A stretch of DNA of 64,000 nucleotides from Candidatus Poribacteria bacterium (GCA_965222225.1 CBDCTK010000002.1:1536001-1600000), one strand, 5' to 3'; shown: positions 1-64,000, counted from the stretch's first letter. A program made the numbers and translations. The notes: a model not told the origin generated them from the letters alone.

Positions 1-346
1 CAACCGACTGATTAAGGAGGGCGATAGCTATATGTAGGGTGCGCACTGCGCACCAGCCTTTGGGGTTGATTTCTTGTAGGGAGCGATCAAAGGAATGAAT
101 AATGACTGCGATAGCTATATGTAGGGTGCGATCAAACGAGTGGATAACGAGTGCGATAGAAATCCCCTGCGCACCAGCCTTTGGGGTTGATTTCTTGTAC
201 GGTGCAATCAAAGGAATGAATAATGACTGCGATAGAAAATCCTGATAGAAATCCTGACAGGTGTATAGCAGGCGACCACAAAAGCATGAAAAAGCCGCGC
301 CCAAAGTGACCGGAATTGCTTTGCCACCTATTATTCAAACAGGCTC
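1..346. mobile_element. Right part of a MITE-like element filled with REP and GA-hairpin repeats (left end outside the window)
   Basis: Ends in TTATTCAAACAGGCTC followed by TTA, matching the right ends at 41467, 42828 and 45277. Contains REP GTAGGGTGCGCACTGCGCACC (34-54) and 30-nt elements at 85, 130 and ~205. Confidence 0.7.
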
Positions 347-364
347 TTAACCCCTGATATCTTC

Positions 365-2140
365 ATGAACTTTCGAACAACCTTAATCATCTTCATTTTA
401 TTCGCTCTCTCTGCAGGCGGCTACTTCCTGTTTTGGGATGGCGATACAGAGGAAAGTTCTGATTCAAATGAGCAACCAAGAATCAGCGAAATCTACGAAC
501 TAAGCGTTGACACCGTGCAACGAATTCGGCTGTCGTTCAAAGATTCAGCCTACCGGCCTCTGTCCTTGGCAAAGGATGACAACGGCGAATGGCAGTTGAC
601 GGATCCCGTCATAGCTTATGCGAATAGGAGCAAAGTGTCCGAGATGCTGGACGATCTCCTAAACAAACGGGTCAAACGTACGCTGGAGGTCAGTGGACTT
701 TCCCGGTACGAACTAGATCCGCCGAACATCCGGATTGATTTGTGGAACGAAGGCGAGGCGCCAACCCAATCTTTCCTGATTGGCAATAAGACCGTCAACT
801 ACTCGGTCTACGCCAAAGAAGCCTCGGAATCCCACATCTTCCTAATCGAATCCAGCGCGCTCCAGGATCTCACAAAATCGCCCGCTGACATCAGGACGCG
901 CAACGCATTGAAGTTTGAACCGGAGGCGGTTAACGGAATCACGCTTGCGGTTGCTGGCGACGAGCCGATTCGCTGCCGCATGGAAGGTGAGGCGGAGTGG
1001 CGGATGGTGGCGCCTATTCAGGTCAAAGGCGATGCAAAAGAGATTCGCTCGGTTTTGGATGCGCTGCACCTGTTGAAAGTGGCGGAATTTACAAAAGACG
1101 GCGCCATCAATCTGGCAGAATACGGTCTTGAGGTACCGCGGATCCGCGTAACCCTCCAACTGGGGGGCGAATCGAAGGAATTGCTAGTCGGATCGGACAT
1201 CCTAAATGCAACGCGAATCTATGTTAAGCCCGGCGCGCGTGATGCCGTCTATGCGGTCAACAGGGAGATTTATGCTACTTTGAACAAGACGGTCTTCGAT
1301 CTCCGCGGCAAACGCGTCATCGACTTTCAGCGGACCGCAACCAATCGCTTCGAAATCCAAAGACAGGGGCAGGCAAAGATTGTCTGCGCGAAAGACTTGA
1401 AAGGTAATTGGCAGATTGAAGAACCGATTGCCCTGAAAGCAGACGCGGAAATTGTGGATGACATCCTTTTTGGCGTTGACTCACTCAAAGCGGTCGAATT
1501 TGTGGCGGAACAGCCGACAAGCCTAAGCCGTTACGGTCTAGATGCTCCGTCGCTTCAAGTCTCATTCTTCCCGCTAGACGCGGAGCCCGCCGTCTTACTG
1601 CTCGGGAAAATCAAAGGTGATAAGGTCTATGCGAAAGTCAAGAATGCCAAGCGTGTCCTCCTAGTGAAAAGCGACCTGCTAGAGCTTATCGGGTCGGGGA
1701 TTGCGGGGCTCCGCGATAAACAGGTTCTTCAATTTGAGAGTGATGACGCATTTAAACTCAGCTTACGACACGGTGACGTACAACTGACCTGTCAAAAGCA
1801 GGGGGTGAGCTGGCGGCTCGTTTCGCCTGTGCAGGAGGACGCGAACAATGGCGCCGTGAATAGCATGATTTATCGACTCGGTGGCTTGAAAGCCGATAAA
1901 TACTTGGCATCGGCGCCGGGCCTCAACGTCACACGCCTTAACAAACCGGAGGTGCAAGCCACTGTCACCTTAAATAATCTGAAGGAATTCACATTGCAAA
2001 TCGGGATGGCGAATGAACACGACCAACGCTACGCCCGTCTCCGCGCTACGCCGGATACGGTTTTTCTGCTTGAACCCTCGATCTCGGACGAACTCAGAAA
2101 AACCGTCGCCGACCTTCGCCAAGAAAGCAGTGGCTTGTAG
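365..2140 (+). CDS. DUF4340-domain membrane-anchored protein (three tandem repeats)
   Basis: N-terminal TM helix; three modules of type W.L..P....A....V..L...L..L......YGL..P...I.L....L.IG......Y......VF.V. Confidence 0.8.
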   Translation: MNFRTTLIIFILFALSAGGYFLFWDGDTEESSDSNEQPRISEIYELSVDTVQRIRLSFKDSAYRPLSLAKDDNGEWQLTDPVIAYANRSKVSEMLDDLLNKRVKRTLEVSGLSRYELDPPNIRIDLWNEGEAPTQSFLIGNKTVNYSVYAKEASESHIFLIESSALQDLTKSPADIRTRNALKFEPEAVNGITLAVAGDEPIRCRMEGEAEWRMVAPIQVKGDAKEIRSVLDALHLLKVAEFTKDGAINLAEYGLEVPRIRVTLQLGGESKELLVGSDILNATRIYVKPGARDAVYAVNREIYATLNKTVFDLRGKRVIDFQRTATNRFEIQRQGQAKIVCAKDLKGNWQIEEPIALKADAEIVDDILFGVDSLKAVEFVAEQPTSLSRYGLDAPSLQVSFFPLDAEPAVLLLGKIKGDKVYAKVKNAKRVLLVKSDLLELIGSGIAGLRDKQVLQFESDDAFKLSLRHGDVQLTCQKQGVSWRLVSPVQEDANNGAVNSMIYRLGGLKADKYLASAPGLNVTRLNKPEVQATVTLNNLKEFTLQIGMANEHDQRYARLRATPDTVFLLEPSISDELRKTVADLRQESSGL

Positions 2141-2152
2141 CCAGTGGAAGTT

Positions 2153-2460
2153 TGTAGGATCAACCGAGTGGATAACGAGGGCGATAGTCTTGTAGTGAGC
2201 TATATGTAGGGTGCGATCAAAGGAATGAATAATGACTGCGATAGAAATCCCCTGCGCACCAGCCTTTGGGGTTGATTTCTTGTAGGATCAACCGAGTGGA
2301 TAACGAGGGCGATAGTCTTGTAGTGAGCTATATGTAGGGTGCGATCAAAGGAATGAATAATGACTGCGATCAAGCGACCGGATAGGGAGCGCGATAGTCT
2401 TGTAGGGAGCGATCAAGCGAGTGGATAACGAGGGCGATAGTCTTGTAGTGTGGGATCAAG
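2153..2460 (+). repeat. REP / GA-hairpin repeat cluster
   Basis: About six GATCAA-N17-GCGAT(AG) units, GTAG REP halves and a ~128-bp internal duplication. Confidence 0.85.
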
Positions 2461-2594
2461 GGAGTCTAAGTAGGATGTCTCTACTCTTCACGCGTCGCGT
2501 TTTCTGATTTTCGACCTGGTTATTTAGCAGGACAATTCGTTGAACATCCGATCTTGGTGGTTTTACGCGTCATATATTACGCATCATATTCTTA

Positions 2595-2647
2595 ACTAAC
2601 CACTAACCACTAACCACTAACCACTAACCACTAGCCACTAGCCACTG
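2595..2647 (+). repeat. Heptamer tandem repeat (ACTAACC)5(ACTAGCC)2
   Basis: Directly visible; ends about 10 nt before the ATG at 2658. Confidence 0.9.
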
Positions 2648-2657
2648 TTTTTTACCC

Positions 2658-3659
2658 ATGCCTGCAAATCTGCCGCCCGAATACTACAAACTTAAACACC
2701 AACTCGAAGCCGCCAAGACGGACGAGGAACGCCTATCGTTGCTTGAAGAGATGCTCCGCATTACGCCTAAGCACAAAGGCTCCGAGAAAGTGATTTCCGA
2801 TCTTCGGCGACGAATCGCCAAGCTGCGTAACGCCCCTGACAAAAAGGGCGCGACTAAACGACATAGCCACCTCATCCCCAAACAGGGCGCGGGACAAATC
2901 ATACTACTTGGGGCACCGAACGTCGGAAAATCCCGGTTTCTAGCGAGTTGCACCAACGCCAAACCCGATATATCGCGCACTCCTTTCACTACACGTGAAC
3001 CGGCAGTCGGCATGTTAAACTACGAGAATATCCAGTTTCAAATCATTGATACGCCACCGGTGACTGCCGACTTCGTACAACCCGAAATCCTCGATCTCGC
3101 CAGAAATTCAGACATACTACTGATTATTGTCAACCTCGGTGGCGACGACGTGTTGGACGAGGTTGGGGTCGTGACATCCAAACTAAAAGCCGCCAAAATT
3201 GTGATTGCCCGGGAGGTCCATGACGACGGAGTAGACGAGAACAGTTCCTCTACCGAGAGCAGTTCAAGCAAACCGGCTCTAATTGTTGCGAACCAAATAG
3301 ACGTCCCAAACGCCTCTGACCGGCTGGAAATTCTGAGTGAATTTTATGGCGAAACCTTTGAGATTTATCCTCTGTCTGCCGCCACTGGCGAAGGACGCGA
3401 GCACTTGGAGAAAGCAATCTACGACAAACTGGAAATCCTGCGAGTGTACACCAAATCCCCCGGAAAACGCGTCGATCGCGACGATCCGATTGTGCTGCCG
3501 ATGGGCAGCACGGTAATAGATGCCGCCATGAGGCTGCATCGTGACTTCGCCGCGAACCTGAAGTTCGCCCGTGTCTGGGGTGTCAACTGGCACGATGGAC
3601 AATCCGTTAGTCGTGATGACCACGTCCACGATGGCGACATCTTGGAATTCCACATATAG
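2658..3659 (+). CDS. DRG/OBG-family GTP-binding protein with C-terminal TGS domain
   Basis: MPANLPPEY start, PKHKGSEK, G1 GAPNVGKS, FTTREP, DTPP, NQID, SA; TGS-type HRDFA..LKFARVWG...GQ.V..DH...DGDILEFH. Confidence 0.88.
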   Translation: MPANLPPEYYKLKHQLEAAKTDEERLSLLEEMLRITPKHKGSEKVISDLRRRIAKLRNAPDKKGATKRHSHLIPKQGAGQIILLGAPNVGKSRFLASCTNAKPDISRTPFTTREPAVGMLNYENIQFQIIDTPPVTADFVQPEILDLARNSDILLIIVNLGGDDVLDEVGVVTSKLKAAKIVIAREVHDDGVDENSSSTESSSSKPALIVANQIDVPNASDRLEILSEFYGETFEIYPLSAATGEGREHLEKAIYDKLEILRVYTKSPGKRVDRDDPIVLPMGSTVIDAAMRLHRDFAANLKFARVWGVNWHDGQSVSRDDHVHDGDILEFHI

Positions 3660-3678
3660 TTCCGCTTTCGGGTGACCT

Positions 3679-5259
3679 ATGAAAAGATCCTCGCCATTCC
3701 TGATCTGCTCTCTGATTATTCACGTCGGCGCCCTCTTACTGGCGATGTTGCTCTGGGTTGAACCACTTCAACCTCCACTACTTCCGCCCGAGTTTGATGT
3801 TGAATTTTTCCGATTCGTCTGGCCCAAGACCCTGCCGCGCGAACCAATAAAGACTCCAGTCGAACAGCCGCCCGAACCCTTAGTTCAAGCGGTACCACCT
3901 TCCCCGTCAAAGCCAAAACCCGCCGTAAATATGGATTGGAGGGTAACCGAAACAGTCCCATCGGGCGAACGCGATGCAATGCCCGCTAAACCGAACGAGC
4001 CATCCATCGCGGAAACTATTACCGGCACTCCGCACGGCACCCCATCCGCCCGCGACAAACTCCAATCGGAAGGCATCCAGGCAGTTAACCTGCCCCAAAT
4101 CGACCACGGGAACACGTCCGACATTCACGTCGAGCGTTCAAACGTTGTTGTTGCAGGTGTCGAGAAAGAACTCGATGCGGATTCGCCGGATATCGAACTC
4201 GACGAATTGAAATACTGGCATCGCCGCGGCGGCGCCATTGGCGGGACATCGATGGGCAACTCATCCGCCGGTGGTGGCGGCGGAATGGTGGCAACCGGAA
4301 CACCGATACATCTCGACATGATGAACGCCATCGGGCGCGATATCGCCGAGGCAGCCACAACGCGCCAAGTCGATCTCGTATTTGTCATTGACAAAACCGG
4401 CAGTATGAGGGACAATGTGCGTGGTATCCGCGCCTATGTCGACACTATCTTCGATCGACTAACGCGGGCGGGACACGACACTGCCGTCGGCCTCGTGACC
4501 TTCGGCGAGGTTAAAATCTAGAAGTTAAAGGCGCGCGGCGTTACTACCGACCACGGGGCGTTCAAAAACTGGCTGCACAAGGTCAAGATTGAGGGCGGCG
4601 GGGATTTCGCTGAATCGTCCCTTGACGCCCTCGTCACCGCGCAAACCAAATTGAAGTTCAGACGCGGTGCCCAGCGATTCTTCGTCCTCGCAAGCGACGG
4701 TCCTTTCCACGATGCGGATTACGACGGCAAATCAAGGCATTGCCTTGACGATGTCATCGCCTCCCTGCAGCGCGAAGAGATTCGGGTTGATGTCATCGGA
4801 ATCGACTATCTCCCGGTGAAACAGTTGGCGTGGGGGACAGGCGGTAAATGGCGCAAAATCCCCGGCAGGGGAGTTGGAGAGTACACAATCCCGATAACGC
4901 TGACTGCCAAAATGCTTTCTGCGTTTGGTGCGCTCAACTTCAAGGACAATTCGCTAAATGATGAACTCATCGTGCAAATCCCCCGCAATTCGCGTCCTAA
5001 ACGGATCGCAGTCACCTTGAAGGTGCTCAATCCGCTGGGCGAACGATGCTACGGTCCCGTTACGGATCGCCTTGATACCATTAATGAAAAGCAAACGGTC
5101 GTTAGATTAAACCCGGTAATCGACACTGCCGAAATTCGGAGGTTGAAGGGAACCTACACCGTCATTTACCGCCTTGAAAACGACCTTGGTCACCGCAGCA
5201 TTCTACGTCGCACCTTCGATTGGGCGCCGCTGGAAATCGTTGAAGGAAAAACCGAATGA
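3679..5259 (+). pseudogene. Membrane-anchored vWA-domain protein interrupted by an in-frame TAG (4519-4521)
   Basis: ORFs 3679-4521 and 4651-5259 share a frame and are open across the gap. MIDAS-like VFVIDKTGSM precedes the stop; EGGGDFAES and VLASDGPFH follow it. Confidence 0.75.
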
Positions 5260-7508
5260 CATCCAAGATTTGCATCCTTCCCCACATCCTAACGCTGTTG
5301 CTGTTCACCGTTTTGCCGGTCAATGCCCAAGAGCAAACGCAAAGCCGGGAGGATTGCGCCGCAATTGAAAACGCTCACCGCCTCTACTATTCGCGTCAAT
5401 ACCTAGAGGCAATCGAAGCCTATCAAACGATTCTCAAAACCGTGTTATCGAAGGCGACCAAGGCTGAAATCCGTATGAACATGGGACAATGCTACGCCAA
5501 ACGCGGCGGCGACGCCTTGGCTATTCAGACGTTCCAAGCGGTGATCGAGGACGACCCAAACGGATCGTACGCCACTCAGGCGACTCACCAGATTGGGAAT
5601 CTCTTTGTCCGGCGGTATCAGTACAAGGAAGCCATCCTCGCCTGCAAAAAACTGGCAGAGTCGTATCCCGAAACGCGAACCTCCGCGCTTGCCGAATACC
5701 TGATCGCCACATATTTCTATGCGCAGGGAAAGCGGGAACTCGCGACAGAAGGCTATCTTCGTTTTCTTGAGGATTACCCGGCTGCGCCGTATTCAATTAG
5801 CGCAATCTATAATCTAATCGTACTCTACACCGAAGCCAAGAAATACGCCGACGCCGAAGCCTTGATTCGAAATCAACTCCGCAAAAACCCCAAAGATACC
5901 GATATGATGGAGAAGCTGGGCGACCTGTATAAGACTCAAGGCAAACACGAGGATGCGTTGAACCTCTACACCGCCGCGCTGGCGCACGCGCCGGAGGACA
6001 TCAGCCTTCGCGAGAAACTTGGAGGCCTGTACGCGGAGAAGGGGCAACTTGAACGGGCGATCGAGGAATGGACGCGGATCATTGAGAACAATCCGGCGGG
6101 TGCAAATCGGTATCGGCAAGCCGCTGAAATCTACACGGCGCATCGGATGTATGACAAGGCGATCGAATCTTATAAACAGGCAATCAAACTCGACCCGCAC
6201 AGTGCCTACCTGTGTGCGCAACTCGCCGGCGTTTATAAGATTCAAGGCAAAATCAATCTCGTGGTCGGGACGTGCCTCGAAGGGCTGCGGAAAGTGGAAA
6301 TCGGCTATCACGGAAGGGAAATTCTCATTGAAGAGATTGCCGATATCTACGAGGGTGAGCAACGGGAGCGTCTGCTTGAGAAGGTCATCGCGCAAGTAAA
6401 GGACTACGTGACTAGAGATCCGCGGAATCCGAAATTCGTCCTCGCGCTGGCGGAACTCTATTTCTATCACAACCGCTACAATCTCGCGCTTGAGCAGTTC
6501 CGCCGGTTGCCGCAACTGTACGCCGTTGATAGAGGTACTATCCTCCAAAAATATGCCATTCTGCTTCAACGAGCAGAACACCCCGCCGCCGCGGAGTTTT
6601 TTCGGGCAATTATCGACATCTTTCCGGCGTCCGGGGTTGCCCGCAATTCACGGATAAGACTCGCGCGTCTTTATGAGCGCGCGGGGCAGCCGCGTGAGGC
6701 TATCGACGTCTTGACGAACATGAAAGGAGTACACTTGGACGCGGAGGCGCGCTCCCTGGTGGCGCACCTCTGGTTGCACGGAGTCCACGACGTTGACGCC
6801 GCGATGCCCATCTATCAAGCCTTGGCGAATCAGCCGCTGCCGGCAGCGGGCAGGACGGAAGCCCAACTCGGCGTCGCCGAGTGCTACCTCTTGCAGGGTG
6901 AATACGACCTCGCCCGTGAGAGCCTTGAGCGAATTGTTGGCGGCCGAGTGCATCTGAGGCCCGCGGCGCAAAAATTCATCGGCGACTCCTATCTGTTTCA
7001 AGGCGATTTCGAGAAAGCCACTGCCGAATATAAGAAGGTGCTCGACCTCTCGCCGTCCGATGAGTCGAGCAACGATGCGCTGGATCGGATGATTCTCATC
7101 CAGTCGAATTCCGATTATGTGAATGTCCCGCTGGATGGTTACGTGCGCGGACTAAAAGCAAACTTGAACGGCAAGCTGGAAGAGGCACTGCGGATATGTC
7201 GCGAAACAATCGAGGCATTTCCCGAAGCCTTGATTGTTGACGACACGTGGCTGTTAATGGGCGACATTCACAAAAGCCAAGACAGGTACGGCGACGCCAT
7301 CGCGGCGTACGAGAAGGTCGTCGCCGAGGGTAGCCTCACCGCCGCCGAGGGACTGAACGAGATTGCCGTGGTCTATCACCGGGGTTTGCGGGACACAAAA
7401 AAAGCGTTGCAAACCTACCGCCAGCTCGTCCGAGATTATCCCGAAAGCGTCATTGTCCCCTACGCACGCCAACAAGTGGACGCCCTAGCCAAGCTTCAAC
7501 CAAACTAG
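5256..7508 (+). CDS. Secreted tetratricopeptide-repeat protein
   Basis: Signal peptide (..LPVNA-QEQ); many TPR consensus units; ATGA overlap with the upstream gene. Confidence 0.85.
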   Translation: MTSKICILPHILTLLLFTVLPVNAQEQTQSREDCAAIENAHRLYYSRQYLEAIEAYQTILKTVLSKATKAEIRMNMGQCYAKRGGDALAIQTFQAVIEDDPNGSYATQATHQIGNLFVRRYQYKEAILACKKLAESYPETRTSALAEYLIATYFYAQGKRELATEGYLRFLEDYPAAPYSISAIYNLIVLYTEAKKYADAEALIRNQLRKNPKDTDMMEKLGDLYKTQGKHEDALNLYTAALAHAPEDISLREKLGGLYAEKGQLERAIEEWTRIIENNPAGANRYRQAAEIYTAHRMYDKAIESYKQAIKLDPHSAYLCAQLAGVYKIQGKINLVVGTCLEGLRKVEIGYHGREILIEEIADIYEGEQRERLLEKVIAQVKDYVTRDPRNPKFVLALAELYFYHNRYNLALEQFRRLPQLYAVDRGTILQKYAILLQRAEHPAAAEFFRAIIDIFPASGVARNSRIRLARLYERAGQPREAIDVLTNMKGVHLDAEARSLVAHLWLHGVHDVDAAMPIYQALANQPLPAAGRTEAQLGVAECYLLQGEYDLARESLERIVGGRVHLRPAAQKFIGDSYLFQGDFEKATAEYKKVLDLSPSDESSNDALDRMILIQSNSDYVNVPLDGYVRGLKANLNGKLEEALRICRETIEAFPEALIVDDTWLLMGDIHKSQDRYGDAIAAYEKVVAEGSLTAAEGLNEIAVVYHRGLRDTKKALQTYRQLVRDYPESVIVPYARQQVDALAKLQPN

Positions 7509-7519
7509 CGAGACACCCC

Positions 7520-7852
7520 GTAGGGTGGGATCAAACGACCAGCTTCTTTCCGCGTTTCTGAACTATATGTAGGGATCAACTGAGTGGATAACGAAGGCGA
7601 TAGTCTTGTAGTGTGCGATCAAGGAAGCGAATAGCGACCGATCAAGGAAGCGAATAGCGACCGATCAAGGAAGCGAATAGCGACCGCGATAGAGATCTTC
7701 TAGGGAGCGATCAAAGGAATGAATAATGACTGCGATAGCTATATGTAGGGTGCGCACTGCGCACCAGCCTTTGGGGTTGATTTCTTGTAGCGATCAAGGG
7801 AATGGATAATGACCACGATAGAACTCCCATAGAAATCCCCTGCCCACCATTC
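7520..7852 (+). repeat. REP / GA-hairpin cluster including a 23-bp triple tandem (7617-7692)
   Basis: (GATCAAGGAAGCGAATAGCGACC)x3 then GCGATAG; REP at ~7745; an inverted REP lies nearby at ~7980-8000. Confidence 0.85.
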
Positions 7853-8064
7853 CTTGCTACTTGCTTAACAGCGACTTAATCGTAGGATTGGCTATTATGG
7901 CTACACCAAGGAATCTACATTTCACTTACTCTGCGTCCGCTGAATTTCGTCCGAAAATCAGAAATGCGTTCGGAAATCATGGTGGGCAGTGCCCACCCTA
8001 CAACTCTCTCGCATCACGCTTTCAACCAATCACTCACCTCAAAAAACCGGAGCCTTTCTCCCTC

Positions 8065-9078
8065 ATGAACTACGCCGAAGTCCTCTCCGAACTCGAAAAC
8101 CTCGTCAGCGAAACATTCGACCTCTGGGATCACAATCGCATCGGATTCCAATGGCAAAACTACACTTGGAATCACACCATGCGCGTCCGCGCCATGAGCA
8201 TCGAACTCGGTAGACGTGAAGGCGGCGACACCACGAAATTGGAGGTCGCCGGCACCCTGCACGACATCACCAAGCGATACGATGGCGAAATCCTCACCGA
8301 CGAAGGCGGCAAACGCGTTCTGGACCATAACGGATTCTGGTTAAACGAGCCTCTGGAACCGTCGCGAAGCAACGTCGTTACCCAGCTCTACCACGACAAC
8401 GACCTCTACGGGTCAGTCCACCACGAATCCGGTGCCGTCATCACGGAAAAGATTCTGGAGATGTACGACTTCGACCAGGACTTCGTCGACGCTGTTCGCG
8501 CCATCGTCTTGGCTCATCTGAAGCCGACAAACCTCGGCGACGAAGATTATGACATGCTCTATCGCAACATTGAAAACCAAATCCTGTATGACGTGGACAC
8601 GATAGATCCGAATCTCGGCTACACCGCCTTCTTCCGCAACGTCCACATCCACTCCTATTTTGCCCTCCGGCGCGACGGGTTCAATCTCGAAACCTATGTC
8701 CGCGGACTCCCCCGCTTTGTTGACACGAAACAGGAATTTGTCGGCAAACTGCTCACCGAATCCGCGCGCGAGATTGCCGAAGCGCGGCAGGATCGGAAGC
8801 GAGCGCTATTTGCGGAAATGAACGCCGAACTTGACGACATGCCCACCAACCGAAAATACGGTCTGCTCGGAGTCGTCGAATACTTCGTCGGCGAGACCGA
8901 AGACCCGCACTTTGCGCACCAACTCAACCACCTCAAATACGAATGGATCGCCAAGCGCCGCAAATGGATCGCCGAATCTGAAAAAAACGCCGCCGCCCGC
9001 GACAATGCCTCCGCGGCGCTTGACCGCGTCATCAACTTCACGTCCCTCCTGGAGCGCGAGGGTCAAGGGCTTATGTAG
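8065..9078 (+). CDS. HD-domain metal-dependent phosphohydrolase
   Basis: NHTMRV...GTLHDITK...HHESGA...AH..D motifs. Start moved to ATG 8065 because the upstream extension runs through an inverted REP. Confidence 0.8.
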   Translation: MNYAEVLSELENLVSETFDLWDHNRIGFQWQNYTWNHTMRVRAMSIELGRREGGDTTKLEVAGTLHDITKRYDGEILTDEGGKRVLDHNGFWLNEPLEPSRSNVVTQLYHDNDLYGSVHHESGAVITEKILEMYDFDQDFVDAVRAIVLAHLKPTNLGDEDYDMLYRNIENQILYDVDTIDPNLGYTAFFRNVHIHSYFALRRDGFNLETYVRGLPRFVDTKQEFVGKLLTESAREIAEARQDRKRALFAEMNAELDDMPTNRKYGLLGVVEYFVGETEDPHFAHQLNHLKYEWIAKRRKWIAESEKNAAARDNASAALDRVINFTSLLEREGQGLM

Positions 9079-9530
9079 GGCGCCCACTATGTAGGGTGCG
9101 ATCAACCTATATGTAGGGTGCGCACTGCGCACCAGCCTTTTTTCATAGTCATCAACTTCACGACCCTCTTGTAGCGCGAAGCGCACGGACTAATATAAGG
9201 TGCGATCAACCTATATGTAGGGCGGGATCAAGCGAATGGATAATGAGCCGGATGGGCTATCGCGTTCGCTATTCACTCACTTGATCGATAGAACTCCCCC
9301 ATCCTTTTTTTACAATTGTTTGGTTTATCTGTAGGAGCGATCTCCGAATCGCGACTCTCCCGATCGCCTACCCACTCCGGAAGAGCGGCACGTCGATAGT
9401 TGTAGTTGTAGGGTGGGCACTGCCCACCATCCTTATGGTAATGGCTCCTAATGCAGTGCGGATGGAGATGGTGGGCGGTGGATCTCTATTGCAGTCATTA
9501 TCCATTCCTTTGATGGGTGCGTCCATTGTT
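9075..9530. repeat. REP cluster downstream of the RAYT remnant
   Basis: GTAGGGTGCGCACTGCGCACC, GTAGGGTGGGCACTGCCCACC, the doublet GTAGGAGCGATCTCCGAATCGCGACTCTCCCGATCGCCTAC, and GA-hairpin units on both strands. Confidence 0.85.
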
Positions 9531-9569
9531 GAATCAACATTGACAGGTTTGGTGTCACCTCCGCCACAA

Positions 9570-9965
9570 CTACTCTCCCACATTACTTTCGATGCGACTG
9601 AAATCGGGGATATGTGGATGGATATCATTACATGTACAACACCAATCCGCCGGATACCCTCCTCTTTTTACCCATTTATGAAAACTTGAGGGTGCCCACT
9701 GATGCGGACATTGAGCGTACCCGTGCCTCACAGGGTTATAATGGATGTAATCGAGATGGATCTGAAAATCCGCTTCGTCTCGAAGGGCATGTTCCCAAAA
9801 CCGACGTTGCCAAATGTTGCGCTCTCGGTGTTTTCGGCGGGAATTAGATTTGTCTTGTTCTAACCGGGGTGGTGGGAGAGATTTTGTGAATAGTGCTTTC
9901 AGCCTACCGACGCGACCCTCCCGATCGCCTACCCGCCCCGGAAGAGCGGCACGTCGATAGTTGTA
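9570..9965 (-). pseudogene. rayT: REP-associated tyrosine transposase (RAYT/TnpA-REP) with internal deletion
   Basis: N-terminal NYRRAALPG joined to the C-terminal half IWQRRFWEHALRDEADF..HLDYIHYNPVRHG...P..W..SSFH..V..G.YP.DW. The central HUH segment and a normal start codon are missing. Confidence 0.85.
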
Positions 9966-10795
9966 GGGTGCGATCAACCTATATGTAGGGTGCGATCAAA
10001 GGAATGAATAATGACTGCGATTAACCTATATGTAGGGTGCGCACTGCGCACCAGCCTTTGGGGTTGATTCCACCATCCTTTGTAGGCGGAGCCTCTTGCT
10101 CCGCCGCTGCATTTGCCCAACCCGAATCGAAAGTCGCGATTCGCAGATGGAATGCACAAAGACTATCGCGCTCATTATCCATTCGCTTGATCGCACCAGC
10201 CTTTTCATAGTCATCAACTTCACGACCCACTTGGAGCGCGATAGAACTCTTACCATCCTTTTTACAATTGTTTTCTTTGGTTTATCAGTAGGAGCGATCT
10301 CCGAATCGCGACTCTCCCGATCGCCTACCCGCTCCGGAAGAGCAGCATGTCGATAGTTGTAGTTGTAGGGTGCGCACTGCGCCCCATCCTTTATACAATT
10401 GTTTTGTTTGGTTTATCTGTAGGAGCAATCTCCGAATCGCGACTCTCCCGATCGCCTACCCGCCCCGGAAGAGCGGCATGTCGATAGTTGTAGTTGTAGG
10501 GTGCGATTAACCTATATGTAGGGATCAACTGAGCGGATAGCGAAGGCGATAGTTCTTGTAGGGTGGGCACCGCTCACCCTCCTTTCTATGCAGAGCATCC
10601 TGCTCCGCCGCTGCATTTGCCCAACCCGAATCGAAAGTCGCGATTCGCAGATGGAATGCACAAAGACTATCGCGCTCATTATCCATTCGCTTGATCGCAC
10701 CAGCCTTTTCATTGTCATCAACTTCACGGCCCTCTTGGAGCGGCGACGCGCACGGGATTTACTATCGCGGTCGCTATCCGCTCCCTTGATCCACA
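9960..10795. repeat. REP / GA-hairpin / composite-element cluster upstream of the RAYT remnant
   Basis: Multiple GTAG REPs, two copies of the CGCCGCTGCATTTG...AAGACTATCGC module, duplicated RAYT 5' fragments and HD-gene 3' fragments. Confidence 0.85.
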
Positions 10796-10796
10796 C

Positions 10797-11297
10797 CTAA
10801 AATTGCGTCACACTGCTATAAATCTGGGTTTCGTTCAGGGTGTCCATAAACGGACCCTGCTTAGCTGTTCGAACCGTAACCGTCAAATTCCCGTTGTTCG
10901 TGTCCCGTTCGTCATCCTTCGAGATGAACGAATGCGGCACCTCACCGCGCAACAGCCGGTACGGACTCCCCGCATCGCGAGACCAGCGTAAATCGAGGAG
11001 CCGTCCGTCATAAATCTTAATCCCCTGCATTCCGCCGCGAATCGAGTAAATCCTGACATTCGTCGTGAACTCCGACTCCGAAATCGCGCTCACCCCAATC
11101 TGCGGCGTCAAGACACTCGGATTCCACAACAGCCGATTCCCTCGGTCATTAGTCAGATAAATACGAATATCAAGCCGCCCGAGCCGCGAAACCGAATCAA
11201 CCTCAATCCCCTCGAAATTCTGAATCCGCCCGGAGTCGCAACCAAACAACGCAACCGCGCACCCCAAAACAAGCCACCCCAATGATGCTCGAAACAT
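10797..11297 (-). CDS. Putative lipoprotein, function unknown
   Basis: MFRASLGWLVLGCAVALFGC lipobox-like signal; GGGAGG RBS upstream of ATG 11297. Confidence 0.65.
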   Translation of the reverse strand: MFRASLGWLVLGCAVALFGCDSGRIQNFEGIEVDSVSRLGRLDIRIYLTNDRGNRLLWNPSVLTPQIGVSAISESEFTTNVRIYSIRGGMQGIKIYDGRLLDLRWSRDAGSPYRLLRGEVPHSFISKDDERDTNNGNLTVTVRTAKQGPFMDTLNETQIYSSVTQF

Positions 11298-11436
11298 TAT
11301 GTGCCTCCCCAAATCCTTACTATACAATATTGTATAACCGCCGCAACAAATCATAATACCATCTCCCCGATTCCCCTGTCAACACAACACAAATTCAGAC
11401 GTTTGATAGCGCCTCACACAAACTGACCCCTCACCA

Positions 11437-11806
11437 CTAATCACTCTCCACTGCCTTAACCACTCTGCACTGCCTTAACCACTCTGCACTGCCTTAACCA
11501 CTCACCACTGTCTTAACCACTCTGCACTGTCTTAACCACTCTCCACTGCCTTGATCACTCTCCACTGCCTTAACCACTCTCCACTGCCTTAACCACTCTG
11601 CACTGTCTTAACCACTCTGCACTGCCTTAACCACTCTCCACTGTCTTAACCACTCTGCACTGTCTTAACCACTCTGCACTGCCTTTAACCACTCTGCACT
11701 GCCTTAACCACTCTCCACTGTCTTAACCACTCTGCACTGTCTTAACCACTCTGCACTGCCTTTAACCACTCTCCACTGCCTTAACCACTCTCCACTGCCT
11801 TTAACC
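11437..11806 (+). repeat. 19-bp minisatellite TTAACCACTCTSCACTGYC, about 19 copies
   Basis: Directly visible tandem array with minor variants (one TTGATC unit, some 20-bp units). Confidence 0.92.
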
Positions 11807-11914
11807 GTTTTCCATTTGCTTTCCCTCCCTCGTATCGGCTAAACTATCCCCAACCTAAACAGACGATATGACTCTCGATTCAAACGGGTCGCTAGCCACT
11901 GACCACCGCTTCTC

Positions 11915-12694
11915 ATGTCCCGACTCATCGCATTGATAACCCGCTACCTATACGCCGCGCTCGCCTGCCTCTATCTCTTCACGCTCGGCGTTTTCCGCGA
12001 AAAAAATCGGCTGCTAATCTCATCAATCTGTGCCCACTTCGGTTACGGCGAAAAAGCCCCCATACCTCTGCTCCCTACGGTTGAAATCTCTGAACTTGTC
12101 CCCGAGGAGCTCCCCATCCAAATCCGTGAACCGGTTGAAGCCGACGGCAACATCTCCCTTGTCGAGATTGCCGTTATCTCCAAACTCGTTAAATCTCGGA
12201 ATCCCGCCGCAATATTCGAAATCGGCACTTTTGACGGACGAACAACGCTAAACATGGCGGCGAACTCCCCTCCGGACGCCCGAATCTACACACTGGATCT
12301 CCCGAGCCAATCCAAGACCGAGTTGCCAATCGACCGCGGCGAGGAAAAATACATCGACAAAGACGCCTCGGGGGCACGATTCATCGGCACGGACTGCGAA
12401 TCGAAAATAACCCAACTCCACGGCGATTCCGCCACCTTTGATTTTTCGCCCTATCGCGATACGGTAGACATGATATTTGTGGACGGCGCCCACTCCTACG
12501 AATACGTGCTCCACGATTCGCGGGGTGCCCTCAAACTCTTAAAGGATGGGAAGGGTTTGATTCTGTGGCACGATTATGATAAGATTTGGTGGAGCGGTTT
12601 GACCAATGCCTTGAACGAACTCTATACGGAACAAAACGAATTCGGCGGCGCGATGCACATCAACGGCACTTCATTGGTCTGCCTTATCCTGTAA
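11915..12694 (+). CDS. Class I SAM-dependent methyltransferase (Methyltransf_24-like)
   Basis: IFEIGTFDGRTT, YTLDLP, HGDS, DMIFVDGAHSYE, GLILWHDY. Confidence 0.85.
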   Translation: MSRLIALITRYLYAALACLYLFTLGVFREKNRLLISSICAHFGYGEKAPIPLLPTVEISELVPEELPIQIREPVEADGNISLVEIAVISKLVKSRNPAAIFEIGTFDGRTTLNMAANSPPDARIYTLDLPSQSKTELPIDRGEEKYIDKDASGARFIGTDCESKITQLHGDSATFDFSPYRDTVDMIFVDGAHSYEYVLHDSRGALKLLKDGKGLILWHDYDKIWWSGLTNALNELYTEQNEFGGAMHINGTSLVCLIL

Positions 12695-12744
12695 CGTAAT
12701 GCTAACATTAACGTATATAGGGAATGTTAATATATTGATGGATT

Positions 12745-12890
12745 TGGCGCGATCAACTGAGCGATCAACTGAGCGAATAGCGAAGGCGATAGTTCTTGTA
12801 GCGATAGAGATCTTCTAGCGAGGATCAAGCGAATGGCTAATGAGTGCGATAGTGAATCCTGATAGAAAGTCTTGATAGAGATCCCCTTGC
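12745..12890 (+). repeat. GA-hairpin repeat cluster
   Basis: GATCAACTGAGCGAATAGCGAAGGCGATAG and GATCAAGCGAATGGCTAATGAGTGCGATAG. Confidence 0.8.
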
Positions 12891-13031
12891 CCCGACTGAA
12901 TAGTGAAATCCCGATTCCCGACTGGTCTGCTTTATCCTGTATCACAATCGTAAAATGGACGTATCCATCCCTGAACAATCAACTTTTTGCATGATCGACT
13001 AGCCACTAGTCACTAACCACTGTCTTTCGCC

Positions 13032-14006
13032 ATGCCCCAACACGACTTCGATTCCATTCTCCTCGTGGCATTCGGCGGCCCCACCCCCGGCTGCTGCCAC
13101 AAATACAATTCCTGTCCCGGCGAAGCGCACTGTTTCGTCGAAGGTATCGCGGGAGCGTCGCTGTCAAAAGCGGCGCGCGTCAAAGAGGTCGCCAACCATT
13201 ACACATTACTCGGCGGATTCTCACCGTTCAACGAATTGACAAAGGGCCAAGCCGACGCGCTCGGCGCCGCGCTAACCGCGAGAGGCGTTGATGTCCCCGT
13301 GTACACCGGGTTCCGTCACTGGTCTCCTTACGTGCGCGAGGTCATCCCGCAAATGGTGGAGAACGGACACCGTAACATCCTTGCAATCATCATGGCGCCG
13401 CACCAGTCCAAAGTCAGTTGGGACTGGTACCAGCAGACCGTGACCGAAGCCATCGATAACCTTGAGGGAGATAAACCCGTCGTCAACTACCTTGAGCCGT
13501 GGTTTCGAAGCAGAGGTTACATCACGGCGATTACCGAACTTATCCGCGAGGCTTGCAAAGATCTCCAACCTTCGGAATTCGAAAATGCCGCACTCGTTTT
13601 CACCGCGCACGCCATCCCGAAAACCGCCGCAAAAGCGTCGCCCTACACCGGGCAATTTCGTCGCACTGCCGGGTTGGTAACCGCGCAACTCGGTCGAGAA
13701 CTGTTCGATCTCGCCTACCAAAGCGCGCCCGATAATCCTTCTGTCCCTTGGATGCAGCCCGACATCAACGCCCTCATCCGCGAACGCTATCGCAAACACG
13801 TGGACACCGTCATCGCGTCCCCGATCGGCTTCCTATGCGACCACGTCGAAATCCTCTACGACCTCGATCACGAAGCCCATGCCACCGCCGCGCACTACGA
13901 CATTAACTTCGTCCGCGCCGGCACTGTCGGAACCCACCCCGCCTTCATCGACATGCTCGCCGACCACTGCTGCGACGAAGTCTACACAGAACATCCGCCC
14001 CAATAG
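13032..14006 (+). CDS. hemH: Ferrochelatase
   Basis: LLVAFGGP, Y..LGGFSP, GFRHWSPY, FTAHAIP, AYQS, W.QPD, PIGFLCDHVEILYDLD, HPAFIDMLA. Confidence 0.92.
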   Translation: MPQHDFDSILLVAFGGPTPGCCHKYNSCPGEAHCFVEGIAGASLSKAARVKEVANHYTLLGGFSPFNELTKGQADALGAALTARGVDVPVYTGFRHWSPYVREVIPQMVENGHRNILAIIMAPHQSKVSWDWYQQTVTEAIDNLEGDKPVVNYLEPWFRSRGYITAITELIREACKDLQPSEFENAALVFTAHAIPKTAAKASPYTGQFRRTAGLVTAQLGRELFDLAYQSAPDNPSVPWMQPDINALIRERYRKHVDTVIASPIGFLCDHVEILYDLDHEAHATAAHYDINFVRAGTVGTHPAFIDMLADHCCDEVYTEHPPQ

Positions 14007-14009
14007 TTG

Positions 14010-14300
14010 TCTTGTACGGTGCGATCAAAGGAATGAATAATGACCGATCAACCGAGTGAACAGCGAGGGCGATAGTCTTGTAGGATCAAGCGACCGATCA
14101 ACTGAGCGAATAGCGAAGGCGATAGAGATCTTCTAGGGAGCGCGATAGAACTCGTACCAGCCTTTGGGGTTGATTCCACCATCCATTGTAGGCGCGAATC
14201 CCCTTGCTCCGCCGCTGCATTTGCCCAACCCGAATCGAAAGCCGCGTTTCGCAGACGGAATCCACCAAGACTATCGCGCTCATTATCCATTCGCTTGATC
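14010..14300. repeat. REP / GA-hairpin / composite-element cluster
   Basis: Three + strand units and one - strand unit; CCAGCCTTTGGGGTTGATTCCACCATCC linker. Confidence 0.8.
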
Positions 14301-14328
14301 CCCGCCCCACTCCACACCCTTTTTCCTC

Positions 14329-14357
14329 TTGACATCATCGCCAAAATGGCCTATAAT
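14329..14357 (+). promoter_or_regulatory. Consensus sigma70 promoter
   Basis: TTGACA-17 nt-TATAAT; AAGGAGG RBS before GTG 14394. Confidence 0.85.
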
Positions 14358-14393
14358 TGCTAACTGTTCGGCGATGATAAGGAGGAACGCACG

Positions 14394-14795
14394 GTGATTA
14401 CACCCCCACAAATCGCATTGGTAGTGACGAACCTCGTCGCAGTCGTGGGAATTGTCTATTACATGTCAACAGTCTTGGGCAAGCGGATAGATGCGCTCGA
14501 CAAGCGCATGGACGATTTGAATGTCAATATGAATGCCCGATTCAGCGATATGAATGCCCGGTTCAGCGATATGAATGCCCGGTTCAGCGATATGAATGTG
14601 CGATTCAATGAGTTAAGCCACCAAATAGACACCCGCATCGACGATATGAGCACAAATATTAATACCCGTTTTGACGACCTCCGCACCCAGATGAACCGCG
14701 AGCACGACGCCTTATCCAAAAAGGTCGACACCCTGACCCACACCGTCACCGACCACATCGCCGACCAATCAATTCACCAAGACCCACGAGTCTAA
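14394..14795 (+). CDS. Membrane-anchored coiled-coil repeat protein, paralog 1
   Basis: TM helix then tandem MNARFSD heptads; ends HIADQSIHQDPRV. Confidence 0.8.
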   Translation: MITPPQIALVVTNLVAVVGIVYYMSTVLGKRIDALDKRMDDLNVNMNARFSDMNARFSDMNARFSDMNVRFNELSHQIDTRIDDMSTNINTRFDDLRTQMNREHDALSKKVDTLTHTVTDHIADQSIHQDPRV

Positions 14796-14859
14796 TCCCC
14801 TCCAATCCTTCCCCTCTTCCAATCTGCATTGCGTCAATCCCTCTATATTCTTATACCTT

Positions 14860-15190
14860 GTTGTAGGATCAAGCGACCGAATAGGGAGCGCGATAGTTCT
14901 TGTAGGATCAAGCGAGTGGATAACGAGCGATCAAAGGAATGAATAATGACTGCGATAGCTATATGTAGCTATATGTAGGATCAAACGACCGAATAGGGAG
15001 CGATCAAAGGAATGAATAATGACTGCGATAGAAATCCCACCAGCCTTTGGGGTTGATTCCACCATCCATTGTAGGCAGAGCATCTTACTCCGCCGCTGCA
15101 TTTGCACACCCCGATCGAAAGCCGCGATTCGCAGACGGAATCCACCAAGACTATCGCGCTCATTATCCATTCGCTTGATCGCACCCTACA
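14860..15190. repeat. REP / GA-hairpin / composite-element cluster
   Basis: About five + strand units and one - strand unit. Confidence 0.8.
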
Positions 15191-15326
15191 TATGACTCCA
15201 CTACGTTCAACCGTTTTCTCCACTCACCACTCACCACTCACCACTGCTTTTCCTTGTCTTCCCGCCCCATTCCACATATACTTATATTAACGTATAAATA
15301 ATCCCCTTCGCCGGCCCCCTACTCCA

Positions 15327-16322
15327 ATGCCCTACCCCCTACTCCTCCTCCTATCCCTCGCGAACGCCCAACTGGGCTACGACGACATCAACCTCGAATT
15401 TAAGCGAGGCAAATGCCGAAGCTGCCACCCCGCCATCTGGCGCGAATGGAGCGGCTCCATGCACGCCAAAGCCTGGACCGACCCCATCTACCAAGCCGCC
15501 GCGAACCAAATCGCGGACCGCGAAAAATCCTGCGACCCCTGCCACGCGCCCGAACCCATCCTCATCACCGGGATCGGCGATTTTCCGAAACTCCGACCCG
15601 ATGACCGCGAGAGCGGCGTCACCTGCCTCGTGTGCCACGTCGACGCCGACGGCGCCATGCACGGACCGCCCGCCAGCACCGATGCGCTGTTCCACGCCAA
15701 CGTCACCGACGAAGCCCACACCAAACCGACCAAACTCTGCGCCACCTGTCATGGCCAACCGAGCGTCCCCGAACACAACCAGCTTGAAAGCTTCAAAGGC
15801 AGCCCCGCCGACAAGTCCGGCAAATCCTGCGCGCACTGCCACATGCCCCGCGTCACGCGCCTGCAAAGCGTCCGGAGCTACGAGGAGATTTCCGGCAGGC
15901 GCCATACATGGGACGGCAGCCGCAGCGTTGCCATGCTCAAACGCGCCGCCGATCTCGAGGTCAAGGTAACCGGCGGCATCGCCTACGTCTCAATCCGAAA
16001 CAAAGCCGGACACAAGCTTCCCGGCGAAGCGTTACGCACACTGACGCTCCAAGTCGGCATCTCCGCCGCGGATGGCGAGCGAATGCGCCAAGAGCAGGTA
16101 ACCATCTCCGCCGCCTCCGGAGATACCGGCGGCGACAACCGCTTGGCAGCCGACGAAACGCGCACCTTCCAATTCCCGCTCAACGGCGGGCGACGAGTTC
16201 ACGCGTCACTCCTCTACCGCCTCACCCCGACAACCCCCGAATCCGAATCCATCACCATGGCGGAGTCAACCCACCCACAGCCCGTTGATACGGCGCAATC
16301 AACCGATCAAACGAGTGAATAA
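15327..16322 (+). CDS. Secreted pentaheme cytochrome c (c554/c552-like)
   Basis: Five CxxCH motifs (CRSCH, CDPCH, CLVCH, CATCH, CAHCH); W..SMHA; N.AGHKLP; signal peptide. Confidence 0.85.
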   Translation: MPYPLLLLLSLANAQLGYDDINLEFKRGKCRSCHPAIWREWSGSMHAKAWTDPIYQAAANQIADREKSCDPCHAPEPILITGIGDFPKLRPDDRESGVTCLVCHVDADGAMHGPPASTDALFHANVTDEAHTKPTKLCATCHGQPSVPEHNQLESFKGSPADKSGKSCAHCHMPRVTRLQSVRSYEEISGRRHTWDGSRSVAMLKRAADLEVKVTGGIAYVSIRNKAGHKLPGEALRTLTLQVGISAADGERMRQEQVTISAASGDTGGDNRLAADETRTFQFPLNGGRRVHASLLYRLTPTTPESESITMAESTHPQPVDTAQSTDQTSE

Positions 16323-16810
16323 CGAGTGATCAAAGGAATGAATAATGACTGCGATAGCTATATGTAGCTATATGTAGGGTGGGCATTGCCCACCAGCCTT
16401 TTTCCCTATTGATATCCTGCCCCGCCGCTGCATTTGCACAACCCGCGTCGAAAGCCGCGATTCGCAGATGGAATCCACCAAGACTATCGCCTTCCCTATC
16501 CAGTCAGTTGATCCCACCAGCCTTTTTCCCTATTGATATCCTGCCCCGCCGCTGCATTTGCACAACCCGCGTCGAAAGCCGCGATTCGCAGACGGAATCC
16601 ACAAAGACTATCGCCTTCCCTATCCAGTCAGTTGATCCCACCAGCCTTTTTCCTTGTGCGGGCGAGGAGACCTCGCCCCTACGATGGATACGGTCACACA
16701 TGCGCATCCGTCGGGGTTAGCTATCGTCCTCGTTGTTCACTCGGTTGATCGATAGAGATCCCCTTGCTCCGCCCGAATGTTTGTCGCGACCTGGAGATCG
16801 CTCCTACAGG
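16300..16810. repeat. REP cluster with ~125-bp tandem composite units
   Basis: Units start at CCAGCCTTTTT near 16392, 16517 and 16641; inverted REPs end in CCTAC near 16682 and 16807. Confidence 0.8.
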
Positions 16811-16857
16811 CTGTCGAACCTCCGGCGCTTTTCCGCACAGACGGCTGTCTTTTCCGA

Positions 16858-16886
16858 TTGACATCAATGACACCGTCGGTTATAAT
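16858..16886 (+). promoter_or_regulatory. Consensus sigma70 promoter
   Basis: TTGACA-17-TATAAT. Confidence 0.85.
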
Positions 16887-16956
16887 TCTCTGCCGCAAGC
16901 GCCCTGCGCCGCGCGCTCCGAACACGGCACGTACCACTATACGACGAGGCATATTC

Positions 16957-17463
16957 ATGGATTGGACACTCACCGCACAAATAGTAGCGATCGTGGCCAT
17001 ATACTTGGGCGGCATTTTAGGCATTGGACGCTTCGTGACGCAATCGCTAGGCAAGCGGATAGACGATCTGAAGTCAATGACAGAGTCCGACCATCTTGCC
17101 GTTGCCAGGATGATTCAAGGACTTGACAAGCGTATAGACGGTCTCGACAAGCGTATAGACGGTCTCGACAAGCGTATAGACGGTCTCGACAAGCGTATAG
17201 ACGGTCTCGACAAGCGGATAGGCGATCTTGGCTCCAACATGAATGAGCGCTTCGGCGATGTGAACAACCGAATCGGCGATCTTGACAAGCGGATAGACGA
17301 TCTTGGCTCCAACATGAACGCGCGGTTCAGCGAAATGAATGCGAACATAAATGCACGGGTCGACGACCTCCGATCACAAATGAACCGCGAACACGACAAC
17401 CTCTCCCAAAAAATCGACGCCCACATCACGAATCAAGAAATCCATCAGACCCCGCGAGTTTGA
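16957..17463 (+). CDS. Membrane-anchored coiled-coil repeat protein, paralog 2
   Basis: Start at ATG 16957 (GAGG RBS, promoter upstream); TM helix; 21-bp tandem encoding GLDKRID; ends AHITNQEIHQTPRV. Confidence 0.8.
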   Translation: MDWTLTAQIVAIVAIYLGGILGIGRFVTQSLGKRIDDLKSMTESDHLAVARMIQGLDKRIDGLDKRIDGLDKRIDGLDKRIDGLDKRIGDLGSNMNERFGDVNNRIGDLDKRIDDLGSNMNARFSEMNANINARVDDLRSQMNREHDNLSQKIDAHITNQEIHQTPRV

Positions 17464-17701
17464 GGATAACCCGTCTACGGGTGCGATCGGGTATCATCAA
17501 ATCCCCGATTTCCCTTCATATCGCGCACCACCCTTTGTAGCCGGCAATCAACCGACTGAATACTATTATGTAGGGTGCACATTATGTAGGGTGCGCACTG
17601 CGCACCAGCCTTTTTCCTTATTGATAACCAAACCCGTGCAATAGCCCATCTTGCTCATTGTCCGTTCCCTTGAGGAATCTCTATCGCGCTCGCTTGCTCC
17701 C

Positions 17702-17730
17702 TTGACACCATCACCAAAATAGGCTATGAT
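17702..17730 (+). promoter_or_regulatory. Sigma70-like promoter
   Basis: TTGACA-17-TATGAT; AAGGAG RBS. Confidence 0.75.
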
Positions 17731-17792
17731 TTGTATGCACCGAGATAATAGTAAGTCCAACCGTCATAACTTATGAGAAGGAGTATTGAATC

Positions 17793-18203
17793 GTGTCCTT
17801 GAAGGAACTCATACCGCTACTGGCACTCGTCGTTACGAATCTGGTTGCAGTGGCGGGAATTGTCTATTATATGGCATCCACGCTAGGCAAGCGAATAGGC
17901 GATCTTGATAAGCGAATAGACGGTCTTGACAAGCGTATAGACAGTCTTGATAAGCGAATAGACGGTCTTGACAAGCGAATAGACGATCTTGGCTCCAATA
18001 TGAATGAGCGCTTCAGCGATCTGAACGCGAATCTCAACGCGCGGTTCAGCGAAATCAATGCGAATATAAATGCCCGGGTCGACGACCTCCGGTCACAAAT
18101 GAACCGCGAACACGATAACCTCGCCCGAAAAGTCGACAGCCTGACCGACACTGTCACCGCCCACATCACGAATCAAGAAATCCACCAGCCCCCGCGAGTC
18201 TAA
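17793..18203 (+). CDS. Membrane-anchored coiled-coil repeat protein, paralog 3
   Basis: TM helix; LDKRIDx heptads; ends AHITNQEIHQPPRV. Confidence 0.8.
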   Translation: MSLKELIPLLALVVTNLVAVAGIVYYMASTLGKRIGDLDKRIDGLDKRIDSLDKRIDGLDKRIDDLGSNMNERFSDLNANLNARFSEINANINARVDDLRSQMNREHDNLARKVDSLTDTVTAHITNQEIHQPPRV

Positions 18204-18284
18204 TCCCCTCCTTCCCCTCTTCCATCCTTCCCCCTCACCACTGCTTTTCCCCCCTCCCCACTGCCTTTCCCACTGCTTTCCGCC

Positions 18285-18313
18285 TTGACACCATCACCAA
18301 AATAGGCTATGAT
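18285..18313 (+). promoter_or_regulatory. Sigma70-like promoter (duplicate of 17702)
   Basis: TTGACA-17-TATGAT with a near-identical leader. Confidence 0.75.
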
Positions 18314-18375
18314 TTGGTATGCACCGAGACAATAGTAAGTCCAACCGTCATAACTATGAGAAGGAGTATTGAATC

Positions 18376-18852
18376 GTGTCCTTGAAGGAACTCATACCGC
18401 TACTGGCACTCGTCGTTACAAATCTGGTTGCAGTGGCGGGAATTGTCTATTATATGGCATCCGCGCTAGGCAAGCGAATAGACGATCTTGACAAGCGGAT
18501 AGACGATCTTGGCTCCAACATAAATGAGCGCTTCAGCGATGTGAACAATCGAATCGGCGATCTTGACAAGCGAATAGACGACCTTAGCTCCAACATGAAT
18601 GAGCGCTTCAGCGATGTGAACAACCGAATCGGCGATCTTGACAAGCGTATAGACGATCTTGGCTCCAACATGAATGAGCGCTTCAGCGATATGAACGCGA
18701 ATCTCAACGCGCGGTTCAGCGAAATCAATGCGAACATAAATGCGCGGGTCGACGACCTCCGATCACAGATGCACCGTGAACACGACAACCTCTCCCAAAA
18801 AATCGACGCCCACATCACGAATCAAGAAATCCATCAGACCCCGCGAGTTTGA
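18376..18852 (+). CDS. Membrane-anchored coiled-coil repeat protein, paralog 4
   Basis: N-terminus nearly identical to paralog 3; 25-aa (75-bp) repeats; C-terminus like paralog 2. Confidence 0.8.
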   Translation: MSLKELIPLLALVVTNLVAVAGIVYYMASALGKRIDDLDKRIDDLGSNINERFSDVNNRIGDLDKRIDDLSSNMNERFSDVNNRIGDLDKRIDDLGSNMNERFSDMNANLNARFSEINANINARVDDLRSQMHREHDNLSQKIDAHITNQEIHQTPRV

Positions 18853-18854
18853 GG

Positions 18855-19610
18855 ATAACCCGCCTACGGGTGCGATCAAGCGAGTGGATAACGAGCGATC
18901 AAGGAAGCGAATAGCGACCGCGATAGAGATCTTCTAGGGAGCGCGATAGAACTCTTACCAGCCTTTTTCCCTATTTTGATATCCTGCCCCGCCGCTGCAT
19001 TTGCCCAACCCGCGTCGAAAGTCGCGATTCGCAGATGGAATCCACCAAGACTATCGCCTTCCTTATCCAGTCAGTTGATCCCCCAGCCTTTTTCCTTATT
19101 GATAGCCTGCCCCGCCGCTGCATTTGCCCAACCCGCGTCGAAAGTCGCGATTCGCAGATGGAATCCACCAAGACTATCGCCTTCCCTATCCAGTCAGTTG
19201 ATCCCACCAGCCTTTTTCCCTATTGATATCCTGCCCCGCCGCTGCATTTACCCAACCCGAATCGAAAGCCGCGATTCGCAGATGGAATCCACAAAGACTA
19301 TCGCCTTCCCTATCCAGTCAGTCGATCCCACCAGCCTTTTCGGCCGCTTGCTCCACCACGTTGTAGGGTGCGCACTGCGCACCAGCCTTTGGGGTTGATT
19401 CCACCATCCTTTGTAGGCAGAGCATCTTGCTCCGCCGCTGCATTTGCACAACCCGCGTCGAAAGCCGCGATTCGCAGATGGAATCCACCAAGACCATCGC
19501 CTTCCCTATCCAGTCAGTTGATCCCACCAGCCTTTTTCCTTGCCCGACCTACGGGTATGGGTAGGAACTACAGGGACTAAATGCCGGTGGACGATGCGCA
19601 CCCTACATAT
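18855..19610. repeat. REP cluster with ~124-bp tandem composite units
   Basis: Units start near 18958, 19083, 19207 and 19331, each carrying the CGCCGCTGCATTT module and a - strand GA-hairpin. Confidence 0.85.
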
Positions 19611-19739
19611 GACTCCACTACGTTCAACCGTTTTCTCCACTCTCCACTCCCCACTCTCCACTGTCTTTCCCACTCCCCACTAGCCACTGTTTCTAACCAC
19701 TCTCCACTCCCCACTAGTCACTGTTTTTCCCACTTGACC

Positions 19740-19768
19740 TTGACAAAGCACCAAAATAATTGTATACT
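19740..19768 (+). promoter_or_regulatory. Sigma70-like promoter
   Basis: TTGACA-17-TATACT. Confidence 0.7.
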
Positions 19769-19854
19769 AAACCCAATGCCATACAATATAAAGGCTTAAT
19801 ATATGTATGCCATCGCCATCTCCCCTGCCCCCGGGGGCAAAAAACATCAAAAAC

Positions 19855-19893
19855 TGTGACATTCTGTGATATTTTGTGACAATATGTGACAAT
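19855..19893 (+). promoter_or_regulatory. Four phased direct repeats TGTGAYA (10-bp period), candidate operator
   Basis: TGTGAC/TGTGAT at 19855, 19865, 19875 and 19885. Confidence 0.55.
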
Positions 19894-19941
19894 CCGCGAA
19901 CAAAAACCCACAATCCCCACGCCCGCAAAGGACTATCCAAA

Positions 19942-20688
19942 ATGACGAAGAAACAAGAGAATCAACCGGTTGTAGGAATATCCGCAGACTCAAACCAACT
20001 CCACCTAACAGAGCAACAAGAACTGGCAATTGAACTTTGGGAGATGGGAGACTTCAAACAGATCGCCGCCGCTGTCGGCGTAACCCCGGAAGTCCTGAGG
20101 GACTGGGAAGATCAAAACATCTTCCGCGTTGCTCGCCTCAATAAAGGAGATAACTATGGAGCGAACATGGACGAACTGCAAGCCGTCGCCCTAACCTTAG
20201 ATAGCGTGTCATTCGCCGATGCAGAAGAGGTCCTTGAATTAGATGCGGGCACCATCGCCGATTGGGCGACAGACTCGGACTCCGTGTTCGCTTGCCTGCT
20301 CCGAGAGATGAAGGCCATATCCATGGAGCCTACTCATGCCGAATGGTGCGCCAAGCACGAAGCCGAAAACAAAGCGCTGAAAGACCAGCAGATGCTCGCC
20401 ATCCCCCACATCCTCGCCGGAAAGTCCGATGCCCAAGTCGCCGAAGCCGTGGGCGTCGCCAGAGAAACCGTTAACCGCTGGAGAAACCACGATGAAGACT
20501 TCATACAAGATGAGCTGTCCCAAAGCCGCGTCGCCCAAGTCAATGCCCGGGTAATCGCCCTCTCAAGCGTCAACGCCAAGGCTATCGAGGTCATGGAGGA
20601 ACTCCTCGACAGCGATGACGAACAAATCCGGATGCGCGCCGCCATGCACCTTCTCAAAACCGTCCCCCTCACCCACAAAAATCAGTAG
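19942..20688 (+). CDS. Multi helix-turn-helix protein (phBC6A51-like HTH repeats)
   Basis: Three HTH-like modules, e.g. QMLAIPHILAGKSDAQVAEAVGVARETVNRWRNHDEDF; C-terminal AIEVMEELLDSDDEQIRMRAA; AAAGGA RBS before ATG 19942. Confidence 0.7.
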   Translation: MTKKQENQPVVGISADSNQLHLTEQQELAIELWEMGDFKQIAAAVGVTPEVLRDWEDQNIFRVARLNKGDNYGANMDELQAVALTLDSVSFADAEEVLELDAGTIADWATDSDSVFACLLREMKAISMEPTHAEWCAKHEAENKALKDQQMLAIPHILAGKSDAQVAEAVGVARETVNRWRNHDEDFIQDELSQSRVAQVNARVIALSSVNAKAIEVMEELLDSDDEQIRMRAAMHLLKTVPLTHKNQ

Positions 20689-21210
20689 CCGGCATACGCC
20701 GTATGCCTTGCATACCTCAACCGACTGAATACTATATGTAGTACTATATGTAGGGTGCGCATTGCGCACCAGCCTTTTTCCTTGCACCAGCCTTTTTCCC
20801 TATTGATATCCTGCCCCGCCGCTGCATTTGCACAACCCTCGTTCGTTCGCCGCGCCCGTTTTACGTAACCGCCGCGCACCCCAAAAACACGGAGCGCACA
20901 TTAGCGCACTTTGGCGCACACGCCGCCATCCCGTTCAAACCCGCGCCGTTACGGGTTTCGCGCCCCGAATCGGCGCCGGAACCTAGCGTGCGCTCCCATT
21001 CCTCAATCACCGCCTCTAAATCATGGTAATCCCTCAGCCACACGACAATATCGCCACTAACTACTCTCCACTCCCCACTCTCCCCTGTCTTTCTCACTGT
21101 TTTTTGAAACCCCCAAATCCCGCTCTTCGTTTTTTTCTTTGCAACGAAATGTCCGTCAAGAGTCCCGTCATCCGATTCTCCGATCCATCAAAATAATCGA
21201 AAAAAAACTC

Positions 21211-21239
21211 TTGACAAATTTCCGAATCTGTTATATTAT
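21211..21239 (+). promoter_or_regulatory. Sigma70-like promoter giving a ~310-nt leader
   Basis: A-tract, then TTGACA-17-TATTAT. Confidence 0.65.
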
Positions 21240-21557
21240 ACTCACAAGTTGTGGTCTTGATGCGTCACGACTGTATCCTTCGATCACGGCTTCATCATAA
21301 TCTAATACGCTCCAAACCGTGGAAAACCCCGCGGAAACCGGAGCAAATACAACTTCCCATTTTTCATGCAACATTCAGTGTGAGGGGTAGTCCCTCAAAC
21401 GAGGTTCCGCATCTTAAAGGAATCTTGTCGATTCTCTTTTATTTCGAAAGGAAAACTACCAATTATGGATAGTTCGATTCAGTCTTGTGAAACTCGCAAG
21501 AACGACAAACCCAAATTGAATGCTACAGCTAACACAAAACCCAGGAGGTATAATAAA

Positions 21558-24500
21558 ATGATGTGTAGCAATTGGAAAATTAGCGTATTCGGTATCGTCG
21601 CGCTCATGCTAGCCTTCGGGCTTGCCACGACCGATGCCTTGGCACAGACAGAATACAGTCCCGTAACGGTAGAAGTTACTGCCCGGTCCAGCGGGGACAG
21701 CCCTGTCATCATCAACGCTTTGAGAGCAGCCGATGTGGTGGACATTACGTTTGTAATTAACACAACAGCTATCGCTACGGCAGATCCCACCGGCACGATT
21801 ACCATCACGATTCCCTCCGGATGGTCCCGCGCGTTCATGACCAGCGATACGCTCGATACGCTAGAGCCGGCTCGGGATCAGCGGGCGGGCGCTATTATAG
21901 CATTCGACAGCGCCGATACTAACGCTGATGACGCTGATGACATTACGCTTGACGCCCGTGGCAATCGACTGATTGCCACTGTCAAAAAGGATGTAATCGG
22001 TAGTACAATTACCTGGCACTATCGCAACGTAAAGCTTCCGGCTAGCGCCAGCACCTACGCCTTCGGAGTGCATTCGACGATACACGGAGGCTTGCCTCGC
22101 CTCGATCCGAGCACTATCATCGGTGACGTGGTTAGTAGAACCGAGACGACGAAAGGCGATGGCCGTAACATCGTGCTTGCTGTCGGCTCGGTGGCGAACG
22201 GCATGGGAAAATTCGTGTTGACCAGTCCATCGTTTCCTAAGGGGAATGATAAGTACAAATCCGGCGAAGGTGAAACTTCAACATATAATTACGAAAAACA
22301 CAATCTGGTGTATGCAGGGCAGGCACTGGGGAATTTGGTGTTTACCTTCACCGCCGCCGGAACAATGTATAAGGGTTCCACAGTCACGCTCGTCCTGCCG
22401 GGCGGCACTCTCGCGGAAGGAACTACTGTCAATACCCTGCCAATATGGATTGACCCCGAGAAACCTTTGCGAAACGAGAACAATGACGGCGTAGCCGACC
22501 AGAACGAGGTGAGCGTGAGCGGAGCGGATATTGACGATGCCCTTACGACAGAGTCTACGGTGACAGCCAAACTTGGAGCCACCAGGCAAGCCGGTCATCC
22601 GATTAGGTTTACCGTCAAGAACGTAAAGGCGCCCAAAGTTGAAGGCATCACCCAGGTGACCGCAGCGTTTGTCGCCCAAATGAATTCGCTAGTAGCCGTG
22701 GACGGTGATGATGCCGGTACCGCCGCCAAAGTCGGAGATACGGTCTACTTCACCGTGTATGGGACACACGGAGACAACAGCCACAAGGTGGCAGTTGACG
22801 ACCTCTCCATGAGTCGAACAGGAGATGCCGAGGCCAACCTGATGTTGACATTCACCTCCGGGGGCGTGATGTTAGAAGGCTCCGTGGTCGAAATCATGGT
22901 GCCTGCCGGTTGGATGCCATCGCCCTACATCAACATAATAGGTGATACCAATCCCGCCGGACACGTGGCTGTAGAGAGCGACGGTGGCGCCCTCTCGATG
23001 GTTAAGGTCTCCAACCGGAGTATCATAATTACCCTCGCGAGCAAATTGGCTAAAGACAGTACGCTTACCGCCACCTATTACGCCGCCAAAGCCCCCAAGA
23101 CGCAGCGAAGCTATACCTTCTCTTCAAAGGCGAGTTCCCATAAACAGGCAACCCCGATGCCAATCACCAGCCCGACGATTAGCGTTATCACCGGGCACGG
23201 CAGCGGAACCATCGCCTTGAACCGAGGCGGCGCCGCCTTTGCGCGGGCGACGAGGAAAACCAACGTCGGCACGCTTACGTTCATCTATTCCCCTGCCGGG
23301 CTTATGCCGACGGGTTCGGTGATTCGAATTAGTTGGCCCAACAACTGGTCGGCGCCGCGAAACGACAACGCCGATGGCAGACACGACGAAGGCGAGATCC
23401 TGGTGTCCCCCGCCGACAAAGCGACGCTTGTGCTTACGCGAGGCACCGGTACCGACATGCACACGGCGAGCATAACCACCACGAAGACGCTGATGGCAAG
23501 TGACCGCATAACGGTCGCCTACCGCAACGTCATGGTTCCCGACGTGGACCCGCGTTCCGACGTGTTCGAGACGAGAGTGCTCTCGGGGACCGGGGATATT
23601 GCCCTCCCCGGCGCCAGGCTCGACTCCAGCCCGGTGGTCGGCATCGGGCAAGCCCCGGACGGCTCCGGAAGCATCATGGCGAGCATCAACGAAGCGGACG
23701 CCGGCTCGAAGGTTGACATGATCGACTTCACCTATACCGCGGGCGGATCGATGTCCATCGGCGCCCAGGTGCTGATTGTCGTACCGGAGGGCTGGTCGGT
23801 GCCGATACTTGAGAACAACGATGGCGTGACTGACACCGGCGAGACCACGGCGACAGGCGCGGGCGCGCCGGCACTCGCTATTAGCGGCAACATGTTGACC
23901 GTTACACTTGGCGCCCCCTTGAGCAGCGGCGAGCAGTTCAAGATTACCTACAAGAACGCCATGGCGCCGGGGGCGGGCGGCTCCTACATCTTCGGCGCGA
24001 AGTCAAGCGTGAGATCCGGCGGAACGCTTACGGCGCTTTCGCAGAGCCCGACCATCACCGTGTCCCAAGTGGCGTCCGGCTCTATTGCGCTGACATCAGC
24101 CAGCGGTCCGTTGACCTCCGCCGCTCCCGACGTGGACCTCGGAAACTTGGTGTTTACCTTCGCCGCAGGCACGCAGATGCAGCCCGGGGCGCAGGTGATA
24201 ATCACCATTCCTCTAGGTTGGACGCTCCCCTTTGTCGACAACGACGACGGCGTTGACACCGCCGGCGAGGTGTCGTTGACCGGCATGGCGGATCTCAGCG
24301 TGTCCGGAGGCGGCTCGCAACCCTGGAGGTTGAGCGCCACCGCGACCGGTACGCTGGAAGCCGGCAATACGCTGACATTTACCTACAAGACGGTGACCGC
24401 GCCTTCGGCGGAAGCCACCTACCTGTTCATGACGGAGGCGTCCATCAGCGCCGGCGCAACGACCCTCCCGCTTTCAGTTCAGCCGAAGGTGATTGTCCGA

Positions 24501-26948
24501 GCGTCGGTCGCCGCCATTGCCGCTCATGCCATGCCGACCAAGGTATTTGTTGGCGATGACATAGCTGTCACCGTCGACCTCTGGAGCGCCGCTGGCGAAC
24601 TCGCCAAGGCATTGGGCGATAGGGTTGTCATGCTGTCCAGTTCGTCTGAAACCGCCAGCTTTACCGATGCCGATGGGAATGCGATTACCTCAATCACCAT
24701 TGCGGACAACACCTCGTCGGCGTCTGCCACTTACGGTGATTCCACCGCTGGCATGGCAACGATAACCGCTACCTCCGGCGAAATGACCTCCTCCGTGGAT
24801 GTCGAGGTCAAGTCTACTATACGCGATCTGGTGGTCGATGTGCCGATCGCAAGGCAGGGTTCCACGTTTACGGTCTCTGCAACCGGTAAAGGCGGCGGGG
24901 GTACCGTGACGCTTCTGGATTCCGAGGGCGAAAAAGTGGGAACGAAGAAAGCACTTGATCCGATCGGCGACGTTGATCCCGATGGCGATCAGGAGTACTC
25001 CCGTTCCGTTACGCTGCCTGCGGTGCTTGAGGATGGCATGTATACCGTAAGCGTCGAAATTCAGGGGGATGTCAATAACGAGTTGACGGTTCAGGTGTTG
25101 AACGACCAGACGCCCCCGACCATCAGCGACGCCGATGCGTCTGAGGCAGTGGTTGTCAACGGCGATACACTCACTCTCTCCGCTGATGTCGCCATGAACG
25201 AATCGATGGTTGCCATTGCTTCGGTTATCGCGGATATCGGCGGGCTGGATTCCACGCAAACCACGGTGGCGTTGGACGAACTTTCGAGTTCGCCCGGCAA
25301 ATACTTCACCATCATCACGGTTGACGATGCCAATGAAGCGGAAGACGGTGAGTACACCATCACCATCACCGCGACCGATGCCATCGGCAACACGGGATCA
25401 GACACGGTCATGGTCACCTTGGAGAACGATCCGAGCGAGCTGAATTCTGCCGAGGTTACTCCGGCAAGCGGCAAGCCCGGCGAAACTATCTGGATTAAGG
25501 CGACCGGTTCCGAGGGCGGAAGCCCCGAAGCCACCGTCAATAATTCCGACAGCGGAATGATGATTGCTCAGGTGACGCTCGAAGAGGAAGAGGGTAACGC
25601 CGGAAATTACGTTGCCGGACTCATGATTGTTGAGGACGCGCACCCGGTCGGTGTCTACGATGTCACCGTAACCCTCGGTACGAAGATGATGACGCTTTCC
25701 GGCGCCTTGACAATCGTTCCTCCGGGATACGAGTTCACCCTCGATATTCCGGCAGGTCGCAGCATGATCCACATTCCGCTCGCCGTTGCTCAGGTGAACG
25801 GCGTGGACATGGAAATCAACACCGTCCGAGACGTGTTCAGTGCGTTGGGCGATGCTGTCGGCTTCATTACCACGCTTGCCGACGATGGCGTCACCTTTAA
25901 TAGTTACCTTGGTGACGACGCACCCGGCAGCGCCTTCGGCGATACGGCTATCGGTGACGATACCGGCCTGATTGTGAATATGACGTCCGCCATGACGCTT
26001 GCCCTCAAGGGCGATGCGCTAGGGAGCGGCGGGTCAGCCACGATGAACCTGCGCGCTGGGCTGAATCTCGTCGGCGTGCCGCTGCAAACCGGCATTTTGC
26101 CGACGCTCAGCGCTGCGATTAATCACCCGGTTTTCGCCGGGATCACGCACATTGTGATCATGGACGAAAACGGGCAATTCCAGAACGTCCTCGCAGGCAC
26201 CGCTACGGACGGCCCTCTCATGGGTGGCACGGGTTATTTTGTCATCGCGAGCGCGGCGTTAGCGTTGCCGGTATCTGGTGTTGCGTGGGAGAACGATGGC
26301 GGCAGCGGCAGCAGCGCTGCTCCGGTCGTACTCAACGCGTCAACAACCTCGGTACTGCATGTGCAGGGTAGACTGATTGACGAAGTCGGCATGATGTCGC
26401 TTGACGGTTTGAACGTCTCCTTCAAGAACCTGTCCAGCGGCACCGTTCTCGGCAGCACCGTCGCAACGGATGACTACAGCATGACCTTCGTGAAAATCGA
26501 TACGACCGCCGCGAAGGTTGGCGATATCCTTGAGATAAACGCCGACTCCGGGAATCCGCTGCTCGGTGTCCGTCCGGTACAGCATGTTGTGACCGCTGCG
26601 GATGTGCTCAACGGCAGTATCAGCCTGCCCGACCTCGTGTCCTACGAGATTCCGGCGCAGTCCGAACTGCTGGCTAACTATCCGAACCCGTTCAATCCTG
26701 AAACATGGATTCCGTACCGTCTAGCTGAAGACGCCAGTGTCTCCGTGACCATCTACGGAGCGTCCGGCAGCCTCGTCCGCACCATCGACGTTGGCTTCAC
26801 GCCGGCGGCTGTCTACGAAGGACGTTCGGACGCCATCTACTGGGATGGCCGGAACAACTTCGGTGAGCAGGTCTCTAGCGGTATCTACTTCTATCACCTG
26901 AACGCGGGCGACTTCTCAGCCACTCGCAAGATGGTAATCGTGAAGTAG
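21558..26948 (+). CDS. Large secreted beta-rich repeat protein with C-terminal FlgD-Ig (T9SS type A-like) sorting domain
   Basis: AGGAGG RBS before ATG 21558; signal peptide; repeated L.FT..A.G.M..G..V.I.VP.GW..P module; LLANYPNPFNPETWIPYRLA...YWDGRN..GE.VSSGIYFY.L.AGDFSATRKMVIVK. Confidence 0.85.
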   Translation: MMCSNWKISVFGIVALMLAFGLATTDALAQTEYSPVTVEVTARSSGDSPVIINALRAADVVDITFVINTTAIATADPTGTITITIPSGWSRAFMTSDTLDTLEPARDQRAGAIIAFDSADTNADDADDITLDARGNRLIATVKKDVIGSTITWHYRNVKLPASASTYAFGVHSTIHGGLPRLDPSTIIGDVVSRTETTKGDGRNIVLAVGSVANGMGKFVLTSPSFPKGNDKYKSGEGETSTYNYEKHNLVYAGQALGNLVFTFTAAGTMYKGSTVTLVLPGGTLAEGTTVNTLPIWIDPEKPLRNENNDGVADQNEVSVSGADIDDALTTESTVTAKLGATRQAGHPIRFTVKNVKAPKVEGITQVTAAFVAQMNSLVAVDGDDAGTAAKVGDTVYFTVYGTHGDNSHKVAVDDLSMSRTGDAEANLMLTFTSGGVMLEGSVVEIMVPAGWMPSPYINIIGDTNPAGHVAVESDGGALSMVKVSNRSIIITLASKLAKDSTLTATYYAAKAPKTQRSYTFSSKASSHKQATPMPITSPTISVITGHGSGTIALNRGGAAFARATRKTNVGTLTFIYSPAGLMPTGSVIRISWPNNWSAPRNDNADGRHDEGEILVSPADKATLVLTRGTGTDMHTASITTTKTLMASDRITVAYRNVMVPDVDPRSDVFETRVLSGTGDIALPGARLDSSPVVGIGQAPDGSGSIMASINEADAGSKVDMIDFTYTAGGSMSIGAQVLIVVPEGWSVPILENNDGVTDTGETTATGAGAPALAISGNMLTVTLGAPLSSGEQFKITYKNAMAPGAGGSYIFGAKSSVRSGGTLTALSQSPTITVSQVASGSIALTSASGPLTSAAPDVDLGNLVFTFAAGTQMQPGAQVIITIPLGWTLPFVDNDDGVDTAGEVSLTGMADLSVSGGGSQPWRLSATATGTLEAGNTLTFTYKTVTAPSAEATYLFMTEASISAGATTLPLSVQPKVIVRASVAAIAAHAMPTKVFVGDDIAVTVDLWSAAGELAKALGDRVVMLSSSSETASFTDADGNAITSITIADNTSSASATYGDSTAGMATITATSGEMTSSVDVEVKSTIRDLVVDVPIARQGSTFTVSATGKGGGGTVTLLDSEGEKVGTKKALDPIGDVDPDGDQEYSRSVTLPAVLEDGMYTVSVEIQGDVNNELTVQVLNDQTPPTISDADASEAVVVNGDTLTLSADVAMNESMVAIASVIADIGGLDSTQTTVALDELSSSPGKYFTIITVDDANEAEDGEYTITITATDAIGNTGSDTVMVTLENDPSELNSAEVTPASGKPGETIWIKATGSEGGSPEATVNNSDSGMMIAQVTLEEEEGNAGNYVAGLMIVEDAHPVGVYDVTVTLGTKMMTLSGALTIVPPGYEFTLDIPAGRSMIHIPLAVAQVNGVDMEINTVRDVFSALGDAVGFITTLADDGVTFNSYLGDDAPGSAFGDTAIGDDTGLIVNMTSAMTLALKGDALGSGGSATMNLRAGLNLVGVPLQTGILPTLSAAINHPVFAGITHIVIMDENGQFQNVLAGTATDGPLMGGTGYFVIASAALALPVSGVAWENDGGSGSSAAPVVLNASTTSVLHVQGRLIDEVGMMSLDGLNVSFKNLSSGTVLGSTVATDDYSMTFVKIDTTAAKVGDILEINADSGNPLLGVRPVQHVVTAADVLNGSISLPDLVSYEIPAQSELLANYPNPFNPETWIPYRLAEDASVSVTIYGASGSLVRTIDVGFTPAAVYEGRSDAIYWDGRNNFGEQVSSGIYFYHLNAGDFSATRKMVIVK

Positions 26949-26967
26949 GTCTAGCCTGTGCTAAACC

Positions 26968-27025
26968 AATTAGCTGCTAGGCGCTTGGCGAAAACATCGT
27001 TGTTGCGCTTAGCAGCTAATTTTTT
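26968..27025 (+). terminator. Intrinsic terminator
   Basis: AATTAGCTGCTAGGCGC...GCGCTTAGCAGCTAATT followed by a T tract. Confidence 0.8.
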
Positions 27026-27119
27026 GTAGAGTCCCTGCTACTGCTCGGTCTGGATTGCCAAATCCAGACCGGTGCCAACTTTCTAACCTTCGAGCCTTCC
27101 GCCCTTGCTAATAATCAAA

Positions 27120-27148
27120 TTGAAATCAAATACAAACCGTGCTATAAT
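27120..27148 (+). promoter_or_regulatory. Extended -10 sigma70 promoter
   Basis: TTGAAA-17-TATAAT with the TGn extension. Confidence 0.65.
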
Positions 27149-27189
27149 AAATCCCAATCACCAAACTGTTTGTCGGGTGCACACTGCTT

Positions 27190-28185
27190 GTAGGGTGCGC
27201 ACTGCGCACCAGCCTTTTTCCTTATTGCGCATTCCTTATGCCGCAACAAAAATCACTGCCTCATAACACCATAACTCATCTTCAACTGTGTTTATCTTCT
27301 CTTGGGCGGGTACACACAATCGCGCATCTCAATGTAGGGTGGGCACCGCCCACCAGCCTTTTTCCCTATGGCGCATTTCCTTATGCCTCAACAAACATCA
27401 CTGCCTCATAACATCATAAACGTTGACACCTCGTGTTTATCTTCTTTATGGATACAATTTCAACAATCACCTGTCTTAATGATGGCGGTTACACAATCCC
27501 GCATCTCAATGTAGGGTGGGCACTGCCCACCAGCCTTTTTCCTTATGGCGCATTCCTTATGGCGCAACAAACATCACTGCCTCATAACATCATAAACGTT
27601 GACACATCGTGTTTATCTTCTTTATGGATACAATTTCAACAATCACCTGTCTTAATGATGGCGGTTACACAATCCCGCATCTCAATGTAGGGTGGGCACC
27701 GCCCACCAGCCTTTTTCCTTATGGCGCATTCCTTATGGCGCAACAAACATCACTGCCTCATAACATCATAAACGTTGACACATCGTGTTTATCTTCTTTT
27801 GGATACAATTTCGACAATCACTTGTCTTTACGATAGCGGTTACACAATCCCGCATCTCAATGTAGGGTGGGCACCGCCCACCAGCCTTTTTCCTTATGCC
27901 TCTACAAACATCACTGCCTCATAACATCATAAACGTTGACACATCGTGTTTTTTTTCTTTTGGATACAATTTCAACAATCACCTGTCTTAATGATGGCGG
28001 GATCAAGCGACCGAATAGGGAGTGCGATAGCCGTTTTGTCGAATCATCGGTTCCGACGGCCTCATAACATCATAAATCTTCACACCTCGTGTTTATCTTC
28101 TTTACTTTCAGCTTATGTTTGTTTTTTGTCTATGTTTTAGGACTTTAAATTGGCTTTGTAGGGTGCGCACCGCGCACCAGCCTTT
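27190..28185 (+). repeat. ~176-bp tandem array, each unit beginning with a GTAG REP
   Basis: REPs at 27190, 27334, 27511, 27687, 27862 and 28158; the AT-rich segments between them are near-identical copies. Confidence 0.9.
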
Positions 28186-28224
28186 ACTTACTGTACGTTT
28201 TTTTGGAGGTTAAATATTAAAGTT

Positions 28225-31200
28225 ATGAACAGTCTCAGAGGAAGTACCGTTTGGTTTCTCTGTTGTGTAACGCTCGCCGCGGGACTCATGATCGCCGCTG
28301 ACGGCATCGTCCACGCGCAGTCGACCGAGTCGTTCACGCTGGATGGGACGATTAACGATTCCGATGGTGTGCCGGCGGCGGGGTTGTCTGTCGAAGCCTC
28401 CGGTTTCCCGGTCAAGACCGTAACGGACGGCAACGGGTACTATAGCCTTCCGTTTTTCTCGCTCTCGCGAGGCAAAATAAGCGTTAACGACACAATAATT
28501 ATTACGGTGGAAGACCGCGACGAAATCGTTTCGGTGAAGAACTACGTTGTCACCGCCGCTGATATCGCCGCCGTACCCCAGGGCGCAACCGTCCCCATTC
28601 AGTTGTCCAAGCTGCAGACGGAAGTCAGCACAACCGCCCTGCCCGCGGACGGCTCGTCAATTGCCATCATCAATGTGCTCATTCAGGTTGACGGCGAGAA
28701 CGTTGTCGGCGACACCTTGTCTATCACCGCCGACCAAGGCACCGTAGGCGGCGTGACCGACAACGGCGACGGCACCTATACTGCAACGTATACCGCGCCG
28801 GAACTCGTACTCGCCGACGACTCGACGGATACCATTACGATCACGTCGACGAACACGAGCGAAACCACCGCCACCGACGTAACCCTCACCCCCGTGCCCA
28901 CGCTGGTTAGCGTAGCCGCCGAGCCGAGTGTCTATACCGCCGGTTCGGGTGAGATGGGTAGCATTACCGTCTCCGTGTCGCGCGGCGGGAATCCCGTAAC
29001 GGATGCCGACATCTCCATTAGCCGCAGCCGCGCCGATGGCGGTAACGATACCGGGGCAGTCGGAGATCTAACGAACAACGGCGACGGCACCTATACCGCA
29101 ACCTACACCCCGTCCGAGATGGTCGGGCGAGTGAACCTCACCGCAAGCGACAGTGTCTCCGGCGCCGCCGGCTCGACTGCTGTCAACGTGAACGCCGGTC
29201 CCCCGGCAAACGTCGTCGTTACCGGCACGCCGACCACAGTCTCTAGCGACGGCTCCGGCGTCGTGACCGTCATGGTCACGGACGAGTCCGGGAATCCGGT
29301 TGGCGGGCAAATGCCTACTGGAAACGCCGATAAGGGTACCGTTGGTGATTTCACCGAATCCGATGAACCCGGCACCTACACCGCGCCGTATACCGCGCCG
29401 ACCGTCGAAGAAGACGGCACCGACTCTATCACTGTCGCCGTGGGCGATACCACCGGCGAGACCACCGTAGACCTCACGACCGAACCCGCGATGATGGTCG
29501 GACAACTCATCGTTATAGGTATGGTCAATAAAGCGGATGGCACCGGTTCCGTCCCCGGCGTTAATGTGGAAGTCTCCGTAAACGGTACCCCGATCGCTAC
29601 GACTACCACGGATGATAACGGCCAGTACAGCGTTACACACGTCGACGCGGGCAACAATGCCGCCAGTACCGGCGACATCGTCACAGTCGTCGTTACCGAT
29701 GGCGACGGCGTTGAACGCGGCGACGCAATGATGGTGCTCGCGAACGCCGATCTCGGCGGCGAACCCCTAGTCATTAATGTTGACACTGATATTGTCTCGA
29801 CGACTCCCGTGCTTGCCGTTACCGGCACCGTCTACCACGAAGGCGGCTCGCTTCCCGTCGGAGCCGGTTTGACCGTGAACGTCATGAATGCGGACACCGG
29901 AATTACTGTAAGCGGAACCACGGATGCGAACGGTGGCTACAGCGTCACCCTTGTCGGAACGGCGGGAAGCCTTGCCGGCGGAACCGGCGACACCCTAAAC
30001 GTCACCGTCATGCGGGACGGAGCGGAAATTGGTTCTGAGTCGAAGGAACTCTCCTCCGACGAGGTTGATGTCGCGCACGCTGTCGTTGATGTGAAAACAG
30101 GCTTGAAAGCCTCTACCCCCACGCTCGTTGTGACCGGAACCGTGTATCTCCTCGACAGCGAAATTGCCGCGGGTCCCGGCTTGACCGTAACCGTAACGAA
30201 TCCGGATACCGGGCTTGAAGTCTCGGGCACCACTGGCGACGATGGAACTTATAGCGTAACGCTCGTTAGCACGGAAGGCCCCGCCGCCGAAACCGGCGAC
30301 ACCGTCACCGTCACCGTGTCCGCCGATGGCGAAGACATGGGCTCCGACAGCCACACCCTTTCCGAATCGGAAATTGGCGCGGGCATCGTCATGGTGGACG
30401 TCGACAGCGGACTTCCCGCCGAATCTGCAATCTTCATTGTTACCGGTAGCGTGCTCCTTGAAGATGGAATGAGCCCCGCCCCCGGCGGACTCACTGTCAC
30501 CGTCGAGAACATGAACCGGCCCGGTACGACTTGGGAAACCGTCACCGAAGAGGGCGGCGGATACAACGTTTCTATGGTCAGCGCCGAGATGGCGGTCGCC
30601 GCCACGCACGACGAACTCGTTCTGCAGGTCACGGTTATGGCTGGCGGGGAACCCGTCGGCACAACCTCCCTTACCCTGACCACGGAAGAGGTTGTCGCGA
30701 CACACATTCCTGATGTGGATATCCGGACTACGCTCATTGCCGAACCCTCGAACCAAATCATTGTGCTCGGCACTGTCACCAATCCCGACGGTACACCCGC
30801 CGGCGAAGGCGTTGAAATCCGAATTACGCTCGGAATGAACCCGACGCGAACGTTGCAAACCGCGGCGGGCGGCGATTATAGCACCACCTATCTCGACCCC
30901 AATATGCCGGTCGTCAGCGTCGGTGACACGCTCATGGTCGCTGTGCTGGACCGCGTAACCGGTTCCGCCGCGAACGAAACCATGACTATCGCCTCTTACC
31001 ACGTCATCGCCGGCAGTGTCAGGTTTGACATGACTCTCATCCCCGATGACATCGCCCCGACCCCGGTCGCTGCCAGCAGCCAGAAGTTTGTGCAGAAGAC
31101 CGAAACTGTCGATTTTGACGGCAGTGGTTCCACGGATAATGTTGGGATCGATACTTATATGTGGGATTTCGGAGACGGCAATACCGCCGATACCATGAAC

Positions 31201-34200
31201 GCATCCCACCAATACGCCAACTCCGGTAAATACGTCGTAACCCTCACGGTAATGGACCTCGCCGGAAACGAAGCCTCGATGTCGATTGAGGTTTTTGTCG
31301 ACACCGTGCGCCTCGGAGGTTTGTCGCTCAACACGCTCCACGCGAGAGAGGTTATCGAGAAGATTGTGAGTTTGGCGATTGCACGCACCGATATCGGTCA
31401 AAGCATCGGCACGGAAGCCTTGATCCGGATGATGCGAAACGATCCCGCGGTTCAGGCGGCCGTTATCAAAGCCGTGAACACAATCCTGCCCCCGGGAATC
31501 CTGCCAGGTCAGTTGCTTGGTGCGGAGTTGCCGCTTATCTTCGAGGATTACGAAAACATTGACCTCGAGAACTTCGGCAATGCCGTCACGGCGCGCCCCG
31601 GAAGCGGAATGGGCATCCTCGAATCGAAGGATGGCGGGTTCGAGAGAATCGTAAACGGCAACAAGCTGGACCTTTACCTCGCCGCGCCGCGCGGAGACGT
31701 GGGCAGCGTCACCTTCAGGTTCGACGGAGCGGGGTTTGACCCCCTAAGCCAAGTCGGAACGCAAGATGCCAGAGAAGTCGTAGCCGGCATGACCATGCCC
31801 CATACCTTCCAGTTGGAAGAGGAGCAAGCCGCTCTGCTGCTGCCATCCTGGCACGGTCTCGGCGATAGCTCCGGTATATTCTCCGCCGTCAACCTGCGGT
31901 ACGCATCCGACGAACTGCCGCCGGAATTCGCGAATCTCATTTCTCGGGGTCGCCAAGTGCCAGTGAATCCCGCCGATTACGCCAGCGCACCCCTCAGCCC
32001 GATGGATATCAACGGCCAGGTCGTCTGGAGCGGCGAGGTCGGCATTGAATCCGGCAAAATTTACTACTACTACTACGAAATTGAACTCAGCACCCCGGTG
32101 CCGCTCGTACTCGGCGAAGGTGGCGCCACGATGCTGTCGCGCTATGTGGTTCCCGATCCGCGCAACCTTCAGATTGAAGACCGCGGCATGATCGACGCCA
32201 TCTTCACCATGCAGGTGCAGGACGCCATAGCGCCGTTCCTCAATCCGTTTCTCGAGGCAATTTTGGCAGGCCAGGATATCTCCACCGTAAACGTTGAGGA
32301 TATCCTCACGGGCGAAAATCTCGGGATGTTGCTCGGCGCGCTCACCGGCGCGAGCTATCCCATTTACATGGATATCATGACCTCCATGAATCCGCAGATG
32401 GTGTCGGTGTTTACCGTACCCATGTCAACCGAGGATCAATCCGTCTGGTACACCACAATCGACCTCTCGACCATTCAGGATGGAATGCACACCGTTGACG
32501 CCAACGCGTTCGATTCGGAGGGCGTCCAGATTGATAACCGTCCTGTCTTCGGCAAAGCCTTTATGCTGGATCGGACCGCGCCGGAGATCGATATTTCGGT
32601 CGATAACGGTCAAAACTCCGGCATGTACATGCGGGACGACGGTGTTCTAATCACTACCGGATTGATAACCCCCGACCCGAACCAGATGGCATCCCTGATG
32701 CTGAACGCCAGTACCATGGACAGCACAGAAGATTTGGGCGACTTCATGTTCCAGATTATCCGCTACGGCGGAGATCCCTCCGCCCAGATGGCGAACGCTT
32801 GGGTGCCGCTGCTCGACCCGACCATTGTGCCTATGCTTGACGGGCTTTCGCTGAACACATTTGACCAATTCATCGCTTCCGCGTTTAACGACTTGTTGAC
32901 GCTGAATGCTTTGGCAGGTCTACCCGCCGGCATGTTGCAGCCGTTCGAGATGATGATTCGGGGAATGAACAACGACCCCGCGCTCATCGTCGGCGAATAC
33001 GGTCTACGCGCCGTCGCGATGGATGATGTTGGTAACCTTTCGTCCTATACCGCGCCGATTCGCGTGAATATTGTGCCGCCGGATCGCGATCAGGCGCTTA
33101 TCGCGAATATCAACATTGGCGATTGCAACAAAGACGGCGACTTGGAAGATCCTTTCGAGAGTCAGGCACCCGGGGAGACCACAATCTTCGCCAATACCCG
33201 TAGCCTCACCTTGACTGTCGAAACTCCGAATCGCACGCCGCACCCGTTGACCGGCATTGTCGTCCAGTATAAAACCGCGCACGGCACTGGAGCGTGGAAG
33301 GATATAGCGACAATCGACGCCCCTGGCGATGTAGAATGGAATATCGCCGATGTCAATGCACTGATTGACGGCGGCGGCGATGACCCGCACATCTACGTGC
33401 GGGCCGTGGCGACCAACGCCCTCGCCATCTCCGATCCCGATCCGGCAGCCCCGACAGTCAAACTTGACGCCGGTGTCTGCCCCGTCCAGCCGGAGCATGT
33501 CGCTGTCAATATTGTACCCGCCGGAACGAACGATGAGACTGGCGGTTACTGCGGAATTATAACTGTTTACGGTTATACCGCCGCACGCACCATTCCCGAT
33601 CTCGCTTCCGTCCGGTTCGATTTGACGATGGCCGACGGCTCCTCCATCACAATCGGCGAAGCCACCGAATCCTGGGTATTCACCGAGCTACCGACCAACG
33701 ATCTGGTTATCGTCCTCGGAGACCTCTTGAACCTTATCCTTAATGAAGGAATGGGATCATCCGCGCCGGAAGCCACATACCGAAAATGGTCGATTACTTT
33801 CAACACGGCATCGCTCGTAGATTCGCTCGATGCGCCGTATGTCGTTAGCGCGACCATGATTGGCGCCGATGGCATGGAATACGTGCCCATCGCTGGCGGA
33901 ACCGATGACTTCCTCCTGCATAACGGGGATGTGGAAGTCGGTACTACCATTACTGCGGTAGCCGATGCATACGGTACGCTTGAGATGACCGACGGCGGCT
34001 ACGTCCAACTCGGCGGTATCACCGCCGGTGGGTATGATACGCCAGTCGCTATATTGACGGCTGATCCCGCCGCGCCGGATTGGAGAGTCGACGGGATCAG
34101 CCTCGTCGCCCACATGCGGAACGACGATGGATCCAAGGGCGGCGCTGTAGATGTCGGTGAGGTCACCGTTGAGGAAACCGTCAGTGTTGACATGGCGGAC

Positions 34201-37200
34201 ATGACCAAGGACAGCAGCAATAAGATTTACACAATCACTATTACCGACCTGAGCGTGCTCGGCGCCGGAGGCGACTATGTGCTCCAAGTTTTGGCGCACG
34301 ACTCCAAAGCCGCGCCGGATGTCGAAGCGGAAGATCCCGCGCTCGGCGTTGCCGCCAATGTCGATAACTTTACGCCTCCGCCGAACATTACCATTGACGG
34401 CAGGGGCGGGGGAATGGGCCTCGCCGACTTTATGGCGGCTCACCCCCTCGGATACCGCATCGCCATGTCGGACAACAATATGTTCCCGTTCTCGATGAAT
34501 GCGCCCGGCGTACTCATGGGTGATATCACGGTTCAGATTGATGGCGGAACGTTGGCTGACGATTTGGTGATGATTGACGGCGCGCGGCACGACTTTAGTA
34601 TCGTCGCCAGCACCTCGACCACCGGTGAGGGCGATCGCCCCGCCAGTGGTACTGTTACCAAGCGTAACGGCAGCGTCGCGTTTGATCTCGTGAATCTCGC
34701 TATTGACCGTATACCGCCGGTAATCAGCGTCCTGACGCCGACCGAAGATGCCGAGGTCAGTTCGCTCCCGACAATCCACGCCATTTACAACGATGGCGCG
34801 GGATACGGGATCGCCGTTCTCTCGGACGATGCGCTGGATGTCGCCGCGAATGTCGAGATCCTCGTCACACGCTTGAATCCGCCGAATGAAAGCGCGATTC
34901 CCGTCAATCAGGACGAGCTTGACGACGCTGATGCCGAGGTCGTCTACTCCCCCGACGATGCGCTTGTCGGCGGCGCCTATCGCACCGATGTCTCCGTCAC
35001 CGATAAGTGGGGCAACAGAAGCACCGCCGCCGGTGAGTTCACCGTGGTCGGCACGCTTCCGTCCGTCACAATCCTGTCGCCGATGGAAGGCAGCCTGTCG
35101 GAAGACGGTATGCCGCTTGTTAGCGCGGTGATAACCGGAACCGGAACGTTGGATGTCGTCTTTATGATTAACGGTGAGGCGATGGATGCCCAGATGGACG
35201 GTAAATATCTGAGGTATACGCCCGAATCGCCGCTAGCGGAAGGCGAACACTCCGTGTCTATTCAAGTCGGCGATGCCGACGGCAAAATGGCGGATGCCTC
35301 CGTAATCTTTACGGTCGACTATCCGGAACCTGATATGACACCGCCAGTCGTCACACAGGTCAGTCCGCAGGGAACCGTATGGGGAGCTAACGTGACACTG
35401 TCTGTAACGGCTGTCGACGACCAATCCGGAGTCGCAAGCGTATCTATCGCCCTTGACGGCGGGGATGCGGTCGAAGGCGCCAGCCGCGACGTGGAAGGCC
35501 TCACGCTCGGTCAGCACACCGCTACCGCTACCGTCACCAATGGCGACGGGTTCTCCGACGAATACAGTTGGACGTTCTCGATTGCACTTGATGTGGAAGC
35601 GCCAACCATCGCGACGACATCGCCGCTGGGTGTTGTGCGAACAACTACACCGACCGTAACCGTTGGAGCTACCGATCTATCCGGCATCGCCTCGATTGAA
35701 ATCGCTGTTACGAATAGCAACGGCGACGCGGTTGATGGCGATACGGCTATGGACGAGAGCGGAACCGCCGCATCGTTAGTCCCGGCAGGCGGCTTGGCGA
35801 ACGATACCTATTCTGTTGCCGCCGTAGTCACTGACAACGCGGGCAACGTCGCGAGCACCGGTTGGAGTTTCACCGTTGAACACAGCTACGACACCACGGG
35901 CCCGAGCATTGATGTTTACTCGCCGCAAGGCGTTGTTCGCATCGATATGCCGACAATCGGCGTAACTGCGTCTGATGTCAGTGGCACCGCAGAGCAGGGA
36001 CTGTCGGGCATAGCGAGTATAGCAATCTCCGTGGCAGCTAGCGACGGCACTGCGGTCGGCGGTACGTCCGAGTATGACGGCGCATCGTCTGCTAGGTTCA
36101 TCCCGAATGCCGGCTTGGCGAACGATACCTATACGGCTACTGCTGTTGTCACCGATAATAGTGGCAATGAGACGAGTGCCGCCTGGAACTTCACCGTGGA
36201 AGTTGTCATGGATGAAATGTCGCCAATCATCAACGCGACATCGCCGCAGGGCACCATCCGCACCAACAGGCCGCGGATAGATGTATCCGCCACGGACGAT
36301 ATGTCCGGCATTGCGTCTTTCGTCATTCGCGTCGTGCGCAGCGACTTCGTCCGAATAGATGGCAATCTAACCTACGAGGGTGGCACCAAGGCGTCCTTGA
36401 CCCCTGCCAACGCCCTGAGAAACGATACCTACTCCGTGGCTGTCGATGTCACCGATAAGGCAGGCAATGTGACGAACGTGAGCTGGAGTTTCACCGTTCA
36501 AGTTGATGCTACGCCTCCGGTGTTTGGCACCAACTCCCCCATGGGAATCGTCAGGGACGACATGCCGAGAGTCAGCGTGTCTGCGATTGATGATGAATCC
36601 GGTGTCGCGAGCATTGAGATTCGCGTGCTCAACAGCGCCTTCCAGAGAATCGGCGGTCCGCACACCTATGAGGGTGGTACCGCCGCTGCCTTTGTCCCGG
36701 AGCGAGCGCTGCCTAACGGTACCTATACGGTTGGCGCGACAGCCACCGATAAGGCGGGGAACAGTTCGGACGCGACGTGGACCTTCGCTATCGAAGCCGA
36801 CCACACGCCGCCGACCGTCAATTCCACGTCGCCGCAAGGCATCATTCGCGACGACACGCCGCGTGTCAGCGTCTCCGCAACGGACGACATCTCCGGTATC
36901 GCGAGCATTGAGATACGTGTCCTGAACAGCGCGTTCGTACGAATCGCAGGACCCACCACGTTTGAGGGCGGTACCGTCGGCTTCTTCAACCCGACGAGTC
37001 CGATGAGGAACGACACCTACACTGTTGGTGTGAAGGTGACCGACAAAGCCGGCAACACCACCGACGCCGATTGGGTCTTTACAATCGAAGTCGATGAGGT
37101 GCCTCCGACTATCGGCGACACGGCACCGCACGGCATAATTCGCACGGCGCAGCCTCGGGTAACCGTATCCGCGACCGACGACTTGTCCGGGATCAGGAGC

Positions 37201-37980
37201 TTCTCGATTCGTGTGGTTGACGCCGCGTTTAACCGCGTCGCGGGACCCACAACCTTCCAAGGTGGAACCTTCGCGAGTTGGTCGCCGTCCGCCGGCATGG
37301 CTAACGGCGTTTACTCCGTAGGCGCGGATGTGACCGACAAGAGCGGAAATGTCGCCAGCACGGGCTGGAGTTTCACCGTCGAAGTGGATACCGTTGAGCC
37401 GAGCATCGTGCATACCTCGCCAGCGGGCAGTGTGCGCCCGGAGAATCCAATCATCTCCGTCTCCGCCACGGACAATCTGTCGGGTATCGCGAGTATCGTA
37501 ATCTCGTTGAGAGACAGCAACCAGAGCGCTGTTCCAGGTCGGACGGTCTTTGAGGGTGGCACGATTGGAACCTTTGTCCCGTTAGGAGCGTTGGACTACG
37601 GAACGCACTATGTTGGCGTCAGAGTCTCGGATAAGGCGGGTAACGTTGCGAATGCGACGTATAGCTTTACCGTCGAATCAGCGGACGGTGTCGCCGTGCT
37701 GAATGCGAGAAACTTCCCGAACCCCTTCGCCGGTGCGACAAAAATTGCGTTCACGTTGACCCGAAGCTCCGAGGTCAGTATCGAAATCTTTGATATTTCG
37801 ATGCGTCCTGTTTGGAACATGAGTCGCAGGACGATCCAGGCGACAAAAGAGCACGTCATCGGATGGGACGGTACAACCACCGGCGGCGAAAAGTTGGCGC
37901 GAGGTGTATACTTCTGCCAGATTATGGTACACGATAGCCTCAACCCGCAATACGCCATCCTCAAGATGGCAATCAAGTAA
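28225..37980 (+). CDS. Giant secreted Ig-rich surface protein (invasin/Big_1-like, PKD, tandem Ig-like repeats, FlgD-Ig C-terminus)
   Basis: GGAGG RBS; signal peptide; DNGDGTYTATYT motifs; PKD FDGSGS.D...Y.WDFGDG; about seven ~97-aa SATDD.SGIASI...TDKAGN..W.FT repeats; NFPNPF...WDG...GE.LARGVYF. Confidence 0.88.
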   Translation: MNSLRGSTVWFLCCVTLAAGLMIAADGIVHAQSTESFTLDGTINDSDGVPAAGLSVEASGFPVKTVTDGNGYYSLPFFSLSRGKISVNDTIIITVEDRDEIVSVKNYVVTAADIAAVPQGATVPIQLSKLQTEVSTTALPADGSSIAIINVLIQVDGENVVGDTLSITADQGTVGGVTDNGDGTYTATYTAPELVLADDSTDTITITSTNTSETTATDVTLTPVPTLVSVAAEPSVYTAGSGEMGSITVSVSRGGNPVTDADISISRSRADGGNDTGAVGDLTNNGDGTYTATYTPSEMVGRVNLTASDSVSGAAGSTAVNVNAGPPANVVVTGTPTTVSSDGSGVVTVMVTDESGNPVGGQMPTGNADKGTVGDFTESDEPGTYTAPYTAPTVEEDGTDSITVAVGDTTGETTVDLTTEPAMMVGQLIVIGMVNKADGTGSVPGVNVEVSVNGTPIATTTTDDNGQYSVTHVDAGNNAASTGDIVTVVVTDGDGVERGDAMMVLANADLGGEPLVINVDTDIVSTTPVLAVTGTVYHEGGSLPVGAGLTVNVMNADTGITVSGTTDANGGYSVTLVGTAGSLAGGTGDTLNVTVMRDGAEIGSESKELSSDEVDVAHAVVDVKTGLKASTPTLVVTGTVYLLDSEIAAGPGLTVTVTNPDTGLEVSGTTGDDGTYSVTLVSTEGPAAETGDTVTVTVSADGEDMGSDSHTLSESEIGAGIVMVDVDSGLPAESAIFIVTGSVLLEDGMSPAPGGLTVTVENMNRPGTTWETVTEEGGGYNVSMVSAEMAVAATHDELVLQVTVMAGGEPVGTTSLTLTTEEVVATHIPDVDIRTTLIAEPSNQIIVLGTVTNPDGTPAGEGVEIRITLGMNPTRTLQTAAGGDYSTTYLDPNMPVVSVGDTLMVAVLDRVTGSAANETMTIASYHVIAGSVRFDMTLIPDDIAPTPVAASSQKFVQKTETVDFDGSGSTDNVGIDTYMWDFGDGNTADTMNASHQYANSGKYVVTLTVMDLAGNEASMSIEVFVDTVRLGGLSLNTLHAREVIEKIVSLAIARTDIGQSIGTEALIRMMRNDPAVQAAVIKAVNTILPPGILPGQLLGAELPLIFEDYENIDLENFGNAVTARPGSGMGILESKDGGFERIVNGNKLDLYLAAPRGDVGSVTFRFDGAGFDPLSQVGTQDAREVVAGMTMPHTFQLEEEQAALLLPSWHGLGDSSGIFSAVNLRYASDELPPEFANLISRGRQVPVNPADYASAPLSPMDINGQVVWSGEVGIESGKIYYYYYEIELSTPVPLVLGEGGATMLSRYVVPDPRNLQIEDRGMIDAIFTMQVQDAIAPFLNPFLEAILAGQDISTVNVEDILTGENLGMLLGALTGASYPIYMDIMTSMNPQMVSVFTVPMSTEDQSVWYTTIDLSTIQDGMHTVDANAFDSEGVQIDNRPVFGKAFMLDRTAPEIDISVDNGQNSGMYMRDDGVLITTGLITPDPNQMASLMLNASTMDSTEDLGDFMFQIIRYGGDPSAQMANAWVPLLDPTIVPMLDGLSLNTFDQFIASAFNDLLTLNALAGLPAGMLQPFEMMIRGMNNDPALIVGEYGLRAVAMDDVGNLSSYTAPIRVNIVPPDRDQALIANINIGDCNKDGDLEDPFESQAPGETTIFANTRSLTLTVETPNRTPHPLTGIVVQYKTAHGTGAWKDIATIDAPGDVEWNIADVNALIDGGGDDPHIYVRAVATNALAISDPDPAAPTVKLDAGVCPVQPEHVAVNIVPAGTNDETGGYCGIITVYGYTAARTIPDLASVRFDLTMADGSSITIGEATESWVFTELPTNDLVIVLGDLLNLILNEGMGSSAPEATYRKWSITFNTASLVDSLDAPYVVSATMIGADGMEYVPIAGGTDDFLLHNGDVEVGTTITAVADAYGTLEMTDGGYVQLGGITAGGYDTPVAILTADPAAPDWRVDGISLVAHMRNDDGSKGGAVDVGEVTVEETVSVDMADMTKDSSNKIYTITITDLSVLGAGGDYVLQVLAHDSKAAPDVEAEDPALGVAANVDNFTPPPNITIDGRGGGMGLADFMAAHPLGYRIAMSDNNMFPFSMNAPGVLMGDITVQIDGGTLADDLVMIDGARHDFSIVASTSTTGEGDRPASGTVTKRNGSVAFDLVNLAIDRIPPVISVLTPTEDAEVSSLPTIHAIYNDGAGYGIAVLSDDALDVAANVEILVTRLNPPNESAIPVNQDELDDADAEVVYSPDDALVGGAYRTDVSVTDKWGNRSTAAGEFTVVGTLPSVTILSPMEGSLSEDGMPLVSAVITGTGTLDVVFMINGEAMDAQMDGKYLRYTPESPLAEGEHSVSIQVGDADGKMADASVIFTVDYPEPDMTPPVVTQVSPQGTVWGANVTLSVTAVDDQSGVASVSIALDGGDAVEGASRDVEGLTLGQHTATATVTNGDGFSDEYSWTFSIALDVEAPTIATTSPLGVVRTTTPTVTVGATDLSGIASIEIAVTNSNGDAVDGDTAMDESGTAASLVPAGGLANDTYSVAAVVTDNAGNVASTGWSFTVEHSYDTTGPSIDVYSPQGVVRIDMPTIGVTASDVSGTAEQGLSGIASIAISVAASDGTAVGGTSEYDGASSARFIPNAGLANDTYTATAVVTDNSGNETSAAWNFTVEVVMDEMSPIINATSPQGTIRTNRPRIDVSATDDMSGIASFVIRVVRSDFVRIDGNLTYEGGTKASLTPANALRNDTYSVAVDVTDKAGNVTNVSWSFTVQVDATPPVFGTNSPMGIVRDDMPRVSVSAIDDESGVASIEIRVLNSAFQRIGGPHTYEGGTAAAFVPERALPNGTYTVGATATDKAGNSSDATWTFAIEADHTPPTVNSTSPQGIIRDDTPRVSVSATDDISGIASIEIRVLNSAFVRIAGPTTFEGGTVGFFNPTSPMRNDTYTVGVKVTDKAGNTTDADWVFTIEVDEVPPTIGDTAPHGIIRTAQPRVTVSATDDLSGIRSFSIRVVDAAFNRVAGPTTFQGGTFASWSPSAGMANGVYSVGADVTDKSGNVASTGWSFTVEVDTVEPSIVHTSPAGSVRPENPIISVSATDNLSGIASIVISLRDSNQSAVPGRTVFEGGTIGTFVPLGALDYGTHYVGVRVSDKAGNVANATYSFTVESADGVAVLNARNFPNPFAGATKIAFTLTRSSEVSIEIFDISMRPVWNMSRRTIQATKEHVIGWDGTTTGGEKLARGVYFCQIMVHDSLNPQYAILKMAIK

Positions 37981-37986
37981 TCACAA

Positions 37987-38029
37987 CGCTTAACCCCTGT
38001 CCCCCATGAGGGGGCGCAGGGGTTGAGCG
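37987..38029 (+). other. Strong intergenic hairpin without a T tract
   Basis: CGCTTAACCCCTG..CCCCC ATGA GGGGG..CAGGGGTTGAGCG. Confidence 0.55.
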
Positions 38030-38148
38030 CCGCATTAGTATTTACGCATTAACCTTTTCAATGCTGCACCAGGCCTAAATATCTTCTTTTCAATCTTGAC
38101 AACGTTAAACACGACGCGCACACAAATTACTCTACAAAGGAGAACAAC

Positions 38149-39117
38149 ATGATTCAGATGAAGCCGAAATTGATGCTGGGGTCATTCCTGGTTTTAATTG
38201 CGCTACTGGCTTTCGCTCCAATCTATTCTGCCAACGCCGTTGACGCTGCTCCATACCTGCGGCTGGGGGCGGGCGCCCAATCCATAGGTGTCGGCGGCGC
38301 GGTCACCGCAACGGTTGATGATGCCACCGCAACCGTCTGGAACCCCGCAGGTTTAGCTTCGGTGAAGAATACGACGTTTACCGTTTCCACGTTCAACATG
38401 GGGTACGACGCAAGACAGAGTTTCCTCGGTATCGCCAAAAACCTGGGCAACGGCTCGATAGGTTTCGCTGTCTCGGGTGTTACCGTCGATGGTATTGAAA
38501 ACCGTGACGGAAACGATATTAGACGTGGGACGTTCCGACAAAACTCAAACGCGATTTCACTCTCGTACGGACACATGTTCGACAATTTTAGCATCGGCTT
38601 TGGCGTCGGCGCTCTCACGGATGTGTATAGTTTCGATGCCGAGCGCATCAATGGATTTCGTGGCGCCGATATCGGATTCATCGGCCAACGCGTCCACACG
38701 ACCGACAGCGGAAAAGAAATTCCAATCTTCACCTACGGACTCGCCATCCGCAACCTCGGAAGTTCGTATAGCGGTTCGCACAGCGAAAGCGCCGTGCCCA
38801 TGCTTGTAGATGCGGGCGTATCATTTAAACTGCCGCGTAAGGGCGCAAAGGTCACCTTCTCGTTTGATGTCCAGCAGGAGTACGTGGAGCTGGACGAATC
38901 AACCACCAGCGCACGCATCGGCGCGGAATACAAGATTTCAAAACGATTTGCGATTCGCGGCGGGGCGCGAGGCACACAAGACCACCAGAGTTTGTTCGCG
39001 GGCTTCGGTGTCAATGTCGGTGCACTCCAAGTCGATTACGCACTCCAAGATGCGCCGGCAAGTCGGCTGAGCGACTCGGGCACGACGCATCATGTATCGA
39101 TGTCCTATAGTTACTAA
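38149..39117 (+). CDS. PorV/PorQ-family (UPF0164) outer-membrane beta-barrel
   Basis: YLRLGAGAQSIGVGGA.TA..DDATA..WNPAGL; GAEY....FAIRGG; GFG......VDYA; ends H.VSMSYSY. Confidence 0.85.
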   Translation: MIQMKPKLMLGSFLVLIALLAFAPIYSANAVDAAPYLRLGAGAQSIGVGGAVTATVDDATATVWNPAGLASVKNTTFTVSTFNMGYDARQSFLGIAKNLGNGSIGFAVSGVTVDGIENRDGNDIRRGTFRQNSNAISLSYGHMFDNFSIGFGVGALTDVYSFDAERINGFRGADIGFIGQRVHTTDSGKEIPIFTYGLAIRNLGSSYSGSHSESAVPMLVDAGVSFKLPRKGAKVTFSFDVQQEYVELDESTTSARIGAEYKISKRFAIRGGARGTQDHQSLFAGFGVNVGALQVDYALQDAPASRLSDSGTTHHVSMSYSY

Positions 39118-39161
39118 TACTAATGAACGGGCAATACTATAACAGTAAGGAGAACCACCTC

Positions 39162-40001
39162 ATGAAAGCAATGAAATCTGCCGTGAGTTTAGGACTTATC
39201 CTCTTTCTCTGCGTGTCGTTGAGTGGTGTTCTGTTGGTGTTGGACGCCTCGGCGAAAATCACGCCGAAAGAGACCGATGTCCCCACGGGATTCTACGCCA
39301 TTCAAAAAGGCGATACGCTATGGCACCTCGCCAAGAACTATCGGAATGATCCCCTATTGTGGCGGGAATTCGAGAAATATAACATCTTCACCAATCCGCA
39401 CCTAATCTACCCGAAGGAAAAACTCCAAGTGTCCGCGATGTGGGGGTTCCCCGGTGTCGCAATGCCCGAGCCGCCGGCAATGGTTGCCGAAATGGCAGCA
39501 AAGTCTGACTTGGATATGCTTAGAGCGAATTTTGAAGCCCATCTCATGAGCACGGCAGCCTCCCTTGAGGAAATCGGTGCCGAAGTTTCCGAAATTCACC
39601 AAGAGATTCACGGCATTCAGGAATCCATAACGGGACTGAAAAGCGCGATGGACATGGGCGGTGAGTCGCTCTCAATGGCGAACATGGAGAACTCGAAAGC
39701 CATCGCCGGTCTGAACGACTCCGTAATGGGTATCGGTAAGAAGTTCAAAGCGCACATCATGGAGATGGAGACGGCACACATGGAGCACGTCAAGCACGGC
39801 GAGCACATTGACGGTCACCTTGAGAATATTGAGAAGACGCTCGCCGGAATGAAGGCAGTGCAAGACGATACCCCCGGAAAGGTCGACAAGATTCTCACTC
39901 CCCCGGCGAAGAAAAAGTACAAAACACGTCCGATCGCCTTCCTGACAGCATTGGTTGGCGGAGCCGCGTGGGTAGCCGTGAACTCTCTCGGCGATCGCTA
40001 A
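39162..40001 (+). CDS. LysM-domain protein with coiled coil and C-terminal membrane anchor
   Basis: Signal peptide; YAIQKGDTLWHLAKNY...LW......N...NPHLIYP.EKL; basic patch then hydrophobic tail; AAGGAG RBS. Confidence 0.8.
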   Translation: MKAMKSAVSLGLILFLCVSLSGVLLVLDASAKITPKETDVPTGFYAIQKGDTLWHLAKNYRNDPLLWREFEKYNIFTNPHLIYPKEKLQVSAMWGFPGVAMPEPPAMVAEMAAKSDLDMLRANFEAHLMSTAASLEEIGAEVSEIHQEIHGIQESITGLKSAMDMGGESLSMANMENSKAIAGLNDSVMGIGKKFKAHIMEMETAHMEHVKHGEHIDGHLENIEKTLAGMKAVQDDTPGKVDKILTPPAKKKYKTRPIAFLTALVGGAAWVAVNSLGDR

Positions 40002-40024
40002 TAACCGAACCGGCACAAACGACC

Positions 40025-40067
40025 AAAAAGCAGGGCAAATGCTCAACGGCATCCGCCCTGCTTTTTT
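40025..40067 (+). terminator. Intrinsic terminator, possibly bidirectional
   Basis: AAAAAGCAGGGC...GCCCTGCTTTTTT. Confidence 0.85.
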
Positions 40068-40104
40068 CGTTTCAACATTCTATAGTCATCTATATTCATA
40101 TTGT

Positions 40105-40260
40105 AGTATGTAGGGTGCGATCAACCGAGCGATCAAGGAAGCGAATAGCGACCGCGATAGAGATCTTCTAGCGAAGGATCAAGTAGTATGTAGGGTGCGC
40201 ACTGCGCACCAGCCTTTGAAAGCCCTAGCGAAGGATCAAGCGATCAAGCGAGTGCGATAG
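40105..40260 (+). repeat. REP / GA-hairpin cluster
   Basis: One complete 30-nt unit at ~40131, truncated units, REP at ~40190. Confidence 0.8.
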
Positions 40261-40379
40261 AAGATTATGATAAAAATCCACGCCCTCCACCGCCCTTCTA
40301 ACACGCGTGCTATTGCGCACCTATCAAACGTGCACACATCACGTCTGTCACTGGCAACTAGACCCCAACCACTGCCATT

Positions 40380-40961
40380 ATGTCCCAACTTGAATACATA
40401 GTCGATCGCCTAACCGAACTTTCGGGCGACCGAATCAGCGAAATTGGTGAATCCATGAGGACCGGTTTGGGCTGGGTCGGCGCTAACACACTCGTCCTGC
40501 TCGCGGACAACGAGAAATGCCAATTTCACAGCGCCTCTGGTTGGCGGCGAGCATCGCGAATAATCGGCTTGGCACGCCAACTCGGAAAGCCCCTGCTCCT
40601 ATGGAATCTATCTTTCCACAACGACGCTCGGCGAACCCCAAACCTCGGTACGGAACGGGCGGCTCGAGACGCTCAACAGCACATCGTTCAATTTCCCTCT
40701 GCCATTGTTAGCGTTATTGAAGGCGCCCAAAAAAGAGACTTCTCAGCAGTCGAACTTGCTTTACCGGACGGTATCGTCTTTGTCGATGGCGCCGAAACGC
40801 TCTGGGGACACCTTACGATTTCACCGAGAACCATCGTTGCGAGCAGCGCTGAGGGAATTGCGTCGGGCATTTCAGGGCTGTTAGCCGAAATTGCATCAAT
40901 ACCCGCGAACGAATTAGCTTCTCAACGCAGGACGCGCCTCGCCTCAATCACCTTATCCTAG
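40380..40961 (+). CDS. Divergent, shortened AccA-like (carboxyltransferase alpha fold) protein
   Basis: SGWRRASRIIGLARQLGKPLLLW resembles AccA EGYRKA.R...LA.KF..P...F; IVSVIEG; C-terminal ELASQRRTRLASI. Confidence 0.5.
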   Translation: MSQLEYIVDRLTELSGDRISEIGESMRTGLGWVGANTLVLLADNEKCQFHSASGWRRASRIIGLARQLGKPLLLWNLSFHNDARRTPNLGTERAARDAQQHIVQFPSAIVSVIEGAQKRDFSAVELALPDGIVFVDGAETLWGHLTISPRTIVASSAEGIASGISGLLAEIASIPANELASQRRTRLASITLS

Positions 40962-41054
40962 GTAAGCGCCGCAATCAGCAAACAAACTACTCTTCTGTAC
41001 CTCTTGCAACCGTTGTTTTTCCCTTTAATTCCATGTCAATCTATGATAACCTTA

Positions 41055-41467
41055 AAACCTGTTTGAAAAGTACAGTTTGTAGTATGTAGGGTGCGATCAA
41101 CTGAGCGATCAAGGAAGCGAATAGCGACCGATCAAGCGAGTGAATAGCGAGGGCGATAGAAATCCCTTAACTCGACTCAGGAGATTTGTAGGGTGTGCAC
41201 TGCGCACCAGCCTTTAAAGCCCCACCGCGGGATCAAGGGAGCGAATAGCGACTGCGATAGATATCCCTTTTAAAGCCTGGCTGAAAAATACAGTTTGTAG
41301 GGTGCGATCAAAGGAATGAATAATGACTGCGATCAACCGACTGAATAGCGAGTGCGATAGAAGTCCGATAGAAGATCCCATAGGTATGAATCAGCCAACA
41401 ATGAAAACATGGAAAAACGTCCTCAAACTCTCAAAATGGCTTTGCCACCGATTATTCAAAGAGTCCC
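41055..41467. mobile_element. MITE-like element with imperfect TIRs and TTA target duplication, filled with REP and GA-hairpin units
   Basis: TTA|AAACCTGTTTGAAAA ... TTATTCAAAGAGTCCC|TTA. Confidence 0.7.
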
Positions 41468-41540
41468 TTAGATTTTAACGTAACGCGCATAATATATTCT
41501 GCCACGCACCATGTAACCCATTACCAACCCCTATTTCTCC

Positions 41541-42170
41541 ATGATTGAAAAAAACTTCCGGCCCTTCGTCAAGAAAATCCTACTTCCCATTGCGAAAGGC
41601 CTAACGGCAATTGGAATTACCGCGAATACGATCACACTCCTTGGTCTTTTAGTGAACGTCATCGCCGCATTCTTTTTGGCAACAGGACGATTCGTAGTGG
41701 CGGGAATCCTAATACTGTTCGGCGGGAGTTTCGATGCGATTGATGGCGTTGTTGCCCGCGTCAGCAACAAGGACGAATCCAACGCCTCCGGAGCACTGTT
41801 TGATTCCGTAATCGACCGCTATGCGGAAGCCGTTGTCTTTGTGGGCGCGATGATTTACTTCTATCACCTTTCCCACCTGCTAGGCGTGGTCTTGGTCTTC
41901 GCTTCCGTTATCGGATCTATTCTCGTAAGTTATGTCCGCGCCAGAGCCGAAAGCCTCCACGTCGAATGCAAAGTTGGTCTGATGCAGCGCCCGGAACGAA
42001 TCGTCCTCTTGGCGCTCGGCGTCCTCGCCCAAGGCATAATCATAAGATACTTCTCTTGGGAGTCCAACGGCATCATCCTCGTATGCGTATTTGCCATCCT
42101 TGCGTTAACGGCTCACATCACCGCGCTCCACCGCCTCGTCTTCTCTTATTCTCAGCTCAACAACCGATAA
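41541..42170 (+). CDS. CDP-alcohol phosphatidyltransferase
   Basis: DAIDGVVAR.....SGALFDSVIDRY signature; SYVRARAE; GLMQRPER. Confidence 0.9.
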   Translation: MIEKNFRPFVKKILLPIAKGLTAIGITANTITLLGLLVNVIAAFFLATGRFVVAGILILFGGSFDAIDGVVARVSNKDESNASGALFDSVIDRYAEAVVFVGAMIYFYHLSHLLGVVLVFASVIGSILVSYVRARAESLHVECKVGLMQRPERIVLLALGVLAQGIIIRYFSWESNGIILVCVFAILALTAHITALHRLVFSYSQLNNR

Positions 42171-42235
42171 CCGTTGCAGGTTGGGAGCGGTGATCGTCAA
42201 ATCGCCGATTTCATCTCTTGCCGCCCTCCGCCTTA

Positions 42236-42828
42236 GAACCTGTTTGAAAAGTACAGTTTGTAGGATCAACCGACTGAATAGGGAGGGCGATCAAGCGAGT
42301 GAATAGCGAGTGCGATAGAGTTTTTCAGGTGTATAGCAACGCCGAATCGCACAAATCAAAGCACCAGAGTGCGATCAACCGACTGAATAGGGAGGGCGAT
42401 AGTCTTGTAGGATCAAGCGAGTGAATAGCGAGTGCGATAGTCTTGTAGGATCAACTGAGTGGATAACGAAGGCGATAGTCTTGTAGGATCAACTGAGTGG
42501 ATAACGAGGGCGATAGTCTTGTAGGATCAACCGACTGAATAGCGAAGGCGATAGTCTTGTAGGATCAACCGACTGAATAGGGAGGGCGATCAAGGGAGCG
42601 AATAGCGACTGCGATAGAGTTTTTCAGCTGTATAGCAACGCCGAATCGCACAAATCAAAGCCCCAGAGTGCGATCAAGCGAGTGGATAGCGAGTGCGATA
42701 GAAATCCTACCAGCCTTTGGAAATCCCATAGATATCCTACAGGTATGTAGCAGCCAAAAATGAAAACATGAAAACCCTTTTCTACAAATGCTCAAAAATA
42801 GCTTTACTATCTATTTTTCAACAGGCTC
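42236..42828. mobile_element. MITE-like element with TTA duplication, containing a 38-bp-period GA-hairpin array
   Basis: TTA|GAACCTGTTTGAAAA ... TTTTCAACAGGCTC|TTA. Confidence 0.75.
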
Positions 42829-42837
42829 TTACACAAA

Positions 42838-45042
42838 CTACCGGTTCCACAAGTATCCCAGCTTGAATACGATCACTCGGTTTTCCAGTCGCAGCATGTC
42901 CGCGTCCTTCCGCCACCCCTCATTATATCCGACAAATAAGTTGCTCTTTGGGCTGTACTCCCACCCAAACAGAAAACTCACCAAATAGTCTTCAGTAATC
43001 TGTAAATTAGCAAATGCAGTATGTTCGCGAGCCGCCTGCGTGAAGACACGAAAGAACACATCTCTAGTGAACAGATAAGTACCCCGGAAAGAACCTACGA
43101 GGAATCGTCCATCAATTTTCCGCTGTTCATCTAAGCTCTGGGCAAAACTTCCGCGGAGGTCAATCGTAAAGTTGCTTCGTGGTCGAACAGTAGCGGCAAG
43201 AGAGGCTACCCGCTGTAAACCAATGGTCTGTTGCGCGAAGTTGTAGTAATCCGATACGTTAAACCTTAACGATCCGGCAATAGGCTTGGAACGGTTTGTG
43301 TCAATATCCACCGCGAAATAGTTCGCGCCAAAGATGTTTGTCAACTCAATCTCCCTGCTGTGTTCGTACACTGCGCGAATGCGGTTCAAAAAAAACTCGG
43401 TAAACACCAGTCCGGTGGTTAATTTCACATCCGCTGCGACCAAATCCTCCGCAAAGTCCCGAGCGAGCCCTAGTGTAGGATGGCCGCGCTGCCATTGTAC
43501 GAAATAGTCGTTTGTATAAAGCGTCTGAGAAACCCCGCTCCCCGCACCGAAAAACGGACGCCAGCGATTGTCAGTGCGGGCGCTATACGTCGCCTCGGCA
43601 TCCAGCCGTTGCCATCCTCGATACGGCTCCTTCTCGAGGAATCCTGTTTCATTCGTTTCAAACCGAGGTTCGACACGCTCCAACTCCGCCTTGATATCCC
43701 ACAAATAATCACGCTTGGCAAAATTCAAAATGTAGGCGCTCCCGCCCGCGATTCCGTCTGAATGCAGGCTGCGCGCGACCTGTCCCGTCGCATGATAGGT
43801 CTTGCCAAGCGCCAGACTCATGTCTGCGCCGACGACCCGACTGTAGCCATCGCCGTGTTCCCGATTTGTGAAGAGCATCCCAACGTTGGAGCGCTTGAGC
43901 ACATCGCGCTTCACCCGCACTGCAGAATACCATGCTTCCTCCTTGGATCTTGACGGTTTCCCGGCTTCTAGTTCATCAAAACTCCCGGTTAGAGCCCCGA
44001 GTACACCAATCGAATAACGGCTAACCTTGCCCGTCATTTTTCCGCCCCACAGAATGTCGCCAAGACTTCCAATGCGACGGCTAAAAAACAGGTCGAGCGG
44101 TGTCTCAAAAAGGCTGTTGCCCTCAACGAAAAACGGACGCTTCTCCGGAAACCGCGTCGGAAATCGGGTGAGATTAATTTCCAGCTGATCCGCCTCTACC
44201 TGCGCGAAATCGGGGTTCAGCGTGAAGTTCGTCCTTAGCGCACCCGATACGCTGTACTGCACGTCAATCCCTGTGGCCAACTGTCCCGCGACAGGCTGCG
44301 CGTGAGTCTTCGACGAGCCGCCCAGAGCGTAAGGTATGATTTCAAACGATTTCCCGGTTTCAATCCCGGAAAGCCCGACGAGGTGACCAAGATCGGACAT
44401 GCGTGTCCTAGCCCCGGCTTGTGTCATCTGTTTCCAGATAGTAATTTCGGACTTCCTGCGATTCAACCGTTCAATGTCGAATCCCCACACCTGCTCATTC
44501 GTATCGGGAAACCGAAAGTTAGCGAACGGAATCTTAAATTCCGCTGTCCAACCGAGGTCGTCAATTTGCGACTCCACCCACCAGACACCGCGCCAACTTC
44601 CATCAATTTGGGCGTCATCGTAACGATAGTTGTCCTGTTGGATACCGCTCGGAGTTGTGGCAAACTTATAACCCGTACGGTGGTCATGGTGGGGATCGAT
44701 AAAGAACGAGATGAGATCGGAAACGTAAATGTTGCCTCGCCGCGTGATGCGACTCACAATCTTGGCAGGCTCGGAGTCGTAACACCGGAACGCGACGTAG
44801 AGGTTGTGACGATCGTAGGCGATGTAGGCGACGGTTTCATCGGTCGCGGATTCACCGCGTCTCGGCTCTAGCTGGATGAACCCGGAGATGGGAGTTGCCG
44901 CATTCCAAGCGAGGTCATCTAGGCGGCCATCTATTATCGGAGGCGGGGTGTCTTCTAAACGGTATGCTGTAATGAGGTGCGATCCCAAGCCGTCTGTATG
45001 GCCCCAAAGCAGAGACGGGAAAAGGAGCAAAGCAAGAATCAT
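42838..45042 (-). CDS. CBM9-like / DUF5916 outer-membrane protein
   Basis: IDGRLDD.AW, YD..NLYVAF.C.D, GWTAEFKIPF..FRF, TLNPDFAQVEAD, FPEKRPFFVEG, LFFSRRIG; ends VFKLGYLW. Confidence 0.85.
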   Translation of the reverse strand: MILALLLFPSLLWGHTDGLGSHLITAYRLEDTPPPIIDGRLDDLAWNAATPISGFIQLEPRRGESATDETVAYIAYDRHNLYVAFRCYDSEPAKIVSRITRRGNIYVSDLISFFIDPHHDHRTGYKFATTPSGIQQDNYRYDDAQIDGSWRGVWWVESQIDDLGWTAEFKIPFANFRFPDTNEQVWGFDIERLNRRKSEITIWKQMTQAGARTRMSDLGHLVGLSGIETGKSFEIIPYALGGSSKTHAQPVAGQLATGIDVQYSVSGALRTNFTLNPDFAQVEADQLEINLTRFPTRFPEKRPFFVEGNSLFETPLDLFFSRRIGSLGDILWGGKMTGKVSRYSIGVLGALTGSFDELEAGKPSRSKEEAWYSAVRVKRDVLKRSNVGMLFTNREHGDGYSRVVGADMSLALGKTYHATGQVARSLHSDGIAGGSAYILNFAKRDYLWDIKAELERVEPRFETNETGFLEKEPYRGWQRLDAEATYSARTDNRWRPFFGAGSGVSQTLYTNDYFVQWQRGHPTLGLARDFAEDLVAADVKLTTGLVFTEFFLNRIRAVYEHSREIELTNIFGANYFAVDIDTNRSKPIAGSLRFNVSDYYNFAQQTIGLQRVASLAATVRPRSNFTIDLRGSFAQSLDEQRKIDGRFLVGSFRGTYLFTRDVFFRVFTQAAREHTAFANLQITEDYLVSFLFGWEYSPKSNLFVGYNEGWRKDADMLRLENRVIVFKLGYLWNR

Positions 45043-45056
45043 CGGTTACGGGTTAT

Positions 45057-45277
45057 TGTAGGCAGGATCAAGCGATCAAGCGAGTGGATAGCGAGTGCGA
45101 TAGAGATTCTTCCTCTAGTATGTAGTGTGCGATCAACTGAGCGATCAAGGAAGCGAATAGCGACTGCGATAGCTATATGTAGGGTGCGCACTGCGCACCA
45201 GCCTTTGGGGTTGAGTTCTTCTAGGGTGCGATCAACTGACCAAAAATCGCTTTGGCACCGATTATTCAAACAGGCTC
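45057..45277 (+). repeat. REP / GA-hairpin cluster ending in a MITE right end
   Basis: 30-nt units, REP at ~45179, TTATTCAAACAGGCTC|TAA. Confidence 0.75.
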
Positions 45278-45347
45278 TAAAGATTACTTCAAACGAAACA
45301 TCTTTCCTGTTTCCAGTTTTCTGAAGCACATGTGTTTCTCTTCCGCT

Positions 45348-46262
45348 TCATTTTTTCCGCGTTACCTCGGCTAACAAAGCCTTCATTCCGTAAAGGCGAT
45401 TCTCCGACTGCTCAAACACAATCGACCGCGGATCAGCAATCAAATCACCCGAAATCTCGTACCCCCGGTGCGCAGGCAAACAGTGCATCACCAATGTGTC
45501 GTGTCCTTCCATGATTGCCTTATTCAACTGATACGGCTGCATCAACTCAATCCGACGCTGTTTTTCGTCTTCAAATTCAGGATTCCCAAAGAACTCCATA
45601 TCCACCCAAGTATCAGTATAAACTACATCACTTTCAGCTATAGCTTCGCTGAGACAATCTGACAACCTGCACAACCCCGTCCGACATGCCTCTGCAAGCA
45701 GTGCTTCGTCAGCCGCCGCCGGATTTGTAATCGGCGCCACAATCGTAATCTCCATGCCAACCTTCATCCCCGCCGCAATAAGCGAGTTACACACATTGTT
45801 ATGGATCCCGACATAGGTGAGTTTCACTCCCTCTATCCGTCCTAGTCTTTCTTGGATGGTCATCAGATCCGCCAATATCTGGGTAGGGTGATACCGATCG
45901 CAACATCCGTTGATTATTGGAACCGATGAGACTTCCGCTGCCCGGATTACGTCCGCATGATTTAGTAGCCGCGCTAGAATGACATCAACATACGCTGATA
46001 ATACGCGAATTTCATCATGGAAGTCCGTCAAGACAAAATTTGTCACTCCCCAATCCAAGAAGAAGGCGTGCCCCCCTAACTGCGTCATACCCACCTCGCC
46101 GGCACAGCGAGTTCGAGTCGATGTCTTCTGAAATAACAGCGCGAGGCTTCGGCCGCGCATCAGGTCTTCAAACTTCTCCGGGAAACGCTTAATTTCGATG
46201 CTTTTCTCAACAACATCAAGGATATTTTCTCGCGTCCAGTCCTTGAGTGAAATCAAGTGCAT
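45348..46262 (-). CDS. argF: Ornithine carbamoyltransferase
   Basis: FQKTSTRTR, HPTQILAD, YTDTWVDM, HCLPAHRGYE, QSENR. Confidence 0.9.
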   Translation of the reverse strand: MHLISLKDWTRENILDVVEKSIEIKRFPEKFEDLMRGRSLALLFQKTSTRTRCAGEVGMTQLGGHAFFLDWGVTNFVLTDFHDEIRVLSAYVDVILARLLNHADVIRAAEVSSVPIINGCCDRYHPTQILADLMTIQERLGRIEGVKLTYVGIHNNVCNSLIAAGMKVGMEITIVAPITNPAAADEALLAEACRTGLCRLSDCLSEAIAESDVVYTDTWVDMEFFGNPEFEDEKQRRIELMQPYQLNKAIMEGHDTLVMHCLPAHRGYEISGDLIADPRSIVFEQSENRLYGMKALLAEVTRKK

Positions 46263-46623
46263 AACTCTTCTCCAAAGATAAACAATGAAAAATGTCGAAA
46301 AGCCTATTTAATCAGTCTACAATCCATCTTCGCCGTTCTTTTTCTTTCTCAAATTTCTAGGCTCAATACTTCGTTACGATTAGTCCGATTTCCACATCTG
46401 TTAATGTATTCTGCCCCAAAATAGATCAATGTTGGCAAACAGATGCAGCCGCTGTCCGCCAACATTGAGTTCAATACACGTATCACTGTCTTAGTTCATA
46501 GTCCAACTACCGACCGCTGGTCGATGTTTGGTCAGTTGCGTAGTCCTCATTGTATCATGTTCCCGACAAAATGCCAAACAAATACGAGCCTTGGGCAAAT
46601 AAACCTCGTGTTCCTGCCGCTGT

Positions 46624-47430
46624 TTATCCACTCCGTTTCAGTCTTCCCGTTCGTTTCGCATACTGTTCCCCCAAATGGAAAATCCAAAAACCGAGCGGGA
46701 TTGTTATGATGCCAATTATCAGCAGCAAAATGAGGTTGCCCGCTTGGTCGGCAATCGACGAATTATCAAGCATTGCTGCCCGAATGGACCTAAGCGCATA
46801 CGTCGCAGGGGAAATTCGAGATAACGGTTGAATCCATTCCGGCAATACCTCAATCTCGTAGTAGACGCCGGAAATCAGCAAAACAACGGATTGGAGGATT
46901 CCCGTTGCTGCCTGACCCTTTTCGGGCGAAAGCAGTGGAAAAATCGCCGCCATCAAGCCGATCCCGATAAAGGAAACGCTCGCGATGAGCACAGTCACTG
47001 CCAGCGTCAACCAATTGGCGTGACTTAGATCGATGTGCTCTCTGAAAAAGAGTGGCATCACCGCCAACACAATCCCTGTCCGCAACAGACCATACAGAAT
47101 AGCAAAGAGACACGAGCCGACAAGATGTGTGATGCGGTAAATAGGTGCCATAAACGTGTACTCAATCGTGCCCTCCCAGCGTTCCCATGTTATGGCATCG
47201 CTTACCTCTCTCATCATAATTGAAAGGAATCCCCAAATCAATGCGCCGATCACCAAGTAAAGCACGTCTTTTGCGGAGCCGCGCCCGACCATGATTAACC
47301 CAATCGTTAATGCATTGACGATTGAATAGGTGAAAAAGAGAATCTCCCAGTTGAGATACCGCTTGAGAAGATTGAAATTGCGTTCAATGAAAGCATAGGA
47401 AACCACAGTTTCACGTTTGATATCGAACAT
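46624..47430 (-). CDS. ABC-2 type exporter permease
   Basis: Multiple TM segments; WERWEGTIEY.FMAP; SGVYY.IEVLP.W.Q.LS..SPATY. Confidence 0.88.
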   Translation of the reverse strand: MFDIKRETVVSYAFIERNFNLLKRYLNWEILFFTYSIVNALTIGLIMVGRGSAKDVLYLVIGALIWGFLSIMMREVSDAITWERWEGTIEYTFMAPIYRITHLVGSCLFAILYGLLRTGIVLAVMPLFFREHIDLSHANWLTLAVTVLIASVSFIGIGLMAAIFPLLSPEKGQAATGILQSVVLLISGVYYEIEVLPEWIQPLSRISPATYALRSIRAAMLDNSSIADQAGNLILLLIIGIITIPLGFWIFHLGEQYAKRTGRLKRSG

Positions 47431-47433
47431 TGT

Positions 47434-48285
47434 CTACTCCACATCCTCCGCCAAATCTTTTCCGGTAAGCTCGATAAACACATCCTCAAGCGTAACCTGT
47501 TTGTCTTGCATGCTAATCTGGGCTTTGAGTTCCTTCGCCGTACCCGTGGCGATAAACTTGCCCTTGTCAATAATTGCAATGTGATCGCATAGGGATTCGG
47601 CTTCGTCCATATCGTGCGTAGTCAATAACACAACAACATCGTGCTCTTCCCGAATCTCATTAATCAACCGCTGTACATCGCGTTTCGATTTTGGATCTAA
47701 GCCTGTGGTGGGCTCATCAAGCAGCAGCAGAATCGGCGAGGTAAGGAGTGCGCGAGCGATAGCAATCTTTTGTTGCATGCCTCGTGAAAGATCTTCCATC
47801 GACTCATTCATCCGAGTAGAATCAAAGCCAAGCCGAACCAGAATCTTTTCAGCCTTGCCCCGAGCTTCGCCTGCCGAGAGATCGTAAAGCCGCGCGGCAT
47901 ACAGTAAGTTCTCTGTCGAAGACAGCCGCTTGAAAAACGAGGCCTCCACAGAAACCCGGTTAATCATCTGTCGAAACTTGAAGCTGTCGTTGACTACATC
48001 GTATCCAAGAAAGCCAATCTGCCCGCTATCAGGAAGTAGCAGTGTAGAAATCAATCGAATCAGAGTCGATTTTCCAGATCCATTGGCGCCGAGGATACCG
48101 TAAATTTCTCCCATTCCAACCTGAAACGAAACATTGTCAACTGCTTTGATGACCTCCTTCTCCCGTCTTAACTGATGACGGATTTTCTGGGAGAACGTCA
48201 ATTTACTATCTTGTGGGTACGGTTTCTTCCGGTAGAAATGTTTAACGAGTCGGTCAACTACCAAACCGTTTGATGTAATTATCAC
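47434..48285 (-). CDS. ABC transporter ATP-binding protein
   Basis: GANGSGKST, LSRGMQQK, LLLDEPT, TTH. Confidence 0.92.
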   Translation of the reverse strand: MIITSNGLVVDRLVKHFYRKKPYPQDSKLTFSQKIRHQLRREKEVIKAVDNVSFQVGMGEIYGILGANGSGKSTLIRLISTLLLPDSGQIGFLGYDVVNDSFKFRQMINRVSVEASFFKRLSSTENLLYAARLYDLSAGEARGKAEKILVRLGFDSTRMNESMEDLSRGMQQKIAIARALLTSPILLLLDEPTTGLDPKSKRDVQRLINEIREEHDVVVLLTTHDMDEAESLCDHIAIIDKGKFIATGTAKELKAQISMQDKQVTLEDVFIELTGKDLAEDVE

Positions 48286-48367
48286 AATATTCCTTTAGCC
48301 CGTCCCTTCATATTTGAGATATGCAGGTTTCCTTTCCGACTAACCACTAATCTCGACTTTGTACATT

Positions 48368-48600
48368 TGTAGGATCAACTGAGTGGATAACGAAGGCGAT
48401 AGTCTTGTAGGATCAAGTGAGTGAATAGCGAGTGCGATAGAGATCCCCCGCCCACCATTTCTTGTAGGGTGCACACTGCGCACCAGCCTTTGAGAGTGCC
48501 AGCGGCGATCAAGCGAGCGAATAGCGACACTGCGATAGAGATCCCCTGCGATCAAATGAGTGAATAGCGAACGCGATAGAACTCCCATAGAAATCCCAAA
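48368..48600 (+). repeat. Last REP / GA-hairpin cluster in the window
   Basis: About four 30-nt units and REP GTAGGGTGCACACTGCGCACC. Confidence 0.8.
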
Positions 48601-48878
48601 AGGTTGGAGAGTGTTAGAAACCCCCGGCGACTTTTTCCGATACATCGGGTTGGGTGAAACACAAGTTCTAGTCTATAAGGAAGACTTTTTCAATGGTCAA
48701 CCAAAAAGACCGGATAGTTAAAATCTCACCGGCTTTTCTGGAACGCTTGATTGACACCGTCTGTTATACTGCTTAAATGTACAAAGTCGAGACAATCGTT
48801 AGTTCACTGTCATTGTTCTTTGTTAATCAGTATTGCAATCCCTCTCGCGTTACGCATCATGCAGTATTTCTTTTTCAC

Positions 48879-48908
48879 TTGACAGATAAGCAACCAAGTA
48901 TGTATAAT
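48879..48908 (+). promoter_or_regulatory. Sigma70 promoter of the HU gene
   Basis: TTGACA-18-TATAAT; AAGGAGG RBS. Confidence 0.7.
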
Positions 48909-48970
48909 TGCGCAGAATCGCAGTCATAGTGCGAACCAAAGCATATTGACAAATACTAAAGGAGGATAAG

Positions 48971-49255
48971 ATGGCTGACAAATTGTCGAAGCAAGATGTC
49001 ATTAGCAGTGTTGCTGATGCAACAGGTTTGACTAAGAAAGAAGCAGGCGACGCAGTTGACGCCGTCGTCAACACTATCAAGAATGCCCTCGCTGAAGGAA
49101 ACTCGGTGGGGCTAATTGGGTTTGGCTCTTTTGAGGTAAAGACCAGAGCGGCTCGCACAGGACGTAACCCGCAGACAGGCGCAGAACTTGATATTCCTGA
49201 AAAAAAAGTCCCATCCTTCAAGGCTGGTAAAGAGCTAAAAGACGCTGTCGCGTGA
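48971..49255 (+). CDS. hup: DNA-binding protein HU
   Basis: [21 protein letters not shown]...IP...[14 protein letters not shown]. Confidence 0.97.
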
Positions 49256-49790
49256 TGTCCGTTTGACAGTTACCGGATTTTGGACGCCTTGATTTGCTTG
49301 CGAGCATTTCCCGCGCGCATGTTAAGGCTTCCAATATCTTGAGTGGCTTGGCTCCAAGGTGTAAACCTCGATCTTCATCAAATTCATCAATGTCCTAAAA
49401 CTATCACGCAAAAGCGGTAATGTAGACGTGATTCAATTATCCCATCATTATACTTCCATTCAATCTTTCATTTCAAGCGAATCCTTCGACGATAGAGGTT
49501 CTCTGTTTCCCAAAAGCGGGTGAAATTCTGGTTCGATAGATCGTAAACGCTGCCACTGTCAGGCGTTTTCTTGATGTGCGGCAAATGATAATTACTTGGA
49601 ATCGGGAAGGTGCGGATGTCTGGAGCGTGAAACAAACCTACATGTCGCCGATTTCTGGTAGCTTTCCGTTGAAACGTCCCGACTGCCGCCGTATTTAGAA
49701 TGCCTCGGCGCGTACAGTGGGTGTGGTTCAGGGTTCGTCGGTTGTCGCTGATACGACAACCGAATCTGACTCCATCACAGGAGGTCATTA

Positions 49791-50843
49791 ATGTTACTTC
49801 GAGCTCGAGCCCCCGTGCGCATTGATTTTGCTGGGGGCTGGACCGATGTTGCCCTATTTACAGAGGAGTCCAAAGGGCTAGTTGTAAACGCTGCAATTAA
49901 TATTTATTCCTTCGCTACGATTGCGTGCAATGACGGTCGGATTGAGAGCGACTTGCCAGGAAAACAACCTGATTCCAAAAGCGGTGTTCGACTATATTCA
50001 GCGGATTTTGATGTCCACGTTGAAACACCAGATGTGAATCAGCTTGAGTATGACGGCAACATTGACCTCGTGAAAGCGGCATTACGCATGATGCTGGGAA
50101 AAGGAGACGGATTCAGCCTTTCTACCCAATCAATTGCACCACCGGAAAGCGGACTCGGGACCTCGGCTGCAATGGGAGTTGCGTTAGTCGGCGTGGTTAG
50201 TGCGTTCAAAGAGTCCCCACTGCTGTCTTACGAATACGCTGAATTAGCAAGTTCAATTGAACGCCACGAATTAGGGATTCTTGGCGGCAAGCAAGATCAC
50301 TACGCTAGTACGGTCGGCGGAATCAATTTCATGGAGTTTATGGGCGAAGAGGTGAAGACTTCTAGCCTGAAAATCGCGCCTGACGTCTGTAATGAGCTAG
50401 AGAAAAATCTCGTCTTATGTTACTCGGGTAAATCTCGTCCATCTGGAAATATCCATCAAAATGTGACCGATGCGTACTTGAACAAAGAAGTGAAAACGCG
50501 GACAGCGCTTAGAAACATGAAAGACATAGCCCGTGTTGCCAAAACCGCGCTCATGGACGGCAAATTGTCAAATTTCGGTCAACTACTAAATGAGAATTGG
50601 GCAAATCAAAAATGTCTTCACCCTTCAGTGACGAATGAGCATATCGACGGCCTCTTCAATACTGCGCTGAGTCACGGCGCCATCGGTGGAAAGGCGTGTG
50701 GTGCCGGTGGGGGCGGATGCCTTGTGTTCTATTGCGAACCGGATCGAGAACATCGTGTCCGTCAAAAGCTCGAAGAGTCGGGCGCGAAAATCATTGACTT
50801 CAACTTTGACTTCGGTGGACTGCAGACGTGGCGAGTCAATTAA
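49791..50843 (+). CDS. GHMP-family sugar kinase (HddA-like)
   Basis: RAPVRIDFAGGWTD, PPESGLGTS, GGKQD, GGKACGAGGGG. Confidence 0.85.
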   Translation: MLLRARAPVRIDFAGGWTDVALFTEESKGLVVNAAINIYSFATIACNDGRIESDLPGKQPDSKSGVRLYSADFDVHVETPDVNQLEYDGNIDLVKAALRMMLGKGDGFSLSTQSIAPPESGLGTSAAMGVALVGVVSAFKESPLLSYEYAELASSIERHELGILGGKQDHYASTVGGINFMEFMGEEVKTSSLKIAPDVCNELEKNLVLCYSGKSRPSGNIHQNVTDAYLNKEVKTRTALRNMKDIARVAKTALMDGKLSNFGQLLNENWANQKCLHPSVTNEHIDGLFNTALSHGAIGGKACGAGGGGCLVFYCEPDREHRVRQKLEESGAKIIDFNFDFGGLQTWRVN

Positions 50844-50901
50844 ATCCGTACCGTCTGATTCTGTTACCCGACTAGTTCCGTTGACATCGGAGTCCTCACA
50901 C

Positions 50902-51924
50902 GTGAAGAAAAACTATCAGATTAATATGGTAGACACAGACCTAAAAGCTGCCGAATTCCTCACCAAGGCACGTACAAAAATCTTGGAGGAATTAAAGAAG
51001 CAGATTGTCGGTCAGCAGAACGTCATTGATGAACTCTTAATCTCCCTGTTTTCTCAAGGACACTGTCTGCTTGTCGGGGTGCCTGGATTAGCAAAAACAC
51101 TACTGATTAACAGCCTCGCCCGGATTCTCGATCTTGAATTTAATCGCGTCCAATTTACACCCGATTTAATGCCCTCTGACATTATCGGCACGGACATTAT
51201 TCAAGAGGATATCGAAACGGGAAGGAGATCGTTTCGGTTCATTAAAGGTCCTGTTTTCTCAAACATATTACTCGCAGATGAGATTAATCGTACTCCGCCA
51301 AAAACGCAGGCCGCGCTGCTGCAGGCTATGCAGGAGTACAAAGTATCGGCAGGTGGAACGACTTACGGTTTGGACCTTCCCTTCTTCGTGTTGGCGACCC
51401 AGAATCCAATCGAACAGGAAGGAACATATCCGCTTCCGGAAGCACAGTTAGATCGCTTTATGTTCAACATTTATATTGACTATCCCGATAAAGAAGATGA
51501 AAAACAGATAGTCATGGCGACAACCTCCGCCTACGATCCCGAATTAGAACACGTGCTGACTGGAGAGGAAGTCTTGCGCTTGCAGAAAATCGTGCGCAAA
51601 GTGCCAATTGCGGAGTCGATTGTAAACTACGCTGTCGAATTAAGCCGGAACTCTCGACCCAACACGCCAGAGGCGCTCAAAGAGATTAAAGACTGGGTGA
51701 ATTGGGGGGCGGGCCCTCGTGCCTCACAGCACCTTGTGTTAGGTGGGAAAGCACGTGCAATCATGCACGGCCGCTATCATGTCTCCTGTGACGACATAAG
51801 AGCTGTCGCGAAACCCGTCCTACGCCACCGGATCTTAACAAATTTTAACGCCGAGGCGGATGGAATCACGAGCCTTGATATTATCAATCGCCTGCTAGAA
51901 ACTACCAAACTACCGGACTCTTAG
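50902..51924 (+). CDS. MoxR-family AAA+ ATPase
   Basis: GVPGLAKT, QFTPDLMPSD, LADEINRTPPKTQ, ATQNPIEQEGTYPLPEAQLDRF; start is GTG 50902 (GGAG RBS) or ATG 50926. Confidence 0.92.
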   Translation: MKKNYQINMVDTDLKAAEFLTKARTKILEELKKQIVGQQNVIDELLISLFSQGHCLLVGVPGLAKTLLINSLARILDLEFNRVQFTPDLMPSDIIGTDIIQEDIETGRRSFRFIKGPVFSNILLADEINRTPPKTQAALLQAMQEYKVSAGGTTYGLDLPFFVLATQNPIEQEGTYPLPEAQLDRFMFNIYIDYPDKEDEKQIVMATTSAYDPELEHVLTGEEVLRLQKIVRKVPIAESIVNYAVELSRNSRPNTPEALKEIKDWVNWGAGPRASQHLVLGGKARAIMHGRYHVSCDDIRAVAKPVLRHRILTNFNAEADGITSLDIINRLLETTKLPDS

Positions 51925-52005
51925 GCGAGCGACGCAGTAGTTTTCAGCCTTTGTGTGGAGCGTTTCTGCACCAACCAATTTTTTTTTCGAATACATGATA
52001 TTCCT

Positions 52006-53367
52006 TTGAAAGTCGCAATTATCGGCACCGGTTACGTTGGGCTAACAACCTGCCTCGCCATGGCTTACCTAAAGCACGAAGTTGTAGGCGTGGACAAAGA
52101 TCCAGACAAGCTCAGTTTGTTACGTCAAGGAATAAGTCCCATCCACGAAACCGGCGTCCAAGCACTTCTCCATCAAACTACTGAGAATATCTGTTTCACC
52201 GATGACTTGAAAAGTGCAGTAACCGATTCCGAAGTCATCATGATCGCTGTCGGTACTCCACCGAAGCAGGATGGTGAAGCCGATATCCGCTATGTGGAGG
52301 AGGCCGCAGAGGAAGTTGCTTGCGGTCTGGAACCGAATCGGGAGTATGTCATCGTTATAAAATCAACTGTTCCAATTGGTACTAATCGCCGTATTGCGCA
52401 CTTGGTACATTCCGCGCTTGAGCAGCGCGATGTCAAAACTAACGTGTATTTTGCGTCTAATCCGGAATTCCTGCAGGAAGGTCTCGCATTGCGTGGCACA
52501 TTCTACCCGGATCGCGTTGTTGTCGGTACGGATCGACCTGAAGCTGTTGATGCCATGCGGCGGCTACATGAACCAATCCTCGAGCGCACTTTTGAACCCC
52601 CCAGCTTCTTGGCAGCCCCGGACGACGAGAACCTGCCGCCCTTAATCGCAACGGACGCCACAAATGCCGAGATGATAAAATATGCGGCCAACACCTTCCT
52701 AGCGCTTAAAATCAGTTTCATCAATGAGATAGCGGGGCTTTGTGAACGAGTTCAAGCTGATGTGACAGAAGTAGCGCGTGGTGTCGGATTGGACTCTCGC
52801 ATCTCTCACCGCTTCCTCCAAGCCGGTGTTGGGTGGGGTGGTAGTTGCTTTCCAAAGGACACTGCCGCACTTCTAAGGGTGGCTTCAGAATACGGTTATT
52901 CGATGCCAATTATTGAGGCCGCACGTAAGGTCAATCAGCGACAGCGTACATTAATCGTTGAGAAACTACAGCACGCCCTCAAAATCCTACGCGGACGAAC
53001 AATTGGAATCTTGGGGCTCGCTTTCAAACCCAACACAGACGATGTTCGCGGGGCTCCTGCATTGGAGATAATTCGACTGCTGAGCGAGCAGGGGGCTTAC
53101 GTCCGTGCTCACGATCCGGTAGCGATTCCGCATGCCCGTGGAGACCTTGAGGACATTGAAATAGAATTTGTGGAGGATGCGTATGCAGTATCCGTCGCCG
53201 CAGATGCGGTGGTGCTCATAACTGATTGGAACGAATACCGCACACTCGACCTCCGCATATTAGCGAAGCCTATGAGTACCCCCATTCTAATTGATGGCCG
53301 CAACATCTATTCGCCAGACGAAGCCCGTGATGCTGGATTGCAGTACATGGGAATTGGTCGAGGATAA
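52006..53367 (+). CDS. ugd: UDP-glucose/GDP-mannose dehydrogenase family protein
   Basis: GTGYVG, AVGTP, KSTVP, SNPEFL.EG, GWGGSCFPKD, GLAFKPNTDD, DGRN; start approximate (TTG). Confidence 0.9.
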   Translation: MKVAIIGTGYVGLTTCLAMAYLKHEVVGVDKDPDKLSLLRQGISPIHETGVQALLHQTTENICFTDDLKSAVTDSEVIMIAVGTPPKQDGEADIRYVEEAAEEVACGLEPNREYVIVIKSTVPIGTNRRIAHLVHSALEQRDVKTNVYFASNPEFLQEGLALRGTFYPDRVVVGTDRPEAVDAMRRLHEPILERTFEPPSFLAAPDDENLPPLIATDATNAEMIKYAANTFLALKISFINEIAGLCERVQADVTEVARGVGLDSRISHRFLQAGVGWGGSCFPKDTAALLRVASEYGYSMPIIEAARKVNQRQRTLIVEKLQHALKILRGRTIGILGLAFKPNTDDVRGAPALEIIRLLSEQGAYVRAHDPVAIPHARGDLEDIEIEFVEDAYAVSVAADAVVLITDWNEYRTLDLRILAKPMSTPILIDGRNIYSPDEARDAGLQYMGIGRG

Positions 53368-53443
53368 CATATCCAGCCCAATCTTGTTTTCATATTTCCA
53401 CGCATTACGCGTGGCTCTTCATTTCTTTTGATTTGTATCGATT

Positions 53444-54025
53444 ATGGAAGATTTCACGCCTACTCTTCAAGAGCCACGTCCATTCGACTCAAATTGTCAA
53501 CGCTACTGTCCAAGAAATCCCTTCCCTTCTTATCGCCATATACCCGGTGTAACTCCACACCCGATTAAAGATCCGGCGGGCCACAGTTACGGCAGTGACG
53601 AATCGACAAGACCTCAAGTCTTATCCCCTGAATCTTGGCGAACCAATGAGGATTATCTCTACGGCGTGGATCTTTATAACTTCGCCTACTGGTGGGAAGC
53701 ACATGAGGCGTGGGAGGGGCTATGGCATCATGCCGAGGACGACTACCGTTTATTCTTACAAGGATTGATTCAAATCTCCGCCGCTCTAATTAAACACCAC
53801 ATGCGGATGCCAAGACCTGTGCGTACGCTTTCCACCGCCGGGTCTGACAAGTTGCGAGAAGTATCCTTAAAGTTTAAACCTCCTACGGAAACCTATGTGG
53901 GCATAAACCTGAATGAGTTCTTGTCTCGCCTTGATGTCTTCTTTGGCCCATTCCACTTCGATTTTGTCTCCGAAGAGGCCTATACATCTACAACCGTCAA
54001 CCCCCAGATTCAGCTAGTTTTCTAG
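53444..54025 (+). CDS. DUF309-family protein
   Basis: GVDLYN..YWWEAHEAWEGLW....FLQGLIQ..AA. Confidence 0.85.
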   Translation: MEDFTPTLQEPRPFDSNCQRYCPRNPFPSYRHIPGVTPHPIKDPAGHSYGSDESTRPQVLSPESWRTNEDYLYGVDLYNFAYWWEAHEAWEGLWHHAEDDYRLFLQGLIQISAALIKHHMRMPRPVRTLSTAGSDKLREVSLKFKPPTETYVGINLNEFLSRLDVFFGPFHFDFVSEEAYTSTTVNPQIQLVF

Positions 54026-54124
54026 TCTCTATCCCTCTCGTCTTCTTGTCTTTCAATTTTCCTTCCTCTAACCATCGGCCACTCGCTACCGCCTGTTCCA
54101 CGAATCATGTACCATGCTTTTCTC

Positions 54125-54153
54125 TTGACCGTTTCATAATGCTTGGATATAAT
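54125..54153 (+). promoter_or_regulatory. Sigma70 promoter of the sel cluster
   Basis: TTGACC-17-TATAAT. Confidence 0.7.
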
Positions 54154-54192
54154 CCACTCCAAGTTTCCCCAGTTTCGTTCGCGCAATATAGT

Positions 54193-55623
54193 ATGAAAAT
54201 GCACGAGAAAAACCTAACCACCGAGCAACAAGCCGCCCTACGCCGTATCCCGTCCATCGAAAAACTATTGGCTCAAGATGGATTCATGACGTTGCAAGAG
54301 AAGTATTCCCGCAACTTAGTGACAGATATCCTTCGCTCCGTTGTTACCGAATCAAGAAGACGCATCTTCGACGAAGGTACAAGTTTCGATGGCATTGACG
54401 AATCCACGTACCTTCAACTCGTCCGCAGTAAACTTCACGAAATAACTACTTCAACGCTTCGTCCGCTTGTCAACGCCACTGGAACAATTATTCACACAAA
54501 TCTAGGGCGATCGTTGCTGAGTGAATCGGCTAGGGAAAACCTCTGCCAAGTTGTAGTCAACTACATAAACCTCGAATACGATTTGAAGACTGGTGAACGC
54601 GGTCACCGTGACCACATCACTGAACCACTGTTGCAGCGATTGACCGGGTGTGAGGCATCGACCGTCGTCAACAACAATGCCGCGGCGGTGCTTCTGACCC
54701 TGAACACGCTAGCTCAAGGTAAAGAAGTGATTGTGTCGCGTGGTGAGCTGATCGAAATCGGCGGTTCATTCCGAATTCCTGACGTCATGGCAGCGAGCGG
54801 CGCCATCTTGCGGGAGGTGGGCACGACTAATCGAACGCATTTGAGGGACTATGAAGTTGCGATTGACGAAAACACGGCGCTCATCCTAAAGGTGCACCCG
54901 AGCAACTATAAAATCGTCGGTTTCTCCTCAACGCCGGATATAGCAGAGATTACGGAGCTCGGACGTCGGAGGGGAATACCGACCATGGAGGACCTCGGCA
55001 GTGGATCGTTAATTGACCTGACACGCTATGGTCTTCCCCGTGAGCCAGTCGTCCGCGAACGGATTGAAGCAGGAGTTGAAATTGTAACTTTCAGTGGAGA
55101 CAAATTGCTTGGAGGGCCTCAGGGAGGGATAATCGTCGGCAAGGCTAATTTGGTACAGCAAATTCGGGAGAACCCCCTCATGCGGGCGCTGCGCGTTGGA
55201 AAACTGACACTCGCCGCCCTTGAAGCAACTCTGCGGCTCTACCTTAATGAGGACTGCCTTCTTCAGGAGTTACCGATGTTGAGTTGTTATACTCGAACGC
55301 TTGAAGAACTTCAAACTGTTGCAGAAGAGTTGACGGCGAATCTTCGTCGAGTCTTTGGGGAGACCATCCGTGTTACAATCGGAGAGAGTCGAGTTCAAAT
55401 CGGCAGCGGATCCTTGCCCGTAGAGACATTGCCCAGTCTAGCAGTTGTCTTGGAATCGCAACAGATGTCAGCCGAGTATCTCGCAGCACAGTTCCGCGCT
55501 CAGCGGACGCCAGTCATTGGACGTACGCAGGATGGCAAGTTTTGGTTGGATGTGCGAGCGATAGGAAAAAATCAACTCAATTGGGTTATTGAGGCAGCTC
55601 AGAGTATAGCGTGTGCCAAATAG
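54193..55623 (+). CDS. selA: L-seryl-tRNA(Sec) selenium transferase
   Basis: NATG.IIHTNLGR, VNNNAAAV, SRGELIEIGGSFRIP, EVGTTNRT, FSGDKLLGGPQ. Confidence 0.96.
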   Translation: MKMHEKNLTTEQQAALRRIPSIEKLLAQDGFMTLQEKYSRNLVTDILRSVVTESRRRIFDEGTSFDGIDESTYLQLVRSKLHEITTSTLRPLVNATGTIIHTNLGRSLLSESARENLCQVVVNYINLEYDLKTGERGHRDHITEPLLQRLTGCEASTVVNNNAAAVLLTLNTLAQGKEVIVSRGELIEIGGSFRIPDVMAASGAILREVGTTNRTHLRDYEVAIDENTALILKVHPSNYKIVGFSSTPDIAEITELGRRRGIPTMEDLGSGSLIDLTRYGLPREPVVRERIEAGVEIVTFSGDKLLGGPQGGIIVGKANLVQQIRENPLMRALRVGKLTLAALEATLRLYLNEDCLLQELPMLSCYTRTLEELQTVAEELTANLRRVFGETIRVTIGESRVQIGSGSLPVETLPSLAVVLESQQMSAEYLAAQFRAQRTPVIGRTQDGKFWLDVRAIGKNQLNWVIEAAQSIACAK

Positions 55624-55721
55624 AGATTCACGCTATCCGCTCGTTATTGCCTAAGTAAGCGCCGCTGTGGCATAATCGGCTTCCGAATTTTCAATCTTCC
55701 AGGTCTGATAAACGTAGCATT

Positions 55722-57638
55722 ATGCGACACGTCATTATTGGTACAGCCGGGCACGTCGATCACGGAAAATCTGCCCTAATACACACTTTGACTGGCATTG
55801 AAACCGATCGGCTCAAAGAGGAAAAGGAACGTGGGTTGTCGATTGAGTTAGGGTTTGCCTACTTCAATCTGCCCGATGGTTCGCGAGCCGGCATCGTTGA
55901 TGTTCCAGGCCATGAGAAGTTTATCCGAAATATGCTCTCCGGCGCGTACGGAATGGACATCGTGTTGCTTGTTGTTGATTCCAAGGAAGGTGTTCAAGAG
56001 CAAACACTGGAACATCTGGAGATTCTTGACCTCCTCGGGCTCTCAACAGGAATTCTCGTGATGACCAAAGTCGACCTAGTGTCGCCAACTCAGTTGGCAG
56101 AATCATCCGAGATGGCGCAAGAGATGCTAGTCGGCACAGCGCTTGAAGGAATTCCGACTGTCCACGTGTCATCACTCACCGGTCAAGGCTTGGATGCACT
56201 CAAAAACTTGATTGTACAAAAGGTGAATGCCGTTGTTGAACTGGGACAAGGCGATGGGATCCCGCGCCTATATGTGGACCGTGTGTTTACGATGCAAGGA
56301 TTTGGTGCTGTCGTCACTGGTACATTGATTACCGGGGACATTCATCGTGAACAACGCCTTGTTGTCCTTCCCCAAGGGCGAGAGGTGCGTGTGCGCGGGG
56401 TACAGGTGCACAACGAATCGGCAGATCGAGCCCATGCGGGGCAACGCACCGCACTAAACTTGTCCGGTATTTCCGCTGACGACATTGAGCGGGGTGATAT
56501 AATCTGTCCAGTCGGTATCTCGAAGGTGACCGACAACATTGACGTATCGCTCCGTGTCTTATCCTCGTTCCCGCGTTCGCTTGAACACTGGACACGCCTA
56601 CGATTCTATCTTGGCACCACTGAGACGTTTTGTCGCACAATTCTGCTTGTCGATGAAACTGTGAAACGAGGCAAGACGGCGCAAATCCAACTCCGTTTGG
56701 AGAGGCCCATTCTCACCTTCAGAGGCGACCGATTCATCGTGCGTGACTTTTCAGCACAGCATACGGTCGGCGGCGGACAGGTCATTAATCCGTTTGCACC
56801 GCGACACAAGCGGTTTACGGAGGAAACTTTAGAGGTTTTGGATGAGTGGGAGAGTGCGGACGATACTGATGTCATCAGCTTGGTTCTGACGCATAACCGT
56901 GACCTGTGCATACCACAGGATTACCTGCACTACTATCTCTCCGGTTCTCACACTACCTTGGAACAGAATTTAAAGGTGCTTGAATCAGATCAGAAGATTG
57001 TCCGTTGGAGTGGTGGGACGCAGTTGATCTCGGCAGTGAACCGCACAGAAGCAGCTCAGGAAACCCTTCTTGGTGCACTAAGAGACTTTCACGAACAGAA
57101 TCCGCTTGCCCCTGGCCAGAATGTCGCGCAGTTACAACGGCAGATAGGATTGGATGGTACAGCCTTTGAAAGAATTGTAAACCACCTGATTCAAGGAAAA
57201 CAGGTTATCAAGGATGGTAATCTCCTCCGCATGGCGGCGCACCAAATTCAATTCTCGGCGGAGGCGGCGGGAGTAAAAGACCAAATCGAGGAAGCATTGT
57301 TGAAAGCAGGATTGAATACGCCCAATTTAGGAGAGCTAGAAACGCAATTTGGCGGATATCCGCCCCAACTAATCCAGAAGACGTTCTACGCCTTGTTAAA
57401 TCTTAACCGGTTTATCAAAATCGCGGACGGGTACTTCATCCATGCGGATACACTTAAGAAATGCCTCAACTTACTTACCAATTACCTGCGAGAAAATGAA
57501 ATAATCACTGTCGCTGAATTTCGTGAACTTGCAAAGACTTCTCGCAAATTTGCAGTACCTTTTCTCGAATACTGCGATGGTCAAGGCATCACAGTCCGAG
57601 TGGATAATCATCGTCGTTTGCGGAAGTCGGCAAAATGA
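55722..57638 (+). CDS. selB: Selenocysteine-specific elongation factor
   Basis: GTAGHVDHGKS, DRLKEEKERGLSI, DVPGHE, C-terminal winged helix FRE....SRKFAVP.LE..D. Confidence 0.96.
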   Translation: MRHVIIGTAGHVDHGKSALIHTLTGIETDRLKEEKERGLSIELGFAYFNLPDGSRAGIVDVPGHEKFIRNMLSGAYGMDIVLLVVDSKEGVQEQTLEHLEILDLLGLSTGILVMTKVDLVSPTQLAESSEMAQEMLVGTALEGIPTVHVSSLTGQGLDALKNLIVQKVNAVVELGQGDGIPRLYVDRVFTMQGFGAVVTGTLITGDIHREQRLVVLPQGREVRVRGVQVHNESADRAHAGQRTALNLSGISADDIERGDIICPVGISKVTDNIDVSLRVLSSFPRSLEHWTRLRFYLGTTETFCRTILLVDETVKRGKTAQIQLRLERPILTFRGDRFIVRDFSAQHTVGGGQVINPFAPRHKRFTEETLEVLDEWESADDTDVISLVLTHNRDLCIPQDYLHYYLSGSHTTLEQNLKVLESDQKIVRWSGGTQLISAVNRTEAAQETLLGALRDFHEQNPLAPGQNVAQLQRQIGLDGTAFERIVNHLIQGKQVIKDGNLLRMAAHQIQFSAEAAGVKDQIEEALLKAGLNTPNLGELETQFGGYPPQLIQKTFYALLNLNRFIKIADGYFIHADTLKKCLNLLTNYLRENEIITVAEFRELAKTSRKFAVPFLEYCDGQGITVRVDNHRRLRKSAK

Positions 57639-57668
57639 ACACCTGTGATGTCTTGATATGTGTCCGAT

Positions 57669-57762
57669 GGGAGGGGATAGGGTCCGGTGGCTCTACTGGT
57701 CTTCAAAACCAGCTTGTCCATGCAAGTGGATAGGTGGGTTCGACTCCCACCCTCTCCCGCCA
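57669..57762 (+). tRNA. selC: tRNA-Sec (anticodon TCA)
   Basis: 8-bp acceptor stem GGGAGGGG/CCTCTCCC + GCCA; anticodon arm CTGGT-CTTCAAA-ACCAG; long variable arm; GTTCGACTC T-loop; directly after selB. Confidence 0.95.
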
Positions 57763-57809
57763 TGCAGATTTCTCGAGAGCGTTGGTAATAATCGCGTATG
57801 CGACGCCCC

Positions 57810-59753
57810 TTAATGGTCGAGGTTTTCGATTAACACCGGATCCACTGGCTCGGGGAGATCAAAGCAAAAGATGCGTGAGTAGAAGTACAACTCTACGTCA
57901 AGGCAGCGCTTGATATTCTCTGCGCGGCGAAAACCGTGTTGTTCCCCTTCAAACGCAACGTATGCGACAGGTAGGCCCTTCTCCCGTAACGCCGCAATCA
58001 TCATCTCTGCCTGATTTGGCGGGACAATTTTATCCTCAAGGCCTTGAAAGAGGATAACCGGGCAAGACAGCAGATTTGTGAAGTGAATCGGTGAGCGCTC
58101 TAGATAGAGATTGCGGCAGTTCGGGTAAGGACCAACCAATCGATCTAGGTAGCGCGATTCAAACTTGTGGGTATCAGTCACCAACGCTTCAAGATTACTG
58201 ATGCCATAATAACTGGCTCCAGCCTTGAAGATGTCATGGAACGTGAGGGCGCACAGCGTAGTGTAGCCCCCAGCGCTACCCCCGTTTATTGCCACTCGGC
58301 GCACATCAACCTCGTCGCGATCGATAAGGTACCGAACACCGGATACACAATCGTTAACATCGACAATTCCCCACTTGCCGTCAAGTCGCTCCCGATATGC
58401 GCGTCCATAGCCGGTGCTTCCACCGTAATTCACATCAAGCACCGCGAAACCGCGGCTTGTCCAATATTGTACAGTCAAATCAAGTGCGGACGAAGTGGCA
58501 CCAGTCGGACCGCCATGGCTCTGGACAAGGATTGGCGGACGCTCCTCTGGCGGAGCGACATAATCTCCGTTCTGTGACGGGTAGAAGAAGCCGTGCGCCG
58601 TCAATCCGTCTTTGGTCGGAAACTCAATTGCTTCAGGGATGGACAAATAACGAGTGTCAATTTCAAGCGTATTTGAGCGGCGTAACACTTCAATCTCATG
58701 GCTAACGAGATTGAGTTCCACTATTGAACGTGTCATCGTCGGGGAGCCGGCGCCAAATACGACCCGTCCGGTGCCAACCTGCAGACCTGTTCGAGACATA
58801 TCGGTATAGGGGATCTCGATCTGTTCAAGTCGATGCATTTCCGTGCCGAGGCGACCGAGTTCCCAATTCCCCCGCCGATTGTAGATGCAAATAATACTCT
58901 TGGCGGACTCAAATCCGTAAGTGCACAATCCAAATTCCCAGTGTGGTATAGCGAATTCGGCGTCTGTTTCATAGAGAGGCTCAACACGTCCATCACGCCA
59001 TCTGTAGAGGTTCCACCATCCTCCTTGGTCGGAGATGAAATGCAAAGCACCCTCAGGCGACCACCCTGGCTGCAATGTAGACACATCAATCCCGCCACTG
59101 ATGCAACGGCTTTCCGTCAATGTACCGTCTGCATTGAACTGTGCAGTCCACAATTCGGTACCATCCCACGGCATGTTCGGGTGATTCCAACTTATCCACG
59201 CAACCTGAGAACCGTCGGGAGAGAGTCGAGGGGACGAGTAGAAATCAGCGCCCGAGACTAGCACTTTAACATCCTGCCCGTCGTTGAGTCCCACACTCAC
59301 GAGCGTGTTAATTGCTTCGCGGTCGGGTAGGGAATGATCTTCGCGCACGCAGATTAGGTTTTCGCGATGACTATCAATGATGCTATCAGCGTAACGCATT
59401 TCACCTACTGGCGTAATTGGCTGAGGAGCCGTATTGCCTGTTTGCCGGTAGATACGCTGATCCTCAAAGTTTGAGAAATAGATTATGCCGTTTGTTACTG
59501 TGTATGCCCCGCCGCCGTATTCATGCACACGACTGCGGACATTGAACGGGGCAATTGTCATATCGGTGGCGTGTCCATTGGATGTACGACGGACGATAAC
59601 GTAGCGTCCACCCGCCTCCGGCCGCATTTCAACCCAGTACGTGTCATCGCCGTCAATGGCAATCTCCCCAAACCGAATTGCTTCTGACACAATAACGTCG
59701 GAGGTGATTGGCGATTTCCATGAGCCATAGGACGAAACTTCCTGTCCACACAT
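57810..59753 (-). CDS. S9-family (prolyl oligopeptidase / acylaminoacyl) peptidase
   Basis: YGSWKSPI, HGGPT, GGSAGG nucleophile elbow, QGLED..VPP, EGEQHGFR. Confidence 0.92.
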   Translation of the reverse strand: MCGQEVSSYGSWKSPITSDVIVSEAIRFGEIAIDGDDTYWVEMRPEAGGRYVIVRRTSNGHATDMTIAPFNVRSRVHEYGGGAYTVTNGIIYFSNFEDQRIYRQTGNTAPQPITPVGEMRYADSIIDSHRENLICVREDHSLPDREAINTLVSVGLNDGQDVKVLVSGADFYSSPRLSPDGSQVAWISWNHPNMPWDGTELWTAQFNADGTLTESRCISGGIDVSTLQPGWSPEGALHFISDQGGWWNLYRWRDGRVEPLYETDAEFAIPHWEFGLCTYGFESAKSIICIYNRRGNWELGRLGTEMHRLEQIEIPYTDMSRTGLQVGTGRVVFGAGSPTMTRSIVELNLVSHEIEVLRRSNTLEIDTRYLSIPEAIEFPTKDGLTAHGFFYPSQNGDYVAPPEERPPILVQSHGGPTGATSSALDLTVQYWTSRGFAVLDVNYGGSTGYGRAYRERLDGKWGIVDVNDCVSGVRYLIDRDEVDVRRVAINGGSAGGYTTLCALTFHDIFKAGASYYGISNLEALVTDTHKFESRYLDRLVGPYPNCRNLYLERSPIHFTNLLSCPVILFQGLEDKIVPPNQAEMMIAALREKGLPVAYVAFEGEQHGFRRAENIKRCLDVELYFYSRIFCFDLPEPVDPVLIENLDH

Positions 59754-59845
59754 ATGCCTGCATCCTTTTCTGACTGAAGATTTCTCGGCTCTTCAATGGC
59801 TGCACAATCACGAATACGTGTTTGTACTGTGTGTGCGGGCGCCTA

Positions 59846-60316
59846 TTATGGTGGACCGCCCCTCTCCGCCAAAGACATCAGTTCTGATTCGGACAGAGCG
59901 AGATCGATGGGCTCCGAAACGGGTTGCGTCACTTTGTAAGGTGTCTTCGCATAGATTTCAACAACGTTGTCGTCCGGGTCGTAGAAGTAGATTGAAAAAG
60001 CAATCCCGTGAGTAACGATGTTCCGAATGCGCACTCCCTCCTGTTTAAGGAGTTCGTGAAACTGTTTCAAAGCGTCAAGGTCTTCGACGATGAAGGAGAT
60101 CTGTTGAACTACCTTTGCGCCCGGTGCGACATCTCTGCCAGTACAGAGAGCGAGTTCGTGGTGTTCTTCATCCGGCTGTGCGCTCAGGAAAGTCATCTGT
60201 CCGTCTGGGGATTCGTCCGTGATGACGAGACCAAGGATTCGAGTATAAAAATCTTTCGATTTCTGCAAATCGGTGCAATAAAGCCCTACATGCCCTAGTG
60301 CTTTGACAGATGGCAT
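59846..60316 (-). CDS. VOC / glyoxalase-family protein
   Basis: LGHVGL...DL.KS.DFY..ILGL; EHHELAL; SIYFYDPD.N.VEI. Confidence 0.88.
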   Translation of the reverse strand: MPSVKALGHVGLYCTDLQKSKDFYTRILGLVITDESPDGQMTFLSAQPDEEHHELALCTGRDVAPGAKVVQQISFIVEDLDALKQFHELLKQEGVRIRNIVTHGIAFSIYFYDPDDNVVEIYAKTPYKVTQPVSEPIDLALSESELMSLAERGGPP

Positions 60317-60402
60317 ATCGTCCTTCCTTTGTAAAATATCAGCTAGATTCGTTAGTGGAAGGTTCCTCCGTAGTGAAGCAGCACACCATCGAAAAGTTGG
60401 TG

Positions 60403-61068
60403 TTAGTCTGTCCTTGAGTTGGGGGTTATGCCGCCTAAGGCGCCAATTGATTCCATAATCATTCGGCTCATGCTGTTGTACATGAGGCGTTTATCTTCGA
60501 TCTTCCGGGACTCACTGAAATCTATCGGAGGTCCAAAGTGTGTTGTAAGCTTTGCTGGTCTAATCCATTTTGACCGTCGCGGCATAAGGTAATTCGCTCC
60601 GGAAAGATAAACAGGAATTGCAGGAACATCTGCGTTCTGAATGATGAAACTGACGCCATCACGGGCTTTGCCTAAGTTGCCATCTTTGCTACGCGTACCT
60701 TCGGGGAAGATTAGCACGGCATGCCCCTCCTTCAGGAGAGAAATCGTATGCTTTAATGCCCTGCGGTCTGCCGTGCCGCGTTTTACCGGATAAGCGTTAT
60801 GTAATGCAAGTAGTTTTCCGAGTAAGGGAACATTAAATATGCTATCCCGTGTCATGAAATGGAATTCGCGCCTAGCCGTAATTCCCACAATAAACGGATC
60901 GAGATAGCTAACATGGTTCGACAACAGTAACACGCCACCCTCACGAGGGACATGCTCGTTGCCGTGTGCTTCGAGTTTGAACAGTCCGGTTAGAGCGGCG
61001 CCTAGGCATCGCTGAGTCCACCGGTACGGCACAGAATCCGTCAAAAAACTAAACTGCTGGTATCTCAT
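60403..61068 (-). CDS. plsC: 1-acyl-sn-glycerol-3-phosphate acyltransferase
   Basis: NHVSYLD, IFPEGTRS. Confidence 0.85.
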   Translation of the reverse strand: MRYQQFSFLTDSVPYRWTQRCLGAALTGLFKLEAHGNEHVPREGGVLLLSNHVSYLDPFIVGITARREFHFMTRDSIFNVPLLGKLLALHNAYPVKRGTADRRALKHTISLLKEGHAVLIFPEGTRSKDGNLGKARDGVSFIIQNADVPAIPVYLSGANYLMPRRSKWIRPAKLTTHFGPPIDFSESRKIEDKRLMYNSMSRMIMESIGALGGITPNSRTD

Positions 61069-61730
61069 GAAAGCGCTTCTATCTGTTTGATAATGAATTC
61101 TACAACCTGATTCAGCGTCCTGTCAGTGGTGTCAACGATGATTGCATCATCGGCGGGCCGTAAGGGGCTATGTGCACGGGACAGGTCCTTTTCGTCTCGC
61201 GTCCTAATCTCCTGTTCAATCTGTTCGATTGTGCACGCAATCTTTTTGGTTTGCAACTCAAGAAAGCGCCGCTTCGCTCGTTCCTGAACAGACGCATCTA
61301 AGTAAAATTTGACCTCTGCATGCGGGAAAACTACCGTGGTCACGTCTCGCCCTTCAACGACAATTCCGCCGTCTTTCCCAATCCGGCGCTGTTGCTCTAC
61401 CATCGCATTGCGCACCTCAGGAATCCTCGCAATGTCCACTACTGCTTTATCAATTTCCGGTGTATGGATCAGGTCCGATACATCTTCGCCATTCAGTAGC
61501 GTAATCTTACCATTGTCGGCGAAGTCAATTCGGCAGCCGTGCGCGAGTTCTATGAGTTTCTTAACATTTGTGCACGGTACCTTCGCTCGAACCTCAAGTA
61601 GCGTTACTGCTCGGTACATTGCCCCCGAATTGAGAAACAAGTAACCCATCTTCTCGGCAATCCGTCTCGCCACGGTACTCTTTCCGGATCCCGCGGGGCC
61701 ATCCATAGCGATGGTCAAAGATTTACGCAT
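61065..61730 (-). CDS. cmk: Cytidylate kinase
   Basis: DGPAGSGKST, SGAMYRA, EGRD..TVVFP.A, RD..D..R..SPL. Confidence 0.95.
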   Translation of the reverse strand: MRKSLTIAMDGPAGSGKSTVARRIAEKMGYLFLNSGAMYRAVTLLEVRAKVPCTNVKKLIELAHGCRIDFADNGKITLLNGEDVSDLIHTPEIDKAVVDIARIPEVRNAMVEQQRRIGKDGGIVVEGRDVTTVVFPHAEVKFYLDASVQERAKRRFLELQTKKIACTIEQIEQEIRTRDEKDLSRAHSPLRPADDAIIVDTTDRTLNQVVEFIIKQIEALS

Positions 61731-61975
61731 TTGTCCTTCCGTTCATGGTAACGGAATCTCAATAGTTATTGCCTTCGAAATCTAGAAATTGTAGAGAGGG
61801 CGCCCGTGTAGTTACACACGGACCTCCATTCTACCGTCATATTTCTCTAAGAAATCAAAGCTATGCCATTATATCACAGGCTCGTCGGTGGTGTAACTGC
61901 AAAATTCTGTCGACGTTGTAGTTGTACTGCAAGAAGTGGAAGAACAGAATCGCTAATTTGTTCGTCACCTACGTG

Positions 61976-63709
61976 TTAGATTCTAAAAATCTCCCCCAGT
62001 CGACCGCCGAGTGCTCGTCCGGCGCCTATCAGGCATCCAATCAGTATCACCATCCCTACTACCCCAAGTGCACTAGCAATGTATTCCCCTCCGACAGGAC
62101 GCTGTGAGAGACTCCATATAGCTTTGGTAATAGGGCTGTACTCATCTCGCATCGCAAGCACCAGGCTATCGCTCACTTCCAACATGGAGAACGAAAAAAC
62201 CAGAATCGATCCGGCAATTAAATTCGCGATAATAAGTGGAAACGTAATCTTGTAAAGCGTGCGTGCCGGGTTGGCACCCAGATTCTGTGATGCCTCCTCA
62301 TACGTGACACTTGTCTGTTGTAGTCCGGCATAAATTGAGCGTAGCATGTATGGCAAGCGTCTCACTGAGTAACTAACAATCAACAACAGCGTAGGGTTTT
62401 GGCGTGGATCGATGACGGTGATTATGCTCTCCGGCATGTGGCGAAGTACAGGCGACGTATCTGCAAAACTACCCACGTAGCCGAAAGCAAGTACGATACC
62501 GGGGAGTGCTAATGGCAACATCGCTAGCGCATCAAGCAGGTTGCTAAATGGCAGACGTTTGCGGGTGAGTAGATAAGCAATCGCTATTCCCATCGCAAGT
62601 GCGAGTAGCGTGCTGAAGATACTGTATTTGAAACTGTTCAGAATGCTAGGAAGTGTATCTTCATGTGTAAAGACTGTCAGGTAATGCTCGATTGTATAGC
62701 TCTTAGGCAAAATGCTCAACCGCCACTGACTGGCGTCGGGCGTTAAAGAAACTAGCACAACACTGATATGCGGTAGCAACGCCACAAAGGTCAGTCCGCC
62801 GCCGAATAAGTAAATTGCTGTACACATCCGCTTGTTCGCAGTAATTTCACGAGAGCCAACATGTCCGCGTCCAATCATCTCATAATTTCTGCCGCCTGTC
62901 CACCGCTTGGACAGATAGAAGGCCGACGCTGTTAGTACGACTATCAATACCACTAGTGCGTATCCCATCGGATTAACATTTGCATCGGTAACTTGCCGGA
63001 AAATCCGCACAGCAATGACTTCATTGTATTCGAAAATCAGGGGTGTACCCAAATCTGTGAACGACCAGATAAAAACCAGAATGGCACCAGCAAAATAACC
63101 GGGCATCATGAGTGGGGCTGTCACCGTCCGGAAGAGTTTGAATCGCGATGCTCCCATGTTTTCTGCCGCTTCCTCTAGACTTGGATCGATATTCGCCAAC
63201 GCGGCAGCAACGCTGAGATACATAATCGGATAAAGATGCAACGTTGCCATTAGTACCACAGCCCAGAAACCGCCGCCAAACCAGTCAACTGGTTGGCTAA
63301 GATTAATAACTCCTATCTTTGATAACAACATGTTCACACTGCCGTACAGTCCAAAGAACATCTTCATGCCGATAGCGCCGACAAAAGGGGGCATAATCAT
63401 TGGCACAAGAATCACCCCCTGCATCAACCTACGCCCAGGGAACCGATAGCGAGTAAAAAAATATGCGAGCGGTAAGCTCACCAAAGTCGTCGTCAACGTT
63501 ACGAACACGCCAAGCTTGAAACTGTTAATCACTAATGCGCGGGTGTTTGCATCCGTAACCATCAACTGAAAATAGGTGAGCGTAAAACGGCCATCAATCC
63601 AGAAGGCAGCTTTGAAAATGTAGAGCAGGGGATATATCAGAAAAGCAACAAAAAAGAGAAGAATCGGGGATAGGATGATGTGAACGGAGTATTTGCTGTT
63701 CCGAATCAT
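61976..63709 (-). CDS. Iron(III)-type ABC transporter permease (FbpB-like)
   Basis: Two EAA loops (LEEAAENMGA, YEEASQNLGA); many TM segments; DLGTPL. Confidence 0.85.
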   Translation of the reverse strand: MIRNSKYSVHIILSPILLFFVAFLIYPLLYIFKAAFWIDGRFTLTYFQLMVTDANTRALVINSFKLGVFVTLTTTLVSLPLAYFFTRYRFPGRRLMQGVILVPMIMPPFVGAIGMKMFFGLYGSVNMLLSKIGVINLSQPVDWFGGGFWAVVLMATLHLYPIMYLSVAAALANIDPSLEEAAENMGASRFKLFRTVTAPLMMPGYFAGAILVFIWSFTDLGTPLIFEYNEVIAVRIFRQVTDANVNPMGYALVVLIVVLTASAFYLSKRWTGGRNYEMIGRGHVGSREITANKRMCTAIYLFGGGLTFVALLPHISVVLVSLTPDASQWRLSILPKSYTIEHYLTVFTHEDTLPSILNSFKYSIFSTLLALAMGIAIAYLLTRKRLPFSNLLDALAMLPLALPGIVLAFGYVGSFADTSPVLRHMPESIITVIDPRQNPTLLLIVSYSVRRLPYMLRSIYAGLQQTSVTYEEASQNLGANPARTLYKITFPLIIANLIAGSILVFSFSMLEVSDSLVLAMRDEYSPITKAIWSLSQRPVGGEYIASALGVVGMVILIGCLIGAGRALGGRLGEIFRI

Positions 63710-64000
63710 TTAGTAACCTACAAACCTCGTAAATTCTGCCTGTATCGATATTCTAACCGACTTGATACTTCGACATCCTGGCGGAAACCGTCTCAAAGTT
63801 GTTTTCTCAAAAATGTTCATAGCCAAGATTATACAGGAACTGGTGATAATTATAATTCTGCGCAAATCGCATAAGCACTGGCGCAGTCATCCATCAGTTA
63901 TTTCGTAAACAAGACGGGGCAAATCTTCTATTTGTCCCCCCTAAATACCACTTCACTTCACCTATGCCAATCTATTTCCCTCTACTTCTAAACGGCGTTC

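Follow-up and report, generated by a model that had tools for sequence, protein, structure and literature searches.

A stretch of DNA from a sponge symbiont, Candidatus Poribacteria bacterium (GCA_965222225.1 CBDCTK010000002.1:1536001-1600000; genome G000 below), repeats a 30-nt motif, GATCAA-ab-GA-cd-GRATA-ef-GA-gh-GCGATAG, whose four dinucleotides vary from copy to copy. The locus raises the question of what is conserved in such an element, its letters or its fold, and by what process it spreads.

Copies, unit and lineage distribution

Searching with this pattern and tolerating up to two mismatches, we found 59 matches in the window (the whole 64-kb stretch analysed), of which 42 are exact, 10 differ at one position and 7 at two positions; 45 lie on the plus and 14 on the minus strand. 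They extend from 85-114 to 48550-48579, the pattern search finding none from 48600 to 64000, and 100 dinucleotide-preserving shuffles of the window yielded no match. The first-pass annotation had put the number at about 60, and the coordinates and dinucleotides of the six examples it quoted were all correct. The copies, with the features in which they are set, are as follows.

85-235, plus strand: three copies (85-114, 130-159, 206-235), 130-159 within a GTAG-tagged REP1 hairpin
2158-2440, plus strand: six copies (2158-2187, 2215-2244, 2286-2315, 2343-2372, 2368-2397, 2411-2440), those at 2343 and 2368 fused via a common GCGAT
7574-7821, plus strand: four copies (7574-7603, 7663-7692, 7709-7738, 7792-7821), by pattern match
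9257-9515, minus strand: two copies (9257-9286, 9486-9515), on one flank of a RAYT remnant
9570-9977, minus strand: the remnant of a RAYT (REP-associated tyrosine transposase) gene, C-terminal part only; context rather than a demonstrated partner
9994-10023, plus strand: one copy with two mismatches, on the opposite flank of the RAYT remnant, in REP1 context
10163-10192, minus strand: one copy, terminal in a composite repeat of about 124 nt
10523-10552, plus strand: one copy, immediately after a GTAGG tag
10667-10791, minus strand: two copies (10667-10696, 10762-10791), by pattern match
12763-12852, plus strand: two copies (12763-12792, 12823-12852), 12763-12792 nested within an older copy
14046-14125, plus strand: two copies (14046-14075, 14096-14125), 14096-14125 nested within an older copy
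14271-14300, minus strand: one copy, by pattern match
14867-15031, plus strand: three copies (14867-14896, 14929-14958, 15002-15031), by pattern match
15151-15180, minus strand: one copy, by pattern match
16328-16357, plus strand: one copy, by pattern match
16484-16750, minus strand: three copies (16484-16513, 16608-16637, 16721-16750), 16608-16637 at 124-nt spacing in a composite repeat
18897-18926, plus strand: one copy, splitting an older copy whose halves lie on both sides
19051-19523, minus strand: four copies (19051-19080, 19174-19203, 19298-19327, 19494-19523), each the end module of a tandem composite repeat of about 124 nt
28001-28030, plus strand: one copy, upstream of a 3251-aa ORF
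40131-40160, plus strand: one copy, nested within an older copy
41130-41360, plus strand: four copies (41130-41159, 41231-41260, 41306-41335, 41331-41360), the last two fused via GCGAT
42264-42701, plus strand: ten copies of 30 nt each, starting at 42264, 42289, 42373, 42411, 42449, 42487, 42525, 42563, 42588 and 42672; 42373-42592 is an array with a 38-nt period, the 30-mer plus a spacer TCTTGTAG
45074-45172, plus strand: two copies (45074-45103, 45143-45172), by pattern match
48373-48579, plus strand: three copies (48373-48402, 48411-48440, 48550-48579), the first two absent in related-strain contigs

Genome-wide, the same threshold gives 983 copies (489, 337 and 157 with zero, one and two mismatches) representing 560 distinct sequences, and 788 of 980 fall outside ORFs in a crude ORF set, so the element is high-copy and mostly extragenic. 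The full unit measures about 37 nt, the 30-mer being followed by a conserved 3' tail, A(G/A)ATCCC. This tail, a 3-bp foot and the nesting of many copies in other repeats had been missed in the first-pass annotation. The element is restricted in lineage: of the 176 genomes from the phylum, those with over 150 copies all belong to two genera, g1 (10 of 10 genomes) and g4 (4 of 4). An Rfam covariance-model search of positions 1-48600 returned nothing at E up to 1, and a further Rfam search gave a single hit at the level of chance (E 3.6; 16.8 bits, the threshold being 75 bits); the element, proposed as new by the earlier reading, is thus not a described Rfam family.

A covarying hairpin on one strand

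The fold is under constraint. It had been proposed that ab pairs with gh and cd with ef, and with duplicates collapsed to the 560 distinct copies, the four predicted pairs are precisely those that rank highest by mutual information among 435 column pairs (columns 11-19, 1.06 bit; 8-22, 0.76; 7-23, 0.68; 12-18, 0.32; next best, 0.14). Pair counting in the 59 window copies (38 distinct) finds 97.0% of cells paired, and their covariation score of 0.611 compares with 0.201 ± 0.027 in shuffled sets, none of 500 shuffles reaching it; sliding the partner by one to three columns lowers the score to at most 0.101. RNAalifold, run independently, returned the identical structure. From the base upwards, this comprises an invariant 3-bp foot, ATC/GAT (A2-T28, T3-A27, C4-G26), a 2x2 loop AA/GC, a 2-bp stem, a tandem G.A/A.G, a second 2-bp stem and an apical loop of five bases, GRATA, in which the G is closed by the A. 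Watson-Crick pairing therefore runs for only 3, 2 and 2 pairs, split by the 2x2 loop and the tandem G.A.

The non-Watson-Crick columns are near-invariant (9/21 as G/A in 513 of 560 distinct copies, 10/20 as A/G in 529 and 13/17 as G/A in 530). Outer and inner stems, by comparison, mix almost freely around these constant letters, 40 of the 48 combinations of eight outer-stem and six inner-stem versions being present. The tandem G.A/A.G pairs are most likely sheared: a Y-GA-R context favours that geometry, and it predominates here, whereas A-GA-T never occurs.

The fold is also strand-specific. Across 2240 pair cells in the distinct copies, we counted 1793 Watson-Crick, 277 G.T, 56 A.C and 114 other combinations, in line with the earlier remark that most deviations are G.T wobbles; the excess of G.T over A.C implies that only a single strand folds. 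The positions that accept G.T are 7-23 (131 cells) and 12-18 (95); next to the G.A pairs it is scarce (24 and 23). Under RNA parameters, 265 of 412 distinct copies (64%) have the model as their minimum-energy fold; the number falls to 36 of 412 once the 3' dinucleotides are permuted between copies, and to 0 of 412 on the complementary strand. The corresponding mean model energies are -4.16, +0.98 and +1.29 kcal/mol. Predicted stability is marginal (Z-scores against shuffles of -1.35 to +0.66 with RNA parameters), and only one of six tested copies has the full model as its minimum-energy fold when DNA parameters are used. Covariation, wobble asymmetry, the comparison of folding energies and RNAalifold together back the proposal that the fold rather than the sequence is kept, on a single strand.

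Mobility, orientation and competing explanations

The element is mobile. The spacer that holds the 2158-2440 cluster contains six copies in G000; its orthologues in sister species contain four copies, oppositely oriented, in G001 and 1, 1, 0, 0 and 0 in five others; in G002 and G008, the same two-gene spacer is only 22 and 29 nt long, without the element. In related-strain contigs (three runs from two studies), 48374-48447, which spans two copies, is replaced by seven letters that restore an intact REP. The flanks of 619 of the 983 copies are unique among copies, and for 465 of those 619 (about half of all copies) the outer flanks are unique in the genome. Insertion is biased in its target: an 'empty' paralogous site was found for 270 copies, and among the 177 with a short replaced segment, 166 segments begin with G, with a net gain of 33-36 nt. 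Counted as distinct contexts, the segment begins with G in 106 of 115 and is 1-4 nt long in 111 of 115; this first G is the sole constant, and A-G-C/G is common before it. New copies are often hosted by other hairpin repeats (REP hairpins, ends of IS200-like elements) or by older copies, and part of the copy number reflects amplification of composite repeats.

Orientation is linked to strand composition. In 679 of 980 copies (about 69:31), the GA strand is the one with negative strand-balanced GC skew, a share reached by 0 of 5000 circular shifts; among copies in single-copy contexts, the figure is 317 of 462. Co-orientation with flanking same-direction genes is 280 against 233 (55:45), and the negative-skew share is 64% and 74% in the two gene strata. 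That orientation tracks GC skew and not gene direction points to a DNA-level process, which we favour over a role in mRNA. The G-rich strand is usually the leading strand; if that rule applies, the folding strand apparently lies on the leading-strand template, although genes in this genome do not follow the balanced skew (odds ratio 1.12), which leaves the rule uncalibrated here. In one g4 genome (G021), sampled skew agrees with element orientation in only two of five blocks, runs opposite to it in one and is near zero in two.

On this evidence, we judge it somewhat better than an even chance (about 55%) that the repeat is a miniature mobile element of DNA, non-coding and about 37 nt long, propagated by way of its GA-strand fold and present at high copy number in two Poribacteria genera only. 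The propagated entity would be the fold of the GA-bearing strand, which a trans-acting enzyme, we infer, reads as single-stranded DNA at the copying step. A new copy would enter at a G that follows A-G-C/G and take the place of 1-4 target letters, often within REP hairpins, IS200-like ends or older copies of the element, and some copies would later be carried inside larger composite repeats. More tentatively, the element may be structure-coded, its identity tag being the sheared tandem G.A rather than a sequence or palindrome, with a novel copying route and a life largely as a parasite of selfish hairpins (REPs, IS200 ends and itself). On this reading, insertion at G with letter replacement, and a polarity apparently opposite to that of IS608, would point to copying by an enzyme or route new to small repeats.

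The obvious candidates for the enzyme that reads the fold are Y1 HUH transposases, RAYT or IS200-like, and it is possible, if doubtful, that one of them does so; none can be assigned. G000 has five Y1 loci, and a copy of the element is found no more than 300 nt from 7 of 15 RAYT genes, compared with 20% for genes overall (p = 0.02). The ends of the IS200-like gene P0001 are GCCCC hairpins in every genus, even where the element is missing; a different GTAG REP flanks RAYT group A, and REP1 flanks RAYT group B. The remnant at 9570-9977 has intact, REP1-flanked syntenic orthologues in four sister species, some with an embedded element. In the three Y1 groups examined, the constant flanks are thus other hairpins, in which the nearby element copies are embedded; every Y1 group is missing from at least one g1 or g4 genome, and none shares the element's phyletic pattern. 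Since no Y1 gene in these groups has the element as its own flank, the link to RAYTs is unproven; these other flanking hairpins, the phyletic mismatch and an insertion footprint less precise than that of IS200/IS605 weigh against the first-pass suggestion of a RAYT-like nuclease as reader of the fold.

Such embedding could also mean that no enzyme recognises the hairpin itself and that the element is a passenger, an apical or internal module of REP/BIME-like mosaics and IS200-like ends, spread by the host's RAYT or TnpA or by recombination between repeats; its fold would then be conserved on other grounds, for instance because the host element's enzyme tolerates it. Sixteen of 100 REP1 instances (GTAGGGTGC...GCGCACC) hold a 38-39-nt insert, and 12 of 15 39-nt REP1 inserts carry the commonest variant, exact or with one change; copies sit at the same place inside an IS200-like end hairpin in three species, in tandem composites of about 124 nt and in 38-nt arrays with a GTAG-bearing spacer; GTAG lies within 5 nt upstream of about a quarter of copies, and array copy number differs between strains. 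We nevertheless consider this unlikely, because the 465 copies in genome-unique flanks carry all 8 x 6 stem types, flanking inverted repeats are not in excess (stem of at least 6 in 53 copies against 50 in the control), the element inserts within its own older copies and follows the G-target rule across 115 contexts, and a passenger has no need of G.A pairs and covarying stems.

A hairpin acting in transcripts, for instance by recruiting an RNA-binding protein or by signalling RNA processing or stability, with selection on each copy's RNA fold maintaining the covariation, would suit the G.U tolerance, the 64% agreement with the minimum-energy RNA fold, and a loop that fits a GNR(N)A-type pentaloop and may by analogy resemble phage boxB. 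Contigs from four RNA libraries hold elements, one spanning gene, repeat and gene; these contigs carry neither strand nor ends and are no proof of transcription. The slight co-orientation excess with genes is far outweighed by strand composition in both gene strata, density in divergent spacers (0.68 per kb) is similar to that in co-directional or convergent ones (0.75-0.92 per kb), copies turn over at a single spacer between species, and Rfam offers no match. A kink-turn or K-loop with an L7Ae-type binder was rejected, as the model lacks the three-base bulge by the tandem G.A and L7Ae-family PF01248 has no match in G000 (94.9% complete). We regard a role in RNA as improbable. Most implausible is a double-stranded DNA site for a protein dimer, for example of nucleoid or regulatory type: high copy number, intergenic placement and two conserved GA steps 11 nt apart would fit it, but the GA steps are direct and the surrounding letters inverted, a protein would exert no pressure for complementarity on variable positions that it does not read, and an asymmetry of G.T over A.C makes no sense in a duplex.

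Comparison with known small repeats

Among known systems, REPs and REPINs with their RAYTs (Nunvar 2010; Bertels and Rainey 2011, PMC3116915; Di Nocera 2013, PMC3733652; Quentin 2018, PMC6006769) resemble the element in being short (20-40 nt), high-copy, mostly intergenic hairpins that form clusters and mosaics and are specific to lineages; the form in which they are recognised is presumed to be single-stranded DNA. Published REP finders, in the portions of PMC6006769 and PMC3733652 that describe them, require at least seven fully paired stem bases with at most one mismatch, and for that reason would reject the element, as the first-pass annotation had anticipated for palindrome finders. The canonical descriptor, as given in part of PMC6006769, places GTAG or GTGG 0-2 nt 5' of the hairpin foot. 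In the element, counting GTAG alone, the nearest upstream tag ends 0, 1 and 2 nt before the 30-mer in 24, 18 and 16 of 983 copies, lies 4-5 nt upstream in 150 and is lacking within 40 nt in 589. A canonical tagged REP was therefore rejected: the element has no regular GT[AG]G tag, its longest uninterrupted Watson-Crick run is 3 bp against 7-20 in REPs, its conserved core is non-Watson-Crick (the tandem G.A) with freely varying stems, and no RAYT gene in the Y1 groups examined is flanked by it as its own repeat. This genome also contains REPs and RAYT genes.

Elements of the IS200/IS605 family insert with precision: they enter 3' of a fixed tetra- or pentanucleotide and neither remove nor duplicate target letters. 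Their subterminal hairpins, and those of derived MITEs, resemble the element in being imperfect and in showing a replication-related strand bias; a Y1 HUH enzyme reads them on a single strand, and this genome has an IS200-like gene with hairpin ends. The element differs in having one hairpin rather than two different ends, and in its target, which is constant only in a G with A-G-C/G ahead of it and gives up 1-4 letters to the new copy. This insertion footprint is not that of an IS200/IS605-derived miniature element. Its strand polarity may also be opposite: a lagging-strand-template bias is expected of IS200/IS605, as in the IS608 paradigm outlined in part of PMC6006769, whereas 69% of GA strands lie on the strand of negative balanced skew, which would be the opposite polarity if fork direction here follows the usual rule.

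The SDR4-6 repeats of Nostocaceae are reportedly hairpin-forming, with compensatory changes. As far as the available descriptions of SDRs extend, they share with the element a very small size, mobility with no known transposase and a habit of landing in other repeats, and are set apart by phylum and sequence. The portion of PMC5861425 consulted reports that SDR5 lands within HIP1 and that no SDR-like repeat was found outside Nostocaceae. Compared with the small selfish hairpin repeats of other bacteria, the element reads as an odd new variant, one held together partly by G-A pairs.

Copy number and conserved fold

Allowing at most two mismatches to the 30-nt pattern GATCAA-ab-GA-cd-GRATA-ef-GA-gh-GCGATAG (the G.A element, whose GA strand is the folding strand), we counted 59 copies in the window, 42 of them exact, with 45 on the plus and 14 on the minus strand and all within 85-48579; shuffled window sequences yielded no matches to the pattern. 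This bears out the first-pass annotation, which had put the number at about 60 and whose six quoted example copies are all correct. At the same threshold, the source genome (G000; 5.70 Mb in 2 contigs, 50% G+C, window at C2:1536001-1600000) contained 983 copies, 560 of them distinct. Across the phylum, 21 of 176 genomes had a match at no more than one mismatch, with counts above 150 confined to two genera: g1, which includes the source organism (10 of 10 genomes, 529-1216 copies each), and g4, which belongs to a different family (4 of 4 genomes, 184-202 copies each). The remaining seven genomes had 1-19 copies. Many identical 30-mers are common to g4 and g1, and the element reaches about 1000 copies per genome, or ~0.6% of the DNA. 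IMG/VR viral contigs contained no exact match to the pattern. In the first 2.45 Mb of contig C1 of a g4 genome (G021), the 48 exact copies listed form six long single-orientation runs, in several of which one variant predominates at regular spacing (e.g. 421 nt), suggesting regional amplification of larger units in this genus.

The stems originally proposed, ab with gh and cd with ef, correspond to column pairs 7-23 and 8-22 (outer) and 11-19 and 12-18 (inner) of the 30-mer. These are exactly the four top-ranking mutual-information pairs among all column pairs (in the order 11-19, 8-22, 7-23, 12-18), the next value lying five to seven times below the top three; as this was computed on the 560 distinct copies, the covariation holds after identical copies are collapsed. 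Pair counting on the window copies found 97% paired, with a covariation score of 0.611 against 0.201 +/- 0.027 in shuffles (0 of 500 reached it) and at most 0.10 when the partners were slid. RNAalifold, unprompted, returned the identical structure together with an invariant 3-bp foot (A2-T28, T3-A27, C4-G26). Among 2240 stem cells, 1793 were Watson-Crick, 277 G.T, 56 A.C and 114 other, in keeping with the initial observation that most deviations are G.T wobbles. The non-Watson-Crick pairs are themselves kept: G9/A21 in 513, A10/G20 in 529 and G13/A17 in 530 of the 560 copies.

The stems vary within limits, with exactly 8 outer and 6 inner versions, of which 40 of the 48 combinations were found. 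Positions 7 and 11 take A, C or G, position 8 takes C, G or T, and position 12 is limited to C or T, so that A almost never precedes either GA and T almost never follows it. The setting is Y-GA-R in roughly three of every four cases, a context that favours sheared tandem G.A pairs in both DNA and RNA. G.T is frequent at pairs 7-23 (outer) and 12-18 (loop-closing) but scarce next to the G.A pairs, a placement that looks structural rather than mutational. Under RNA parameters, the model was the minimum-energy fold in 265 of 412 distinct copies, versus 36 of 412 with permuted 3' dinucleotides and 0 of 412 for the complementary strand. The mean energy was -4.2 kcal/mol, z-scores against shuffles were not significant, and the predicted stability is modest. 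Under DNA parameters, just 1 of the 6 copies folded had the full model as its minimum-energy structure (~-1 kcal/mol), a weakly informative result because tandem G.A pairs may go uncredited in that parameter set. The element had been regarded as a candidate new structured repeat, and an Rfam search at gathering and E-value thresholds gave no usable match to a described family.

Unit boundaries, host repeats and composites

The full unit extends beyond the 30-mer. On its 3' side lies a conserved tail, mostly AGATCCC or AAATCCC and sometimes displaced one or two letters further on, while A-G-C/G is preferred on the 5' side. Scanning the genome for places where both flanks of one copy adjoin, we recovered 270 copies with an 'empty' paralogous site. 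In 177 of these, the replaced segment was 0-4 nt and the tail 5-10 nt, the remaining 93 having longer or shifted gaps. The short replaced segments began with G in 166 of the 177 (GCA, GCG, GC, GA, G, GG etc.) and in 106 of 115 once collapsed to distinct contexts, with a net gain of 33-36 nt. Several exact-junction models were also compared with the filled/empty pairs: insertion following GAT, duplication of GCGAT, a unit of 25 nt, and a tail paired with the 5' end. Each failed on some of the pairs, and no precise cut-and-paste model accommodates them all.

Several repeats act as hosts. The GTAG-tagged hairpin REP1 occurs in 100 strict-form instances genome-wide, of which 80 have a centre of 5 nt and 16 a 38-39-nt insert in place of 3 letters. 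Copies also occupy a second site in the REP1 3' arm, another GTAG REP, the hairpin at the end of an IS200-like element, and older copies of the G.A element itself, which are entered in either orientation at three internal positions, each preceding a G. Landing in hairpin loops as a general rule was rejected, as flanking inverted repeats show no general excess around the copies. Certain variants are carried in larger units, including REP1 carrying the commonest variant, tandem composites of ~124 nt, and arrays of 38-nt period in which TCTTGTAG is the spacer. Flanks are unique among copies in 619 of 983, and in 465 of these the outer 20-mers are single in the genome, with all stem types represented. 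Copies arise both by independent insertion and inside amplified composites. The repeats and other features of the window are as follows.

Features of the window
30-60, 9110-9135 and 10030-10055: examples of REP1 (GTAGG + GTGCGC / loop / GCGCAC)
10090-10195, 10590-10700, 16460-16640 and 19000-19530: ~124-nt composite, partly tandem, each unit ending in an antisense G.A element
9092-9112, 9200-9222, 9965-9990 and 10503-10520: truncated forms, the element's first seven letters joined directly to the module that complete copies normally have behind them; these could be deletion or excision footprints
9570-9977, minus strand: C-terminal remnant of a REP-associated tyrosine transposase (RAYT), 90.5 bits, model positions 71-144
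42320-42372 and 42620-42671: modules derived from IS200/IS605-type ends, gene-less copies of which are scattered in the window's spacers
2600-2657 and 19615-19735: runs of short tandem units of CCACT type (CCACTAA / CTCCACT) immediately 5' of genes, apparently simple-sequence tracts that could vary in length
21465-26948 (1827 aa) and 28225-37980 (3251 aa), plus strand: two giant ORFs, in a stretch nearly devoid of the G.A element
57669-57758, plus strand: selenocysteine tRNA gene (Rfam RF01852, 76.1 bits), from which the organism probably uses selenoproteins

Candidate partners and strand orientation

A RAYT-like nuclease had been put forward as a plausible reader of the fold. The source genome has five Y1 loci, of which an IS200/IS605-type gene, scoring above its NCBIfam threshold, is intact and the others are RAYT-like and partly broken. 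The intact gene (contig C2, 3080258-3080728) ends in GCCCC/GGGGC hairpins followed by ACAGGTG, and is kept in 25 of 41 related genomes. Syntenic orthologues of the window's RAYT remnant are intact in four sister species (G001, G002, G005 and G009), with REP1 hairpins on their flanks. The flanks of 22 loci of the type of P0001, an IS200-like Y1 gene of the source genome, and of 11 RAYT loci carry a constant hairpin particular to each group, and G.A element copies near Y1 genes sit within those hairpins. The element is mildly enriched near RAYT genes (7 of 15 vs 20%, p = 0.02), and no Y1 group shares its phyletic pattern. P0001 was suggested as a partner by inverted flanking copies in the source genome, and was set aside because its orthologues, in 25 of 41 genomes, have other constant ends. 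A single weak reverse transcriptase locus has no G.A element within 1.5 kb, and no L7Ae-family protein was found in the source genome. A search for the Y2 transposase family gave no hits, and carries no weight as its control was silent throughout.

Copy density per kb is similar across spacer types. Of 980 copies, 513 lie in spacers between genes of like direction, with those inside crude ORFs or in divergent or convergent spacers set aside; in these 513, the GA strand runs with the genes 280 times and against them 233 times. Orientation is tied instead to the GC skew of the surrounding coding DNA: with strand-balanced skew, the negative-skew strand is the GA strand in 679 of 980 copies, a value reached in 0 of 5000 circular shifts. 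The link persists within each gene-direction stratum and among single-copy-context copies (317 vs 145; n=462), and 13 of 17 large skew segments show it; the element's own G-richness would bias in the opposite direction. As gene direction does not follow balanced skew, the leading strand is not calibrated from it. Five 80-kb samples of the g4 genome G021 showed no clear relation between skew and orientation.

Turnover and comparison with known repeats

Turnover is evident in the spacer between the orthologues of window genes 365-2140 and 2658-3659 in nine species of genus g1.

Spacer length and G.A element copies in nine g1 species
G000: 517 nt, 6 copies (+)
G001: 900 nt, 4 copies (-)
G005: 127 nt, 1 copy
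G006: 312 nt, 1 copy
G003: 138 nt, 0 copies
G004: 334 nt, 0 copies
G009: 377 nt, 0 copies
G002: 22 nt, 0 copies
G008: 29 nt, 0 copies

At strain level, contigs from three RNA-library runs of two studies skip window positions 48374-48447, where 7 letters complete an ordinary GTAG REP hairpin, so that a closely related strain lacks these two copies. In the RNA-library contigs, read over their covered parts, G.A elements are present and bridged, but such contigs reveal neither strand nor ends nor level and do not prove transcription. Within 38600-40260, contig depth in one library was 376 across the two genes preceding the repeat cluster at 40131-40160 and 18 beyond it, whereas a second library has one contig spanning the cluster; the depths bear no further reading.

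The mechanism of the G.A element is only partly resolved, and the element accounts for much of the spacer expansion that sets these sponge-symbiont genomes apart from sister species. Small bacterial repeats are found and classified via Watson-Crick palindromes and sequence tags; here, a repeat is definable by a non-canonical fold while its stems vary freely. Its 48 stem versions around fixed G.A pairs constitute a natural mutagenesis series, with which its reader protein could be sought and shape recognition by single-strand DNA enzymes probed, and its hosts offer a clean case of small elements nested within other selfish hairpins. As far as the sources consulted extend, with the SDR elements, its closest precedent, compared by description only, the literature search returned no account of this family, no REP-like repeats from Poribacteria and no REPs with conserved G.A pairs. 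IS200/IS605 derivatives insert precisely, a feature that the G.A element fails; it is also without the canonical REP features tested (tag, paired stem and REPtron), but in its behaviour it is like REP or SDR-type miniature repeats.
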